A stretch of 64,000 nucleotides of DNA from an uncultured delta proteobacterium (lineage in GTDB: Bacteria > Desulfobacterota > Binatia > JACPRU01): contig CAVUWD010000011.1 in NCBI GenBank assembly GCA_963745025.1, forward strand, positions 32,001 to 96,000. The letters are read 5' to 3'. The translations under genes and the position numbers were made by a program. The notes below the pieces were generated by a model. The model made no database searches and was not told the DNA's origin. It saw only the letters and a list, made by a program, of their open reading frames with translations. Below are positions 1 through 64,000 of this stretch, in pieces. How positions within the stretch are numbered: the first letter of the stretch is position 1; the number at the start of each line of letters is the position of its first letter.

Positions 1-1593
1 TCGCGCGGCACGCACATCTTCCCGCCAAAGCCTTCGCTGCGCTTGATCGGCGACATGGTGAGCTACACCGTCCAGCACATCCCCAAATGGAACCCGATCA
101 ACATCTGCAGCTATCACCTGCAGGAAGCCGGGGCGACACCCGTCCAGGAGTTGGCGTTCGCGCTCGCCGACGCGATCTGCGTGCTCGACACCGTGCGTGC
201 CGCCGGGGCGGTGTCGGCCGACGAGTTTCCACGGGTGTTCGGCCGCATCAGCTTCTTCGTCAATGCCGGCGTCCGCTTCGTCGAAGAGATGTGCAAGATG
301 CGGGCGTTCACCGAGCTCTGGGACGAGATCGGGCGCGAGCGCTACGGCGTCGCCGACGAGAAGCTGCGCCGCTTCCGCTACGGCGTCCAGGTGAACTCGC
401 TCGGCCTGACGGAGGCGCAGCCCGAGAACAACGTGCAGCGGATCGTGCTCGAGATGCTCGCGGTCGTGCTTTCGAGGAACGCGCGCGCCCGCTCCGTGCA
501 GCTTCCGGCCTGGAACGAAGCGCTCGGCCTGCCGCGGCCGTGGGACCAGCAGTGGTCGTTGCGCATCCAGCAGGTCATCGCCTACGAGAGCGATCTCCTC
601 GAGCACGAGGATCTCTTCGACGGGTCCCCGGTCGTGACCCGCAGGGTCGAAGAGCTGAAGGAGGGCGCGCGCGCAGAGCTCGAGAAGGTCGACGCCATGG
701 GAGGAGCGCTCGCCGCCGTCGAGAACGCGTATCTGAAGCAGCAGCTCGTCGCGTCGAACGCGCGGCGCCTGCGCCGCATCGAATCCGGCGAGCAGATCGT
801 GGTCGGCGTGAACCGGTTCACGGAGACCGAGCCGAATCCGCTGCTCGCCGCGGGCGTCGAGCAGATCCTGAGAGTCGATCCCGCCGCCGAGCGCGAGCAG
901 GTCGAACGGCTTCGCGCCTTCCGCGCTCGGCGGAGCGAGGGGGAAGTCAAGTCTCGGCTTCGCCAGCTGCGGGGTGCGGCCGAGAACGGGCAGAACATCA
1001 TGCCCGCATCGATCGCCTGCGCCGAGGCCGGCGCGACCACCGGCGAGTGGGCCGGCGAGCTGCGGACGGTCTTCGGAGAGTTTCGCGCCCCGACCGGAAT
1101 CGGCGCGGTGGTGGCGATGGCCGGCGGCGCCGATCGCATCGCCGCGATTCGCGAGAAGCTCGCGGAAACCGAGCGCGAGCTCGGCCGCAAGCTCCGCATG
1201 CTGGTCGGCAAGCCGGGCCTCGACGGGCACTCGAACGGCGCCGAACAGATCGCGCTCATGGGCCGCGACGTCGGCTTCGAGGTCATCTACGAGGGCATCC
1301 GCTCCACTCCCGAGCAGATCGCGCGGGTAGCGGCCGACGAGGACGTGAGCATCGTCGGCTTGTCGATCCTCTCCGGCTCCCACCTCGAGCTCGTCGCGGA
1401 GACGATGCGGCTTCTCCGCGAGCGCCGCGGCGGCGAGGTGCCGGTCGTGGTCGGTGGCATCATCCCGGCCGAAGACCGCGAGCGCTTGCTCGCCTCCGGG
1501 GTCAAGCGCGTCTACACGCCGAAAGATTTCGAGCTCGGCGCGATCCTTTCCGACATCGTCGACGTGCTGCGCGAGGTCAACGGCCTCGCGTAG
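1..1593 (+). CDS. meaA: MeaA/ethylmalonyl-CoA mutase-like B12-dependent acyl-CoA mutase (5' truncated by window)
   Basis: PKWNPINICSYHLQEAGATPVQE and RFRYGVQVNSLGLTEAQPENN motifs; C-terminal B12-binding GKPGLDGHSNGA; frame open from base 1. Confidence 0.88.
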   Translation, partial: SRGTHIFPPKPSLRLIGDMVSYTVQHIPKWNPINICSYHLQEAGATPVQELAFALADAICVLDTVRAAGAVSADEFPRVFGRISFFVNAGVRFVEEMCKMRAFTELWDEIGRERYGVADEKLRRFRYGVQVNSLGLTEAQPENNVQRIVLEMLAVVLSRNARARSVQLPAWNEALGLPRPWDQQWSLRIQQVIAYESDLLEHEDLFDGSPVVTRRVEELKEGARAELEKVDAMGGALAAVENAYLKQQLVASNARRLRRIESGEQIVVGVNRFTETEPNPLLAAGVEQILRVDPAAEREQVERLRAFRARRSEGEVKSRLRQLRGAAENGQNIMPASIACAEAGATTGEWAGELRTVFGEFRAPTGIGAVVAMAGGADRIAAIREKLAETERELGRKLRMLVGKPGLDGHSNGAEQIALMGRDVGFEVIYEGIRSTPEQIARVAADEDVSIVGLSILSGSHLELVAETMRLLRERRGGEVPVVVGGIIPAEDRERLLASGVKRVYTPKDFELGAILSDIVDVLREVNGLA

Positions 1594-1667
1594 CCGGTCT
1601 AACCTATTGGCGCGGTCGAGGCCGGATCTCGCGGCGCAGGCGACAGCGTCATCATGGAGGAGCCGTC

Positions 1668-2036
1668 ATGGCCATCTTTCATCGCAACGAGGAGCAGGAG
1701 TTCTTCCTCGAGGGCAATCACATGGCAGGACTTGCGACGCCCACCCGCCACGCCGAGCAAGTCGAAGTCTGGAGAGCCCGCATGGATGCCGGCTCCGCCA
1801 CGCCGCCGCACCAGCATGATTGCGAGGAAGTCGTGGTCGTGCTGAGCGGCCGAGGCCGGGCGCGGATCGGTGACGAGGAAGTGACCTTTGCGGCGGGCGA
1901 CACGCTGATTCTCCCCGCCGGCAAGGTTCATCAGATCTTCTCCGAGACGGCGAGCGAGTCGATCGCGGCGATGCCGCGGCGCTCGACGATCCGCACGGCC
2001 TCGGGCGAGGTGATGGATCTCCCTTGGCGCCACTGA
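1668..2036 (+). CDS. cupin domain protein
   Basis: ATG after GGAGG; cupin motifs PPHQHDCEEVVVVLSG and GDTLILPAGKVH. Confidence 0.85.
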   Translation: MAIFHRNEEQEFFLEGNHMAGLATPTRHAEQVEVWRARMDAGSATPPHQHDCEEVVVVLSGRGRARIGDEEVTFAAGDTLILPAGKVHQIFSETASESIAAMPRRSTIRTASGEVMDLPWRH

Positions 2037-2094
2037 GGCCATTCGTTTCCGCGACGTTGAATCGCCGCGAGGCGGACGATAGTTTCTTCGCCAC

Positions 2095-3474
2095 GTGGCG
2101 AAGAAACCGAACGCGCGAAGCCTGAGGACCGGCCGCATCGAGCGTCTGGCGAGCGTCGGCTCGGTGACCGGACGCGTTGGCGCTTCCTATCTCTGGTCTG
2201 CGCTCAAGCGCCCGTTTCAAAGCGAGGAGAAGCGCGAGACCGCGCGTCTCGACACGCACCTCAAGAACGCCCTGCGCATCGTCGAGAGCTCGAAGCAGCT
2301 CCGCGGCGCGTTCATGAAGATGACGCAGCTCCTGTCGATGCGCGACGATCTCTTCCCGACCGAGGCGATCGACGTGCTGTCCGTCGTCCAGTCGAGCGTT
2401 CCGGCGATGGACTACCGGCTGATCCGAAAGCGGATCGTCGACGAGCTCGGCGCGGAGCCGGAGAGGATCTTCGCATCGTTCGATCCGGAGGCCTTCGCCG
2501 CCGCCTCGCTCGGCCAGGTGCATCGCGCTCGACTTCATTCCGGCGAGGAGGTCGTCGTCAAGATCCAGTATCCGGGCGTCGAGAAGACCGTGAAGAGCGA
2601 CCTGCAGAATGCCAAGGCGCTCATCCAGACCCTGAAGCTCGTCGCGCGCGACGTCATGCGCAATCGTGACATGGACTATCGCGGCGTCTACGAGGAGATG
2701 AAGAGCCGCATGGAGGAGGAGCTCGACTACGAGCTCGAGGCCGCGAACATCGAGCTCTTCCGGAAGCTCTACGCGGACGATCCCGAGATCGTGATCCCGC
2801 GGGTGATTCACGAACGGACCACCCGGCGTGTCATCACGCTCGGCTACATCGACGGCTACAAGATCCGCGACATCCTCGCGCCCGGCGTCGATCAGTCACT
2901 GAAGGACTGGGTGATGCTCAAGCTCTACAACATCACCTGGGAGCAGCTCCTCTGCTTCGGGGTCTTGCACGTCGATCCGCATCCGGGAAACTACCTCGTC
3001 ACCCACCATCCGAAGCTCGGCATTCTCGACTTCGGCTGCATCCGCATCCTGCCGCCCGGTCTCCGCGATGCATACCGCGACCTCAATCGCGCGCTCCTAG
3101 AGGACGACGAGCCGCTCTTCCGCGATGCGCTTCTCCGGCTCGAGTTCCTGAACCCGGAGGACGATCACCGGCCCATGCGCGACATCCTGCGGCGGCTGTT
3201 CGCCCCCCTGCTCGTCGACCGCAAGGTCGATCCGCGCGAATACAAGTCGATGGAAGAGCTCTCCGCGGCCGTGCAGCGCGGCCTCGCGGCGGGCTACTGG
3301 AAGGCGCCGCCGCACCGAGTGTTTCTCGATCGCGTATTGCTCGGCATCGACGGCTACCTGAAGCTCGCCGGAACCGTTGCCAACTGGCACAGAATCTATA
3401 AGAAGTGGGTCTACTGCGAGCCGCGTGACGTCTCGGCTCTCGTCAAGACGCGGGCCAAGCACCTACGGCACTGA
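2095..3474 (+). CDS. ABC1/AarF/UbiB family atypical kinase
   Basis: AAASLGQVHRA, VVKIQYPG, EELDYELEA, HVDPHPGN, LDFG. Confidence 0.92.
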   Translation: MAKKPNARSLRTGRIERLASVGSVTGRVGASYLWSALKRPFQSEEKRETARLDTHLKNALRIVESSKQLRGAFMKMTQLLSMRDDLFPTEAIDVLSVVQSSVPAMDYRLIRKRIVDELGAEPERIFASFDPEAFAAASLGQVHRARLHSGEEVVVKIQYPGVEKTVKSDLQNAKALIQTLKLVARDVMRNRDMDYRGVYEEMKSRMEEELDYELEAANIELFRKLYADDPEIVIPRVIHERTTRRVITLGYIDGYKIRDILAPGVDQSLKDWVMLKLYNITWEQLLCFGVLHVDPHPGNYLVTHHPKLGILDFGCIRILPPGLRDAYRDLNRALLEDDEPLFRDALLRLEFLNPEDDHRPMRDILRRLFAPLLVDRKVDPREYKSMEELSAAVQRGLAAGYWKAPPHRVFLDRVLLGIDGYLKLAGTVANWHRIYKKWVYCEPRDVSALVKTRAKHLRH

Positions 3475-3478
3475 AACA

Positions 3479-3880
3479 ATGCTAAAGAGGATCCACCACG
3501 TCGGGATCGTGGTTCGCAGTCTCGAGGAGGCGTACCGATTCTACCGCGACGTTCTCGGGCTTCACGTCCACAAGACGGCCGAGGTACGTGACCAGGGCGT
3601 GCGGGCCGCGCTGCTCACCGTCGGCCATTCGGAGATCGAGCTCCTCGAGCCGATCGATCCCAAGGGCACGGTGGCGCGGTTTCTCGACAAGCGCGGCGAA
3701 GGCATGCACCACGTCTGCTTCGAGACCGACGACGTCGCGCGCGAGCTCGCGGCGGCGAAACAGGCGGGTATTCCGCTGATCGACGAGGCGCCCCGCCTGG
3801 GGCTTGCCGGCAAGATCTGCTTTCTGCACCCGAAGGGCACGGCAGGAATTCTGATCGAATTTGCCGAGCCGATCGGCTGA
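3479..3880 (+). CDS. mce: methylmalonyl-CoA epimerase
   Basis: IHHVGIVV, IELLEP, FLDKRGEGMHHVCF, FLHPK..GILIE; mutase nearby. Confidence 0.9.
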   Translation: MLKRIHHVGIVVRSLEEAYRFYRDVLGLHVHKTAEVRDQGVRAALLTVGHSEIELLEPIDPKGTVARFLDKRGEGMHHVCFETDDVARELAAAKQAGIPLIDEAPRLGLAGKICFLHPKGTAGILIEFAEPIG

Positions 3881-3947
3881 ACCGGGAACGGGTGAAACGG
3901 GTCGATGACCCTGGGAAACCCCTTTACCGAAGGCACGGAGGTGACGC

Positions 3948-5483
3948 ATGGCGTTCGCGGCTGAGACTCTCGAATCCACGCCCGCCCGCTCGATGATCGT
4001 CGTCACGAGCCCCGCCACCCTGCAAAAGGTGGCAGAGATCCCCGTGACGACCGCCGACGAGCTGGCGGCCGCCGAGCAGCGGGGGCGCGCTGCGCAGCGA
4101 GACTGGGCGAAGCGTTCCTTCTCCGAGCGGGCCCGCGCGCTCTACCGGTTTCGCGACGCGCTACTGGACGACGCCGAGCGCTTCGCCGACGTGCTGACGT
4201 CGGAGACCGGCAAGCCACGCGGCGACGCCTACGGTGTCGAGTTGATCTACGTGTGCGACGCGATCTCGTACTGGGGGAAGAACGCCGAGACGTTTCTCCG
4301 CGACGAGCGGGTGTGGCCTCATCTCCTCAAGAACAAGGCCGCGTACTCGACGTACGCGCCGGTCGGCCTGGTCGGCATCATCGGCCCGTGGAACTTCCCG
4401 TTCGTGCTGACGATCGGCGACGCGTTGCCCGCGCTCATGGCGGGAAACGCGGTGATCATCAAGCCTTCCGAGGTGACGCCGGGCACGGCGATGTTCGGCG
4501 CCGAGGTCTGGCGGCGGGCCGGCCTGCCCGCGGACGTCCTGCAAGTGGTCCCGGGCTACGGCGACGTCGGCGCGAAGCTCGTCGATCGCGTCGACATGAT
4601 CCTCTTCACCGGCAGCGTGGCCACCGGCCGCAAGGTCGCGGTGCGCGCGGCGGAGCGGCTGATCCCCTGCTCGCTCGAGCTCGGCGGCAAGGATCCGATG
4701 ATCGTTCTCAAGGACGCGGACCTCGATCGAGCGGCGAACGCCTGCGTGTGGGGTGGCCTGGTGAACTCCGGTCAGGTCTGCCTCTCGGTCGAGCGCGTCT
4801 ACGTGGAAGCGCCGGTCTACGAGCCGTTCGTCAGGCTCGTCGAAGAGAAGATCAAGAAGGTGAAGCAGGGCCCTTCGGCCGAAGCCGTCGACATCGGGTC
4901 GATGACCTTTCCGCCGCAGCTCGAGAAGGTCGAGCGGCACGTCGCAGACGCCGTCGCCAAGGGAGCGAAGGTGCTCGCCGGCGGACGGCGCAATCCGGCG
5001 CATCCCGGTCTCTACTACGAGCCGACGCTACTGACCGACGTGACCCACGAGATGGAGGTCATGCGCGACGAGACCTTCGGTCCGGTGATCCCGATCATGA
5101 AGGTCGCCGACGAAGAAGAGGCGATCCGGCTGGCGAACGACTCGCCGTACGGCCTCGGCGCGAGCGTCTTCACGCGCGACGCCGAGAAGGGGCGCGCGAT
5201 CGCCCGGCGCATCGAGGCCGGCGGCATCTGCGTCAACGACGCGATCGTCCACTTCGCCGTAACCGACGTACCGATGGGCGGTGTCAAAGAGAGCGGCTCC
5301 GGCCGGCGCCACGCCGCGGAGGGCATCCGCAAGTTTTGCTATCAAAAAAGCGTGGTCGTGGACCGCTTCGGCTTGAAGAGCGAGTTCAACTGGTTCCCTA
5401 ACACGCCGGGAAAGCTGAAGGGGCTCAAGCGGGTGATGAACCTCCTCTACCGCTCGGGCTGGCGGAAGAGGCTCTTCGGCTGA
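3948..5483 (+). CDS. aldehyde dehydrogenase family protein
   Basis: PWNFP, FTGS, LELGGKDP, GQVC catalytic Cys, ETFGP. Confidence 0.95.
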   Translation: MAFAAETLESTPARSMIVVTSPATLQKVAEIPVTTADELAAAEQRGRAAQRDWAKRSFSERARALYRFRDALLDDAERFADVLTSETGKPRGDAYGVELIYVCDAISYWGKNAETFLRDERVWPHLLKNKAAYSTYAPVGLVGIIGPWNFPFVLTIGDALPALMAGNAVIIKPSEVTPGTAMFGAEVWRRAGLPADVLQVVPGYGDVGAKLVDRVDMILFTGSVATGRKVAVRAAERLIPCSLELGGKDPMIVLKDADLDRAANACVWGGLVNSGQVCLSVERVYVEAPVYEPFVRLVEEKIKKVKQGPSAEAVDIGSMTFPPQLEKVERHVADAVAKGAKVLAGGRRNPAHPGLYYEPTLLTDVTHEMEVMRDETFGPVIPIMKVADEEEAIRLANDSPYGLGASVFTRDAEKGRAIARRIEAGGICVNDAIVHFAVTDVPMGGVKESGSGRRHAAEGIRKFCYQKSVVVDRFGLKSEFNWFPNTPGKLKGLKRVMNLLYRSGWRKRLFG

Positions 5484-6445
5484 GCGTCCGCCCGTAGGGC
5501 CGCCTTCTCGAACAAGCGATCGGCGAGGCGTTCGATGAAGGATGCGCCCTTCGGCCCATCTTCGAGCCCGGCGCGCCAGCGAGCCGGAATCGCCGAGCGC
5601 CCGTGATACGCGCCGGCGATCGCCCCGGTCATGGCGCCGATCGAGTCGGTCTCGCCGCCGAGGGCGACCGCGAACACGACCGCCGCCTCGAAGCTTTCGG
5701 CCTGCGACAGGAAGCAGTAGAGCGCCGTCGGCACCGAGCCGAGCGCCGTGGCGTTGGCGCCGAGCCGGTCCCGGACCACGCTCGGCGGGACTCGTCGCTC
5801 CAGACATTCCTCGACCGCGCGAAGCTTCTGGCGAAATTCGATCGAGCGCGCGGTCGAGCGAAGCTCCACGACGAAGGAAAGCGGATCGAGCGGCTCGTCG
5901 CGCCGACCGAGCGCGAGCGCGATTTGTCGTGCTTGCAGGACCGCTCCGGCGATGCCGAGCGGATGACCGTGGGTGACGGCCGCGCACGTCTCCACGACGC
6001 GCTCGAGCGCCTCACGGTCGCGATGGTGGGCGAGCGCGCACGGCGCGATCCTCGCGGCGGCCCCGTTTCCGAACGAGCCGCGGGCGAAGACGTGCTCGGC
6101 GGCGGTCTCCCAGCCCTCGCCGCCGCGCAAGCGTCGCAGAAAATCCGTCGTCGTCCGTCCATAGTGCCGGTCGGGGTCGTGCTCTCGCTGAATGCGCTCG
6201 GCGAAGCTTCCGCCATCTAGCACGCCGTCGTCGAGCACCCACTCCGCGACGGCGATCATCATCTGCGTATCCTCGGTATAGCGGCCGCGAGGATGACCGA
6301 GCATGTCGCGAACCTCGCCGTGCTCGCGGGCGATGCGTGCCGCGCTCCACCCCTTCACCGGCCGCCCGAGGGCATCGCCGACCGCCGTGCCGAGCAGGGC
6401 GCCGCGAAACGCATCGCGCAAACCTTCCGAGCTCGCGTCGGCCAT
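5447..6445 (-). CDS. ADP-ribosylglycohydrolase family protein
   Basis: GDALG, YTEDTQM, GNGAAARIAP, GGETDSIGAMTGAIAGA; overlaps ALDH 3' end convergently. Confidence 0.9.
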   Translation of the reverse strand: MADASSEGLRDAFRGALLGTAVGDALGRPVKGWSAARIAREHGEVRDMLGHPRGRYTEDTQMMIAVAEWVLDDGVLDGGSFAERIQREHDPDRHYGRTTTDFLRRLRGGEGWETAAEHVFARGSFGNGAAARIAPCALAHHRDREALERVVETCAAVTHGHPLGIAGAVLQARQIALALGRRDEPLDPLSFVVELRSTARSIEFRQKLRAVEECLERRVPPSVVRDRLGANATALGSVPTALYCFLSQAESFEAAVVFAVALGGETDSIGAMTGAIAGAYHGRSAIPARWRAGLEDGPKGASFIERLADRLFEKAALRADAQPKSLFRQPER

Positions 6446-6557
6446 CCCGCTTCTTTAGCGGGCCGGCCCCGACGAGGCCAGCCGGGCCCCCCTCGCATTT
6501 TTCGCGGACTTGCTGCAAAATCGGCTGCTTGATGGCAAGCACCACAAGGAGCTCCCG

Positions 6558-8411
6558 ATGACGGCGATCGTGAAGACTGCCCCCGCCCCCCGCCACCCCC
6601 TGGCGGGCAAAGAGATGACCTGTGCGGAGATGATCGTCCAGGTCCTCGCCGACGAGGGCGTCGACACGATCTTCGGCTACAGCGGCGGCGCGATCCTGCC
6701 GACCTACGACGCCGTCTTCCGCTACAACGCGGACCACTCCAAGTCCGAAGAGATCCGGCTGATCGTGCCGGCCACCGAGCAGGGCGCCGGCTTCATGGCC
6801 GCGGGCTACGCGCGCTCGAGCCGGCAAGGTCGGCGTGTTCCTCGTCACCTCGGGCCCGGGCGCGACCAACTCGGTGACGCCGATCCGCGACTGCCAGGCC
6901 GACTCGGTTCCGGTGGTGCTCATCTGCGGCCAGGTGCCGCGCGCCGCGATGGGCACCGACGCGTTCCAGGAGGCGCCCGTCTTCAACATCATGGCGCGTG
7001 CGCGAAGCACGTCTTCCTCGTCACCGACGAGACCAAGCTCGAGGCGACGATGCGGACCGCCTTCGACATCGCGCGCAGCGGGCCGTCCCGGGCCGGTCGT
7101 CGTCGACATCCCGAAGGACGTGCAGCTCGCCGTCGGCGCGTTCCAGGGCGCCGGCCTCCTGACGCTGCGCGGCTACGACGAGCGGCTCGAGGCGCTCGAA
7201 GGACGCGTCGCTCTCGGCGCGGCGACGCGCAAGGCGTTCTTCCGGCTGCTCGCCAAGTCGCGAGCGACCGCTCATCTACGCCGGCGGCGGCGTCATCAAC
7301 GGCGACGCCGCCGACGAGCTGCGCGCCTTCGCGGAGCGCTTCGGCATCCCGGTCGTGACGACGCTGATGGGCATCGGCGCGATCGACACCACGAGCGACC
7401 TCTCGCTGCACATGCTCGGCATGCACGGCACCGCGTACGCCAACTACGCGGTCGAGGACTGCGACTTCCTCTTCGCCGTCGGCTCGCGCTTCGACGACCG
7501 CGTCGCGCGGCAAGGTGAAGGAGTTCGCGCCGCAGCGCGAAGATCGCGCACCTCGACATCGACGCCTCCGAGATCGGCAAGGTGAAGAAGCGTCGACTGG
7601 GCGCACGTCTCCGACGCCAAGCGCCGGCCTGCGCAGCTCCTCGACGCGGGCCGGCAAGGACTTCAAGAAGGACTTCGGCCCGCTGGCGCGCGCACGTCGC
7701 GAGCTGAAGGCGCGGCACGCCGCTCGAACTACAATCGCGACGTCGCCGCTCCTGCAGCCGAGTACGTGCTGCGAGACGCTGAACGAGATCACGCGCGGCG
7801 AGGCGATCGTCACGACCGGCGTCGGCCAGCACCAGATGTGGGCGGCGCAGTACCTCGACTTCAAGCATCCGCGCGCACTTCCTCACCTCGGGCAGCATGG
7901 GCACGATGGGCTTCGGCCTGCCGGCCGCGATCGGCGCGCAGCTCGCCAACCCGGGCAAGCTCGTCATCGACGTCGACGGCGACGGCCGCATCCGCATGAA
8001 CCTCGGCGAGCTCGAGACGCTGACCACCTACGACATCCCGGTGAAGGTGCTGCTGCTCAACAACCTCGGCGACGGCATGGTCCGCCAGTGGCAGGACCTG
8101 TTCTACGCCGAACCGCTACTCGGGCTCCGACAAGACGCTGCACAAGAAGGACTTCGTCAAGGCCGCCGAGGCCGACGGCTTCGGGTTCGCGCGACGCGTC
8201 ACCAAGAACGAGGAAGTGCGGGCGGTGCTCGAGGCGTTCGTCGCATCGCGGGTCCGGCGTTCCTCGAGGTCATGGTCGACCAGAAGGCCGCACGTCTACC
8301 CGATGGTCGGCCGGCATGGGCTACAAGGACATGATCACCGGACCGTACATCGGCCCGCGCGAAGTCGTGCGGCCGGATCCGAAGAAGATCGATCCGAGCA
8401 GCATGTTCTGA
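6558..8411 (+). CDS. ilvB: acetolactate synthase large subunit, multiple frameshifts (likely assembly errors)
   Basis: [47 protein letters not shown] and GDG..RMN are spread over alternating frames. Confidence 0.88.
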
Positions 8412-8419
8412 GAGGCCTC

Positions 8420-8475
8420 GGGCTACAGGCTACGGGCAAGGACTCCGCGATACCTTTCCCGTAGCCCGTAGCCTC
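8420..8475. repeat. GGCTACR heptamer inverted-repeat element, copy 1
   Basis: ggctacaggctacggg ... cccgtagcccgtagcc. Confidence 0.85.
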
Positions 8476-8488
8476 TTCGGTGGGTGAC

Positions 8489-9403
8489 GTGGAAAAGCTT
8501 CTCATCACCGGAATCTCCGGCGGCCAGGGTCGGCTGCTCGCCAGCCGCGTGGCCGACGCCTACGAGGTGGTCGGAACCGACCCCGTGCCGTGGGAGGGCC
8601 GCCCGAAGAACATCAAGGTCTACATCGTCGACGTGCTCAAGAAGAAGTTCGAGGACGTCTTTCGCCACGAGCGGCCACAGGCCGTGGTTCATCTCGGCCA
8701 GATCCGCCATTTCCGCGCCGACCCCGAGCTGCGCCACGAGGTGAACGTTGTCGGTACTCGGCGCTTGCTCGAGTTCTGCGCCAAGTACGACGTCAAGCAG
8801 CTGGTGGTGGTGTCGAGCTCCTACGTGTACGGCGCGCTCCCCGAGAACCCGTACTTCCTGGACGAGGAGGCGCCGCTCAATTCGAGCCGCACCTATCCCG
8901 AGATCCGCGATCTGGTGGAGATGGACACGCTCACCACGGCGCATCTCTGGAAGTACCCGAGCATGGCGACGACGATTCTCCGGCCGGTGAATACGCTCGG
9001 CACGCACGTCCACTCTTCGATCGTCACGTACTTGAAGCTCGGTTACGTGCCGACGATCCTCGGCTTCGACCCGATGACGCAGTGCATCCACGAAGAGGAC
9101 CTGACCGAGGCGATCGCGCTCACGCTCGAAAAGAAGCTGCGCGGCGTGTTCAACGTCACCGGGCCCGGCGAGGTGCCGCTGCGGGTCGCCATCCACGCGA
9201 CGGGCGGGACGGCGGTGCCGCTTCCCGAGTTCGTGGCGCGCATACTGTTCGGCGGCCTCTTCCAGGTCGGTCTCTTCCACACGCCGCCCGGCGCCATCGA
9301 CTTCATCAAGTACCCGTGCACGGTCTCGGGAAAGCGCTTTGTCGAGGCGACCGGATTCAAGCCGCTGTTCGCGCTCGACGAGACGTTCGCGAGCATCCGG
9401 TAG
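8489..9403 (+). CDS. NAD-dependent epimerase/dehydratase (extended SDR)
   Basis: LITGISGGQG Rossmann motif, NVVGT, VSSSYVYG, LRP; GTG start inferred. Confidence 0.85.
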   Translation: MEKLLITGISGGQGRLLASRVADAYEVVGTDPVPWEGRPKNIKVYIVDVLKKKFEDVFRHERPQAVVHLGQIRHFRADPELRHEVNVVGTRRLLEFCAKYDVKQLVVVSSSYVYGALPENPYFLDEEAPLNSSRTYPEIRDLVEMDTLTTAHLWKYPSMATTILRPVNTLGTHVHSSIVTYLKLGYVPTILGFDPMTQCIHEEDLTEAIALTLEKKLRGVFNVTGPGEVPLRVAIHATGGTAVPLPEFVARILFGGLFQVGLFHTPPGAIDFIKYPCTVSGKRFVEATGFKPLFALDETFASIR

Positions 9404-9500
9404 GCGGAATGGGTGTTCCGCAGGCCGATGGGCAGGGAACGCAGACGCGCCGGGTACCTGAAATTGCACCCGGCGCGTCCGTAATCGGATCGCTGACTGC

Positions 9501-11779
9501 CTACCTCTCGCAGCCGAGCCCCGTAGCTTTCCGACAGGTGTCGACACCCAAACCCCCGTCAACGGTGTCCGTTCCCGCTCCGCCGTTCAAGCGGTCGTTG
9601 CCGCCGCCGCCGAGAAGGAGATCGTTGCCGTCGCCGCCACAAATCGTGTCGTTGCCACCCAGCCCCTCGATGGTGTCGCTTCCGAGGCCGCCTGCGAGGA
9701 CGTCGTCACCGTCCGTGCCGAAGATCACGTCGTCGCCGGCAGTGCAGAACACGTAGGTGAGGGGCGTAGAATTACAGGTGAGCGGTGTGCCTCTCACGCA
9801 CTTGTGGTTGGTCGTATTGCAAGTCTCGGTACCGTTGCAAACGTTCTTGTCGATGCAGTCTCTATTGCGACGGCAGCAGTCGCGAACCCCCGTGCCTTGG
9901 CAGTTCCCCTTCTTGCAGACGTCGTTAGCCGTGCAGGCGACGCCGTCGTCGCACGAACTGCCGTCCGCGAGAACGGTGTCGCATTCGCCCGATTCGGGGT
10001 TACAGGCCGTGCAGGAATTGGCGCAGACGACCGGATTGCCGCCCGTGCAGGTTCCGCCTTGGCACGTGTCGGTCTGCGTGCAGGCATCGTTGTCGTCACA
10101 CGCCGTACCGTCTGGCTTTGCCGGCCCCGAGCATTCTCCGGTGGACGGGTTGCAAACTCCTCCGTCGTGGCATTGATCGCTGGCCGTGCAGACGACGGGA
10201 TTGGAGCCGCTGCAGCTCCCGCTCTGGCAGGTGTCGGTCTGCGTGCAGGCGTTGCCGTCGTTGCAGGCGGCGCCGTTGGCCTTGGCGGGATTCGAGCACG
10301 CGCCCGTTGCCGGATTGCAGGTCCCCGCATCGTGGCACTGATCGCTGGCCGTGCAGACCACGGGGTTGGCGCCGGTGCACGCGCCCGCTCTGGCAGGTGT
10401 CGGTCTGCGTGCAGGCGTTGCCGTCGTTGCAGGAGACGCCGTCCGCCTTGGCGGGATTCGAGCAGACGCCGGTTCCGGAGTCGCAGGTCCCCGCGTCGTG
10501 GCACTGATCGCTGGCGCGTGCAGACCACGGGGTTGGCGCCGGTGCAGCGTGCCCGCTCTGGCAGGTGTCGGTCTGCGTGCAGGCGTTGCCGTCGTTGCAG
10601 GCGGCGCCGTTCGCCTTGGCGGGGTTCGAGCACACGCCGGTTCCGGAGTCGCACGTCCCCGCGTCGTGGCACTGGTCGCTGGCCGTGCAGACGACCGGGT
10701 TGGCGCCGCTGCAGCTCCCGCTCTGGCAGGTGTCGGTCTGCGTGCAGGCGTTGCCGTCGTTGCACGCGTCGCCGTTGGCCTTGGCGGGATTCGAGCACAC
10801 GCCGGTTCCGGGTCGCACGTCCCCGCGTCGTGGCACTGGTCGCTGGCCGTGCAGACGACGGGGTTGGCGCCGCTGCAGCTCCCGCTCTGGCAGGTGTCGG
10901 TCTGCGTGCAGGCGTTGCCGTCGTTGCAGCACGTCGCCGTTGGCCTTGGCGGGATTCGAGCAGACGCCGGTTCCGGAATCGCAGGTGCCCGCGTCGTGGC
11001 ACTGATCGCTGGCGGTGCAGACGACGGGGTTGGCGCCGGTGCAGCTCCCGCCTGGCAGGTGTCGGTCTGCGTGCAGGCGTTGCCGTCGTTGCAGCAAGTC
11101 GCCGTCGGCCTTGGCGGGATTCGAGCACACGCCGGTTCCGGATCGCAGGTGCCCGCGTCGTGGCACTGGTCGCTGGCGGTGCAGACGACGGGGTTGGCGC
11201 CGGTGCAGCTCCCGCCTGGCAGGTGTCGGTCTGCGTGCAGGCGTTGCCGTCGTTGCAGCGAGTCGCCGTCGGCCTTGGCGGGATTCGAGCACACGCCGGT
11301 TCCGGGTCGCAGGTGCCCGCGTCGTGGCACTGGTCGCTGGCGGTGCAGACGACGGGGTTGGAGCCGGTGCAGGCGCCCGCTCTGGCAGGTGTCGGTCTGC
11401 GTGCAGGCGTTGCCGTCGTTGCACGCCGCGCCGTTCGCCTTGGCGGGATTCGAGCACGCGCCGTCGCAGGGTTGCACGTCCCGGCGTCGTGGCACTGGTC
11501 GCTCGCCGTGCAGACGACCGGATTGGCGCCGGTGCAGACGCCGGCCTGGCAGGTGTCGGTCTGCGTGCAGGCGTTGCCGTCGTTACACGACGTTCCGTTC
11601 GGAGCCGCTGTGTAGTGGCAGTGTCCGGCTGCAGGAGGCAAGTATCGATCGTGCACGGGTCGCCATCGTTGCACTGCGAGTCCGCGGTGCATGATGCCGG
11701 GGGCGCCGCATGAACACTCGGTGCACACCCCGAGCAAGATGACTGATGTGAAGAGAATCGTTCCAAGAAGCTTCCGCAT
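9501..11779 (-). CDS. secreted Cys-rich tandem-repeat protein (Dictyostelium-type CTxDxC repeats) with C-terminal RTX-like Ca-binding repeats; frameshifted
   Basis: signal peptide [17 protein letters not shown] after GGAGG; repeats [33 protein letters not shown]; C-terminal GGxGxD nonapeptides. Confidence 0.8.
10020..11600 (-). repeat. intragenic tandem repeat, ~165 bp x 10
   Basis: gtgtcggtctgcgtgcaggc recurs at about 10066, 10231, 10397, 10564, 10730, 10894, 11058, 11223, 11388, 11553. Confidence 0.92.
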
Positions 11780-11956
11780 GATCTCGCCTCCGGAGCGCTC
11801 GGTATGCAAGGCTGTGCCAAGTTAAGTGACCCTTGAATTAGCCTGAGATTCTGGAGAAGACGTGGCGTGCAAAAAATGACGGTCTTTGACGACAGTGGCA
11901 AAATTCTGCCTTGCTTTAGCCTGCCGAGCTTTCCCTACACTTCGTTGCCCGAGCGG

Positions 11957-12389
11957 ATGCCGATTGCCGATCAAATCCCCTCCGACGTGCGTGACTTGGC
12001 TCCGTCACTCGCGGCACGCGCCGCCGGGATCGAGGCGGAGCGCCGCCTTCCAGCCGGCACTCGTCGAGGAGTTCAGGAGGCTGGGCTCTTCCGCATGCTA
12101 GTGCCGAAGAGCCCGGCGGCCTCGCAATCGAGTTTTTGGCGAGCGTCGACATCTTGGCCGCGCTCGCGGCGGGGGATGGCGCAACGGGGTGGACGGCGAT
12201 GATCGGCTGCGAGACGCCGCAGCTCTTCTCGCTCTTGCCGCGGGAGGCAGCGCGCTCTACAACAAGTCGCCGCTTCAGGGGCGCCTGCGCGACATCCACA
12301 CTCTCACCCAGCATGCGTCGGTCCAGGAGAACGTCTTCGTGAACGCCGGCGCCGAGAAGCTCGGCAAGCCCGGGTCGTTCGGGCCCTGA
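11957..12389 (+). pseudogene. internally deleted acyl-CoA dehydrogenase/flavin hydroxylase remnant
   Basis: N-terminal ERRLP..LVEEF..GLFRMLVPK and DGATGWTAMI joined directly to C-terminal GGSALYNKSPLQGRLRDIHTLTQH, with frameshifts. Confidence 0.7.
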
Positions 12390-12440
12390 TCTCGGAGCCG
12401 GGAGCTTGCGTCATGAATAGGTTACCGTAGTCGCTCGGAG

Positions 12441-12830
12441 ATGGCGGTTCACGTGGTGCGTCTCGGCTCTCCTCGCGGCAAGCGCGACGGTTTGCGCCTC
12501 GGAACGGTGCGGCGACCGCCGCGGGGTGTCGCGAAACGGGACTACGCGAGACTCGACTACTTCGATCTCTGGCTGCCGGATCTCGCGCCGAGCGCGCCGC
12601 TCGTGTCTTATGCGCTGTCCGAGCCGTTCACCCCGCAGCGCTGGAAGCGCTACGTGCGTCGCTACCGGCGCGAGATGTCCGATCCGGCCCGACGGCGCCT
12701 GATTGCGCTGCTCGCGGCACTTTCGGCGCGGGCGGATTTCTCGATCGGCTGTTATTGCGCCGACGAGTCACGTTGCCACCGCTCGCTGCTGACAGAGCTA
12801 CTGGTCGAACAGGGTGCGGTCGTGGTTTAG
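12441..12830 (+). CDS. DUF488 family protein
   Basis: GTVRRPPRGV, WLPDLAPS, CYCADESRCHRSLL. Confidence 0.85.
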   Translation: MAVHVVRLGSPRGKRDGLRLGTVRRPPRGVAKRDYARLDYFDLWLPDLAPSAPLVSYALSEPFTPQRWKRYVRRYRREMSDPARRRLIALLAALSARADFSIGCYCADESRCHRSLLTELLVEQGAVVV

Positions 12831-12849
12831 GGACGCCTGGAGATTGGTG

Positions 12850-14112
12850 ATGCGAACGATCCGCGAGCCTTCGCGCGAGACGCCGGTCCTCGCGGAGACT
12901 CAGGTGCTCGTCGTGGGTGGCGGCTCTGCGGGCGTCGCCGCGGCCGTCGCGGCGGCCCGCGAAGGAGCCGAGGTGATGCTCGTCGAGCGCTATGGCCAGC
13001 TCGGCGGGCTCGCGACCGGCGGGCTCATCATTCTGCTGCTCACGCTCGATGACGGCGCAGGGCGCCAGGTCATCGGCGGCCTCTGCCAGGAACTGATCGA
13101 TCGCTTGCAGACGCGCGGCGCCGCGGTCGCCCCGCCACGCGATCAGTGGAACTCGCCCGACTCCGCATTGGTGAAGCACTACGAGCGCTGGGGGCTCGTC
13201 TGGGGAAAGGGGCCACACCGGGTTCGCTACTCCGTCGCCTACGACGCCGAAGAGGCGAAGTTCGCGCTCGCGCAGATGATCGCCGATGCCAAGGCCCGTT
13301 TGCTGCTCCACGCGTGGGCGTGCGATCCGCTGCTCGACGGCACGCGGCTTCGCGGCGTCGCCTTTCAAGGGAAATCGGGACGCTTCGCGGTCCTCGCCGA
13401 CGTGGTCATCGACACCACGGGCGACGGCGACCTCTACGCGCTCGCCGGAGCGCCTTACGAGAGCGAGAAGGTCTTTCCCTGGCTCTGGTTTCGAATGGGC
13501 GGGGTCGACGACGTCGAGGCCGCCATCACCGCGAAGGGGTGGTTCTTCCACACCCCGGGTGACGGGCGCGTTCTCCTGCCGTGGGGATCGACGGGGCGCA
13601 TCGACCGGCAGATCGACGCGACCAATCCGGAAGATCTCACCTACGCCGAGATCGAGTGCCGCAAGATGGTGATGGCAGAGGTCGATCACTTGCGCCGTGA
13701 GCTGCCGGCGTTCGCCCGCGCCCACGTCTGCGATATCGCCACGCAGCTCGGCGTGACCGAGAGCCGACGGCTCGCCGGCGAGTACGTGCTCGCGCGCGAC
13801 GACGCCGACAAGACGTTTCCCGACACCATCGCCGTGACCGGCAACTGGACGAAGTACGAGACGATCTACTCGATCCCCTACCGGTCCCTGCTGCCGCGCG
13901 GCCTCGACAACCTGATCGCCGCGGGCCGCTGCATCTCCGTCGACCACCGCGTGCATCATTCGACCAAGGAGATCCCGCCCTGCATGGCGACCGGCGAGGC
14001 CGCGGGCGTGGCCGCCACGATGGCGGCGGGCGGCGCGGCGGCGCGGGACGTTCCGGTCGACGCGCTGCGGGCGAGGCTCCGCGCCCGCGGCGCGATCGTC
14101 GATCGCCCCTGA
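12850..14112 (+). CDS. FAD-dependent oxidoreductase
   Basis: VVGGGSAGVAAA, GGLATGG, IDTTGDGD, IPYRSLLP, AGRCIS, CMATGEAAG. Confidence 0.9.
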   Translation: MRTIREPSRETPVLAETQVLVVGGGSAGVAAAVAAAREGAEVMLVERYGQLGGLATGGLIILLLTLDDGAGRQVIGGLCQELIDRLQTRGAAVAPPRDQWNSPDSALVKHYERWGLVWGKGPHRVRYSVAYDAEEAKFALAQMIADAKARLLLHAWACDPLLDGTRLRGVAFQGKSGRFAVLADVVIDTTGDGDLYALAGAPYESEKVFPWLWFRMGGVDDVEAAITAKGWFFHTPGDGRVLLPWGSTGRIDRQIDATNPEDLTYAEIECRKMVMAEVDHLRRELPAFARAHVCDIATQLGVTESRRLAGEYVLARDDADKTFPDTIAVTGNWTKYETIYSIPYRSLLPRGLDNLIAAGRCISVDHRVHHSTKEIPPCMATGEAAGVAATMAAGGAAARDVPVDALRARLRARGAIVDRP

Positions 14113-14294
14113 TGATGTCCCTTTCCAAGGGTGGCTCGGAGACGTTGGCACGACGAATCCTCTCCCGCAGGAGAGAACCGTGACATGGACGGGTTGCTGA
14201 AGAAGATTTTCGGCAACTGCTGTCACCCGTTCCCGATCTCCCGAGCGTAAGACGTGTCATTGAAACCGACACGCAGCCAGGAGGATCGTTGACC

Positions 14295-14495
14295 ATGGAA
14301 GCGATCACGCACATCGCTGGACTCATCCCAGGTTTCCTCACCTCTCCGGCCGACCTGACCGTAGTGGAGCAGCTCGCTGCTCTAGGCGCGCTCGCCTGGA
14401 ACGTCGGCATTCTCGTCTTGGTCCGGGCGCTGGCGAGCCGCCGGCCGGCGGTTCGAGAGCGCGACCGCGGCGGCGAATACGACGAGGCGGCATGA
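14295..14495 (+). CDS. small single-TM hypothetical protein
   Basis: GGAGG RBS, one hydrophobic stretch, stop overlaps sigma factor start (ATGA). Confidence 0.55.
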   Translation: MEAITHIAGLIPGFLTSPADLTVVEQLAALGALAWNVGILVLVRALASRRPAVRERDRGGEYDEAA

Positions 14496-15043
14496 GTCAG
14501 GGCACGTCGACCATGGTCGCCCGCACCAGACGAAGCGAGACGGACGATCGCGAGCTGCTCGCGCGCGTCGCAGCCGGCGGCGAAGACGCGTTCATCGAGC
14601 TCGTTCGGCGCTATCAGCGCCGCTTCTACGGAATCGCGCGGCGCATGCTCGGCGATGATCGGGACGCGGAGGACGCGGTGCAGACGGCGTTCCTCCGCAT
14701 TCACCGCCACGCCGCCGCGTATCGCGAGGAGTGGAGCGGCGCGACGTGGCTCTACCGAATCCTCACCAACGTCGTGATCGATCACTGGCGCAAGCGCCGC
14801 CGGCTCGGTGAGGTCCCGCTGTCCGCGACCGACGTCGTCGGCACGGCGGGCAACGCGGAGCGAGTGGACGTCGACCGCGCGCTCGCCAAGCTTCCCGCCG
14901 AGGCACGCGCGATTCTCCTTCTCTGCTACGTCGAGGAGCTTCCCTATGCGGAGATCGCGCGCGCCCGGGGAATTTCCATCAACACGGTGAAGACACAGCT
15001 TCTGCGAGCCAAAGGGCTCATGAGGCGATACTTGAAGAGGTGA
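14492..15043 (+). CDS. ECF RNA polymerase sigma factor
   Basis: DAEDAVQTAF, TWLYRILTN (region 2); LPYAEIA..GISINTVKTQLLRAK (region 4). Confidence 0.92.
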   Translation: MSQGTSTMVARTRRSETDDRELLARVAAGGEDAFIELVRRYQRRFYGIARRMLGDDRDAEDAVQTAFLRIHRHAAAYREEWSGATWLYRILTNVVIDHWRKRRRLGEVPLSATDVVGTAGNAERVDVDRALAKLPAEARAILLLCYVEELPYAEIARARGISINTVKTQLLRAKGLMRRYLKR

Positions 15044-15047
15044 GACC

Positions 15048-15761
15048 ATGATCCATGGAACACACGACCACGACTTCCGCTCCGTGCTCGCTCCGCCGGC
15101 CGCGCCCGCGGGTCTTGCCGAGCGGGTGCTGCAAGCGGCGCGGGAGCGTCGCGAAACAGGCGCGCTGGCGCTACGCTTCGACATCGCGGCTTCCGAGCGC
15201 GGCGTGGCGCGGCTTCACCCGGGCAAGGGCGAGATCCGCGCGGAATCGCGCCGCGCGCGTACGCTCGCCGAGCGCGCCCGCGAGGAGCTCGGCGAGTACC
15301 TCGAGGGTTTGCGCAGCTACTTCACAGTCCCGATCGATCTTGGCGCAACCGCCGGCTTTCAACGCGCGGTCCTGGAGGCGGCTCGCGCGATTCCGTTCGG
15401 CGAGGTGCGATCCTACGGCTGGGTCGCCGAGCACATCGGCAAACCGCGTGCCGTCCGCGCGGTCGGCACGGCGCTCGGGCGAAATCCCGTTCCACTCGTC
15501 GTTCCCTGCCACCGCGTGCTGCGCTCCGACGGCAGTCTCGGCGGCTACGGCCTCGGCCTCGACCTGAAGAGCCGCCTCCTCTCGCTCGAGCGCGAGACGC
15601 CGGCAATCGTCGGATCCGATACGACCCGCATCGTCTGCCGCCACGGCTGCGCGAACGAGCAACGCATCGCCGAGCGGCACCGGGTGGTGTTCGCGACGAT
15701 CGCCGAGGCCCGGCAAGCGGGCTACCGCCGCTGCCGCCGCTGCCTGCCGGCCGACCACTGA
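15048..15761 (+). CDS. ogt: methylated-DNA-protein-cysteine methyltransferase with C-terminal Ada metal-binding domain
   Basis: IPFGEVRSYG, RAVGTALGRNP, PCHRV active site; TTRIVCRHGC...AGYRRCRRC. Confidence 0.9.
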   Translation: MIHGTHDHDFRSVLAPPAAPAGLAERVLQAARERRETGALALRFDIAASERGVARLHPGKGEIRAESRRARTLAERAREELGEYLEGLRSYFTVPIDLGATAGFQRAVLEAARAIPFGEVRSYGWVAEHIGKPRAVRAVGTALGRNPVPLVVPCHRVLRSDGSLGGYGLGLDLKSRLLSLERETPAIVGSDTTRIVCRHGCANEQRIAERHRVVFATIAEARQAGYRRCRRCLPADH

Positions 15762-15864
15762 GTCGTTTGGGTGGGGCTCGCGTTCCATATCTTTCGGTGG
15801 ATCCGATCGGCGGCGGCTTTCCGGGCACGGTGGAAATTGCTAATCGAACGGCGCACCAGGTCGC

Positions 15865-17472
15865 ATGGACCGCATCGAATCCAAGATCCGCCCCGCTTCG
15901 CCCGAGTTCCAGGAGAACTTCGCGCACAACCGCGCGCTCGCCGAAGACCTGCAGAAGCGCCTCGATCACGCCCGCCGCGGCGGGTCCGAGGAGCACCGCC
16001 GAAGGCACAAGAAGCGCGGCAAGATGCTGCCGCGCGAACGGATCGACGCGCTGCTCGATCCGGAAACCCCGTTCCTCGAGCTGTCACCGCTCGCGGCCAA
16101 CGATCTGTACAAGGGCGAGGCGCCCTCCGCGGGGGTGGTCACGGGGGTCGGCCGCATCTCCGGCCGCGAAGCGCTGGTCATCGCCAACGACGCGACCGTG
16201 AAGGGCGGCACGTACTATCCAATGACGGTCAAGAAGCATCTTCGCGCGCAGGAGGTCGCTCTCGAGAACCGCCTCCCCTGCGTCTATCTGGTGGATTCCG
16301 GCGGCGCCTTCCTACCGCTCCAGGCCGACGTGTTCCCCGATCGCGAGCACTTCGGACGCATCTTCTACAACCAGGCACGCATGTCGGCGGCCGGCATCCC
16401 GCAAGTCGCGGTGGTGATGGGCTCGTGCACCGCGGGCGGAGCCTACGTGCCTGCGATGAGCGACGAAGCGGTCATCGTCAAGCAGCAGGGAACGATCTTC
16501 CTCGCGGGGCCGCCGCTCGTGAAGGCGGCAACCGGCGAGGAGGTGACCGCGGAGGAGCTCGGCGGCGGAGACGTGCACACGCGGATCTCCGGAGTCGCGG
16601 ACCATCTCGCCGAGGACGACGCCCACGCGATCGAGATCACCCGCTCGATCTTCGAGAACCTGCCGACGCGGGCCGAACCCGACGTCGAGCGCCTCGCGCC
16701 GGAGCCACCGGCATACGATCCCAAGGAGATCTACGGAATCGTTCCCAAGAACCCGCGCCGGCCGCTCGACATCGTCGAGGTCGTCGCTCGCCTAGTCGAC
16801 GGCAGCCGGCTCCACGAGTTCAAGGCGCGTTACGGCTCCACGCTCGTGACCGGCTTCGCGCACATCCACGGTTACCCGGTCGGCATTCTCGCCAACAACG
16901 GAGTGCTCTTCTCCGAATCCTCACTCAAGGCGGCGCACTTCGTCGAGCTCTGCTGTCAGCGCAGCGTGCCGATCCTCTATCTGCAGAACATCACTGGCTA
17001 CATCGTCGGCCGGCAGTACGAGCAGGGTGGCATCGCCAAGGACGGAGCGAAGATGGTGCACGCCACGGCGAACGCGGCGGTGCCGAAGATCACGGTGATC
17101 GTCGGCGCCTCTTATGGCGCCGGCAACTACGGCATGTGCGGCCGCGCCTATCAGCCGCGCTTCCTCTTCATGTGGCCGAACGCGCGGATCTCGGTGATGG
17201 GCGGCGAGCAGGCGGCGCAGACTCTCGTCACCGTCAAGGTTCAGCAGCTCGCGGAGAGGGGCGAGACGCTCGACGATGCCGGCCAGAAAGAGATCGCCGA
17301 GCCGATCCTCTCGAAGTTCGAGCACGAAGGCAGTCCCTACTTCTCGACATCGCGACTGTGGGACGACGGAGTCCTCGATCCCGTGGAGACGCGCGATACG
17401 CTCGGCCTGGCGATCGCAATCGCGCTCGGCGCGCCGATGTCGGCGACGCGGTTTGGGGTGTTTCGAATGTGA
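15865..17472 (+). CDS. liuB: methylcrotonyl-CoA carboxylase-type carboxyltransferase subunit
   Basis: [49 protein letters not shown]. Confidence 0.9.
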
Positions 17473-17479
17473 GGAAGGA

Positions 17480-17560
17480 GGCTACCGGTTACGGGCTACC
17501 GGCTTCCGGCAAAGACACCGCGAAGTTTCCGCGGTAGCCGGTAGTCGGTAGCCGCTAGCC
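17480..17560. repeat. GGCTACR heptamer inverted-repeat element, copy 2
   Basis: ggctaccggttacgggctaccggcttccggc ... gtagccggtagtcggtagccgctagcc. Confidence 0.85.
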
Positions 17561-17568
17561 GAATCGCG

Positions 17569-19077
17569 ATGTTCAGAAAAGTCCTCATCGCCAACCGCGG
17601 CGAGATCGCGGTACGTGTGATCCGCGCCTGTCGCGAGATGGGAATTTCGACCGTCGCCGTCTACTCCGAGGCCGACCGCGACGCGCTTCACGTGCAGATG
17701 GCCGACGCCAGCGTCGTCATCGGACCGCCTGCGGCTCGCGAGAGCTACCTCGCGATCGACAAGATCATCTCGGCGGCGCACGACACGAAGGCGGACGCCA
17801 TCCATCCGGGCTACGGATTCTTGTCGGAGAATCCGGCCTTCGCCCGAGCTTGCGCCGACGCGGGTGTCACGTTCATCGGTCCGAGCGCGGAGACGCTGGA
17901 GGCCTCCGGCGACAAGGTGCGGGCCCGAAAGATGGCGGCCAAAGGCGGAGCGCCGGTGCTGCCCGCCCTCGAGTCGGTGTCCTCCGGCTCCCGGGAGGCA
18001 CAGCAAGCAGTGAAGACGCTCGGCTTGCCCCTGCTCGTCAAGGCGGCGGCCGGCGGCGGGGGCAAGGGGATGCGAGTCGTTCGCGAAGCCGGCGAGCTGG
18101 CCGCGGCCCTGGCCGCCGCAGAACGCGAGGCGACGGCTGCGTTCGGCGACGGCCGCGTCTTTCTCGAGCGGCTCGTCGACCGTCCACGCCACGTCGAGGT
18201 GCAGATTCTCGCCGACCGCCACGGCCATCGCATCCACCTCGGCGAGCGCGAGTGCTCGCTGCAGCGCCGGCACCAGAAGATCGTCGAAGAAGCGCCGTCC
18301 GCGGTCGTCGACGAAGCCCTTCGCCGGCAGATCACCGATGCGGCGCTCGTCGTCGCCCGCGCCGTGGACTATTCGAACGCCGGAACGGTCGAGTTCCTGC
18401 TCGCGCCCGATCGGACCTTCTACTTCCTGGAGATCAATCCCCGACTTCAGGTCGAGCACCCGGTGACCGAGATGGTGACCGGGATCGACCTCGTCCAGCA
18501 GCAGATCCGCATCGCGGCGGGCGAGCGGCTGTCGATCCGCCAAGAGGATGTCGTGCTTCGCGGTCACGCGATCGAGTGCCGGCTCTACGCGGAGGATCCT
18601 GCGAATCGATTTCTACCGCAGGCGGGCGAAATCGTCGCCGTGTCGTTACCCTCCGGTCCCGGCATTCGCGTGGATTCGGCTCTGTGGGCAGGCGCACAGG
18701 TGACGATCGACTACGATCCGATGCTCGCCAAGGTAATCGCTCATGCCGCCGACCGCGACAGCGCTCGGCGGCGTATGATCGCCGCGCTCGAAGATTTTCT
18801 GATCATTGGACCGCCGAACAATCTGCCATTCCTGCGCGACCTGATGGAGCTCGACGAGTTCCGCGATGCGGCGATCGACACGCAGCTGATCGATCGACGG
18901 GGAGGAGATCTCGTCGTCGAGCCTCGGCACCGGGAGCTGGCCGCGCAGATCACCGCGTACCTCCTTGCGGCGGGTCCGCGCCCGACTGCGGCGGCCGGCG
19001 CGGCGACGAGCGCGGTCGCGAGTCCCTGGGAGACTCTCGGAGCCTGGCGGCCGGGCATGGGAGGGCGTTCGTCGTGA
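17569..19077 (+). CDS. biotin carboxylase subunit
   Basis: ANRGEIA, HPGYGFLSEN, GGGGKGMR, RLQVEHPVTE. Confidence 0.95.
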   Translation: MFRKVLIANRGEIAVRVIRACREMGISTVAVYSEADRDALHVQMADASVVIGPPAARESYLAIDKIISAAHDTKADAIHPGYGFLSENPAFARACADAGVTFIGPSAETLEASGDKVRARKMAAKGGAPVLPALESVSSGSREAQQAVKTLGLPLLVKAAAGGGGKGMRVVREAGELAAALAAAEREATAAFGDGRVFLERLVDRPRHVEVQILADRHGHRIHLGERECSLQRRHQKIVEEAPSAVVDEALRRQITDAALVVARAVDYSNAGTVEFLLAPDRTFYFLEINPRLQVEHPVTEMVTGIDLVQQQIRIAAGERLSIRQEDVVLRGHAIECRLYAEDPANRFLPQAGEIVAVSLPSGPGIRVDSALWAGAQVTIDYDPMLAKVIAHAADRDSARRRMIAALEDFLIIGPPNNLPFLRDLMELDEFRDAAIDTQLIDRRGGDLVVEPRHRELAAQITAYLLAAGPRPTAAAGAATSAVASPWETLGAWRPGMGGRSS

Positions 19078-19565
19078 AGCTCCGGCTCTTCCATCGCGGC
19101 GAAGCGATCGAGGTCGAGGTCGACGGCACGGGTGACGTGCGCGCCGTGCATCTCGGCGAGACTCGGACGGAAATCGTGCCCGTCACGCTCTCCGGCGCGA
19201 GCGGAACCGTGCGCGTCGATGGCCGGCCCGCGCATTTCCTCTACGCGCGCAGCGCAAATCGCGTACGCGTCGCGGTCGGCGGCGAGTGCTTCACGTTCGA
19301 TCTCAGCGAGATCAAATCGAAGCGCACGGCGGGAGTGCACGGCAATCCCGAAACCCACGCGCCCATGCCGGGCAAAGTGCTTGAAGTGAGCGCCGAGGCC
19401 GGGCGCGAGGTAAGCCCGGGCGACCCGTTGCTGATCCTCGAAGCAATGAAGATGGAAAACGTTCTTGTGGCGGAGATTGCGGGTACCGTCAAAGAAGTTC
19501 ACGTAAAGGTAGGCGACATGGTAGAGCCCGGCAAGCTTCTCGTCCTGGTCACTCCGAAGCAGTAA
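19074..19565 (+). CDS. biotin carboxyl carrier protein (BT + biotinyl domain)
   Basis: GTG overlapping upstream stop; APMPG, EAMKM biotinylation motif. Confidence 0.9.
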   Translation: MKLRLFHRGEAIEVEVDGTGDVRAVHLGETRTEIVPVTLSGASGTVRVDGRPAHFLYARSANRVRVAVGGECFTFDLSEIKSKRTAGVHGNPETHAPMPGKVLEVSAEAGREVSPGDPLLILEAMKMENVLVAEIAGTVKEVHVKVGDMVEPGKLLVLVTPKQ

Positions 19566-19686
19566 CCCGAAGCTTTCAGCAAACATCGTTTCTCACGTTT
19601 TCCAAATGATTCCGGCGACATGACCGGCCGCCGGCCGCTGCGATTTTCGTTCAATAACTCATTGAATTGCTGCAAAAATCCCAGGT

Positions 19687-19715
19687 TTGACAGATTCTGG
19701 ATAAGGCTCTAGCAT
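19687..19715 (+). promoter_or_regulatory. sigma70-type promoter of the IclR gene
   Basis: TTGACA-17 bp-TAGCAT. Confidence 0.7.
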
Positions 19716-19752
19716 TGAGCGGTTTTCCAGCGGTGACCTCCGGGGGTGAAGC

Positions 19753-20533
19753 GTGCAGCGAGAAAAAACAAACTACGTCATCCAGTCCGTCGCACACGCT
19801 CTGGACGTTCTCGAACAGTTTTATGGAGAGCTCGACGAGCTCGGCGTGACGGAGCTCAGCAAGCGTCTCAAGCTCCACAAGAACAACGTCTTTCGCCTGC
19901 TCGCGACCCTCGAGTCACGCGGCTACATCGAACAGAACAAGGCGACCGAGAACTACCGCCTCGGGATCCGCTGCCTGCAGCTCGGCCAGACGTACGTGAA
20001 CCAGATGGGGCTGCTCCGCCAGGCACGGCCCATCCTCGAGGACGTGTCTCGCCAGAGCTGCGAAAATGACGTACGTGGCGGTGGCTCGTCGTCAGGCAGT
20101 CGTACCACTCGCCGTCGTCGAAGTCGAAGCTGCCGGTACGTATCGATCTCGAACGTCGGCGAAGCTCTACCGCTTCACTGCGACTGCCGTCGGCAAGGTC
20201 TTCCTCGCCTACGAGTCCGAGGAAGGACTGCGCCACGTTCTCGGCAGCAATCTCGAGAAATTCACCGACAAGACGTTCAATGCGATTCCGGCGCTCAGCG
20301 AGCACCTGAAGGGCGTGGCGGAGCGCGGCGTTGCCGTCGACAACGGCGAGTATCTCGTCGACGTGCGCGCCGTGGCTGCACCGGTGCGTGATTACACCCG
20401 CAACGTCGTCGGCGCGCTCGCGGTCGCGGGGCCGGCCTACCGACTGAGCGCCGATCGCATCGAGAAGGAGATCGTGCCGCTCGTCCAGAAGGCCGGCAAA
20501 GACCTCTCGAGCCGCCTCGGCTTCCACGAATGA
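19753..20533 (+). CDS. IclR family transcriptional regulator (frameshifted)
   Basis: IQSVAHALDVLE, GVTELSKRLKLHKNNVFRLLATL HTH; TAVGKVFLA and AVAAPVRD in another frame. Confidence 0.88.
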
Positions 20534-20590
20534 GAAAAAGACCCGGCCCCTTTCTGCGCGAACGAGAAAGCGGCCCTGATCGCTTTTTTC
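20534..20590 (+). terminator. possible intrinsic terminator
   Basis: imperfect ggcc.ctttct...agaaag.ggcc hairpin followed by a T-run. Confidence 0.35.
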
Positions 20591-20688
20591 ATGCGGTTGA
20601 TTCGACCCTCGAAACGCGGTAACCACAACCGATTTTGCCGCGCAGGCGCTCTGCCGGCGCCAATTCGCCAACAGGAGGTAGCGACGAG

Positions 20689-21446
20689 GTGAAGATCCTT
20701 GTCCCCGCAAAACGGGTTCCTGATCCAGACTCGATCATCAAGGTGAAGCCGGACGGCTCGGGTATCGTCACCGACAACGTCAAGTGGGTGATCAACCCAT
20801 TCGACGAGATCGCCGTCGAGGAAGCGCCTGCGCATCAAGGAGAAGGTCGCGCGGCACCGAGGTCGTGCTCGTGGCGATCGGCGCCAAGACGTCGCCCAGG
20901 AGCAGCTGCGCACGGGGCTCGCCATGGGCGCCGACCGCGCGATCCTGGTGCTCACCGAGGAACCGCTCGATCCGCTCGCCGTGGCCCGCGTCCTGCAGAA
21001 GCTCGTCGACGACGAGAAGCCCGATCTCGTGCTCATGGGCAAGCAGGCGATCGACGACGACTCGAACTGCGCCGGCCAGATGCTCGCCGAGCTGCTCGGC
21101 TGGCCGCAGGCCACCTTCGCGTCGAAGGTCGAGCTCGCGGCGACCAGAAGAGCGCAGGTCACGCGCGAGGTCGACGGCGGTCTCGAAGACGCTGTCGATG
21201 CCGCTTCCCGCCGTGGTCACCGCGGATCTACGACTGAACGAGCCGCGCTACGCTTCGCTGCCCGGCATCATGAAGGCCCGTAAGAAGGAGCTGAAGGAGA
21301 TCCCCGTCGCCGACCTCGGAGTCGACACCGCGCCGCGGCTCAAGGTGCTGAAGCTGGAGGCGCCGCCGAAGCGGCAAGGCGGCCGCAAGGTCGAGACCGT
21401 GCAGGAGCTGGTGCAGGCGCTCCACTCCGAAGCCAAGGTGATCTGA
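20689..21446 (+). CDS. etfB: electron transfer flavoprotein beta subunit (frameshifted)
   Basis: [46 protein letters not shown]. Confidence 0.92.
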
Positions 21447-21469
21447 GCCCTTCCGACAGGGGGAATCCC

Positions 21470-22446
21470 ATGGGCAACGTTCTAGTCTTCGCCGAGCATG
21501 TCAACGGCAAGTTCCCGAAGACCACGCTCGTCGGCGATCGCGGCCGGCCGTCAGGCGGCGAGCCGAATCGGTGGGGCGTGTCACGCGGTCGTTCTCGGCA
21601 AGGGCATCGACGCGCGTCGGCGGCGAGGTCGCGGGCTACGGCGTGAAGAAGGTGTTCGTGGTCGACGAACGACGCTCTCGAGCACTACGTCGCCGACGCC
21701 TACACCGAGGCGCTCGCGCAGGTGGTGAAGGACAAGGCGTCGAGCTGCGTGGTCGCCACGGCGACGGCGGTCGGCAAGGACCTGCTGCCGCGCGTCGCTG
21801 CGCGGCTCGGCGCGGGGATGGCGTCGGAGGTCGTCCATCTTCAACGACGCGACGGCACTCTCACGCGCCCGATGTACGCCGGCAACGTGATCGCCACCGT
21901 CAAGCTCGAAGGCTCGCCGCGCGTGGTCGTCGGTGCGCGCAACCGCCTTCGACGCCGCCAAGAAGGACGGCGGCGGCAAGGTGGAGAAGGTCGCGGTCAG
22001 TCTGGATGCGGCGAAGCTCAAGGCCAAGTTCGTGGCGTTCAACGAGACCAAGTCCGATCGCCCGGTGCTGACCGAGGCTTCGATCGTCGGTTTCGGGCGG
22101 ACGCGGCCTCAAGAACGGCGAGAACTTCACCACCTATCTCGAGCCGCTCTGTGACGCGCTCGGCGCCGCCATGGGAGCGAGCCGCGCGGCGGTCGACGCC
22201 GGCTTCGTGCCGAACGATCTTCAGGTCGGCCAGACCGGCAAGGTGGTCGCGCCGACGCTCTACATCGCCGTCGGCATCTCCGGCGCGATCCAGCACCTGG
22301 CCGGCATGAAGGACTCGAAGATGATCGTCGCCATCAACAAGGACGCGGAAGCGCCGATCTTCCAGGTTGCCGACTACGGCCTCGTCGCCGACCTCTTCAA
22401 AGCCGTTCCGGAGCTGACCGAGGAGATCAAGAAGCTGAAGCATTAG
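21470..22446 (+). CDS. etfA: electron transfer flavoprotein alpha subunit (frameshifted)
   Basis: [44 protein letters not shown]. Confidence 0.92.
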
Positions 22447-22451
22447 TAAGA

Positions 22452-22540
22452 GGCTACGGGCTACAGGCTTCAGGCTTCAGGCTTCAGGCTACGGGAAGGG
22501 CGCGAAGAAGGCTTTTCCCGTAGCCCGTAGCCGGTAGCCT
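22452..22540. repeat. GGCTACR heptamer inverted-repeat element, copy 3
   Basis: ggctacgggctacaggcttcaggcttcaggcttcaggctacggg ... cccgtagcccgtagccggtagcc. Confidence 0.88.
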
Positions 22541-22566
22541 CCTTCTTGATCCCAGGAGGTGGGGCG

Positions 22567-23349
22567 ATGTCCGAAGTCCTGCTCGTCGAAAAGAGCGAGT
22601 CGATCGCGACCGTCACGCTGAATCGGCCGCGGGCGATGAACGCGCTGTCCCGGGAGCTCCGCCGTGCGTTCGTCGATGCATTCGCCGCGGTCGCGCGCGA
22701 CGATGAGGTCGAGGCGGTCATCCTGACCGGCGCGGGGAGAGCCTTCTGTGCTGGGCTCGACCTCAAGGAGCTCGGCGGAGAGAGCGGACAGGATTCGCGG
22801 CCCGGCGAGGCGATCGCCACTGGCGGCGACCTGATCGGCGCCATGGAGGCGTGCGCGAAGCCGATCATCGGTGCGGTCAACGGTGTGGCCATCACCGGAG
22901 GCTTCGAGATCGCGCTCGCCTGCGACGTGCTCGTCGCATCGCGCGCAACGCGCTTCGCCGACACGCACGCGAGGGTCGGGATCCTTCCCGGCTGGGGGCT
23001 CAGCCAGAAGCTGCCCCGGTTGATCGGCATCTTTCGCGCCAAGGAGCTCTCGCTCACCGGAAATTTCTTGAGCGCCGAGCTGGCGGCTGAGTGGGGTCTC
23101 GTGAATCGGGTCGTCGACCCGGCAGAGCTGCTTTCGACGTGCCGCGCGCTGGCGCGCGACATGATGTCGTGCCATCCCCAGACGATGCGCGCCTACAAGG
23201 CGCTGATCGACCGGGGCTTCGGGATGCCCTTCGCGGATGCGATCCGGCTCGAGCGCGAGACGAGCCTCGAGCACGCCAAACGAGTCCGTCCCGAGGAGAT
23301 CGCAGCCCGCCGCGGTGCCATCCAGAAGCGCGGCCGCCGGCAGAGATGA
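22567..23349 (+). CDS. enoyl-CoA hydratase/isomerase
   Basis: LNRPRAMNALS, AFCAGLDL, GGFEIALACD, DTHARVGILPGWG. Confidence 0.92.
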   Translation: MSEVLLVEKSESIATVTLNRPRAMNALSRELRRAFVDAFAAVARDDEVEAVILTGAGRAFCAGLDLKELGGESGQDSRPGEAIATGGDLIGAMEACAKPIIGAVNGVAITGGFEIALACDVLVASRATRFADTHARVGILPGWGLSQKLPRLIGIFRAKELSLTGNFLSAELAAEWGLVNRVVDPAELLSTCRALARDMMSCHPQTMRAYKALIDRGFGMPFADAIRLERETSLEHAKRVRPEEIAARRGAIQKRGRRQR

Positions 23350-23512
23350 CCGAGAAGCCGATCTCCACCCGCTTCCGGACGTCGCGGCCGGTTTCGGCCA
23401 TCGCAAGCGGTCGGCGGCGCTCATGCGCTCGCGATAACCCGCGCTCGCTGAGAGCGGGCGCGCAGGGAACGCGTCTTGCTCCATCGCTCGGTCGTCTACG
23501 AGGTGACCGACG

Positions 23513-24532
23513 ATGGAGAGCCGAACGATCTGCACGCTTCAACTGCTGCCCGTAATCCTCGCGCTCGGCGCGATGCTCCCCGGAATCGCCGCCGCCGAGC
23601 GAAAGCCCACACCCACTCCGAAGGCGACGCCGAGCGCGACCGCCACATCAACGCCGCCCGCCTCTCCGACACCCACCCCTCCCCCGGCGGGAGGTCTCAG
23701 CGTCACGATCACCAACCCCGCTCCGGGTGAAACCATCGGCGCCGACCGCTACAACGTTCGCGGTATCTTCCAGGGACCGCCGAATACCGGGCTCACGGTG
23801 AACAACCTGATCGCGTACACCGACGCCGGTCGCTTCATCGCCGACAACGTACCGCTTGCGCCCGATGAAAACACGATCACCGTCGTGGCCACGGCCCCCG
23901 ACGGCACCTCGACGACGGCCGCGGTCACGATCACCGCCTCTGGGGTGCCGCCGAACCCGGCTCTCACCGTGGACGCCTCGAAGGGATTCGCTCCGCTCTC
24001 GGTCACGTTCAACTACACGTTCAGCTCGCCCATCGGGTTCAAGAAGGTGGCCTTGGACTTCGACGGGGACGGCCGCGATGATTTCCGCACGACGAACCCT
24101 GCAGGCCCGTCGGGATCCGTTCAGAATACCTACTCAAGGCCGGGTCTCTATTTGGCCGTGCTCACAATCACCGATAATCAGGGCCACATCCACAAAGCCG
24201 ACATCGGCATTCAGGTCACGACGTTCGACGCCTTGGACGCTCTGTTCCTGAGCGTCTGGAACCGAATGAACGATGCGCTCGTGCGCGGAGACCTCAACGG
24301 GGCGCTCGCGTGTTTGAATTCTCGCGCCCAGGAGAAGTACGCTCGCGTCTTCAACGAACTACTCGTCGACATGCCCGCGATCGTCGGCTCCTATTCGAGT
24401 CCGCAGCGCGTTTCGACCGGAGACAACTACTTCGAGTACGCCATCAATCGCACGATCGATGGCGAGAACCAGATCTTCTTCGCGTACTTGCTGCGGGATG
24501 CCGATGGCGTGTGGCGGATCGACGGCCTGTGA
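23513..24532 (+). CDS. secreted Ig-like/PKD domain protein with C-terminal NTF2-like domain
   Basis: signal peptide, Pro/Thr linker, ENTITVVATAPDG, DFDGDG..YSRPGLY..VLTITD, C-terminal D.DGVWRI. Confidence 0.7.
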   Translation: MESRTICTLQLLPVILALGAMLPGIAAAERKPTPTPKATPSATATSTPPASPTPTPPPAGGLSVTITNPAPGETIGADRYNVRGIFQGPPNTGLTVNNLIAYTDAGRFIADNVPLAPDENTITVVATAPDGTSTTAAVTITASGVPPNPALTVDASKGFAPLSVTFNYTFSSPIGFKKVALDFDGDGRDDFRTTNPAGPSGSVQNTYSRPGLYLAVLTITDNQGHIHKADIGIQVTTFDALDALFLSVWNRMNDALVRGDLNGALACLNSRAQEKYARVFNELLVDMPAIVGSYSSPQRVSTGDNYFEYAINRTIDGENQIFFAYLLRDADGVWRIDGL

Positions 24533-24537
24533 GGGAC

Positions 24538-25146
24538 ATGAAGCGCTGGACGATTACCGGTTTGGTGATTCTCGTGCTCGTTCTAATCGGCTTCTCCACG
24601 TGCGTCTGGGCGCCGCCGGTCTACTGGGGCGAGGCGATACACGGCCGCGTGGTGGACGCCGATACGGGGGGGCCGCTGGAAGGGGTGGTGGTCGTCGCCG
24701 ACTGGAAGCTGCTCGCTGGCGGTTACGGCCACAGTGGACACCTCACTTCCTTGGTCGTTCAGGAAACAGTCACCGACAAGAACGGTGAGTTCGCGTTGCC
24801 GGAATGGGGGCCGAAGATGCGGCCGAGCTTCACGATGCTCGACAAGGCCCCGTGGCTGATTCTGTTCAAGAGTAGCTACGAGCATGGGGCGCTGTGGAAT
24901 GAACAAAGCAGCAATGGATTCGTCAGGCGGTCGGACTGGGACGCTCAGACGGTCAAGTTGAAGCGATTTTCGGGAACTGCGCAGAGGCGGCTCCAAATTC
25001 TGAACCTAGTCTTGTCGCTTTCCGCGTTGCAACCATTGGCCTTACACGAAGTTCTCCGCGAAAGATCTCTCTATTATCGCCTTGACCCCGCGTTGTTTGA
25101 CCATATCGAGCGCCTGCTCAACGAGCCAGAAAGGAGAGAGCCATGA
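24538..25146 (+). CDS. membrane-anchored protein with carboxypeptidase-regulatory-like domain
   Basis: N-terminal TM; GRVVDADTGGPLEGVVVVA, ETVTDKNGEF. Confidence 0.7.
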   Translation: MKRWTITGLVILVLVLIGFSTCVWAPPVYWGEAIHGRVVDADTGGPLEGVVVVADWKLLAGGYGHSGHLTSLVVQETVTDKNGEFALPEWGPKMRPSFTMLDKAPWLILFKSSYEHGALWNEQSSNGFVRRSDWDAQTVKLKRFSGTAQRRLQILNLVLSLSALQPLALHEVLRERSLYYRLDPALFDHIERLLNEPERREP

Positions 25147-27224
25147 TCGATAAATGGGTCGTCCTGACGATAGCTCTCGCTATCACTTGCGCCACCCCCT
25201 TGCTGGCATACGATCTAGAAACTCACGCACGCCTTTCGGAAGCGGCCGCAGATGTTTCTTCGCTCAGCACGGCTCTCACGAACCTTCAACTCGGGAGCAA
25301 GTCGCCATTCAGCGTCACTGACATCACTCGACCGAGAGTCAACAAGGGATCGGCCCTCGGCTGGATCTTGGAAGGCGCCGTTCGAGAAGACGGCGAAACG
25401 GAATGCGACGACCGTGTCCGGAATCACTTCTACAATCCATTGAACAACATGGGCTACTCGTTCGGCGCTCTCACAGGGATTTCTTCTCCGCTGTGGGGTC
25501 TCGAGGACCAGCCGGCTGCTCGCCTTCAGGATTTCTCGTACAATGACGCGCGAGAGTACTTCTGGAACGCGCTGCAGGCACGCACGGAGACCGAGCATCA
25601 GCGAAACCTGGCCTTGACCTTCCGTAGCCTCGGCCAGATCATCCATGTGGTGCAGGATGCCGCTCAGCCGCAGCACACCCGCAACGACTCCCACGCCGGC
25701 GTCACCTGCCCGTACACGTTCGGCCTATTGGGTCCGGCAAGCCTCTACGAGGAATACGTGGAAGGCAAGGCGATCGCGGGGAAGCTCAACTATTCGGGCT
25801 ATCCGACCGTGGACCTGCCCAAGCCGCGGGACTTCTGGGACACCGAGGACGGACGCGGCGTGGCCGAGTTCAGCAACCGAAGCTTCGTGACCGTCCGCAC
25901 AAATTTCACCGGCACACCTAACGACGTTCAGCCAGCTCCGGGATTCCCATCTCCCAACGCCGGCGGCGCACGGCTATTCAAGGAGGATGTCCAAACGCTG
26001 ATGCCCGGAACGACGCTCACGGGCGTCATGACGTTCATCGGAACACCGTGGAGCGACAGTTACACGGGCGCCGGCGGCTACAACACACGGACGAGCACGT
26101 ACTCGCTGTTCGCGAGCGATCTCGGCAGGCGGGGATCACCCGTCGAGTACAGCCTGAACACGTTCAATTACGAGAACGCTCAGCAGATCTTGATCCCCCG
26201 CGCGGTCGGCTACAGCGCTGGGCTCCTCAATCATTTCTTTCGCGGCACGCTCGAGATCGCCGCGCCCGACCGGTACGCATACCTCGTAAGTCCGTACTCC
26301 AATAGCGAGGGCAGCTTCACGAAGTTGATGCTGAAGGTGCGCAATACGACGTCCGAGGCGGAGACGGGCACCGGGACGCTTCTGGCGATCGTCCGCTACC
26401 GGGCTGCGAGCGCCTCGAGCCCCTTGCTCTATCCGGGATACGCCATCCTGCGCGAGCCTTCCTACGCGATTTCGGCTCCGCAATCGGGTTCCCTCACGCG
26501 GGATTTTCAGCCGCTGACGTTCGACTTCGCTGCGAGCCCGATCCCAGTCGACGTCGCCGATGTCTCGGTCATGGTGGCATTCCGAGGTCCGCTCTCAAGC
26601 TCCGAATACACGGAGAATGACGCCATCGTATTCGGCGGAAAGGACGTCTACGAGCCGCAGCTGATCAATTTCGGCGACTCGAGCGACTACGACTGCTATC
26701 AAGATGCGCTCTACTACGTCGTGGATCGGCCCTCCTCGCAGCGCGATCTGAACCAGGACGGCCGCCAGGACCTATTCGGCCCGGTCCAGGAAATCGGCGC
26801 CTACGTGCGCCTGCAACCCTATGGTCCGTCGCCGGTCCCGCTCGGTGCTCAAACGGCAAACTACGTCGTCCCCGGCCTCTTCTGGGCGCAGTACGGAAGC
26901 TTCGTCAGCGTCCAGGACCAGGATGGCTACCGCTTCGAGTACGCCTCGCCGGACACTGTGGACGCCTCCACCGGAGGGCACAGGTCGTTCTTCACTGCGG
27001 TAAACTTGCCTCGAAGCATCAATCGCATCGTCGAGCGGGACGGTCAGACGGTCCACGAAGTCGGCGCCTACTCCGCCGTGTCTTATCGCGGCAGCTCTGC
27101 CCCTTTTCACATCAACATGGTCAACGACAACGTCATTCGCAGCCAAACCTGCATCAACGGGCTGCCCTATGTATCTCTGGCGTTCACGGAGGTTGCGGGC
27201 AGCGTCCCCGACACGGCCAACTGA
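25143..27224 (+). CDS. secreted protein with N-terminal Zn-dependent phospholipase C / S1-P1 nuclease-like domain
   Basis: signal peptide, then YDLETH, NHFYNP, LGQIIHVVQDAAQPQH, H..YEEY; ATGA-coupled to upstream gene. Confidence 0.65.
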   Translation: MIDKWVVLTIALAITCATPLLAYDLETHARLSEAAADVSSLSTALTNLQLGSKSPFSVTDITRPRVNKGSALGWILEGAVREDGETECDDRVRNHFYNPLNNMGYSFGALTGISSPLWGLEDQPAARLQDFSYNDAREYFWNALQARTETEHQRNLALTFRSLGQIIHVVQDAAQPQHTRNDSHAGVTCPYTFGLLGPASLYEEYVEGKAIAGKLNYSGYPTVDLPKPRDFWDTEDGRGVAEFSNRSFVTVRTNFTGTPNDVQPAPGFPSPNAGGARLFKEDVQTLMPGTTLTGVMTFIGTPWSDSYTGAGGYNTRTSTYSLFASDLGRRGSPVEYSLNTFNYENAQQILIPRAVGYSAGLLNHFFRGTLEIAAPDRYAYLVSPYSNSEGSFTKLMLKVRNTTSEAETGTGTLLAIVRYRAASASSPLLYPGYAILREPSYAISAPQSGSLTRDFQPLTFDFAASPIPVDVADVSVMVAFRGPLSSSEYTENDAIVFGGKDVYEPQLINFGDSSDYDCYQDALYYVVDRPSSQRDLNQDGRQDLFGPVQEIGAYVRLQPYGPSPVPLGAQTANYVVPGLFWAQYGSFVSVQDQDGYRFEYASPDTVDASTGGHRSFFTAVNLPRSINRIVERDGQTVHEVGAYSAVSYRGSSAPFHINMVNDNVIRSQTCINGLPYVSLAFTEVAGSVPDTAN

Positions 27225-27233
27225 GGTGACGAC

Positions 27234-27596
27234 ATGAACTCACGAGCTCTCCAACTAATGGCTCTCGCCCTTTGTGCGGCCGCTGCGGGCGACGCCCGAG
27301 CCCGCCTCTCCTACGTCGGTCCCGGACGGGCCACCGCCACGGCCGTGATCGACGACTCGGAGCGCGGCATGCGGGAGATTCGCCCCGGCGACGTGCTGCC
27401 GGACGTCGGCGAGCTACGCGAAATCGACGAACACGAGATCGTCTTCGACCGTCCGCTGAGCGACGAAGAGCGAGAGCGATGGCGGGCAGCCGGCGGTATC
27501 GTACCGGACATCCAACGCTTGCACCTCTACCGCCGCCCCACACCCGAAAACGAATCGACCCCCGGCTCCGGCGCGGCGGCGATCACCGCCGACTGA
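27234..27596 (+). CDS. small secreted hypothetical protein (weak PilP/GspC-HR-like pattern)
   Basis: GAGG RBS, Ala-rich signal peptide, AVI....EIRPGDVL...GELREIDEHEIVF. Confidence 0.55.
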   Translation: MNSRALQLMALALCAAAAGDARARLSYVGPGRATATAVIDDSERGMREIRPGDVLPDVGELREIDEHEIVFDRPLSDEERERWRAAGGIVPDIQRLHLYRRPTPENESTPGSGAAAITAD

Positions 27597-27610
27597 ACCC
27601 GACGTTCGCC

Positions 27611-29711
27611 TCACGTCGACTTCGCCGTCGTCACCCGATCGACGATCTCCATGACGTCGAGCGTCTGGACCTTCTCCTCGAGGTCCTTCGCCTTGATGCC
27701 GTCGGAGAGCATCGTCATGCAGAACGGGACACGAGACGGCGATCGACCTCGGGATCGGTCTCCAGCGCCTGGTCGGTGCGCAGGAGGTTCACGCGCTTGT
27801 CGGGATCCTCCTCGATCCACATGCGGCCGCCGCCGGCGCCGCAGCACATGCCGAAGTGCTTGTGGCGCTGCATCTCCGCCACGCTCGGCGCCCGGCCTTC
27901 GCCAGCACGTCGCGCGGCTCGTCGTACACGTCGTTGAAGCGGCCGTAGTAGCAGGAGTCGTGGTACGCGGTCCGCTTCCCGAACTCGCCGGTCGACGCTC
28001 GAGCCTGCCGCGGTCGATCAGCTGCTGCACGAGCTCGGCCGCGTGGATCACCTCGTAGTCGCCGCCGAACTGCGGGAACTCGTTCTTGATCGTGTTGAAG
28101 CAGTGCGGGCAGTTGACGATGATCTTCTTCACGCTGTAGCCGTTGAAGCGTCTCGACGCACGTCTGCGCCATCGTCTGGTAGAGGTACTCGTTGCCGAGG
28201 CGGCGCGCCGTCTCGCCGTTGCACGGCTCCTCCTTGGCGAGGCAGGCGAAGTCGACGCCCGCCTTCTGGAGGATCTCGCGCGAACGCCTGCGTGGTCTTC
28301 TTGTTGCGGTCGTCGAAGGCGCCCGCGCAGCCGACGTAGTAGAGGTACTCGGCGTCCGGCTTGTCGGCGAGCGTCGGGATGTCGAGGCCCTCGGCCCAGT
28401 CGAAGCGCTTCTCGGCGCCGATGCCCCACGGGTTCGACTGCGTCTCCATGCCCTTGAAGACGCGCGTCGAGCTCGCTCGGGAAGCGCGCCTCCTCCTGCA
28501 CGAGGTGACGGCGCATGTCGACGATCTTGTCGACGTACTCGATCATCACCGGGCACGCCTCCTCGCAGGCGCGGCACACGTTGCAGGACCAGAGCGACCT
28601 CGTCCTCGATCGACCGGGCCGACGATGTTCTCGCCCACCTCGGGCGGCTCGGCGCCGTCGCCGTTGCCCTTCCAGCCGACCCGCTTCTCGATGACCTCGT
28701 CCTGGTGCTCGTAGAGGTAGTCGCGCAGATCGAGGAGCAGCTGGCGCGGCGCGAGCGGCTTGCCCGGTCGCGGTCGCCGGGCATTGCGACGAGCAGCGGC
28801 CGCACTCGGTGCAGCTGAACATGTCGAGCACCTGCTTCCAGGTGAACTGGTCGATGTGCGAGGTGCCGAAGCGCGTGGCGTTCTCGAGGTCCTGCTTCGA
28901 GAGCTGCGCCGATCGGCTCGAGCTTCTTGAAGAACACGTTCGGGAGCGAGGTGATGATGTGGAAGTGCTTCGACGAGCGGCAGGAGGTTCAGGAACATCA
29001 GGATGCACGCAGGTTGTGCACCCACCACGCCACGCCGCCGAGCGTAACGCGCCGCCGAGGCACCGAGCAGCGAAGCGAGAGTCGACCCGACGAGGTGCGA
29101 CACCGGCTCCCACGCGGCCTCGGCGAGGACGCTCGGATCCTCTCCGTGGGCGACGATGCGACCGCCGTCGTAGACGAGCCCGCCGACCATGATCGTCCCG
29201 ATGAAGGAGAGGATCAGATAGGCCTCCCAGTGGGACTGCCCTCGCAGTCGGTGCTCCGGCGGCTCGTATCCATAGAGGCGCGCCGGATGGGTGATGCCCC
29301 AGCGCACCAGCGCAACGGCGATCCCTGACGAAGACGAGCACCTCCATCGATGTCGCGTAGCAGCATGTAGGGGCCGCCGAGGAGCCCGGGAGAGAACAGC
29401 GGCACGTAGAAATGGTCACTGTAGGCGCGCCCGAACATCGTGACGACCTGCAGGCCGAGAATCGTGAAGCCCCAGAAGATGAAGAAGTGCATCCATCCCG
29501 CCGTTTGCTCGCTGACGATCGCCGCCTCGGGTCGTATGAACTTCTTCTGTCCGAATGCGTAAACCAGCATGGCTTGGATGCGCTCGGCGATGCGGTCGAA
29601 GCGCTCCGCCGGCGCCGCGGCCCGGAGAACCTTGAAACGGCCCCAGAGCTGATAGACAAAGAGACCGAGGGCGGCGACGACGCAGGAGCTGAATACGATC
29701 GAAGTGAGCAT
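27611..29711 (-). CDS. FadF/HdrD-like membrane Fe-S oxidoreductase (frameshifted)
   Basis: TM N-terminus, CTECGRCSSQCP, CNVCRACEEACP, YVGCAG, CPHC, YHDSCY, CCGAGGG across frames. Confidence 0.88.
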
Positions 29712-29783
29712 AGGTCCTCCGAAGTGAGGGCGCAGAGGTTACGTAAACTACGCCGTCGACCCTTGCAACCGACCGTCGGCGCG

Positions 29784-30218
29784 GTGCTCGCCGCTCTGCT
29801 CGTTCTCTTCGCCGCCTGCCGCGATAGTCGCCCGGCGGTCGTGCTGATCCCCAAGGACGGCACGTCCAGTCGCGTGTTCGTCGAAGTCGCCGACACTCCG
29901 GACACGCAGGCGCGCGGCCTCATGTTCCGGAATCATCTCGAGCCCGATCACGGGATGGTGTTCCTTTTCGATACCGAGAAGGACCATTCCTTCTGGATGA
30001 AGAACACGCCAATTCGGCTCGACATGATCTTCATCTCGCGCGACGGGCGTATCGTCGGCATCCACCCGAATGCCGAGCCGTTCTCGCTGACGCCGATCGG
30101 GGTCGGCGCCCCCTCCCGGGTGGTGCTCGAGGTCAACGGGGGGTTCGCGGCGGCGCACGGTCTCGCGGTCGGTGATCACGTGACCTACCGCAACATCGCG
30201 TCGACCAAGCTGCCTTGA
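29784..30218 (+). CDS. DUF192 family (lipo)protein
   Basis: VEVADT..RGLMFR, GMVF, FWMKNTPIRLDMIF, VLEVNGG; LFAAC lipobox; start uncertain. Confidence 0.85.
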   Translation: MLAALLVLFAACRDSRPAVVLIPKDGTSSRVFVEVADTPDTQARGLMFRNHLEPDHGMVFLFDTEKDHSFWMKNTPIRLDMIFISRDGRIVGIHPNAEPFSLTPIGVGAPSRVVLEVNGGFAAAHGLAVGDHVTYRNIASTKLP

Positions 30219-30274
30219 AAACCCCGCGGACGTAGCATAGTCACCCAGCTTCGCGTTGGGGAGCCGAAACACCC

Positions 30275-31825
30275 ATGGGAGTCAAGGAAAATCTCGAAGA
30301 ACTGGCTCGCCGCAGCGCCGAAGCAGAGCGCGGCGGCGGCGAGGAGAGGATCCGCAAGCAGCACGAAGCGGGGAAGCTCACGGCGCGCGAGCGCGTCGAT
30401 GCGCTGCTCGATCCCGCGACGTTCGTCGAGGTCGACAAGTTCAAGACCCATCGCTCGACCGACTTCGGGATGCAGGAGAGGAAGATCCTCGGCGACGGCG
30501 TGGTCACCGGGTACGGGAAGATCGACGGCCGGCTCGTCTACGTATTCTCACAAGACTTCACGGTCTTCGGCGGCAGCCTTTCCGGGGCGTTCGCCGAGAA
30601 GGTCGTGAAGATCATGGACCTGGCGATGAAGACCGGCGCGCCGGTCATCGGGCTCAACGACTCGGGCGGAGCGCGAATCCAGGAGGGCGTGGTCAGCCTC
30701 GCCGGCTACGCGGACATCTTCCTGCGCAACGTGCTCAGCAGCGGCGTCGTACCGCAGATCTCGGCGATCATGGGGCCGTGCGCCGGCGGCGCCGTCTACT
30801 CCCCCGCGATGACCGACTTCATCTTCATGGTCGAGCAGACGAGCTACATGTTCATCACCGGCCCGGAGGTGATCAAGACCGTCACCCACGAAGAGGTTAC
30901 CAAGGAGGATCTCGGCGGCGCCCACGCTCACAACAGCAAGAGCGGCGTCGCGCACTTCGCCGCCCCCGACGAGAAGCAGTGCCTGGCGATGATCCGCGAG
31001 CTCCTGAGCTTCGTGCCGAGCAACAATCTCGAGGATCCGCCGTTCCAGCCCAACGACGACGACCCCAACCGCCGCGACGAGGCGCTCGACCTGCTGATTC
31101 CTCCCAACCCGAACAAGCCCTACGACATGAAGGAGCTCATCACCGCGGTGGTCGATGAGAATTACTTCTTCGAGGTGCAGCGCGAGTATGCCGAGAACAT
31201 CATCGTCGGCTTCGCGCGGCTCGGCGGGCGCTCGGTCGGCATCGTCGCCAACCAGCCGGCGCACCTCGCTGGCTGCCTCGACATCAGCGCTTCGATCAAG
31301 GCCGCCCGCTTCGTCCGCTTTTGCGATTGCTTCAACATCCCGCTCGTCACGTTCGTGGACGTGCCGGGCTTCTTGCCGGGGACTGCGCAAGAATACGGCG
31401 GTATCATCACCCACGGAGCCAAGCTTCTCTACGCGTTCTGCGAGGCCACGGTGCCGAAGGTCACCGTGATCACGCGCAAAGCGTACGGCGGAGCCTACGA
31501 CGTCATGTCGTCCAAGCACATCCGCGGCGACATCAACTACGCCTATCCGGGTGCAGAGATTGCGGTCATGGGCCCGGACGGCGCCGTCAGCATCATCTTC
31601 AACGATCAGATCCGCAAATCGAAGAAGCCCGACGAGGAGCGGATGCGTCTGGTGGACGAGTACCGGCACACCTTCGCCAATCCATGGAAGGTCGCGGAGC
31701 TCGGTTACATCGACGACATCATCATGCCCGAGGACACGCGTCCGCGGCTCATCAAGGCGCTGGAGATGTTGCAGAACAAGCGCGACAAGAATCCTGCGAA
31801 GAAGCATGGAAACATTCCGCTGTGA
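30275..31825 (+). CDS. pccB: propionyl-CoA carboxylase carboxyltransferase subunit
   Basis: [50 protein letters not shown]. Confidence 0.93.
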
Positions 31826-31833
31826 GGAAAGAC

Positions 31834-31915
31834 GGCTACAGGTTACTGGCTACAGGCTCCGGGAAAAGACTCCGTGGATCCTCTCCTGTAGCCCGTAGCC
31901 CGTAGCCCGTAGCCC
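31834..31915. repeat. GGCTACR heptamer inverted-repeat element, copy 4
   Basis: ggctacaggttactggctacaggctccggg ... ctgtagcccgtagcccgtagcccgtagccc. Confidence 0.88.
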
Positions 31916-31916
31916 G

Positions 31917-33419
<1,503 letters not shown>

Positions 33420-33422
33420 TCC

Positions 33423-33929
33423 ATGTCCCGGGTGTTCGTCGCCAAGCTCGACGATCGAGAGTTTGTAGTCGAGGTCGAGCCCGCGGGATCGTCGCTCTAT
33501 CGGATCCGCATCGACGGCTCGGAGCAATTCGTCGATGCCCGCGTGGTCGCGGGCGGGCTCTCGCTCTTGATCGAGGGCAAGAACCACGAAGTCAGCTTGA
33601 CCCGATCCGCCGACGATTTCGACGTGCTGCTCGAGAACCGGCGCTTCCGTTTCCGCCTTCTCACCGAGGAGCGCGCCCGGCGGGCGTCCGCCCGTGGCGG
33701 CCGCGAGACGAGCGGCCGGCGCGAGGTCAAAGCGTCCATGCCCGGGAAGGTCATCGACGTGCTCGTGAGCGTCGGCGAACGCGTCGAGCCGAAGCAGGGC
33801 CTGCTCGTGATCGAAGCGATGAAGATGGAGAACGAGATCAAGAGCTCGGGTGCGGGCGAGGTGAAGGAGATCCACGTCGAGCGAGGCCAGGCCGTCGAGT
33901 CCGGAGAAGTCCTGCTGGTGTTGGAGTAG
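33423..33929 (+). CDS. biotin carboxyl carrier protein
   Basis: ASMPG, EAMKMENE. Confidence 0.92.
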   Translation: MSRVFVAKLDDREFVVEVEPAGSSLYRIRIDGSEQFVDARVVAGGLSLLIEGKNHEVSLTRSADDFDVLLENRRFRFRLLTEERARRASARGGRETSGRREVKASMPGKVIDVLVSVGERVEPKQGLLVIEAMKMENEIKSSGAGEVKEIHVERGQAVESGEVLLVLE

Positions 33930-33941
33930 CAGACCACTCTC

Positions 33942-35733
33942 ATGACGACCGAGCTGGAAGTTGGCCTCTACATCTTCATCCTCGCGGGATTTCTCGGCTA
34001 CCACATCATCACGCGGGTCCCGCCCCTGCTGCATACGCCGCTCATGTCGGCGACCAACGCGATCTCGGGGATCTCCCTGATCGGCTCACTCGTCGTCACC
34101 GGGGCCGACTACAGCCGGCTCAGCACGATTCTCGGGACGATCGCAGTCGCCTGCTCCTCGACCAACGTGGTCGGCGGCTTCCTGATCACCGACCGCATGC
34201 TCAAGATGTTCAAGAAAGCTGGCGAGGAGGGCGAGATCGAGCGGCGGCGGGAGCGCGTGATGCTTCTGGTCTTCGGCGTGCTGGTCGTTGCGGTCATCGC
34301 CTTCCTCTACGCCTTCAGTAGGGCGAGCGGCGAAGCCGCGGCGCGGAGCGCGCTCGCGGAACACGCGCTGCGCTACTTCTACATCTTCTCCGCATTCCTC
34401 TTCATCCTCGGCCTGAAGGGACTCTCCTCACCCCGCTACGCACGCCGCGGCATGTTCCTCGCCGAGTTCGGCATGGTGCTGGCAGTCGCCGGCACGCTCT
34501 TCCATCCCGAGATCAAGAGCTACGGCTGGATCGTCGTCGGCACGGTGGTCGGGGTCCGTGGTCGGCGGTGCAATGGGTTTGCAGATCCCGATGACCGCCG
34601 TTCCGCAGCGTACCGCGCTCTCGCACTCGCTCGGCGCGCTCGCCGCTACGCTGATCGGCGTGGCCGAATTCATGCGGCACGGCGCCGGCATCGACACCGT
34701 CAAGATGACCGCGATCGGCCTCGAGGTGATGATCGGCGGTCTCACGTTCACGGGGAGCTTGATGGCCGCCGCCAAGCTGCAGGAGCTGCTCCCCGGCACG
34801 CCGATCACCTACCGCGGCCAGAACGTCTCCAACATCTCGCTGCTCGGGATCATGCTCGCGAGCTGGATCACGCTGATCTTCGTTCCCTCGGTGACCCCGC
34901 TCTTCTTCGTCATGGTCGGTCTCGCGCTGTTATTCGGCTTCCTGCTCGTCGTGCCGATCGGCGCCGCCGACATGCCGGTCGTCATCGCGCTGCTCAACTC
35001 CTACGCCGGACTCGCCGACGCCTCGATGGGCTTCGTGCTGATGAACAAGATCCAGATCATCACCGGCTCGCTCGACGGCACCTCGGGATTCCTGCTTTCG
35101 CTCCTCATGTGCCGAGCGATGAATCGCTCGGCGACGAACGTGCTGTTCGGAGCGTTCGGCAAGATCGAAGCCGAGGCGGAGGGACCCGCAGCGGAGGCCA
35201 AGGGGACCGTGCGCTCGATCGTCCCGGACGAGGTGCCGGGCCTTCTCGACGGCGCCCATTCGGTGGTCATCGTGCCCGGCTACGGCATGGCCGTGGCGCA
35301 GGCGCAGCAAGGCGTCGCCGAGTTCGCGCGGCTCCTCGGCAGGCGCGGGATCGACGTGAAGTACGCGATCCATCCCGTCGCAGGCCGCATGCCGGGACAC
35401 ATGAACGTGCTGCTCGCCGAGGCGGACGTGCCCTACGATCAGCTCTGGGAGATGGAGCAGATCAATCCCTATTTCCCCGAGGTCGATCTCGCGCTCGTGG
35501 TCGGCGCCAACGACGTCACCAACCCGGCGGCGAAGAGCAACAAGTCGAGCCCGCTCTACGGCATGCCGATTCTGGAGGTCGATCGCGCCAAGGCGATCAT
35601 CGTGCTGAAGCGCAGCATGCGGCCCGGTTTCGCCGGCGTCGACAACGAGCTCTACTACAACGAGAAGTGCATGATGCTCTTCGGTGACGCCAAGGAGAGT
35701 TTGACCAAGCTTTTCCTGGCGTTTAAGTCGTAA
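33942..35733 (+). CDS. pntB: NAD(P) transhydrogenase alpha2-beta fusion (one frameshift near 34555)
   Basis: LHTPLMSATNAISG and DRMLKMF (alpha2) in frame with LGLKGLSSP (beta); then MTAVPQ, ADMPVVIALLNSY, PGYGMAVAQAQ, HPVAGRMPGHMN. Confidence 0.85.
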
Positions 35734-35901
35734 TGAGGCAGCGGTGCGCAGGGGAGCTGGCGGGTTAACAGCGCGCTGCCCGGACCGTGACCTCCCGCGC
35801 CCGCAGCTCATTCGCCCTGGTGCAAATGGAGCCGTCTTGCGGCGGCTCATCCGCTCGACGTGAGGCACGGCTCCGATCGTGCGATCATCTCAAGAGGTGA
35901 C

Positions 35902-36798
35902 ATGGCACGTAGAGGCAAGAACGCCCGCACGGTGACCCTCGGTCTCGTGCAGATGCGCTGCGGCGACAAGCCGGCGGACAATCTGGACAGGGCGATCGAG
36001 CGTATCCGGCGTGCGGCGCGCGACGGCGCCGACGTCGTCTGTCTGCAAGAGCTCTTTCGCTCGCGTTACTTCTGCCAGAAGGAAGACGTCGCGCTCTTCC
36101 GGCTCGCAGAGACGATCCCCGGGCCGACCACTCGCGCGCTCGCGAAGCTCGCCCGCGAGAAACGGATCGTCGTCGTCGCGTCGCTTTTCGAGAAGCGGGC
36201 CGACGGGGTCTATCACAACACCGCCGTCGTCCTCGACGCCGACGGCACGATCGTCGGCAAGTATCGCAAGATGCATATCCCCGATGATCCCCTCTATTAC
36301 GAGAAGTTCTACTTCACGCCGGGCGATCTCGGTTTCCGAAGCTTCGCCACCCGGCGCGCGAAGATCGGCACGCTCGTCTGCTGGGACCAGTGGTTTCCGG
36401 AGGGCGCGCGCCTCACCGCGCTTGCGGGCGCCGAGATCCTCTTCTATCCGACGGCGATCGGCTGGCTCGACGGCGCGACGCCGGAAGTCAACGAGTCGCA
36501 GCGCGACGCTTGGGAAACGTCGCAGCGTGCGCACGCGATCGCCAACGGCGTGTTCGTCGCGGCCGTGAATCGCGTCGGCGAGGAAGGAAACCTGACCTTC
36601 TGGGGGAATTCCTTCGTCGCCGATCCCTTTGGCCGCGTGCTCGCCCGCGCCTCGAGCGAGCGCGAAGAGACGCTGATCGTCCCGTGCGACCTCGACCGAA
36701 TCGACGAGGTGAGGACGAACTGGCCGTTCCTTCGCGACCGACGGATCGACGCGTACGGCCCTATCACCCGGCGGTTGCTCGATGAACCATCGGAATAG
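35902..36798 (+). CDS. aguB: N-carbamoylputrescine amidase (nitrilase family)
   Basis: LQELF, YRKMHIPDDPLYYEKFYF, CWDQWFPE; adjacent to aguA. Confidence 0.88.
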   Translation: MARRGKNARTVTLGLVQMRCGDKPADNLDRAIERIRRAARDGADVVCLQELFRSRYFCQKEDVALFRLAETIPGPTTRALAKLAREKRIVVVASLFEKRADGVYHNTAVVLDADGTIVGKYRKMHIPDDPLYYEKFYFTPGDLGFRSFATRRAKIGTLVCWDQWFPEGARLTALAGAEILFYPTAIGWLDGATPEVNESQRDAWETSQRAHAIANGVFVAAVNRVGEEGNLTFWGNSFVADPFGRVLARASSEREETLIVPCDLDRIDEVRTNWPFLRDRRIDAYGPITRRLLDEPSE

Positions 36799-36854
36799 AG
36801 CCCATGTAGTAGGGCCCCGGTCTTCGCCGAGAACGCGCCGCCAAGACAGAAGAC

Positions 36855-36966
36855 GCGGCTGGCTGCCGTCGATCCGTACTCGGGTCGACGGCAGCCAGCC
36901 GCAACCGCGCGGAGCGCGGAAGGGAATCGCCCTGCGGATTCGTTCATCGCTTCCGCACTCTGCGCG
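36855..36966. repeat. multi-hairpin repeat element, copy A (two hairpins)
   Basis: gcggctggctgccg-tcgatccgtactcgggtcga-cggcagccagccgc followed by aaccgcgcggagcgcggaag...cttccgcactctgcgcg. Confidence 0.85.
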
Positions 36967-36981
36967 CCGGCTGCTCGACGA

Positions 36982-38019
36982 ATGATCCGAGACACCCCGC
37001 GCGCCCTCGGCTACCGCATGCCCGCCGAGTGGGAGCCACACGCTGCGACGTGGCTCTCCTGGCCCCACAACGTCGACAGTTGGCCCGGAAAGTTCGAGCC
37101 CGTGCCGGACATCTTCGCCCAGATCGTCGCCACGCTCCACGAGCACGAGGCGGTCCACATCCTCGCCGGCAGCGCCGATCTCGAGGACTCGGCACGCCGG
37201 GCGCTCCGCGCGCGCGGCTGCGAAGCGCCGAACGTGCGCTTCTTCCGGATCCCCACGAACGACGCCTGGATGCGCGACCACGGGCCGATCTTCGTCGTCC
37301 ATCCCGAGCGCGGGCTGGCGCTCACGAAGTGGAAGTACAACGCCTGGGGCGGCAAGTATCCGCCCTACGATCTCGACGACCAGGTGCCGGCGCGGATCAA
37401 CGAAGATCTTCGCTTGCCGGTCTTCGAGCCCGGCATCGTCCTCGAAGGAGGATCGATCGACGTGAACGGTCGCGGGACGTTGCTGACGACCGAATCGTGT
37501 CTCTTGAATCCGAATCGCAATCCGGGGCTCGCCCGGCTCGAGATCGAAGAACGCCTGCGCGCCTATCTCGGCGTGGAGAACGTGCTCTGGCTCGGCGACG
37601 GGATTGTCGGCGACGACACCGACGGGCACATCGACGACCTCAGCCGATTCGTCGATCCGACCACCGTCGTCACTGCCGTCGAGGACGATCCCGCCGACGA
37701 GAACTACCGCGCGCTGCAGGCGAACCACGATCGGTTGCGAGCGATGAAGGATCAGAGTGGGCGGCGGCTCGACGTCGTCACGCTGCCGATGCCGCCCGCG
37801 ATCTACTACGACGGCCGCCGCCTTCCAGCGAGCTACGCGAACTTCTACATCGGCAACGGCGCCGTGCTGGTACCGGTCTTCGGCCACCCCCGCGACAATG
37901 TCGCCTGCGATACGCTCGCACGCCTCTTTCCTGGGCGTCGAATCGCGCGGATCCCGTCGACCGATCTCGTCTGGGGGCTCGGCGCGATCCATTGCGTGAC
38001 CCAGCAGCAGCCCCGCTAA
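36982..38019 (+). CDS. aguA: agmatine deiminase
   Basis: MPAEWEPH, DAWMRDHGP, EGGSIDVNG, DDTDGHID, GAIHCVTQQQP. Confidence 0.95.
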   Translation: MIRDTPRALGYRMPAEWEPHAATWLSWPHNVDSWPGKFEPVPDIFAQIVATLHEHEAVHILAGSADLEDSARRALRARGCEAPNVRFFRIPTNDAWMRDHGPIFVVHPERGLALTKWKYNAWGGKYPPYDLDDQVPARINEDLRLPVFEPGIVLEGGSIDVNGRGTLLTTESCLLNPNRNPGLARLEIEERLRAYLGVENVLWLGDGIVGDDTDGHIDDLSRFVDPTTVVTAVEDDPADENYRALQANHDRLRAMKDQSGRRLDVVTLPMPPAIYYDGRRLPASYANFYIGNGAVLVPVFGHPRDNVACDTLARLFPGRRIARIPSTDLVWGLGAIHCVTQQQPR

Positions 38020-38131
38020 GGGCAAGCTCGACTTTCGGGATCCGACCGCCGCGACCGGCTCGACGTTCTGTAGCGACCGAATCGATCGTCGGATTGACTG
38101 AGTGCCTGCGGAATCCTACCTTCGGCCGGTC

Positions 38132-39802
38132 ATGGCGGATGCCAAGGAGATCGACGAGGCGCGGCACGCCTGGGAAGAGCGGGCGGTCATCAAGACGCTC
38201 AAGAAATCTCCCGAGCGCCGGGAGAAATTCGAGACCAGCTCCGGCGTCGAGGTGAAACGGCTCTACACGCCGTCCGACACCGCGAGTCACGATTACCTCC
38301 GCGACGCCGGCTTTCCCGGCGACTATCCCTTCACCCGCGGCGTGCAGCCGACGATGTACCGCGGCCGATTCTGGACGATGCGGCAATACGCGGGCTTCGG
38401 CACGGCGGAGGAATCCAACCGCCGCTATCGCTATCTTCTCTCGCACGGCACGACCGGTCTCTCGGTCGCGTTCGACCTGCCGACGCAGATGGGTCTCGAC
38501 TCGGACCACCCGCGCGCCGTGGGCGAGGTGGGCCGCGTCGGCGTCGCCATCGACTCGCTCGACGACATGGAGACGCTGCTTCGCGGCATCCCGCTCGACA
38601 AGGTTTCCACCTCGATGACGATCAACGCGACCGCGTCGATCCTGCTCGCGCTCTACCTGGCGGTCGCCGAGAAGCAAGGCGTGCCCTGGGAAAAGGTCAA
38701 CGGCACGGTCCAGAACGACGTGCTCAAGGAATACATCGCCCGCGGCACCTACATCTATCCGCCAGCGCCGTCGATGCGCATCATCACCGACATTTTCCGC
38801 TTCTGCACCGAGCGGGTGCCCAACTGGAACACGATCTCGATCTCGGGCTACCACATCCGCGAGGCAGGCTCGACGGCGGTTCAGGAAGTCGCGTTCACGC
38901 TCGCCAACGGCATCGCCTACGTCGAGGCGGCGCTCGGTGCCGGTCAGAGCGTCGACGATTTCGCACCGCGTCTCGCGTTCTTCTTCAACGTCCACAACAA
39001 TTTCTTCGAGGAGATCGCCAAGTTCCGTGCGGTGCGTCGGCTCTGGGCGAAGATCATGCGCGAGCGCTTCGGCGCCAAGGAGCCGAAGAGCTGGATGCTC
39101 CGCTTCCACTCGCAGACCGCGGGTTCGACCTTGACCGCGCAGCAACCCGACAACAACGTGGTTCGCGTGACGGTGCAGGCGCTCGCCGCCGTGCTCGGTG
39201 GCACGCAGAGCCTGCACACGAATTCCCGTGACGAGGCGCTCGCGCTGCCGAGCGAGGCGGCGGCCAAGCTCGCGCTGCGAACCCAGCAGATCGTGGCCTG
39301 CGAGTCCGGTGCGGCCGACACCATCGATCCCATGGCCGGCAGCTACTACGTCGAGTCGCTGACCGACGAGATCCAGGGCCGCGCCGAGGAATACCTCGGA
39401 CGGATCGACAAGATGGGCGGCGCCGTGCGGGCGATCGAGGCAGGCTTCCAGGCGCGCGAGATTCAGAACGCGGCCTACCGCTTCCAACAGGACATCGAGA
39501 AGAAAAGGGAGATCGTCGTCGGCGTCAACGACTTCGTCGAAGACAAGGAGTTGCCGACCGAGATTCTACGGATCGATCCGAAGCTCGAAGAGGAGCAGAA
39601 GGTGCGGGTTCGGGCCGTGCGGGCCCGTCGCGACGCGACGCGCGCCGCGCAGGCGATGGAGGCGCTCGATCAAGCGGCCGCGGGCCGCGACAACCTGATG
39701 CCCGCGATCATCGAGGCCGTGCGGAGCTACGTCACGCTCGGCGAGATCTCCGACGTGCTCCGGCGCCGTTTCGACGAATACCGTCCGCAGATCGCAGTCT
39801 GA
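38132..39802 (+). CDS. methylmalonyl-CoA mutase large (substrate-binding) subunit, split type
   Basis: [44 protein letters not shown]; no B12-binding domain. Confidence 0.9.
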
Positions 39803-39807
39803 AGAGC

Positions 39808-39860
39808 GGCTACCGGCTTCCGGCAAAGACATCGCGCACTCTATTGCGGTAGCCGGCAGC
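39808..39860. repeat. GGCTACR heptamer inverted-repeat element, copy 5 (short)
   Basis: ggctaccggcttccggcaaagac ... ggtagccggcagc; left arm identical to part of copy 2. Confidence 0.75.
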
Positions 39861-40028
39861 TGCATCGGCCGGAGACGGTTCGCGACCAACGGGAGCGATC
39901 CGCAATGCAGCCTCCTCGCGCGGGAGACGCTTCCGCTCGCCTCACAAGTGAAGCGGGTGTCAAGCATCTGCGAAAGTTTGCGCTTCCCGTTTACAGCCGA
40001 GCCACGACGCGCTATCGAGACCAGATCG

Positions 40029-42140
<2,112 letters not shown>

Positions 42141-42192
42141 CGCTCCGGCGACGACTCAGGCTTGGCCACACGCGCTGGAAATTCCTGAAGCC

Positions 42193-42381
42193 GCTGGATC
42201 TTCCGGTCGGCCCGTGCTCGGGTCGACCGGAAGATCCAGCCACCGCGCGCAAGCGCGGAGAGCAATAGACCATCTCGTGGGTTATTAGCTTCCGCGCTCC
42301 GCGCGGTTGCGGTCGGTTGTGATCGGCCCGTACTCGGGTCGATCACAACCGACCGCGCTCTTCGTCGTTCCGAAGCATTCG
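42193..42381. repeat. multi-hairpin repeat element, copy B (three hairpins; inverted relative to copy D)
   Basis: two flanking hairpins with ccgt(a/g)ctcggg core around a central cgcgc..agcgcgga/tccgcgctccgcgcgg hairpin. Confidence 0.88.
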
Positions 42382-42435
42382 AGGCGAAGACTGAGGCGTC
42401 ACGCGGCGCGAAATTTTCTCCGCGAAATTTTATTC

Positions 42436-42464
42436 TTGACTCCTCCGTTGACGAGTCCTAAAGT
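42436..42464 (+). promoter_or_regulatory. sigma70-type promoter with AT-rich upstream tract
   Basis: TTGACT-17 bp-TAAAGT, preceded by aaattttctccgcgaaattttattc. Confidence 0.7.
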
Positions 42465-42470
42465 GACCAC

Positions 42471-42575
42471 GGTGCTCGATCGGTAGTGAGCACCGAGATC
42501 GGCGACTCTCTGGGGTCGCCCGGGGCTGCTGAAGGAAGAAAAGGATCCGTTCTTCTCTCAGCGGCCTTCGTTTTT
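42471..42575 (+). ncRNA. candidate small RNA or attenuating leader (three hairpins plus terminator)
   Basis: hairpins ggtgctc/gagcacc, ggcgactc/gggtcgcc and ggctgctga...tcagcggcc, followed by cgttttt. Confidence 0.55.
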
Positions 42576-42599
42576 CCCGTGTCTCGCTGCTTGCTATAG

Positions 42600-44633
<2,034 letters not shown>

Positions 44634-44718
44634 GCAAGGAGGCTACGTTACAGGTCGCTCCCGTTGGCCGCGATCCCGGCCGGTCGCACAGACTGCCGAG
44701 CGAGCAAAGGAGGTTCCC

Positions 44719-45945
44719 GTGGAGGCATCGAGCTCCGAGACCCGTATCTTCTCTGGCATCCGCGTGCTGGATTTCACCCAGTATCTCGCCGGGCCGACGG
44801 TCACGCGCTTCATGGCCGAGCTCGGCGCCACGGTCATCAAGGTCGAGAGCGCGCCCGGAGGCGATCCGTCCCGGCAGCTCCCCTTCATTCGCGACGGACG
44901 CAGCGCCTACTTCGTCCAGCAAAACCGCGGCAAGCGGAGCCTGTGCGTCGATCTCTCGAAGGAGGAGGGCGTCGCGCTCGTGCGCGAGCTGGCAGGGAAG
45001 GTCGACGTCGTGGTCGAGAACTTCGGCCCCGGCGTTCTCGACAAGCGGGGCCTCGGCTCGGCGGATCTGTGCTCGAGCCATCCCGGGCTGATCATGGCAT
45101 CGATCTCCGCCTTCGGGCGCACCGGGCCACTCGCTGGCAAGGTCGGCTTCGACCTCATGGCGCAGGCGTTCTCCGGCATCTGTCACATGACGGGCGACCC
45201 GGCAGGACCGCCGCAGTTCGTTCACGCGGGCATCGCCGACGTCGTGGCCGGCGTGCACGCGTTCGGCGCGATCGCGGCCGCGCTCTTCCATCGCAGCCGT
45301 ACCGGCCGCGGCCAGGCCATCGACATCGCGCTCGTGGACTCGCTCTATCACGCACACGAGCTGAACGTTCAGGCGTTCGCCAACAGCGGCGGCGCCTACG
45401 TGCCGATCCGCGGCGGCTCACAGCATCCGCTGACGGGCCCCTACGGCATCTATCGCGCTCCGCAGGGCTGGATCGCGCTCCTGGTGCTCGACCGGCAGTG
45501 GCCGGGGATGGTAGCGGCGCTCGATCGCCCCGATCTGCTCGCGGACCCTCGGTTCGCGACCGGGCCGGCGCGCGGACAGAACCGCGCCGAGCTGACCCGG
45601 ATCGTCGAGGAATGGATGGGCACCTTCGCGAGCGATGCCGCCGTGCTCGAGAGGCTCGAGCGTCACCGCGTGCCGGCGGCTCCCGTGCTCTCTGTCGCCG
45701 ACACCGTGAGCCATCCGTATTTTCAAGCACGCGAAATGATCCGACGCGTGCCGGATCCGATTCTCGGCGAGGTGACGATTCCAGGATTTCCGCTCAAGTT
45801 CTCCGAGTTTCCCGAACTGCCCGCTCTCCAGGCGCCGCTCCTCGGCGAGCACAACGCGGAGGTGCTTCGCGAGCAGCTCGGCTTCGATGACGCCCGCGTG
45901 CGCGATCTGACCGAGCGCGGGGTGTTGCACTCGAATCGGAGGTGA
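44719..45945 (+). CDS. family III CoA-transferase (CaiB/BaiF)
   Basis: RVLDFTQYLAGP, LGATVIKVE, NRGKRS, ENFGPG, APLLGEHN. Confidence 0.92.
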   Translation: MEASSSETRIFSGIRVLDFTQYLAGPTVTRFMAELGATVIKVESAPGGDPSRQLPFIRDGRSAYFVQQNRGKRSLCVDLSKEEGVALVRELAGKVDVVVENFGPGVLDKRGLGSADLCSSHPGLIMASISAFGRTGPLAGKVGFDLMAQAFSGICHMTGDPAGPPQFVHAGIADVVAGVHAFGAIAAALFHRSRTGRGQAIDIALVDSLYHAHELNVQAFANSGGAYVPIRGGSQHPLTGPYGIYRAPQGWIALLVLDRQWPGMVAALDRPDLLADPRFATGPARGQNRAELTRIVEEWMGTFASDAAVLERLERHRVPAAPVLSVADTVSHPYFQAREMIRRVPDPILGEVTIPGFPLKFSEFPELPALQAPLLGEHNAEVLREQLGFDDARVRDLTERGVLHSNRR

Positions 45946-45949
45946 CCGC

Positions 45950-46225
45950 GTGGGGGCAGTCCGCGTCGAGCTTCGCATCCAGGGACGCGTGCAAGGAGTT
46001 TTCTACCGCGCCTCCGCCCATCGGCAGGCGCGGGTGCTCGGTCTCTCCGGCTATGCGGAGAATCTCGACGACGGCTCCGTCGGTGTCGTCGCCGAGGGAG
46101 AGGAATCGGCGATCGAGAACTTCATCGCCTGGTGCCGCATCGGGCCGCCATCGGCGCGGGTGCGCCGCATCGACATCACGCGCACCCCGCCAACCGGCGA
46201 GTTCACCGACTTCGAGGTGCGCTAG
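45950..46225 (+). CDS. acyP: acylphosphatase
   Basis: GRVQGVFYR, GYAENLDDGSV, GPPSARV. Confidence 0.92.
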   Translation: MGAVRVELRIQGRVQGVFYRASAHRQARVLGLSGYAENLDDGSVGVVAEGEESAIENFIAWCRIGPPSARVRRIDITRTPPTGEFTDFEVR

Positions 46226-46260
46226 ACGTCTCCCCCACCCCAGGTGTTTCGGGCCACACT

Positions 46261-46279
46261 CTCTCCCCAATGGGGAGAG
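46261..46279. terminator. hairpin between convergent genes
   Basis: ctctcccc-aat-ggggagag. Confidence 0.4.
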
Positions 46280-46294
46280 GCGCTCTGCTCCCCC

Positions 46295-46507
46295 TTACGG
46301 CGCCTTCGGCCGCTGTGGCGGGGCGTCGACGTCGGTGTCGGTGACGAACGGATTCAGGCCGCCGCCGAGACGCCCTCCGGGCGGCAAAGTGGGCCCGGGC
46401 GCGGTCGTCTGCCACCTCACGGCCGGCCCGCCGCCGTGAAAATAGTCGCGCTCGTAGATCCAGTAGACGCACCCCAGCAAAACCAGCAGAAGAATCCATC
46501 GAAGCAT
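46295..46507 (-). CDS. small membrane-anchored hypothetical protein
   Basis: MLRWILLLVLLGCVYWIY; starts 3 bp after upstream stop. Confidence 0.55.
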   Translation of the reverse strand: MLRWILLLVLLGCVYWIYERDYFHGGGPAVRWQTTAPGPTLPPGGRLGGGLNPFVTDTDVDAPPQRPKAP

Positions 46508-46510
46508 CGC

Positions 46511-47401
46511 TCAGACCCTCTTCTTCCCCGGCTTTCGCGACGGCGGCGCCTGACTATAGTCGGCGAACGGCGCGTCACGCCGTTTCACCGCGGCGCCGAC
46601 GCCTTCCGTCTTCGCCGTCTCGACGAAGGCACGCCCCTGCGGCGTGTTGCGCATGTAGCCGTCGAGAATCGGACCCAGGAGCTGGGTCGAGGCGAGGCCC
46701 ATGTTCTCGTAGGCTTGATTGACGACGAGCTTCATCGCGTGGAGCTGCGAGAGCGGGATCTCGGCCAACCGCTTCGCGAACGCCCGCACCTCGTCGTCGA
46801 GACGCTCGGCGGGGTACGCGAAGTTGATGAGCCCGAGGTCCGCGGCTTGCCTCCCGGAAAGCGGCTCGCCCGTGAGCGCATGAAGCTTCGCCCGCGTGAG
46901 TCCGAGCCGGTAGATCCACATGCCCGTCAGATAGCATCCCCAGACGCGCGAATACGGCGTACCGATCTCGGCATCTTCGGCGGCGATGACGACGTCGGCG
47001 CAGAGCGCCATGTCCGAAGCGCCGCCGACGCACCAGCCGTGGATCTGCGCGATCACCGGCTTCGGGCTCCGCCAGAGACTCATGAACTTCGGCACGGGCG
47101 CGACGAATGGGCTCGTCGACAGCTGCAGGTCTCGCCCAGGGTCCCAAGCCTCGTCCGCCGCCTGTCCGCCCCATCCCGCGAAGTGCTCCAGCCCTTCGGA
47201 GAAATCGAAGCCCGCGCAGAACGCCTCGCCGGCTCCGCGCAGCACGATCACGCGTACGTCACGGTCGGCGTTGGCGTTCTCCACCGCATGCTCGATCTCC
47301 TCGGGCATCGGCGGGCGGATGGCGTTGAACTTCTCGGGCCGGTTCAGCGTGATCGTCGCGATCCGGCCGTCCACCGCGTAGAGAATCGTCTCGTAGGCCA
47401 T
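46511..47401 (-). CDS. enoyl-CoA hydratase/isomerase
   Basis: AGGAGG RBS; LNRPEKFNA, AFCAGFDF, KPVIAQIHGWCVGG. Confidence 0.9.
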   Translation of the reverse strand: MAYETILYAVDGRIATITLNRPEKFNAIRPPMPEEIEHAVENANADRDVRVIVLRGAGEAFCAGFDFSEGLEHFAGWGGQAADEAWDPGRDLQLSTSPFVAPVPKFMSLWRSPKPVIAQIHGWCVGGASDMALCADVVIAAEDAEIGTPYSRVWGCYLTGMWIYRLGLTRAKLHALTGEPLSGRQAADLGLINFAYPAERLDDEVRAFAKRLAEIPLSQLHAMKLVVNQAYENMGLASTQLLGPILDGYMRNTPQGRAFVETAKTEGVGAAVKRRDAPFADYSQAPPSRKPGKKRV

Positions 47402-47508
47402 GAGATCCTCCTTGCCGTCGACCGAAAGATAGAGCGGGCCTCCGTTGAAAGCGAGCGTGGCCATGGGTTAGGAGCCGAAGATCACGATCACGCGTGCGGG
47501 AGGCTCGC

Positions 47509-48474
47509 ATGAAGGACACCGTTCAAACCGTTACCGGCCCCAAGAAGGTCTCCGAGCTCGGCAAGACGCTCATCCACGAGCACCTGCTGATCGGCTGGCC
47601 GGGATGGCAAGGCGACTCGGCGTTCCCATTCAATCGCAAGGAGGCGATCAAGCGCTGCTGCGACTTGCTCGAGAAGCTGAAGGGTCTCGGGGTCAAGACC
47701 TTCGTGGATCCCTGTCCGAGTGATCTCGGGCGCGACCCCGAGTTCATGGCGGAGTGCGCGCAGAAGACCGGCATGAACGTCGTCTGCGCCACGGGCTATT
47801 ACAAAGAGGATCTCGGCGGCTCGCATTTCCGCTTTCGCGCCGGCTTCGGCAGCGACGTGACGGCGGAGGTAGCAGCGCTCTACCAGAAGGAGATCGAGGA
47901 CGGCATCGGTTCGACGGGAATCAAGGTCGGGCTCATCAAGTGCGCGACGGGCGAGGGCTCGATCAAGCCGTACGAGGAATCCTTGCTGCGCGCGGCGGCG
48001 CGGGCGCAGAAGGCGACCGGCGTACCGATCATCACCCACACCGATCACGGCTCACTCGGCGACAAGCAGTTGGAGATTTTCCTCTCCGAAGGCGTGAAAC
48101 CCGACCGCGTCGGCATCGGCCACTCCGACGACCGCGCCGATCTCGCCTACCACGCCGGCATTCTCGACAAGGGTGCGTTCCTCTCCTTCGATCGCTTCGG
48201 TCTCGAGATCTTGTTCCCGAACAAGCTCCGCATCGCCTCGCTGATCGCGCTTCTCGGCATCGGCTACGAAAAGCAAATGCTCGTCTCGCACGATACCGTG
48301 AACTGTTGGCTCGGCCGCCCGCTGCCCTCGCAGATGCTGCCGGTCATCACCGATTGGGAGCCGACGTACATCTTCCGGATCGTTCTGCCGAAGCTCCGCG
48401 AGGTCGGCATCAGCGAGGAGACGATCGCGACGCTTCTCGTCGACAACCCGCGACGCTTCTTCGCGGGATCGTAG
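47509..48474 (+). CDS. phosphotriesterase-like lactonase family protein
   Basis: TLIHEH, GRD, ATG, IKCA, ITHT, GHSDD, FDRFG, SHD. Confidence 0.9.
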   Translation: MKDTVQTVTGPKKVSELGKTLIHEHLLIGWPGWQGDSAFPFNRKEAIKRCCDLLEKLKGLGVKTFVDPCPSDLGRDPEFMAECAQKTGMNVVCATGYYKEDLGGSHFRFRAGFGSDVTAEVAALYQKEIEDGIGSTGIKVGLIKCATGEGSIKPYEESLLRAAARAQKATGVPIITHTDHGSLGDKQLEIFLSEGVKPDRVGIGHSDDRADLAYHAGILDKGAFLSFDRFGLEILFPNKLRIASLIALLGIGYEKQMLVSHDTVNCWLGRPLPSQMLPVITDWEPTYIFRIVLPKLREVGISEETIATLLVDNPRRFFAGS

Positions 48475-49161
48475 TCAGGAGTCTTCTTCCCCCGCCCCCG
48501 CGACCGCGAGCGTGTACTCGCCGCGCGGGGCTCGGGAAGCGAGCGTCGCGCGGACCGAGGAGATCGTCCCCCGCACGATCTCCTCGAAGAGCTTGGTGAG
48601 CTCGCGCCCGACGACGATCGCTCGGTCACCGAGGATCGCTTCCATCTCGGCGAGCGTCCGCTCGATGTGGTGCGGCGACTCGTAGAGAACAATCGTCCTC
48701 GGCTCGGTGCGCAGGGCTTCGAGGCGGCGGCGACGCCGGCCTTGGCGCTGCGGCAGAAACCCTTCGAACACGAACCGATCGGTTGCAAAGCCGCAAACGG
48801 AGAGCAGCGCCGTCGCGGCGGTCGCTCCTGGAATCGGCACCACCGCGATGCCGGCGTCGAGCGCGCCGCCGACGAGCCGGTAGCCGGGATCGGAGATGAG
48901 CGGCGTCCCGGCATCGGAGACCAGCGCGAGGTTCTTTCCCCTACGCAGCTCTTCGACGAGCTCGGGGGCTTTCCGGCGCTCGGCGGCGTCGTGGTAGCTG
49001 GTGAGCGGCTTGTCGATCCCGTAGTGGGCCAGAAGCTTCGCGGTGCGTCGCGTATCTTCTGCCGCGATGCGATCGACCTCGCGCAGCACCCGCAACGCCC
49101 GCTCGCTCACGTCCTCGAGGTTGCCGATCGGCGTGGCAACGACGTAAAGGATCCCCGCCAT
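48475..49161 (-). CDS. rsmI: 16S rRNA C1402 2'-O-methyltransferase
   Basis: LYVVATPIGNLED, AEDTR, SDAGTPLISDPG, YESPH, RELTKLFEE. Confidence 0.95.
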   Translation of the reverse strand: MAGILYVVATPIGNLEDVSERALRVLREVDRIAAEDTRRTAKLLAHYGIDKPLTSYHDAAERRKAPELVEELRRGKNLALVSDAGTPLISDPGYRLVGGALDAGIAVVPIPGATAATALLSVCGFATDRFVFEGFLPQRQGRRRRRLEALRTEPRTIVLYESPHHIERTLAEMEAILGDRAIVVGRELTKLFEEIVRGTISSVRATLASRAPRGEYTLAVAGAGEEDS

Positions 49162-49177
49162 TCGCCCTTCCTCCTCC

Positions 49178-50101
49178 ATGGATCTCGAAAAGACAACGTC
49201 TCGCGTCTCGAGCCAGCGCGCGCTGGTGCGCGCCGAGGATTCCGGAAAGCGCCTCGATCTCTTCCTCGCGGAGTGGCTCCCGGAGATCTCGCGGCGGCGC
49301 GCGCGCCTGCTGATCGGCGCGGGCGCGGTGTGGATCGACGGTCGGCGAGTGCTCGTCCAGTCCAGGCCGGTGGCTGCGGGACAAGAGGTCGTCTGCCATC
49401 TTCAGTCCTTCACCTTTCGGAAGACGGAGACGAGCGAGCCGCTCACCGTTCTCTACGAGGACGACGCCCTCCTCGCCGTCGACAAGCCGGCCGGGATGCC
49501 GTCGCATCCGACCTACGCGCGAAAGCTCGGCACCGCGCTCCAGGTGGCCGAGGAGCAGCTGCGGCGGCGCGAAGGGAGAAAGGTCCTACTCTGGCCCCTC
49601 CACCGCCTCGACACGGCGACCTCGGGGGTTCTGCTGTTCGCCAAGACGCAGGCCGCGGCGCGCGCGGTCAACCAAAACTTCGCGCGCCGCCGCGTCGCCA
49701 AGCGTTATCAGGCGCTCGTTGCCGCAGTGCCGGCGGCGGCGAGCGGCGAGGTCCGTCTCGCGCTCGCCGAGGGCCACCTGCGCACCGAAACCTCGACGAG
49801 CGGCAAGGAAGCCGTCACGCGCTACCAGCTGCTCGAAGCGTTCGCGGACACCGCGCTGCTCGAGATCGAGCCGCTGACCGGGCGCATGCACCAGATCCGA
49901 GTGCATCTGGCCGCCATCGGCCATCCGGTCCTCGGCGATACGAAGTATGGTCGCGAGGCAGAGCGCGGGGCGGCCCCGCGCCTGATGCTGCACGCTTCAT
50001 CCCTCGAGTTGCCGCACCCCATCGGCGGGCAACCGTTGGTCGTCGAAAGCCCGCTGCCGCAGGACTTCCGCGCGTCGCTCGCCGGCCTGCGGCCCCGCTG
50101 A
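49178..50101 (+). CDS. RluA/RluD family pseudouridine synthase
   Basis: S4 domain RLDLFL, DKPAG, HRLDTATSG, TGRMHQIRVH, GHPVLGD. Confidence 0.93.
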   Translation: MDLEKTTSRVSSQRALVRAEDSGKRLDLFLAEWLPEISRRRARLLIGAGAVWIDGRRVLVQSRPVAAGQEVVCHLQSFTFRKTETSEPLTVLYEDDALLAVDKPAGMPSHPTYARKLGTALQVAEEQLRRREGRKVLLWPLHRLDTATSGVLLFAKTQAAARAVNQNFARRRVAKRYQALVAAVPAAASGEVRLALAEGHLRTETSTSGKEAVTRYQLLEAFADTALLEIEPLTGRMHQIRVHLAAIGHPVLGDTKYGREAERGAAPRLMLHASSLELPHPIGGQPLVVESPLPQDFRASLAGLRPR

Positions 50102-50148
50102 GCGCCGCCCAACCTCGAAGCGAAAATGATTTCGGCCAAGAAGCGTGG

Positions 50149-50265
50149 CGAGCCCGCACCCGACTGGAGCGCGTCGCGAGCGCCGGATGAATCGCGGGGC
50201 CGTCTTTGCAGGCGCGAGAGGCGTCTCGGAAGAAGCTCGGGGCGGCCCAGTCGGGTGCGGGCTCG
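50149..50265. repeat. perfect 19-bp inverted repeat (REP-doublet-like)
   Basis: cgagcccgcacccgactgg (50149-50167) / ccagtcgggtgcgggctcg (50247-50265). Confidence 0.8.
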
Positions 50266-50354
50266 GGCGCGAAGGCTCACCGCACGGCGGTGCTGCACTT
50301 TCTCGAGCGGCTGGCGGATTGACAGCGGCGCGATCGCGTTCGACAACCGCTCGC

Positions 50355-51107
50355 ATGACGAAAGAGCGTACCGCAACGCTGGTCACCGGCGCGCTCGGCG
50401 GCCTCGGCACCGCGACCGTTGCACGCCTCCTCGACGAGGGTCAGGAGGTCGTCGTCGTCGACCGCCGCGCCGACGCCTTGCCGGCCTGGCTCGAGACGTT
50501 TCCGGCGGAGAAGCGTCCGCGAATCGAATTCCATCCGGTAGACGTCACGCGTGAGGAGCAGGTCAACGAGCTCGCGCGCGTGCTTCGCGAGGAAGGCGTG
50601 CACGTCGACCGGCTCGTCAACAATGCCGGCGTTCAGGGATCTGCCGAGGTCTGGGAGATGGAGTCGCTCGTCTGGGAGCGCGTTCTGCGCGTCAATCTCT
50701 ACGGCACCTTCTACATGACGCGAGCTTTCAGCCGGCCCATGGTCGAGCGCGCCTTCGGGCGGATCGTCAACTTTGCTTCGCTCTATGCCTACCATCCCGG
50801 GGTGGGCCAATCGCCTTACGCCGCCGCCAAGGCCGGGATCGTCGGCTATACCCACTCGACCGCTCTCGACCTCGCCCCGCGTGGCGTGACCGTCAACGTG
50901 ATCGCGCCCGGCCTGATCTGGCATGAGCGCGTGCGCGGCGTGCTCCCCGAGCAGGTCGTCGAGCGCATCAAGGCGCAGGTTCCCGTCGGACGTTTGGGAA
51001 GGCCCGAGGAGATCGCCCACACCGTGTCGTTCCTGCTTTCGGCGGAATCGTCGTACATCACCGGCCAGACGATCCACGTGAACGGCGGCCTCTATCTGCC
51101 GGGGTGA
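50355..51107 (+). CDS. SDR oxidoreductase (FabG/PhaB-like)
   Basis: TGALGGLG, LVNNAG, YAAAK, NVIAPG, YITGQTIHVNGG. Confidence 0.92.
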   Translation: MTKERTATLVTGALGGLGTATVARLLDEGQEVVVVDRRADALPAWLETFPAEKRPRIEFHPVDVTREEQVNELARVLREEGVHVDRLVNNAGVQGSAEVWEMESLVWERVLRVNLYGTFYMTRAFSRPMVERAFGRIVNFASLYAYHPGVGQSPYAAAKAGIVGYTHSTALDLAPRGVTVNVIAPGLIWHERVRGVLPEQVVERIKAQVPVGRLGRPEEIAHTVSFLLSAESSYITGQTIHVNGGLYLPG

Positions 51108-51193
51108 GGGTCGGTACCGTCCCGCGATCCACAAAGCCCTGATCCCAGAGCACGGCGGCAGCCGAGATCCCGCATCTGGGCGGCTCGATCGTG

Positions 51194-52645
51194 TCAACGC
51201 GGCAGCAGATGAATCGAGCGTCCGGCCAGGTCGAGAAGCGGCGTCTCGTAGAACCCGAACACGACGACGGCCGTTGCCAGCGAAAGCGTCAGGCACGCGT
51301 CGTAGGGGCCGATCCGCAGCGTCGGCTCTGCCGCCTCCCCCACCCCCATCACGAACAAGACCCGCGTATAGGCCAGGAGCGAGAGTACGCAGTTCGCGAG
51401 GGCCAGGAGCATGACCCCCTCGAGACCCATCGGAATGGCGGCGGCGAAGAGGTGGAGCTTGGCGAAAAACCCGACCAACAACGGCATGCCGGCGAGCGAG
51501 AGAAGGAACAGCGCGAGCGAAAAGCCGGCCAGAGTGCCGCGTCCGCGCAGCAACCCTCGGCAGGCATCCAGGTCGTCGCTGCCGTTCGCTCGCGTGATCA
51601 ACGCCGCGAGGTGAAACGCGCCGAGCGATGCCACCGAGAACGCCGCCAGGTAGAAGAGCGCCGCTTCGAGACCACGATCGCTCGCCGACGCGAGACCGAG
51701 CATCGCATAGCCGACGTGCGCCATCGACGTTGCGACGAGCACGCGCTGAAGCGATCGTTCGCGGAGCGCGCCGAGGTTGCCGATCGTCATGGCCGCGACC
51801 GACGACGCTGCCAGGGTCCGGCTCCAATCGAGACCCGCCGGATGCGCCCACCGTCCTTCCGCGCCTGGCTCCGAGAGCACGCCGACGAGCAAGCGACCCG
51901 AGAGCGCCAGTCCCGCCGCCGTGAAAGCGACGGCGACGAACGCGTCGAGCGATGACTCTTCGCCCGCCTCGCTCGACGCGGTCGCAATCAACACGCGGCT
52001 CGGAAAGGCAACCAGAAACGCGGTGGCGGCAAGCGCGAGGACGAACTCGTTGCCCGGCGCCAGCTCGAACACCGCCCGGTGGACACCTTCGTAGTCTGCC
52101 GAGCCGCAAAATCCCGCGATCCATGCGACGGCGCCGAGCATCGACACCGACACGACCATCCCGGCAAACCGCCCGGGGAAGGTGCCGACTGCGGAATCCG
52201 AGCCGTGAACCAATCTCCAGAGCGCGAGGCTGGCGATCTCGACCGAGACGTAACCGATCCAAAGGCTCGCGGCCGACGCCATCAAATCGAGGGCGAGCGC
52301 CGCAACGAGCGCAAGCGCGCAAGCGTCGCCTTCTGACTCGCCTGCGAACCGCGCCGACTCCAGCGCGATCCACAACACTGCGACCGTGGCGAGGCCGATG
52401 ACGATCTTGAAGAACACGGCGAAGCCGTCGACGACCAGCGCGCGCTCGAAGATCCAGACCTCCCCCCAGCCCGCGAGGCGGGCGGCAAGGAACACCGAGA
52501 CCGCGGCGCCGAGGATGGCGAGCTCTCCGAGCCCGCTGCGATCGAGGCCGCGAAGCCGGGCGAGCGCCGCAACGGTGAGCGCCGTCGCCGCCAGCGCCAC
52601 CTCGGGCCAGAAATACTGCCAACTCTCGAGAGCGCTGAGCTCCAT
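51194..52645 (-). CDS. nuoN: NuoN-like antiporter-type membrane subunit, divergent and orphan
   Basis: PEVAL, VDGFAVFFK, MTIGNLGAL, SMAHVGY, LFLLSLAGMP..GFFAK. Confidence 0.75.
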   Translation of the reverse strand: MELSALESWQYFWPEVALAATALTVAALARLRGLDRSGLGELAILGAAVSVFLAARLAGWGEVWIFERALVVDGFAVFFKIVIGLATVAVLWIALESARFAGESEGDACALALVAALALDLMASAASLWIGYVSVEIASLALWRLVHGSDSAVGTFPGRFAGMVVSVSMLGAVAWIAGFCGSADYEGVHRAVFELAPGNEFVLALAATAFLVAFPSRVLIATASSEAGEESSLDAFVAVAFTAAGLALSGRLLVGVLSEPGAEGRWAHPAGLDWSRTLAASSVAAMTIGNLGALRERSLQRVLVATSMAHVGYAMLGLASASDRGLEAALFYLAAFSVASLGAFHLAALITRANGSDDLDACRGLLRGRGTLAGFSLALFLLSLAGMPLLVGFFAKLHLFAAAIPMGLEGVMLLALANCVLSLLAYTRVLFVMGVGEAAEPTLRIGPYDACLTLSLATAVVVFGFYETPLLDLAGRSIHLLPR

Positions 52646-52901
52646 TCGGCGGCGGCATGATAGCCGGTGTCCCGCAACAAGAGGAGGCGCGGCAGCCGCT
52701 CGGAAAGGGAATACGGGAGAGGGACTCGCGGCTGCCGCGGGGAGAGCGACCCCACGACAGCAGATTCCGTGCCGCGAACAAATGCGCGAGAATCAGGCGT
52801 GCGCTATTTGCGGTGCACATTCTTGTCGCGCGCTGCGCAACGATTGTGAGCTTCGGTTATCGAGAGGCGAAGAAGTTCACGTCAGATTGAGAAACACGAC
52901 G

Positions 52902-53993
52902 CTACCGCGATCCATCCGCCGGACCGCTGACTCCGGCAGACTCGAATGATGCCATCTCGTCGAGGACTCGGCCTGCGGCGTCGAGAATCGGCAGCGCCAG
53001 CACGGCGCCGGTCCCCTCGCCGAGCCGAAGCCCGAGATCGAGGATCGGCTCGAGCCCGAGCGCGGTGAGCACGGCGCGGTGCCCGGCCTCCACCGAACGA
53101 TGACCGGCAAAGAGGTAGGCTCGCGCCGCCGGTGCGATCGCAACCGCGAGGAGCGCCGCCGCCCCCGCGATGAATCCGTCGAGGAGCACCGGCAGTCCCG
53201 CCGCGGCGCCGCCGAGGATGACGCCGACGAGGCCCGCGATCTCGAAGCCGCCGACGCACGCGAGCGCCTCCAGCGGCCGGTCGCGGCGCGGCCGATGGAG
53301 CGCGAGCGCCCGCTCGACGACGGCGATCTTCCGCGCGAGCGCTTCGTCGCCGATTCCCGTGCCGCGGCCGGTCACTTCCGCGGGCGGTCGCTTGGTGAGC
53401 ACCGCGGTCAAAGCAGCGGCCGCCGTCGTGTTGCCGATCCCCATGTCGCCGGTCGCAACGAGCCGGCATCCGTCGACGGCGAGCTCGGCGACGATTGCGG
53501 CGCCGGCGTCGATCGCCTGCTCTGCCCGGAGCTCGCTCATCGCAGGCCCGACGGTCATGTCCGCCGTACCCGGCCCGAGCGAGCAGCGCCGTACATCCGC
53601 GGGCCAGTCATGAGCTCCCGCGACTCCCATGTCGACGACCACGGTACGCGCCGCAAACTGTCGCGCGAGCACGTTGATCGCGGCGCCCCCGGCGGCGAAG
53701 TTCTTCACCATCTGCGCCGTGACGGCGGCCGGGTAGGCGCTCACACCTTGGCGCGCGACGCCGTGATCGGCTGCCATGACGACGACCGCCCGAGGCGAGG
53801 TGGCGAACGTGGTCGCGCGGTGGATCGCAGCCAGCCGCACGGCGATCTCCTCGAGCCGGCCGAGGCTTCCCTGCGGCTTCGTCTTCTGGTCGAGAAGGCG
53901 CTGCACCACAGCCGCCACCTCCGAATCGGGCGCGGCGATCCGCGCGGCTAGAGCATTCCAGTCCATCCTCACCTCACTGGGGCGGCGGTTCAT
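52902..53993 (-). CDS. cobT: nicotinate-nucleotide-dimethylbenzimidazole phosphoribosyltransferase
   Basis: TKPQGSLGRLE, ADHGV, GDMGIGNTT, GGFEI, LGLRLGEGTGA. Confidence 0.95.
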   Translation of the reverse strand: MNRRPSEVRMDWNALAARIAAPDSEVAAVVQRLLDQKTKPQGSLGRLEEIAVRLAAIHRATTFATSPRAVVVMAADHGVARQGVSAYPAAVTAQMVKNFAAGGAAINVLARQFAARTVVVDMGVAGAHDWPADVRRCSLGPGTADMTVGPAMSELRAEQAIDAGAAIVAELAVDGCRLVATGDMGIGNTTAAAALTAVLTKRPPAEVTGRGTGIGDEALARKIAVVERALALHRPRRDRPLEALACVGGFEIAGLVGVILGGAAAGLPVLLDGFIAGAAALLAVAIAPAARAYLFAGHRSVEAGHRAVLTALGLEPILDLGLRLGEGTGAVLALPILDAAGRVLDEMASFESAGVSGPADGSR

Positions 53994-54000
53994 TTCGGCG

Positions 54001-54519
54001 TCACTTGATGCGCAGCGCTTGGCCGGCCACCAGCAAGAACAGCTCGTCGGCGATCGCCGCCACGCGCTGATTCAAGAAACCGGCGGCATCGCGAAACGCA
54101 CGGGCGAGCGCGCTCTCGGGCACGATGCCGAGGCCCACCTCGTTGGTGACCACGACGACCGCCGAGCGGCGCGAGGAGAGCAACCCGACGAGTTCGTCGA
54201 CCGCTGGCCCGACATTCGTCGTCGCGCAGTCGTCCATCTGGTTGGCGAGCCAGAGAGTCAAGCAATCGATGAGGACGACGCCGCCGCGCTGGCGTCGCAG
54301 AACGGAGGAGACTGCCATTGGCTCTTCCACGGTCCGCCATAGCCGCCCGCGCTCGGCGCGATGGCGAGCGATCCGGGCTGCCATCTCCTCGTCCCGCGCC
54401 TCGGCCGTCGCCACAAACACTCGCGGCGATCCGAGCGATTCCCCTCGAGCGAGCGCAAAGCGGCTCTTCCCGGAGCGGGCGCCGCCTGTCACCAGAACGA
54501 TCGGCGGGCGCTCGCTCAT
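54001..54519 (-). CDS. cobU: adenosylcobinamide kinase/guanylyltransferase
   Basis: GGARSGKS, RIARHR, LIDCLTLW, VTNEVGLG. Confidence 0.95.
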   Translation of the reverse strand: MSERPPIVLVTGGARSGKSRFALARGESLGSPRVFVATAEARDEEMAARIARHRAERGRLWRTVEEPMAVSSVLRRQRGGVVLIDCLTLWLANQMDDCATTNVGPAVDELVGLLSSRRSAVVVVTNEVGLGIVPESALARAFRDAAGFLNQRVAAIADELFLLVAGQALRIK

Positions 54520-55238
54520 GTGGTCGCCCAGAAGACCAGCGCGACGGTTTCGGCGATCGCGCCCGCCGCCCCGAGGACGTCGCCGGTGACGCCGCCGAAG
54601 GCCGACACCGCGAGCCGCCGCACCCCCGCCGCCGTGGCCGCGACGAGCAGTGTGGCGAGCCACCCGCGCGCTCCGGCAACGACGGTCACGAGCCCGATCG
54701 TGACGAGCGTGGCGATGACGACGTCGCCGCCCTCGAGGTCACGAGCGAACCGCGCCCCGAGCCCTTCGTCCCGGGCGCTCGAGGCGCGAAAGCCGCTCAC
54801 CAGCATGGCCCAGCGACCGAGTACCGGCGACACGACGAGCGCCGTCGCGCGAGCGCGGCCGGAGAGTTCTGCGAGCGCGGCGAGATCGGTGGCGACGATG
54901 AGCACGAGCCCGAGGGCGGCGAAAACACCGATCGCGGGGTCGTGCATGATGCGCAGCCGCTCCTGTCGCGTGGAGCCGCCGAGCGCATCGAGGACGTCGG
55001 CGAGGCCGTCGTAATGAATCGCACCCGTCGCCAGCGTCCAGACCAAGAGGATCTCCACGTTGCGGAGGCCTTGAGGAAGAGCCCTCGTGGCGACGTCCGC
55101 GGCGAGGCCAGCGATCCCGAGCACGAGCCCGACCAGCGGAAACGCGCTCGCTCCGAAAGCAGGCGTGGCATTGGACGCGGCGAGCGGCAGGCGCGTCAGG
55201 AAGCGCAGCGCACCGGCGAAGTCGTCAGCGATCTTCAC
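54516..55238 (-). CDS. cobS: adenosylcobinamide-GDP ribazoletransferase
   Basis: FLTRLP, FPLVG, GAIHYDGLAD, GGVTGDVLGA. Confidence 0.93.
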   Translation of the reverse strand: MKIADDFAGALRFLTRLPLAASNATPAFGASAFPLVGLVLGIAGLAADVATRALPQGLRNVEILLVWTLATGAIHYDGLADVLDALGGSTRQERLRIMHDPAIGVFAALGLVLIVATDLAALAELSGRARATALVVSPVLGRWAMLVSGFRASSARDEGLGARFARDLEGGDVVIATLVTIGLVTVVAGARGWLATLLVAATAAGVRRLAVSAFGGVTGDVLGAAGAIAETVALVFWATT

Positions 55239-56055
55239 GCGCAGACTCCCGATCCCCCGTCGCGCTCACGCGGCCGAGCGGCAGGACGTTGAGCTTTCCC
55301 GTGAGATCGTTGCGGTGCACGTAGACGTCGGTGTCGTACACCTCGCGGATCGTCCGATAGTTGAGCACGTCGTCGGGATTGCCGCAGGCGACCACACGGC
55401 CCGCCTTCAGAAAGGCGAGGCGGTTCAGGTAGAGGGCGGCAAGATTCAGATCGTGAAGAACGACGATGAGGGTCATCCTCCGCTCCTCGGAGAGCGAACA
55501 GAGAAGCTCGAAGATCTCCACCACGTGGCGGATGTCGAGAAACGTGGTCGGCTCGTCGAGCAGCAGGACCTCGGGCTCCTGGGCGAGCGCGCGAGCGATC
55601 ACGACCCGCTGCTTCTCTCCCCCGGAAAGCTCGTGAAAGAACCGATCGGCGAGATCGGCGACGCCGGTGCGCTCCATCGCGCGTTCCGCCGCCTGCACGT
55701 CGCGGTCGCCCTCGAAGCCGAACCCGCCGAGGTGCGGGGCGCGGCCCATCAGCACGACTTCCATCACCGAGAACGGAAAGTCGAGCGCCGTCTCCTGGGG
55801 AACGACCGCGATCGAGCGAGCGAGCTCACGCGGCGCATAGGCGTCGAGGTCCCGAGATGCCAAGGTGATTCGTCCCGTCGAGGGACGGAGCACACGGGAG
55901 AGCAGACGAACGAGCGTCGACTTCCCGGACCCCGTCGGCCCGAGGATGCCAAAACGCTCGCCTCGCGGGATTTCGAGCGCGACGTCCCGCAGCACCCCGC
56001 GATCGCGGTAGGCGAAGCTCACACGCTCGATCTGCACGAAGGGCTCTCGGGTCAC
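55225..56055 (-). CDS. btuD: cobalamin ABC transporter ATP-binding protein
   Basis: GPTGSGKST, LSGGEKQR, LLLDEPT, HDLNLA; GTG start inferred. Confidence 0.85.
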   Translation of the reverse strand: MTREPFVQIERVSFAYRDRGVLRDVALEIPRGERFGILGPTGSGKSTLVRLLSRVLRPSTGRITLASRDLDAYAPRELARSIAVVPQETALDFPFSVMEVVLMGRAPHLGGFGFEGDRDVQAAERAMERTGVADLADRFFHELSGGEKQRVVIARALAQEPEVLLLDEPTTFLDIRHVVEIFELLCSLSEERRMTLIVVLHDLNLAALYLNRLAFLKAGRVVACGNPDDVLNYRTIREVYDTDVYVHRNDLTGKLNVLPLGRVSATGDRESAREDR

Positions 56056-56070
56056 GGTAACGCCCCAGTC

Positions 56071-56315
56071 TTTGCTAGAGAAGGGCTCCCGCGTTGTGCG
56101 GCAGAAGGAACGGCGCGTGGTTTTGCGGTCGATCCGTACTCGGGTCGGCCGCAAAACCACGCCACCGCGCGAAGCGCGGAAGGCAATACCCAAGGCGCGG
56201 CTCGAACCGCTCCGCGCTTCGCGCGGTGGCGCGTGTTTGTGTTCGATCCGAGTACGGCTCGAACATAAACACGCGCGCTGATCATTCTGCGACGGCTTTG
56301 CTGTGTTCTAGCAAA
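56071..56315. repeat. multi-hairpin repeat element, copy C, with terminal 9-bp inverted repeat
   Basis: core 56115-56276 with three hairpins; ends tttgctaga / tctagcaaa. Confidence 0.88.
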
Positions 56316-56337
56316 ATCCGGGGCCTTACGCGTCACG

Positions 56338-57381
56338 TCAGATCCCGCGACCTTCCTCCTGCCGTCGCAGCAGGAAAACGAAAAACGGACCGCCGCAGAG
56401 CGCCGTCAGCACCCCGACGGGAATTTCGGTCGGCGCGAACAACGTGCGCGCGGCCGCGTCGGCCCACACCAGAAAGACCGCGCCGCCGAGAAAGGCGGCG
56501 GGAATCAGTAGCCGCTGGTCCGAGCCGAAGGCCAGGCGCAGACAGTGCGGCACGATGAGGCCGACGAAGCCGATCACGCCGCTCACCGAGACCGACGCGC
56601 CGACGAGGAGAGCGGAGGAGAGAAAGCTGACCGTGCGCACGCGATGGACGTCGGCACCGAGCTGGGTCGCCGTCTCCTCGCCGAGCGCGAGCAGATTCAG
56701 GCTTTGCGCTTGCGTCCAAAGAACGATTGCGGGCGCCACGGTGAGCAGCGTGACCAGCGCGACGAGCGAATACGGGCGCTGCGCCAAGCTGCCGCTCAGC
56801 CAGACGAGCACGCCCTGCGCGCGCAACGAGTCCACCAGCGCGGTCACCAGCATGATCACCGCTGCGGCGATGGTGTTGGCGATCACGCCGACCAGCAGAA
56901 GTGAATACGGATTCAGTCGTCCGTGCACGGTCGAGAGGCGGACGATCGCCGCGAGGGTGGCGAGCGATGCCACGAATGCGGCGCCGGGCACGAGGATCCA
57001 TGCCGGGCCGCCGACGCCGAGGGCGAGCACGCCGATCGCCCCGATCGAGGCTCCCCCAGAAATGCCGATCACGTCGGGACTGGCGAGCGGATTGCGGAGC
57101 AGCGCCTGAAGGGCGGCGCCCGCGGCAGCGAGCCCTCCGCCCACGACGGCGCCGAGCAGCACACGCGGCAAGCGACTACGGAAGAAGATCACGAAGTCGG
57201 CGTTCTCGGGATGGGCGAAGTCGAACACGCGCCTGAAGTCGATCGAGACGCTACCCACCATCGCAGCACCGATCAAGCTGAGAACGAGCAGAGCGCCGAG
57301 CGCGCAGATCACCGTGCGGGCATCCTCGCGGGTCAGCCGCGCCCGCCGCGTGCCCAGTCGCAGGGCTTCAAGCCGAATCAC
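56338..57381 (-). CDS. btuC: cobalamin ABC transporter permease (FecCD family)
   Basis: RLPRVL, LRNPLASP..IGISGGA, LGEETATQLG, GFVGLIVPH. Confidence 0.88.
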   Translation of the reverse strand: MIRLEALRLGTRRARLTREDARTVICALGALLVLSLIGAAMVGSVSIDFRRVFDFAHPENADFVIFFRSRLPRVLLGAVVGGGLAAAGAALQALLRNPLASPDVIGISGGASIGAIGVLALGVGGPAWILVPGAAFVASLATLAAIVRLSTVHGRLNPYSLLLVGVIANTIAAAVIMLVTALVDSLRAQGVLVWLSGSLAQRPYSLVALVTLLTVAPAIVLWTQAQSLNLLALGEETATQLGADVHRVRTVSFLSSALLVGASVSVSGVIGFVGLIVPHCLRLAFGSDQRLLIPAAFLGGAVFLVWADAAARTLFAPTEIPVGVLTALCGGPFFVFLLRRQEEGRGI

Positions 57382-58280
57382 CGAACGCCGGCCTCCCCGG
57401 CAAAGGCCTCGGGATGGATCAGGCGCGCAAGCAGCTCCAATCCTTGCCCGACGCGCGGCCCCGGGCGAAGCACCTCGTCGATGCGAATCGTGTGCACGCG
57501 CCCCGCGCTCGCGGCCTCTAGGCCGAGATCGTCGTAGAACGAGCGCGCGCCGCTCGCCTCGTCGCCCATGCTCGAGTCGATGATCACCTCCGGCGAGATC
57601 TTGACCAAGAACTCGACCGACAGCCGCGGCCAGCGCCCGAGGGCAGCCGCAACGTTCTCGGCTCCGGCCGCGCGGAGCAGCTCGTCGAGCAGGTTCTGAT
57701 CGCCGACGGCGATCAGCGGGTTCTCGCCGACGATCATCAATACGCGGACGCGGCGCAGCGGCGCGACGCGGCGGCGAACGGCGTCGACTTGGCCGCGAAG
57801 CCGCGCGACCAGCTCGCGGCCCGCCTCGGGCCGGCCGGCTTCGCCGGCGATCTTGTCGATCGAGGCGTAGATGTCGGCGAGCGTCGGGCCCTCTTCGACG
57901 ACGACCACCTGAAGGCCGAGTTCGATCAGCGACTCGACCGCCTCGCGGTTTCCCGGGCTCGGCACGGCGATGACCACGTCGGGCCGGTGGGCGACGACCG
58001 CCTCGATGTTCGGCTTCAGATAGGAGCCCACGCGGTCCAAGCGGCGCGCCTGCGGTGGAAAATCGGAGAGATCCGAAACCCCGACGACATCCTCCCCCGC
58101 TCCCACGGCAAAGAGGGTTTCGGTGACGGAGGGCGCCAAGGAGACTATGCGCTTGGCCTGGGCCGCATGTGCGCCCTGGCTACAGGCTACAGGTTTCAGG
58201 CTACAGGAAAAGACAACGACACAAAGAAGGATCCTTGCCGGTAGCCTGTAGCCCGTAGCCGGTAGCCGCCGTGTCCTCAA
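57378..58280 (-). CDS. btuF: cobalamin-binding periplasmic protein
   Basis: RIVSLAPSVTETLFA, PNIEAVVA..PD, RPGPR; TTG start overlapping btuB stop. Confidence 0.85.
   Translation of the reverse strand: MRTRRLPATGYRLPARILLCVVVFSCSLKPVACSQGAHAAQAKRIVSLAPSVTETLFAVGAGEDVVGVSDLSDFPPQARRLDRVGSYLKPNIEAVVAHRPDVVIAVPSPGNREAVESLIELGLQVVVVEEGPTLADIYASIDKIAGEAGRPEAGRELVARLRGQVDAVRRRVAPLRRVRVLMIVGENPLIAVGDQNLLDELLRAAGAENVAAALGRWPRLSVEFLVKISPEVIIDSSMGDEASGARSFYDDLGLEAASAGRVHTIRIDEVLRPGPRVGQGLELLARLIHPEAFAGEAGVR
58178..58267. repeat. GGCTACR heptamer inverted-repeat element, copy 6, inside btuF 5' coding region
   Basis: ggctacaggctacaggtttcaggctacagg ... ccggtagcctgtagcccgtagccggtagcc. Confidence 0.88.
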
Positions 58281-60220
58281 AATTCCCCTCCGACGCCGGC
58301 GAGGAAGGCGAGCGGGCGTGCGTCGAATCCGAGCACCTCCTGATAGTGCTCGTCGAATAGGTTTTCGATCCGCGCGAAGATCTTGAACCGCTTAACGATC
58401 TGGGTCGCGAGCGGCCACGAGTACGTCGACGTCAGGTCGACGCGCTGGTAGGCGGGGTTTTCGCGGGCCGCGAAGCCTGCGGCCGGATCGAAATCGAGCC
58501 GATTCCCCACTAGGAGCAAGCGCGCGTCGGCCGACAGGCGATCGCCGCCCTGCCAGCGGTTCGTCAGCTCGGCAGACACGTGGACGGCTCCGCTCTGGCG
58601 CGGCTTGCGTACGCGACCGTCCGTGCTGGCGTCGATGTCGAGGTACGTGTACTCGCCACCGGCGCGGATGCCTTGCAGCAGCTCCACGTTGAGAATCGCC
58701 TCCACCCCATCGACCGTCGAGGCGCCGACGTTCTCCGCGAGGAAGAGACCGTCCGGCTGTGGCACGCCGACGATCAGATCGGTGACGTGGCGGTGAAAAT
58801 AGTTGGCCGACACCAGCACCCGTTCGTCGGCGAGCGGCTGGTCGAATCCGACGTTCACCTCCCAGCTGTGCTCGGCGTCGAGGTTGGGGTTGCCGAATCC
58901 GGGGAAGAAGAGCTGATTCAGCGACGGCGCCTTGAATCCCTGCGCGTAGGTGGCGCGCAGCCGCGTCTTGGTGGCAGCGACGGCGTAACTCGCTCCGCCC
59001 GACGGGCTCACCGCTTCGCCGAACCGCTGGTTGCCATCGACGCGAACGCCGCCCGTCAGCACCAGGCGGCGATCGTCGAAAAACAGTTGGTGGAGCGTGT
59101 AGCCGGCGACGTTGCCAACGCTCTTGTCGAACACGGTGCGGGAGGTGCCGAAGGTCGGGTCCTCGAAGGTCGAGTCGGCGTTTCCGGACTGATCCTCGTA
59201 CTCGATGCCGATCGTGCTCTCGAGCGTGCCCCCGAGCGAGGAGAGCGTCGCACTCGCGTCGCCGGTATACGTCTGCGAGAGAAAGTCCGAGAAGAGGCTC
59301 GTCGTCTCCGCCGCATCGGCCGGGTCGTCGAACTGCTCGTCCTCGCGCGCGTATGAGAAGCCGATCCGATAACGAAGCGCGGGGTTCAGCGCGTGGCTCC
59401 ACTCCGCGCGCGTGTAGTCGACCTGATCCTTCTGGCGCGCGTTGGGATCCGGCGCGGCGAGAAAGTTGTTGCTCGCGAAGTTACCGAACTCGGAGTTGCC
59501 GATGCGGAAGATGACCCGCGCGGTGCCATTCTCGACGAGGTTGGCGTCGAGCCGCCCCGAGGCCACGGTGTTCTCGTAGTCGTCGTTTTCGGGTTTGAAG
59601 CCGTTGGTATGAATGTGCGAGGCGCTGCCGGAATACGCGAAGATGCCGCTCTGGCCGGAGAACTCGCCGACCTCACGATCGGTGCTCGCGTTGCCGCCGG
59701 ACGCCGCAATCGAGCCGCGCGGCGGTCCGGAGCCCTGGCGAGTAAAGATCTGGATCACCCCGCCGACCGCCTCCGAGCCGTAGAGAGTCCCGCCCCAGCC
59801 GCGTAGCACCTCGATCCGTTCGATGTTCTCGGGCGTGAGACCGGCGAAGTCGAATGCGCCTGTCGTCGTGCTGTTCACGCGGATGCCGTCGATCAGCACG
59901 AGCACCTGATCGGCGTCGGCTCCGCGCATGAGGACCGAGACCACCGAGCCTCGCGACCCGCTCTCGATGACGGTGAGCCCCGGTACCTCGCGGAGCGCGT
60001 CGGCAACGGTCGGGACCTGCTTGCGCTCGAGCTCCTCACCGGTGACTACGGTGATCGCCGGCGCCGTCTCCGAGACGCGCTCCGGCGATCGCGTGGCCGT
60101 GACCACCATGGTATCCATCTCGAGTTCGGCGGGCGGCTTCGCCGCTTCGTCTGCTTCCGCCGAGGCGACCCGCCCGGCCGCCGCTAGCAGGCCCCACACG
60201 ATGATCTGCGTTCGCTTCAT
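58277..60220 (-). CDS. btuB: TonB-dependent cobalamin receptor
   Basis: DTMVVTATRS TonB box, plug VLIDGIR..IERIEVLRG..LYGSEAVGGVI, ENLFD, terminal F; downstream of B12 riboswitch. Confidence 0.88.
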   Translation of the reverse strand: MKRTQIIVWGLLAAAGRVASAEADEAAKPPAELEMDTMVVTATRSPERVSETAPAITVVTGEELERKQVPTVADALREVPGLTVIESGSRGSVVSVLMRGADADQVLVLIDGIRVNSTTTGAFDFAGLTPENIERIEVLRGWGGTLYGSEAVGGVIQIFTRQGSGPPRGSIAASGGNASTDREVGEFSGQSGIFAYSGSASHIHTNGFKPENDDYENTVASGRLDANLVENGTARVIFRIGNSEFGNFASNNFLAAPDPNARQKDQVDYTRAEWSHALNPALRYRIGFSYAREDEQFDDPADAAETTSLFSDFLSQTYTGDASATLSSLGGTLESTIGIEYEDQSGNADSTFEDPTFGTSRTVFDKSVGNVAGYTLHQLFFDDRRLVLTGGVRVDGNQRFGEAVSPSGGASYAVAATKTRLRATYAQGFKAPSLNQLFFPGFGNPNLDAEHSWEVNVGFDQPLADERVLVSANYFHRHVTDLIVGVPQPDGLFLAENVGASTVDGVEAILNVELLQGIRAGGEYTYLDIDASTDGRVRKPRQSGAVHVSAELTNRWQGGDRLSADARLLLVGNRLDFDPAAGFAARENPAYQRVDLTSTYSWPLATQIVKRFKIFARIENLFDEHYQEVLGFDARPLAFLAGVGGEF

Positions 60221-60435
60221 GATTCCCCCTCGGGATCGAGGAGCGCGTCGGGCGACAGGCTCCTTGCCGCAGGGCGCGGCGCGATGACCGAGACGGGAAG
60301 GTCTGCGGGAGGCGACTCCTGCCCGTGAACGAAACGGGGGCTGATTTTTCGGGAGGCTCACTCCTGCCACCTTCCCCTTTCGGAAGGCTCGCCGCCCCGG
60401 AAGCGAAGAACTTCGCCGCCGGGCACCTGGCAGTA

Positions 60436-60621
60436 CCGATCAGGCAGGTCTCCTGGCTCGGGCATCATCCGAAACGAGCGGCCTTCCCATCCTCTGCGTG
60501 AGGACAGTGGCCTTCCCTGCTCGTTTCGTCCGCCCTTACAGTTGCGGGGCAGCGCCGGACTCTCACCGGCTTCCCTCTTTTCCGCTCCGGGCCCCATTGG
60601 TCCGGCGCGGGAACCTGACGG
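60436..60621 (-). ncRNA. cobalamin riboswitch
   Basis: minus strand AAGAGGGAAGCCGGTGAGAGTCCGGCGCTGCCCCGCAACTGT, GCCACTG..TGGGAAGG, B12 box GAGCCAGGAGACCTGCC. Confidence 0.95.
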
Positions 60622-60635
60622 CTATGTCGGCAGCC

Positions 60636-60665
60636 TGTTTAGGGTCCGCCGCAGCGCGATGTCAA
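60636..60665 (-). promoter_or_regulatory. possible sigma70 promoter of the btu/cob operon
   Basis: TTGACA-18 bp-TAAACA just upstream of the riboswitch. Confidence 0.45.
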
Positions 60666-60732
60666 GCTCGAGGCGCGGCAGCTCGAGGTGCAGAACCGCG
60701 GCAAGAGGAGGTCTCCCCTCAGTCTTCGTCAC

Positions 60733-60941
60733 GAATGCTGCGCGAAGATGGAACGCGCGGTCGGTTGTGATCGGCCCGGATTCGGGTCGATCACAACCGA
60801 CCGCAACCGCGCGGAGCGCGGGAGACAATAACCCACCGAATCGGCCTATTGCGTTCAGCGCTTCGCGCTGTTGCGCTTGGTTTTCGTCGATCCGAGTACG
60901 AATCGACGGAAACCAAGCGCGTTTTTCGTGTCCGAGCATCC
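60733..60941. repeat. multi-hairpin repeat element, copy D
   Basis: core 60757-60920 with three hairpins; ends gaatgct / agcatcc. Confidence 0.88.
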
Positions 60942-61019
60942 TACAGAGACTGAGGCCCTACAAGAGGAGCACGAATTCGTTCGTATCGACCGCGCCGGGG
61001 CACCGAGAGCGAAAAGCCG

Positions 61020-62525
61020 CTACCGCTTTCCGCCGAGGATCGAGCCGAGCATCCCGCGCAGGATCTGCCGGCCGAACTGGCTGCCGACCGCGCGGGCCGC
61101 GCTCTTGGCAGCCGTCTGCACCAGCCCGTCGCGATGCCCGCCACGCGGGCCCGTGGAGCCGAAGAGCACGTCCTGGAGCACGCCGGCCTCGCCGAGCGTC
61201 GGCAGGCGCGCTCCCGCTTCGGCCGGCGGAGGCGAGGGCGCGGCCTTGGCTTCCGCACGGCCGCGCAGCTTCTCATACGCCGACTCGCGATCCACCGCCT
61301 GCTCGTAGTGACCGTAGAGCACGGACTGCTTGAGGATCGTCTGGCGCTCGTCCGACGTGATCGGACCGATCTTGCTTCGCGGAGGGCAGATCTTCGCGCG
61401 CTCGACCACGCTCGGGCGCCCCTGGTCGTCGAGCAGGGAAACCAGCGCCTCACCGACGGCGAGCTCGCTGATTGCTTTCTCCACGTCGAGCTTCGGATTC
61501 TGGCGCAGCGTCTCGGCCGCGGCCTTGACCGCCTTCTGATCGCGCGGCGTGAACGCCCGAAGCGCGTGCTGGATGCGGTTGCCGAGCTGGCCGAGCACGA
61601 GATCGGGAACATCGAGAGGATTCTGAGTCACGAAGTAGACACCGACGCCCTTCGAGCGAATCAGCCGCACGACCTGCTCGATCTTCTCCTGCAGCGCCTG
61701 CGGCGTATCGCCGAAGAGCAGATGCGCCTCGTCGAAGAAGAGCACGAGCTTCGGCTTCTCCGGATCGCCGACCTCCGGCAGGCGCTCGAAGAGCTCCGCG
61801 AGCAGCCACATGAGGAACGTCGCGTACATCTTGGGGCGTTGATAGAGCGCCTCGGCAGCGAGAACGTTGACGACGCCGCGGCCCGAAGCGTCAGTCTGCA
61901 TGAGGTCCTCGACGTCGAGCGCGGGCTCGCCGAACACCTTCTCGCCGCCTTCCTGCTCGAGCGTGAGGAGCCCGCGCTGGATGGCACCGATCGACGCGGC
62001 GGAAACGTTGCCGTACTGGGCGATGAACGTCTTCGCGTTCTCACCCACGTATTGGAGCAGCGCGCGCAGGTCCTTGAGATCGAGGAGCAGCAGCCCGTTG
62101 TCGTCCGCGACCTTGAAGACCAGCGTGAGCACCGCGGCCTGCGTGTCGTTCAGGTTGAGCAGGCGGGCCAGGAACAGCGGCCCCATCTCGGAGATGGTCG
62201 TGCGCGCCGGGTGACCGGCTTCGCCGAAGACGTCCCAGAACACGACGGGAGAGCCGGCGAGCTCGAAATTCTCCAAGCCGAGCTCCGTGGCGCGCTCGGT
62301 TACCTTCGGCAGGTTGCCGCCGGGCATGGCGATTCCCGAAAGATCGCCCTTCACGTCGGCGAGAAAGACCGGCACGCCGATCCGCGACAGGCCCTCTGCC
62401 AACACCTGCAACGACACGGTCTTGCCCGTGCCCGTCGCACCGGCGATCAGGCCATGGCGGTTCGCCATCTGCGGCAGCAGCAGGAGCTCGTGCTCGCCCT
62501 TGGCGACGAGGATCGGTTCGGCCAT
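61020..62525 (-). CDS. HerA-like ATPase, DUF853/YjgR family
   Basis: [47 protein letters not shown]. Confidence 0.92.
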
Positions 62526-62538
62526 CGGCGATGTCTCC

Positions 62539-63948
62539 TCAGAACTCGGCGTAGCCCGGCACGCGCGGAAACGGGATCACGTCGCGGATGTTCTGCATGC
62601 CGGTGATGAACTGGACCGCGCGCTCGAAGCCGAGGCCGAAGCCCGCGTGCGGCACCGAGCCATGCTTGCGCAGATCGAGGTACCACCAGTAATCGGCCTC
62701 GGGCAGACCGCACTCGGCGATGCGGCGCTTCAGCACCTCGAGTCGATCCTCGCGCTGCGAGCCGCCGATGATCTCGCCGATGCGCGGCACGAGCACGTCC
62801 ATCGCCCGCACGGTCTTCTCGTCGTCGTTGACGTACATGTAGAACGCCTTGATCCCCCGCGGATAGTCTGTGACGATGAGCGGCTTCTTGAGATGCTCCT
62901 CGGTGAGATAGCGCTCGTGCTCGCTCTGCAGGTCCTTCCCCCACTCCACGGGGAACTCGAAGGTCCTGTCGCTCTTGGTGAGGATCTCGATCGCCTCGCT
63001 GTAGGTGAGGTGCTCGAACGGCGAGGCGATGATGTGCTCGAGCGTGGCAATCGCCGACGCATCGATGCGTTCGTTGAAGAACTTCATGTCGTCCGGACAC
63101 GCCTCCAGCACCGAGCGAAAGAGGTGCTTCAGGAAGGCCTCGGCGACTTCCATGTCTCCTTCGAGATCACAGAAGGCCATCTCGGGCTCGACCATCCAGA
63201 ATTCGGCGAGATGTCGGCTGGTGTTCGAGTTCTCGGCGCGAAAGGTCGGACCGAACGTATAGACGTTGGTGAGCGCGAGCGCGGCGGTCTCCGCCTCGAG
63301 CTGGCCGGAGACGGTGAGGTGGGCCTCGCGCCCGAAGAAGTCTTGCCGAAAATCGACGCGACCCTGCGCGTCGCGCGGCGGCGCGGCGGCGTCGAGGGTC
63401 GACACCCGGAACATCTCGCCTGCGCCCTCGCAGTCGGAGGCCGCGATGATCGGCGAATGCAGCAAGAGGAAGCCGCGACTCTGAAAGAAGTCGTGGATCG
63501 CGCGCGCGGCGGCGTTACGCACGCGGAGCACCGCCCCGAACGTGTTGGTGCGCGCGCGCAGGTGCGCGATCGTGCGCAGGAACTCAAAGGAATGCCGCTT
63601 CTTCTGCAGCGGATAGTCGTCGCCGACTTCTCCCACCACTTCCACACGCGAGGCGTGAATCTCGAACCGCTGCTCCTTGCCCGGCGAGTCGACGAGCTCG
63701 CCGTCGACGGCGACCGCGCAGCCCGCCTGCAAGTGCTTCACCTCGCTCTCGTAGTTGGCGAGCGAGGGCTCGGCGACTGCCTGGATGCCGGCGAAGCACG
63801 AACCGTCGGAGATCTCGAGGAACGAGAGGCCCTTGGCATGGCGCGCCGTCTTGAGCCACCCGCGTACCGTCACCGCCCCTCCCGCGCTCGGCCTCGCCAG
63901 AACGTGCTTCACGCGCTCCGCAGTTCGCATCGACGCCATCGCTTTCAT
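62539..63948 (-). CDS. asnS: asparagine-tRNA ligase
   Basis: [47 protein letters not shown]; start may be 63930. Confidence 0.96.
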
Positions 63949-64000
63949 GAATCGCCGAAGCGCTCCGGTTTTTCAACGGCGCTCGAGACGACTCCTTCGA

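What the first reader, a model, noticed from the sequence alone, without database searches (positions are those of the whole stretch)
14492..15761. ECF sigma plus Ogt-Ada(Zn) fusion: possible alkylation-sensing anti-sigma system
Seen: the gene 4 bp downstream of the ECF sigma, the usual anti-sigma position, encodes an N-terminal helix-like stub (PPAAPAGLAERVLQAA) resembling anti-sigma domain tails, an intact O6-alkylguanine transferase (PCHRV) and a C-terminal four-Cys Ada domain (CRHGC...CRRC). Established: E. coli Ada has the Zn domain N-terminal plus an AraC HTH and activates transcription when methylated. Here the order is reversed and no AraC HTH is present. Inference: an adaptive response in which suicide methylation of the repair protein releases or activates a sigma factor.
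Basis: partly seen in the sequence, partly recalled or inferred. Interest (0 to 1): 0.75.

Follow-up and report, generated by a model that had tools for sequence, protein, structure and literature searches.

The report
DNA-repair enzyme as likely anti-sigma factor
A self-sacrificing DNA-repair enzyme carries a short extra arm that is predicted to clamp and silence the neighbouring sigma factor, which would give many soil and groundwater bacteria a so far undescribed way to switch on defences against DNA-methylating chemicals.

Summary
Observation confirmed: an ECF sigma (14492-15043) is followed 4 bp later by a stub-Ogt-Ada(Zn) protein (15048-15761) with no AraC HTH. The pair is conserved. Of 80 fetched genome loci, 78 carry the fusion, and 74 of the 75 with upstream sequence have an ECF directly in front, across about seven phyla, mostly overlapping by ATGA. 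The two-helix stub (Pro in 69/71) and all catalytic and Zn cysteines are kept. Each of two sigma clades has its own conserved bipartite promoter; the window's is at 14224-14249. A fold of sigma plus stub scored ipSAE 0.66 against a best control of 0.01. Helix 1 sits on sigma4 and helix 2 on the core-binding face of sigma2, the CnrY-type (class II) anti-sigma mode. The pass may reflect memory of solved sigma/anti-sigma complexes, and the stub matches no known anti-sigma domain by sequence. The ECF-Ogt pairing is in print (ECF122, ECF203), but those groups were said to lack an anti-sigma and to have no characterised regulator. Best reading: an anti-sigma inactivated by suicide methylation, forming an Ada-independent adaptive response (0.6). 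Binding is predicted only; release on methylation is inferred.

The parts
14224..14249 (+). Putative autoregulated ECF promoter, CACCC-N17-CGTA (-35/-10)
   Evidence: The same pattern lies upstream in all 6 clade-A sigma loci and in L006; 2 sites in the window against 0.5 expected by chance. Not found upstream of clade-B sigmas.
14295..14495 (+). 66-aa ORF with one hydrophobic stretch; its stop overlaps the sigma ATG (ATGA); probably the first gene of the operon, not conserved
   Evidence: no Pfam hit; best tblastn against the 85 held loci E 0.16
14492..15043 (+). ECF sigma factor (sigma2 + sigma4), clade A (Binatia/Rokubacteria/NC10 type)
   Evidence: clade of 17 rows at 100/99 support
15048..15164 (+). 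N-terminal helix-Pro-helix stub (aa 1-39), predicted anti-sigma arm
   Evidence: Conserved in 71 coupled proteins; helices 5-14 and 23-39; complex model 0.66 against control 0.01
15165..15596 (+). O6-alkylguanine-DNA alkyltransferase (Ogt) domain; Y123, R137, N146, C154 (PCHR), Y167, E181
   Evidence: these residues invariant in 128/128 rows of A2
15597..15761 (+). C-terminal Ada-type Cys4 zinc domain (C197, C201, C229, C232; T193, R227), without AraC HTH
   Evidence: PF02805; aligns to E. coli N-Ada, C197 on the first Cys of CRPSC; Cys 128/128, T193 120/128, R227 127/128

Best explanation
The stub-Ogt-Ada(Zn) protein is both a repair enzyme and the anti-sigma factor of the ECF in front of it. 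(1) The ECF transcribes its own operon from a clade-specific promoter (inferred from the conserved motif). (2) Translational coupling gives about 1:1 amounts. The two-helix arm wraps the sigma, helix 1 on sigma4 and helix 2 on regions 2.1/2.2, and keeps it from RNA polymerase (predicted by the model, not measured). (3) On exposure to methylating agents, the Ogt cysteine (O6-methylguanine) and/or the Ada-domain cysteine (methylphosphotriester) is irreversibly methylated. The chemistry is established for both families and the residues are shown intact. (4) Methylation destabilises or redirects the protein, so the sigma is freed (inferred from known AGT destabilisation and turnover). (5) The sigma induces its operon and other alkylation-repair genes, and fresh unmethylated protein recaptures it and ends the response (inferred).
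For: Adjacency in 74/75 assessable loci, about 7 phyla; ATGA overlap in 62/71 pairs. Stub Pro in 69/71, with a helix-Pro-helix pattern. A profile built from clade-B stubs alone scores 53/113 clade-A N-termini above 5 bits, against 11/565 shuffles and 0/113 internal segments. The eight plain Ogts inspected that are not the +1 fusion show no such helix-Pro-helix start, judged by eye. Complex model: ipSAE 0.66, best of 3 controls 0.01; this mark was reached by 116/157 solved complexes and 2/215 mismatched pairs; runs agree in at least 86% of contacts; partner pLDDT at least 70. Contacts on sigma 34-72 and 127-181 match the CnrY-CnrH dual mode described in PMC7406223. Promoters: clade A CACCC-N16/17-CGTA at the window, 6/6 clade-A sigma loci and L006. 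Clade B TGCAAC-N16-18-GTT (one mismatch allowed) in 62/68 fixed upstream windows against 85/1894 background windows. Repair genes near or under the promoter in some loci: AlkB-like plus second Ogt (L030), Oxygenase-NA (L065, L075), HhH-GPD glycosylase (L058). Alkylation destabilises AGTs and leads to their degradation (PMC10779285, PMC7216122).
Against: No experiment. The complex pass may be memory of solved sigma/anti-sigma complexes. Only stub residues 1-45 were folded, so the arm might pack on the Ogt domain in the whole protein. No sequence match of the stub to any anti-sigma in Pfam (0/70 members) or PDB, and the atlas gave only leads under 0.9 with no anti-sigma among them. The commonest downstream gene is an EamA transporter (22/55), not a repair gene. 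The window's own operon has no other repair gene. Streptomyces copies have lost the base-flipping Tyr and Arg, so O6-methylguanine repair by this protein cannot be the universal trigger. PMC7826278 instead proposes TetR control for ECF203.
Confidence: 0.6

Rival explanations
1. The protein is an anti-sigma, but the signal is not repair-coupled methylation. The Cys4 zinc site or the reactive PCHR thiol senses electrophiles, oxidants or nitrosating agents directly, as zinc-binding anti-sigmas do.
For: Streptomyces copies keep PCHR and the four Cys but lose the Tyr/Arg finger. Neighbours are often transporters or redox enzymes. Redox and zinc sensing by RsrA and ChrR is recalled, not tested here.
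Against: The Ada-domain residues aligned to N-Ada's DNA-contacting Thr and Arg (roles recalled) are kept: T193 120/128, R227 127/128. The whole base-flipping set is invariant in 128/128 non-Streptomyces rows. Neighbouring repair genes are alkylation-specific.
Confidence: 0.14
2. Ogt-Ada is only a target gene of the sigma. The stub is structural, and the sigma is controlled otherwise (TetR or other transcriptional control, as proposed for ECF203).
For: PMC7826278 found no anti-sigma for ECF122/ECF203 and a TetR at 0.88 per ECF203. A TetR lies upstream in L082. No sequence homology of the stub to known anti-sigma domains.
Against: The stub tracks sigma adjacency: reduced in the sigma-less L006, which keeps the promoter (one case, frameshifted), and not seen in the plain second Ogts. 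The complex passes its controls. The conserved promoter argues for autoregulation, which needs an inhibitor. Among the 82 flanking ORFs scanned no regulator family is conserved, and no TetR appears.
Confidence: 0.13
3. An Ada-like co-activator: the methylated protein binds DNA through its Ada domain (electrostatic switch) and delivers or activates the tethered sigma at promoters, the sigma taking the place of the AraC HTH.
For: Methylation of N-Ada raises DNA affinity (PMC10779285). A natural in-frame sigma-stub-Ogt-Ada fusion exists in Streptomyces sp. NBC_00212 (L084), although its sigma part is degenerate.
Against: The model puts helix 2 on regions 2.1/2.2, the surface that binds the beta-prime clamp (PMC7406223), which does not fit an active holoenzyme. 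No conserved Ada-box-like word stood out next to the promoter in the motif scan.
Confidence: 0.1

Closest known systems
ECF203 (Casas-Pastor et al. 2021, PMC7826278; supplement and main-text passages read)
   Same: ECF with an O6-methylguanine methyltransferase at +1 (1.44 per ECF) and Ada_Zn domains (1.22 per ECF) nearby. The Streptomyces loci L082/L083/L085, with a second Ogt, SARP, TetR or MFS, fit this description, so clade B probably includes ECF203 (inferred).
   Different: Described as 100% Actinobacteria, with no anti-sigma, no conserved promoter and proposed TetR control. Here: about 7 phyla, a conserved promoter per clade and a predicted anti-sigma arm. The window's sigma is in a separate clade (A) with another promoter; A+B monophyly is neither shown nor rejected (p-AU 0.27).
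ECF122 (same paper; PMC8999054 lists its mechanism as unknown)
   Same: Ogt at +1, no anti-sigma found, DNA repair role suggested. Its predicted promoter (CTCAC / CGTCTAC) loosely resembles the clade-A motif.
   Different: No Ada domain is described for it; Actinobacteria only. Whether its Ogt has the same arm was not tested, as no ECF122 sequence was in hand.
E. coli Ada adaptive response (also B. subtilis AdaA/AdaB, recalled names)
   Same: The same two suicide acceptor modules (Cys4-Zn phosphotriester domain, PCHR AGT); repair doubles as sensing; positive autoregulation with alkA/alkB-type targets.
   Different: Reversed domain order and no AraC HTH. Output would be release of an alternative sigma (derepression), not activation at an Ada box.
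Class II anti-sigma domains (CnrY-CnrH; NepR-EcfG)
   Same: Two short helices; first on sigma4, second on sigma2 (PMC7406223 for CnrY; for this pair).
   Different: No detectable sequence similarity. The sensor is a soluble DNA-repair enzyme fused C-terminally, not a membrane metal sensor or a PhyR partner switch.

Membership tests
ECF sigma factor | sigma2 and sigma4 present, no sigma3 | tested here: met
AGT/Ogt alkyltransferase | PCHR cysteine, Tyr and Arg finger, Asn hinge, Glu; two-domain fold | tested here: met
   Y123, R137, N146, C154, H155, E181 in 128/128 rows (roles recalled); fold match; TIGR00589 103 bits against cut-off 46.4
AGT/Ogt alkyltransferase | Alkyl transfer activity | not testable with these tools
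   Needs an assay
Ada (bifunctional regulator) | Cys4 zinc domain with the methyl-acceptor cysteine | tested here: met
   PF02805; alignment to N-Ada
Ada (bifunctional regulator) | AraC HTH, and Zn domain N-terminal to the AGT | tested here: not met
   No HTH in Pfam; order reversed; NF011964 117 bits against cut-off 345. Not an Ada.
Class I anti-sigma domain (ASDI/ZAS) | Four helices, at least 50 aa, often Hx3Cx2C | tested here: not met
   Two helices, about 35 aa, no such motif; no Pfam or PDB hit
Class II anti-sigma domain | Two helices, helix 1 on sigma4 and helix 2 on sigma2 | tested here: met
   In a model only: ipSAE 0.66 against control 0.01; may come from likeness to solved complexes
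Class II anti-sigma domain | Sequence similarity to CnrY/NepR | tested here: not met
   The stub profile found no anti-sigma chain in PDB at E up to 10 and no such Pfam family; a 34-column profile has little power
Class II anti-sigma domain | Inhibits sigma-dependent transcription | not testable with these tools
   Needs in vitro transcription or a reporter
ECF203 | Ogt at +1 and Ada_Zn in the neighbourhood | tested here: met
ECF203 | Actinobacterial origin with TetR/MFS context | tested here: not met
   The window's nearest named relatives are Binatia/Deltaproteobacteria; its neighbours are an FAD oxidoreductase and a carboxyl transferase
ECF203 / ECF122 | Score above the group HMM threshold | not testable with these tools
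ECF122 | Promoter CTCAC / CGTCTAC | tested here: inconclusive
   The window has TCACCC-N17-CGTAAG: similar, not identical

The most novel reading that the evidence does not exclude
A third, widespread architecture of the adaptive response: a suicide DNA alkyltransferase is itself the anti-sigma factor, so every repair event removes one inhibitor and the cell counts alkylation damage by titrating a sigma factor. It explains the regulator-less groups ECF203 and possibly ECF122. It has been paired with two sigma clades with different promoters, and Streptomyces have specialised it into a sensor-only copy in gene clusters that may make DNA-alkylating compounds.
Probability: 0.5. Interest if true: 0.86.

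Novelty: new variant of a known kind. Interest (0 to 1): 0.76.

Why it matters
If true, it would be a sigma/anti-sigma switch whose sensor is a DNA-repair reaction. My literature searches found none described. It is an alternative to the textbook Ada activator and is present in abundant uncultured soil and groundwater lineages as well as culturable ones (Nonomuraea, Actinomadura, Rubrobacter radiotolerans, Streptomyces). It supplies a testable regulator, promoter and trigger for ECF groups listed as having no known regulator. It may also mark gene clusters for alkylating natural products, and could serve as a compact alkylation biosensor.

Tried and rejected
Stub homology by sequence: a 70-row profile gave no anti-sigma in PDB (4 hits, best E 0.21) or Pfam. 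The atlas gave only sub-0.9 leads, two of them Ogt fragments. The same profile over 1.84 billion representatives gave 98 hits. 66 matched Ogt, Ada or sigma profiles, and most of the rest look like truncated or frameshifted family members. Two (P0256, P0317) are repeat proteins with an LxxLKxxAPEGFAxxV motif; P0256 goes on to hydrophobic segments and a weak bactofilin match (E 0.12), recalling RsiW-type anti-sigmas (recalled). This is a lead only, and its score is inflated by repeats. Sigma monophyly (A+B): AU p 0.267, undecided. In that tree 4 homologs first labelled A (P0217, P0224, P0227, P0231) fell outside the clade and were left out of the tested group. One row pairing in alignments A2/A3 (P0103 with P0227, matched on contig length) was therefore wrong. 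A second clade-A motif at window 24687(-) lies inside a + strand ORF and was set aside as chance. No sigma70 promoter or terminator at 14000-16000. L031, L035 and L065 were left out of the 71-pair counts (suspected frameshift or start problems), and L039 was lost to a distance filter, though it has the sigma. The L084 fusion was not taken as strong evidence: its sigma is degenerate, and a small deletion at an ATGA overlap would produce it. The cluster look-up for the 66-aa ORF and P0256 could not be made. Metagenome and viral contig collections stayed unchecked.

Full report
Observation. The window encodes an ECF sigma at 14492-15043 and, 4 bp later, a 237-aa protein at 15048-15761. The sigma has regions 2 and 4 only. 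The second protein has an Ogt DNA-binding/active-site domain (aa 104-182), a weak RNase-like domain (44-98) and a C-terminal Ada zinc domain (187-234), with no AraC HTH. Its model (pLDDT 88.2, 39-row alignment) shows two lower-confidence helices, 5-14 and 23-39, ahead of the Ogt fold. Foldseek returns Ogt/AGT structures and N-Ada. The Ada domain aligns with E. coli N-Ada, with C197 on the first cysteine of CRPSC, which I recall as the methyl acceptor Cys38.

Conservation. 118 of the 120 listed protein homologs carry both Pfam domains; the nearest named ones are Binatia, Deltaproteobacteria and NC10/Methylomirabilota. One scan of GTDB genomes returned 80 loci, the best of 598 confirmed among the first 600 pattern matches. 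This is a similarity-ranked sample, not a census, and it holds many related Chloroflexota. 78 of the 80 have the C-terminal Ada domain. Three of these start at a contig edge. Of the other 75, 74 have an ECF directly upstream. The two loci without an Ada domain have no sigma. Hosts named in the record titles include Binatota, Methylomirabilota/Rokubacteria, Actinomycetota, Chloroflexota, Entotheonella, Eremiobacterota and Acidobacteriota. In the 71 intact pairs counted (70 loci plus the window), PCHR and the four cysteines are present in 71/71, and the genes overlap by ATGA in 62/71. Also, 22 contig lengths are shared between the top 81 Ogt and top 79 sigma homologs, an indirect sign of co-location.

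The stub. All 71 coupled proteins begin with a short amphipathic helix, a proline (69/71) and a second helix. A profile made from clade-B stubs alone recognises clade-A N-termini (53/113 above 5 bits, against 11/565 shuffles and 0/113 internal segments), so it is one homologous element. Eight plain Ogts from the same loci show no such start, judged by eye. In L006, the one assessable fusion with no adjacent sigma, the stub is reduced to about 20 residues while the promoter is kept; this is a single frameshifted case. By sequence the stub matches no known anti-sigma domain, apart from a weak lead to a repeat protein.

Complex model. Sigma 14-183 with stub 1-45, each with its alignment, scored ipSAE 0.66, best of three controls 0.01. 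That mark was reached by 116 of 157 solved complexes and 2 of 215 mismatched pairs (roughly applicable, since my own alignments were used). The runs share at least 86% of contacts, and partner pLDDT is at least 70. Stub residues 7-14 touch sigma4 (127-149, 174-181), and residues 19-34 touch sigma regions 2.1/2.2 (34-72). PMC7406223 (passages) describes this dual mode for the two-helix class II anti-sigma CnrY and states that regions 2.1/2.2 bind the beta-prime clamp. It also says that domains under 50 aa were removed from its survey, which would hide an arm like this. The pass may come from likeness to such solved complexes, and the full-length protein was not tested.

Promoters. An unbiased scan of 73 upstream regions found TGCAAC-N17-GTT strongly enriched. 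With one mismatch allowed it lies in 62 of 68 clade-B upstream windows, against 85 of 1894 background windows. Of the six misses, L043 has no upstream DNA; L037, L065 and L075 have the motif in front of an intervening gene; L026 has a 19-nt spacer; L056 has a site with a longer spacer by eye. Clade A has CACCC-N16/17-CGTA instead: at window 14224-14249, in all six clade-A sigma loci and in L006, with neither motif crossing clades. In the window the promoter precedes a non-conserved 66-aa ORF that overlaps the sigma start; in L001 it precedes a P450. The sigma tree (58 rows) gives clade A (17 rows, 100/99) and clade B (26 rows, 99/93). Their joint monophyly is undecided (p-AU 0.267).

Function of the regulon. 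Of 55 downstream ORFs scanned, 22 are EamA transporters. Repair genes occur in a minority: AlkB-like (L030, followed by a second Ogt), a second Ogt (L031), an HhH-GPD glycosylase (L058), Oxygenase-NA (L065) and LigD (L067). Among 27 of 44 upstream ORFs scanned are a plain Ogt (L065) and Oxygenase-NA (L075). L065 has the promoter both before its plain Ogt and before its oxygenase. Five annotated plasmid records add culturable cases. Rubrobacter radiotolerans has an intact pair. Three Streptomyces have sigma, fusion and a second Ogt beside SAM-cycle genes (two also beside an adenylosuccinate-lyase-family gene). One has an in-frame sigma-stub-Ogt-Ada fusion beside a VlmB-like gene. In the Streptomyces fusions the base-flipping Tyr and Arg are lost, while PCHR and the zinc cysteines remain and the second Ogt is canonical, which suggests a split into sensor and repair copies. 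That these clusters make alkylating agents is my inference from gene names. The streptozotocin cluster is known to carry AGT and AlkB homologs (PMC8264950 passages).

Mechanism. The most economical reading is a titration switch. The unmethylated repair protein holds the sigma. Suicide methylation at C154 and/or C197 destabilises it or diverts it to DNA, and the sigma is freed and transcribes its own operon and other repair genes. New protein then recaptures it. Shown here: anatomy, conservation, coupling and motif. Predicted: binding and its inhibitory geometry. Inferred: release by methylation, from the known destabilisation and degradation of alkylated AGTs and the electrostatic switch of N-Ada (PMC10779285 and PMC7216122 passages). 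Confidence 0.6. The rivals are another chemical trigger (0.14), mere target gene (0.13) and co-activator (0.10).

Prior knowledge. PMC7826278 (main-text passages, supplement passages, supplement parts 1 and 18) describes ECF122 and ECF203, both Actinobacteria only, with Ogt at +1, and ECF203 also with Ada_Zn domains. It states that neither has a putative anti-sigma and that ECF203 has no characterised member and no conserved promoter. PMC8999054 (passages) lists ECF122's mechanism as unknown and names the methyltransferase among proteins that could be involved, without a mechanism. PMC8103513 (passages) mentions neither group. Tables S1-S5 of PMC7826278 could not be seen and may bear on group assignment. 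Searches for an alkyltransferase acting as anti-sigma returned nothing relevant by listing or nothing at all; the library lacks most subscription papers. Searches were background searches. So the pairing is known. The anti-sigma arm, the promoters, the range and the mechanism are, within these searches, not in print. The protein is not an Ada and not a class I anti-sigma; it works like a class II one. I file it as a new variant of a known kind, interest 0.76.

Noticed in passing
L084:5134-6480 (Streptomyces sp. NBC_00212 plasmid, WP_331721395.1): Natural in-frame ECF sigma-stub-Ogt-Ada fusion of 448 aa with a degenerate sigma, next to VlmB-like and PLP-decarboxylase genes and a second Ogt.
   Followed up: partly
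L082, L083, L085 (Streptomyces plasmids), about 5050-7070: The module sits with a second plain Ogt beside metK/metF, SARP and (L083, L085) an adenylosuccinate-lyase-family gene; possible self-resistance for an alkylating metabolite. The fusion copy lacks the base-flipping Tyr and Arg.
   Followed up: partly
L006:4804-5507: Sigma-less Ogt-Ada with the clade-A promoter and a reduced stub; may be a regulon member that lost the anti-sigma arm (frameshifted assembly).
   Followed up: partly
Chloroflexota loci, directly downstream of Ogt-Ada (e.g. L069:5497-6579): EamA transporter in 22 of 55 downstream ORFs; could export an alkylating compound or be mere synteny.
   Followed up: no
window 14295-14495: 66-aa hydrophobic ORF coupled to the sigma start; no homolog in the held loci.
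   Followed up: partly
window 14185-14250: 21-codon ORF with a good ribosome-binding site and a CCH motif overlaps the promoter, its stop falling in the -10 element; probably chance.
   Followed up: no
window about 9500-11900 (-): Cysteine-rich tandem-repeat protein broken by many frameshifts; several other genes in the window are also frameshifted, suggesting long-read errors. The two genes studied are intact (96-97% identical homologs exist).
   Followed up: no
P0256 and P0317: Proteins with 3-4 or more tandem copies of a helix-Pro-helix motif like the stub; P0256 continues into hydrophobic segments and a bactofilin-like region; possibly a multi-arm anti-sigma.
   Followed up: partly

Follow-up and report, generated by a model that had tools for sequence, protein, structure and literature searches.

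Dispersed non-coding repeats with covarying hairpins, a probable IS66-type MITE, in a Binatia genome

The stretch of DNA analysed here (the window, 64,000 nt, from an uncultured member of the Binatia) contains four repeat loci, designated copies A to D, with seven copies of a 71-nt unit. All four sites named in an initial annotation are present, and all copies, as it had stated, are intergenic, two of them inside operons. Strands are given below for the units; none is assigned to the elements or their flanking duplications. Copy A (36809..37014, both ends approximate, ~206 bp) sits between a carbon-nitrogen hydrolase gene (stop codon 36796-36798) and an agmatine deiminase gene. Its left half is intact and includes a unit (36855..36925, plus strand) composed of a 22-bp hairpin, with the arms GCGGCTGGCTGCCG / CGGCAGCCAGCCGC and the apex TCGATCCGTACTCGGGTCGA, and a central small hairpin. 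The right half is degenerate and its hairpin is gone; on one possible reading of the agmatine deiminase gene, the decayed end may run over its first 11-12 codons. Copy B (42148..42402, approximate), a full element of ~255 bp, begins 7 nt past the stop codon of an arginine decarboxylase gene (42138-42140) and lies upstream of a sigma-70-like site and ligA. Its left unit (42193..42264, plus strand) has the arms GCTGGATCTTCCGG, and its right unit, B_R (42286..42356, minus strand), the arms GCGGTCGGTTGTGA.

Copy C (56057..56329), a full element of 273 bp with the termini GTAACGCCCCAG... and ...CCGGGGCCTTAC, separates the FecCD permease and ABC-ATPase genes of a riboswitch-controlled B12 uptake operon on the minus strand. 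Its left unit (56115..56185, plus strand) has the arms GCGTGGTTTTGCGG, and its right unit (56206..56276, minus strand) the arms GCGCGTGTTTATGT / ACACAAACACGCGC, with one mismatch. On the left it is bordered by an 8-bp target-site duplication (56049..56056, GGGTCACG) containing the reverse complement of the inferred GTG start of the ABC-ATPase gene (56053-56055), and on the right by the second copy of this repeat (56330..56337, GCGTCACG, 7/8), which abuts the TGA stop of the permease gene (56338-56340, minus strand). Copy D (60711..60961), a full element of 251 bp with the termini GTCTCCCCTCAG... and ...CTGAGGCCCTAC, lies between the stop codon of a HerA-like gene (61020-61022, minus strand) and a cobalamin riboswitch (60426-60633, minus strand). 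It is flanked by a perfect 8-bp duplication, AAGAGGAG, on the left (60703..60710) and on the right (60962..60969); the preceding C also matches, making it 9/9. The left unit, D_L (60757..60827, plus strand), has the arms GCGGTCGGTTGTGA, and the right unit (60850..60920, minus strand) the arms GCGCTTGGTTTCCG / CGAAAACCAAGCGC, with one mismatch. The surviving insertions occupy short intergenic gaps, usually a few bases past a stop codon, two operon-internal junctions among them.

The hairpin/central hairpin/hairpin arrangement initially described is real, as are the 71-nt units, but these make up just the inner part of an element that measures 251-273 bp. The full copies (251, 255 and 273 bp) are small, well under 1 kb, and each element is built from two inverted halves of ~120-135 nt. 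From the outside inwards, a half consists of an IS66-like terminus (GTARSGCCYCRGTCTT), ~45 nt of poorly conserved terminal sequence, the 22-bp hairpin, a small conserved GC hairpin and a CAATA-type centre. The 22-bp hairpin, 48 nt long, comprises 14 bp of variable arms and an 8-bp apex stem with a TACT loop. The termini, with the consensus GTA(A/G)(G/C)GCCYC(A/G)GTCTT, occur inverted at both ends of B, C and D and are therefore terminal inverted repeats. The short terminal inverted repeats previously noted in C and D are present, but they are parts of these longer termini, which begin 12 nt further out, and the CTAG in copy C, then listed with its ends, is internal and not a target site. Beyond the termini, identity falls to 0.26, which marks the element boundaries; among the four window loci and three loci of a MAG described below, only the element aligns and the flanks are unrelated. 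Conservation is higher inside the element (identity 0.83 at the apex and 0.75 in the central motif) than at its ends (0.52 in the terminal segment, and a mean of 0.57 in the 18-nt core of the terminal inverted repeat, over 11 halves).

The GC content of the elements is 0.60-0.70, and the copies contain no open reading frame with coding-like GC by codon position, except stop-to-stop frames entering from neighbouring genes. A closed four-way fold is predicted for full elements on either strand (z = -10.4 to -13.5). Owing to the inverted symmetry, the two hairpins on one transcript differ (TACT versus AGTA loops, G.U versus A.C). Copy B had been described as largely the reverse complement of copy D, which applies weakly, with 177/250 identical positions in reverse and 156/249 in direct orientation; the halves B_R and D_L have identical arms, and the arms of the other halves of B and D are not identical.

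A covariance model of the unit, one of the checks proposed with the initial annotation, scores the seven window units at 82-92 bits (92.3 for the left unit of A, 84.6 and 86.3 for the left and right units of B, 89.1 and 82.2 for those of C, 91.0 and 84.9 for those of D), the next unrelated match reaching 20.9. Neither this model, run without filters, nor a profile HMM detected a further copy in the window. The shared apex of the outer hairpins is confirmed: its motif occurs at seven sites, with 14 matches on both strands against 2.5 expected, and none of 100 shuffles reaches 14. The central stem is also conserved, its motif being exact at 36904, 42292, 56164, 56212 and 60806 and carrying two mismatches at 60856; its 10 matches compare with 3.8 expected (1/100 shuffles reaches 10), and the four elsewhere are at chance level. 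Further copies, also sought as a check, exist: a motif scan of a genome collection, from which at least 99 loci were fetched, gave, among the matches listed, three more loci in one MAG (L007, L038 and L084), the other 96 being chance motif matches. Three of the seven loci (A, L007 and L084) keep one intact unit and have lost the other.

Of the four full-length copies, B, C and D in the window and L038 in the MAG, D (8/8) and C (7/8) have flanking 8-bp direct repeats. Both duplications share the same register and abut the inverted termini. At a fixed register, the probability of such repeats by chance is 0.0002 for 8/8 and 0.0022 for at least 7/8; with a slack of ±3 nt, these values rise to 0.003 and 0.042. 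When copy C is removed together with one copy of its repeat, the TGA-C-GTG stop/start junction of the permease and ATPase genes is restored. Copy B has no recognisable flanking direct repeat (4/8, counted by eye), L038 has no target duplication (3/8, likewise by eye), and around copy A the repeat CCCATGTA / CGCATGCC (5/8) and the right boundary itself are tentative.

Duplications of this length and termini of this kind are reported for the IS66 family. Passages of PMC11946415 describe terminal inverted repeats that start with GTAAGCG and 8-bp direct repeats; in those of PMC12898284, ISDge4 has the termini GTGACTACTCAGCA / GTAACTGCTCAGCA and an 8-bp repeat, those of PMC12888890 give GTAAGCGTCCGGCG... 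for ISPsk01, and those of PMC3281130 list 8-bp repeats for ISPpa5a and ISPpa7. In plasmid NC_002377.1, the annotated IS66 is flanked left and right by the perfect 8-bp duplication GCCATCCC, and its ends read GTAAGCCTCCGG... and GTAAGCCCACGG.... Compared with the IS66 ends over 14 positions, the termini A_L and C_R have 10 matches, C_L has 9, D_R 8-9, B_R and D_L 7-8 and B_L 4-5; random 14-mers of the window reach at least 10 matches with a probability of 0.0007 and at least 9 with a probability of 0.004. This likeness spans 14-18 nt only. B_R (GTGACGCCTCAGTC) also equals the published ISDge4 terminus at 10 of 14 positions. Starts resembling GTAAGCG are found at five of the seven window termini (GTAAGGC in C_R, GTAACGC in C_L, GTAGGGC in A_L and D_R, GTGACGC in B_R), with D_L and B_L deviating. 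Across the 11 aligned termini, only five start with GTA or GTG; the start has diverged in L007_L, L038_L, L038_R and B_L, and L084_L reads GTGGGCC after a shift of 1 nt.

Together, these features make it likely that the four repeats are a non-coding IS66-type MITE of ~250 bp moved by a DDE transposase, as the terminal inverted repeats and the 8-bp duplications in the IS66 register indicate. The copies are small, lack a transposase gene, end in terminal inverted repeats, are dispersed and, in D and C, carry a target duplication, as MITEs do; the 8-bp direct repeat and the GTAAGCG-like inverted repeat abutting it point to an IS66 derivative. As in the archetypal IS66 of the Agrobacterium Ti plasmid and in ISDge4 of the ISBst12 group, GTAA, GTAG or GTGA follows directly after the 8-bp duplication. 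Unlike IS66 elements, the window element is non-coding, 251-273 bp long and without tnpA/B/C genes, and it has a central palindrome between two 22-bp hairpins. No comparable subterminal hairpin occurs within 130 nt of either IS66 end of NC_002377.1, so the hairpins are left unexplained by the IS66 assignment. No transposase of any kind, TnpC (DDE_Tnp_IS66) included, is encoded in the 64-kb window (0/55 ORFs scanned match a Pfam transposase), and a parent IS with these termini was found neither there nor in a plasmid collection. The missing duplications at B and L038, and the 5/8 at A, count against an IS66-type MITE, and the better conservation of apex and central motif than of the ends is the reverse of what is expected of a passive one.

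An element of this kind is ordinary, with an unusually neat internal structure. Small size, lack of coding capacity, terminal inverted repeats, target duplications eroding over time, intergenic or operon-internal sites and predicted stably folding transcripts are shared with bacterial MITEs such as Correia/NEMIS, ERIC, QMITE2 of Coxiella and MITEPsy1/2, as passages of PMC10969869 and PMC3189936 describe them. The window element differs from these in being GC-rich and not AT-rich, in forming a four-way fold with two autonomous hairpins and not one long hairpin, and in having internal motifs that are better conserved than the ends. IS66 does not figure in the MITE review PMC10969869 (0 occurrences). 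A dispersed, structure-rich family of MITE type had been suggested initially, and it appears not to have been described: the element's motif strings occur in none of the papers searched, a literature search on myxobacterial REP/MITE families gave nothing relevant, and Rfam has no matching family.

As we envisage it, an IS66-family DDE transposase encoded elsewhere in the genome would mobilise the element in trans, and insertion would duplicate 8 bp of the target. The arms would be inherited with the element and diverge by paired Watson-Crick changes, because single mismatches do not persist, and template switching during replication would probably copy one arm from the other, with a flip of the apex as a possible outcome. 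An intact hairpin and apex would probably be required, most likely for mobilisation; we infer both this requirement and the identity of the transposase from the features above.

The stems preserve pairing and not sequence. In 11 units (seven from the window, four from the MAG), standard pairs make up 97.7% of the 308 pair cells and both sides have changed in 14 of 28 pairs, 13 of them among the 22 pairs of the hairpin. Covariation is very strong: none of 500 shuffles reaches this level, although such controls overstate significance because the 11 sampled halves share ancestry. The seven arm sequences listed initially hold up, as does their pairing, each with its partner arm. They do not vary freely, as had been claimed, but are homologous variants with a mean pairwise identity of 0.57-0.59, against 0.26 in the flanks. 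The 12 varying arm pairs include no one-sided (wobble) cell and three mispaired cells; in the apex stem, G.U occurs at columns 18/31 in five of 11 units. Arm divergence is correlated with divergence elsewhere in the element (Spearman 0.42, p = 0.0016), though the arms trail: the identical GCGGTCGGTTGTGA arms of B_R, D_L and L038_L show no difference while their terminal segments differ by 25-30%, and B_L and L038_R are separated by one compensated arm pair, against 49% divergence in their terminal segments. Passed on with the element, the arms evolve slowly, one Watson-Crick pair replacing another. As to how they stay matched, we infer that template switching between the arms and a constraint on pairing probably act together.

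The preserved structure could also reflect a function for the host. Transposition would have spread the element, and the host would now keep the hairpins for their function, whether as segments that stabilise, process or uncouple polycistronic mRNA or as cruciform or protein-binding sites in DNA. In enterobacteria, REP/BIME sequences are structured mRNA segments that stabilise, process or uncouple neighbouring cistrons. Selection acting locus by locus would preserve pairing along with apex and central motif, and is compatible with a MITE origin, the difference being why the structure is kept. The better conservation of apex and central motif than of the transposon ends fits such a role, as do the perfect arms of B and L038, which have lost their target duplications, the single intact unit kept at A, L007 and L084, and the two operon-internal copies, which must be co-transcribed. 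In copy A, a flawless 22/22 hairpin with the consensus apex stands beside a decayed right half, which suggests maintenance in place and not only at transposition. Against this, no Rfam family matches, no T-runs follow the hairpins, and there is no enrichment as terminators or promoters. The arms also lack the G.U intermediates expected from compensatory evolution at the RNA level, the two arm mismatches readable as wobbles lie, in copy C, on the strand opposite the operon transcript, and the two hairpins within one transcript differ. A host function seems to us unlikely.

Somewhat less likely still is that the arms match without selection. Template switching in quasi-palindromes would either erase a mutation in one arm or pass it to both, so that the arms are homogenised and the stems drift neutrally yet remain perfect palindromes. 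Such switching is established in both E. coli and yeast (PMC7202029, PMC8604942), and the second of these papers names arm homogenisation and spacer inversion as its products. The element resembles these products: the variable arms are purely Watson-Crick without wobble intermediates, and B_R alone among the 11 halves has a flipped apex, an exact reverse complement of the common form with the arms unchanged. Pairing is maintained in the short-range arms and not in the long-range terminal segments, whose left and right copies within an element are 0.54-0.66 identical, near the family mean of 0.52. Under neutral switching, however, pairs should change roughly as fast as single neutral sites, and the arms are slower. 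By our own Poisson arithmetic, ~6 changes would be expected over the 14 pairs of B_R, D_L and L038_L, which have none (P ~0.0025), and ~7 between B_L and L038_R, which have one (P ~0.008). G.T or A.C mismatches persist in the apex stem, where a purely mechanical homogeniser should have removed them, and the conserved loop and apex would be left unexplained. Template switching, raised initially as a source of matched arms, is a mutational process and not an element; it is a reasonable contributor, with the apex flip of B_R as an example, but alone it fails on the slow arms and the conserved apex.

Known families of mobile hairpins fit poorly. REP/REPIN-RAYT systems have no target duplication, carry GTAG at the foot of a palindrome of 20-40 nt and include a RAYT gene flanked by REPs; to our knowledge, REPINs, IS200/IS605-type elements and attC sites all lack target duplications, and HUH transposition leaves none. 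That the hairpins are single-stranded substrates of an HUH enzyme (Y1, RAYT/TnpA), with the GTAG-like termini as cleavage motif, is very improbable, even though hairpins with a conserved element, covarying stems, pairing kept through double changes, many intergenic copies and inverted doublets resemble the REPs/REPINs of PMC3116915 and PMC3337134, and A_L and D_R read GTAG. In the window element, 8-bp duplications flank D and C, GTAR stands at the extreme inverted ends, ~45 nt from the 48-nt hairpin and not at its foot, and the termini match those of IS66 in register with the duplication. None of the 55 ORFs scanned in the 64-kb window matches a RAYT, Y1 transposase, IS110, integrase or RT family, the gene types beside which the initial annotation had proposed to look for copies. 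Its suggestion of a structured RNA gene finds no family in Rfam, where only the cobalamin riboswitch passes the gathering threshold and permissive scans return hairpin look-alikes of 21-29 bits against thresholds of 50-100. An attC-like site, also proposed there, or another integrase substrate would share an imperfect palindrome conserved in structure and not in sequence, but is contradicted by the target duplications and inverted termini and can practically be set aside: attC sites form cassette arrays beside intI and carry their conserved R/L boxes at the foot of an imperfect hairpin, whereas the element is conserved at the apex, its neighbours are housekeeping genes in ordinary operons and not promoterless cassettes, and the 64-kb window has no integrase.

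For the IS66-type MITE favoured here, what the hairpins do is the more speculative part. It is conceivable, if doubtful, that the 22-bp hairpin, whose apex is invariant, serves as a module for structure-specific recognition, or else a domesticated operon-internal regulatory structure spread by the MITE. As a module, it would be an extruded hairpin or cruciform near the transposon ends that is read by an IS66-type DDE transposase or a host protein. If this is true, pairing and apex would be under selection and the arm sequence would be free. The mechanism of IS66-type DDE transposases is poorly known, and if the transposase itself reads the hairpin, the family would represent a DDE element with shape read-out, a property until now linked to HUH transposases and integron integrases.

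The four repeat sites named in the initial annotation are real and correctly placed, and each holds one or two units of 71 nt. A unit is composed of a 48-nt hairpin, in which 14-nt arms flank a 20-nt apex (an 8-bp stem capped by a TACT loop), followed by a small GC hairpin of the form CCGCGC-loop-GCGCGG. The apex motif is found at only seven places in the window. Counted on the two strands it has 14 matches, where 2.5 are expected, and none of 100 shuffles gave 14 or more. In a filter-free search of the window, the covariance model of the unit (R1) scores the seven units at 82–92 bits and the top unrelated match at 20.9 bits, and a profile HMM of the halves recovers the same seven. As both models recover only these units, the window contains four elements, A to D, all located between 36.8 and 61.0 kb. 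The repeat family is real and statistically solid.

Outside the window, a highly degenerate apex pattern matched at least 99 loci of a genome collection. Among the matches listed, three of 99 loci are true copies (L007, L038 and L084), all of them in one MAG labelled "uncultured delta proteobacterium". About ten matches (L024, L049, L053, L057, L068, L070, L075, L076, L081, L096, L097) are not family members; these Bradyrhizobium loci represent one orthologous region common to many species, with near-identical flanks and the hairpin absent. Neither R1 nor the profile HMM detected further copies, degenerate ones included, in the window or the other 96 loci, and copy D had no blastn match in a plasmid collection.

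The repeat is larger than initially described, as shown by the alignment of eleven halves (seven in the window, four in the MAG), in which homology begins about 45 nt outside each hairpin. The termini of the halves take the form GTA(A/G)(G/C)GCCYC(A/G)GTCTT, outside of which identity among halves falls to 0.26. Full elements are D (60711–60961, 251 bp), C (56057–56329, 273 bp) and B (about 42148–42402, 255 bp), and in A (about 36809–37014) the right hairpin is lost and the right side degenerate. The predicted fold of the full element, on either strand, is a closed four-way structure formed by the terminal stem, a hairpin, the long central stem and a second hairpin, with z-scores of −10.4 to −13.5.

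The direct repeat AAGAGGAG borders copy D on both sides without a mismatch, and the match extends to the preceding base, a C. Copy C is flanked by GGGTCACG and GCGTCACG, and in both copies the direct repeats immediately adjoin the inverted termini in the same register. Among random pairs of window positions, the probability of such a repeat is 0.0002 (8/8) or 0.0022 (at least 7/8) in a fixed register, and 0.003 or 0.042, respectively, with ±3 nt of slack. Searches around B and around L038 of the MAG found no target duplication, which leaves two of the four full copies with the scar; the flanking repeat of copy A reaches 5/8 at best. The duplicated 8-mer at C includes the GTG inferred to start the ABC-ATPase gene and adjoins the TGA with which the FecCD permease gene ends. 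When copy C and one of its repeats are removed, the two genes are joined by a stop, a single base and a start, which is a typical coupled-gene junction. Copy C is a clean natural example of a coupled stop/start junction that was split with both genes left intact. The repeat elements were inserted by transposition.

Inverted termini and target duplications conflict with the REPIN/RAYT (HUH) and attC readings of the initial annotation, and equally with an IS200/IS605-type element. An IS5-type target is likewise rejected for the CTAG of copy C, which sits 12–17 nt in from the terminus and belongs to a variant specific to C that its two ends share. The termini resemble those of the IS66 family, whose terminal IR begins with GTAAGCG and which generates 8-bp direct repeats (PMC11946415). 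Examples are ISDge4, with TIRs GTGACTACTCAGCA and GTAACTGCTCAGCA and an 8-bp DR (PMC12898284), ISPsk01, with an IR starting GTAAGCGTCCGGCG (PMC12888890), and ISPpa5a and ISPpa7, both with a DR of 8 (PMC3281130). The annotated IS66 of the Ti plasmid NC_002377.1 has the inverted ends GTAAGCCTCCGGTGAAGG and GTAAGCCCACGGTGAAGG, with GCCATCCC on both flanks. When compared with IS66 ends over 14 positions in the same register, the left end of A and the right end of C match at 10, the left end of C at 9, the right end of D at 8–9, the right end of B and the left end of D at 7–8, and the left end of B at 4–5. Random 14-mers of the window reach at least 10 matches with P = 0.0007 and at least 9 with P = 0.004.

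These matches, together with the hallmarks of the IS66 family, make a MITE with IS66-type ends the best reading. That the element is a MITE of the DDE type is likely; its terminal sequences also favor IS66 specifically, with somewhat lower confidence because the parent element was not seen. Such a parent IS would have the termini GTARSGCCYCRGTCTT. No transposase, RAYT, integrase or RT genes were detected among the 55 window ORFs scanned. In contrast to the elements, IS66 has no comparable hairpin in the first 130 nt of each end. The initial annotation did not recognize a described family, which holds: its motif strings are absent from the literature searched, Rfam contains no family for the elements at gathering or permissive thresholds, and searches for myxobacterial REP/MITE families and IS66-derived MITEs yielded no account of it. 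The IS66 family goes unmentioned in a review of MITEs (PMC10969869), and MITEs linked to it appear to be seldom described. MITEPsy2 of Pseudomonas syringae, 228 nt long and listed with family unknown, has TIRs containing TGTAAGCC (PMC3189936, Table 3), which resemble an IS66-type end, and it may be another unrecognized IS66-type MITE.

The repeat family is best explained as an IS66-type MITE, apparently not described before, although this does not fully account for its structurally constrained hairpins with an invariant apex. As initially proposed, each arm pairs with its partner: across 11 units, standard pairs fill 97.7% of the 308 pair cells, both sides have changed in 13 of the 22 hairpin pairs, and neither shuffles nor slid registers come near the observed pairing. 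Among the 12 varying arm pairs there are just three mispairs and no one-sided (G.U) states, and wobbles are limited to two fixed apex-stem positions, so the matching of the arms looks like a DNA-level process and not RNA-style compensatory drift.

The stems do not vary freely, as had been supposed. Mean pairwise identity is 0.57–0.59 for the arms, 0.52 for the non-palindromic terminal segment, 0.83 for the apex and 0.75 for the central motif, and the arms diverge in step with other parts of the element (rho 0.42, p = 0.0016), though with a lag. The arms of the right half of B and the left halves of D and L038 are identical, with terminal segments 25–30% different; those of the left half of B and the right half of L038 differ by a single C-G to T-A pair, changed in both arms, with terminal segments 49% different. 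A neutral conversion-only model (Poisson) expects about six pair changes in the first group and about seven in the second, against zero and one observed. The arms are thus inherited and under constraint to pair, and their changes are rare and come in pairs. An origin of the arms as fresh inverted copies of the target at each insertion is rejected, since three unrelated loci share the same arms and the divergence of arms follows that of the elements.

Template switching between inverted-repeat arms homogenizes arms and inverts spacers (PMC8604942, PMC7202029). The right half of B carries the common apex in exactly reverse-complemented form, with the arms on either side unchanged, and this, together with the Watson–Crick-only pairing, fits such switching. 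The earlier proposal that the arms co-diversify in this way stands in part, as a pairing requirement probably acts too: template switching would be the route by which arm mismatches are resolved, and the need for an intact hairpin and apex would filter out variants. This requirement may, as a first guess, reflect recognition during mobilization. The main alternative is a host-level role, which would be in line with apex and central motifs more conserved than the element ends, the flawless hairpin of the otherwise decayed copy A, and the perfect arms of B and L038 despite absent target duplications.

All neighbors of the elements are housekeeping genes. Copy A lies between the genes for a carbon–nitrogen hydrolase and an agmatine deiminase, and copy B between arginine decarboxylase and ligA, with a sigma-70-like site downstream (42436–42464). 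Copy D separates a HerA-like gene from a cobalamin riboswitch (60426–60633, 106.9 bits), which heads a B12 cluster (52905–60633, minus strand). Copy C lies within this riboswitch-controlled uptake operon, whose order is TonB-dependent receptor, periplasmic binding protein, FecCD permease, copy C, ABC ATPase, CobS and CobT-like phosphoribosyltransferase. Two methylmalonyl-CoA mutase genes (1–1593, 38102–39802) are found elsewhere in the window. The element edge is 7–10 nt from a stop codon in A, B and C (36796–36809, 42138–42148, 56329–56340), and L038 starts about 15 nt past one (about 1811–1826 of that locus); copy D is 58 nt away. Four of the five assessable copies thus have an edge 7–15 nt from the neighbor's stop codon, which could be due to a preference for such targets or to the survival of such insertions in a compact genome.

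Promoter and terminator scans found such sites inside the elements no more often than by chance. The outward-facing end carries CTG(A/G)GG(C)C about 7–12 nt from the boundary (56057–56075 and other termini), and in copy C a GGGG precedes by 7 nt the GTG start of the ATPase, itself inside the target duplication. The terminus of C may supply a Shine–Dalgarno-like sequence to the ATPase gene whose coupling C destroyed. In the region 36982–37022, an ATG (36982) that falls within the degenerate right half of copy A opens the longest ORF for agmatine deiminase; the Pfam match of this ORF begins at residue 12, beside a second ATG (37018) in the tentative target repeat. Copy A may have given this gene additional first codons or substituted for the original ones.

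Elsewhere in the window, the PNTB (transhydrogenase beta) domain is divided between two overlapping frames (33942–35733): one ORF (33942–35684) contains PNTB_4TM and PNTB profile positions 3–65, and the other (34558–35730) positions 67–453, which suggests a frameshift near 34.5 kb, real or due to assembly error. A minus-strand ORF (9504–11495) encodes RTX calcium-binding nonapeptide repeats, and four long overlapping ORFs around it make gene calling ambiguous.

With these results, a repeat family of an uncultured high-GC "delta proteobacterium" lineage gains a name and a mechanism, and annotators could mask it and spot its insertions within operons. Since arms, apex and unconstrained terminal segments are adjacent in one element, the family is a compact test case for whether structure selection or arm-to-arm template switching lies behind covarying DNA hairpins.
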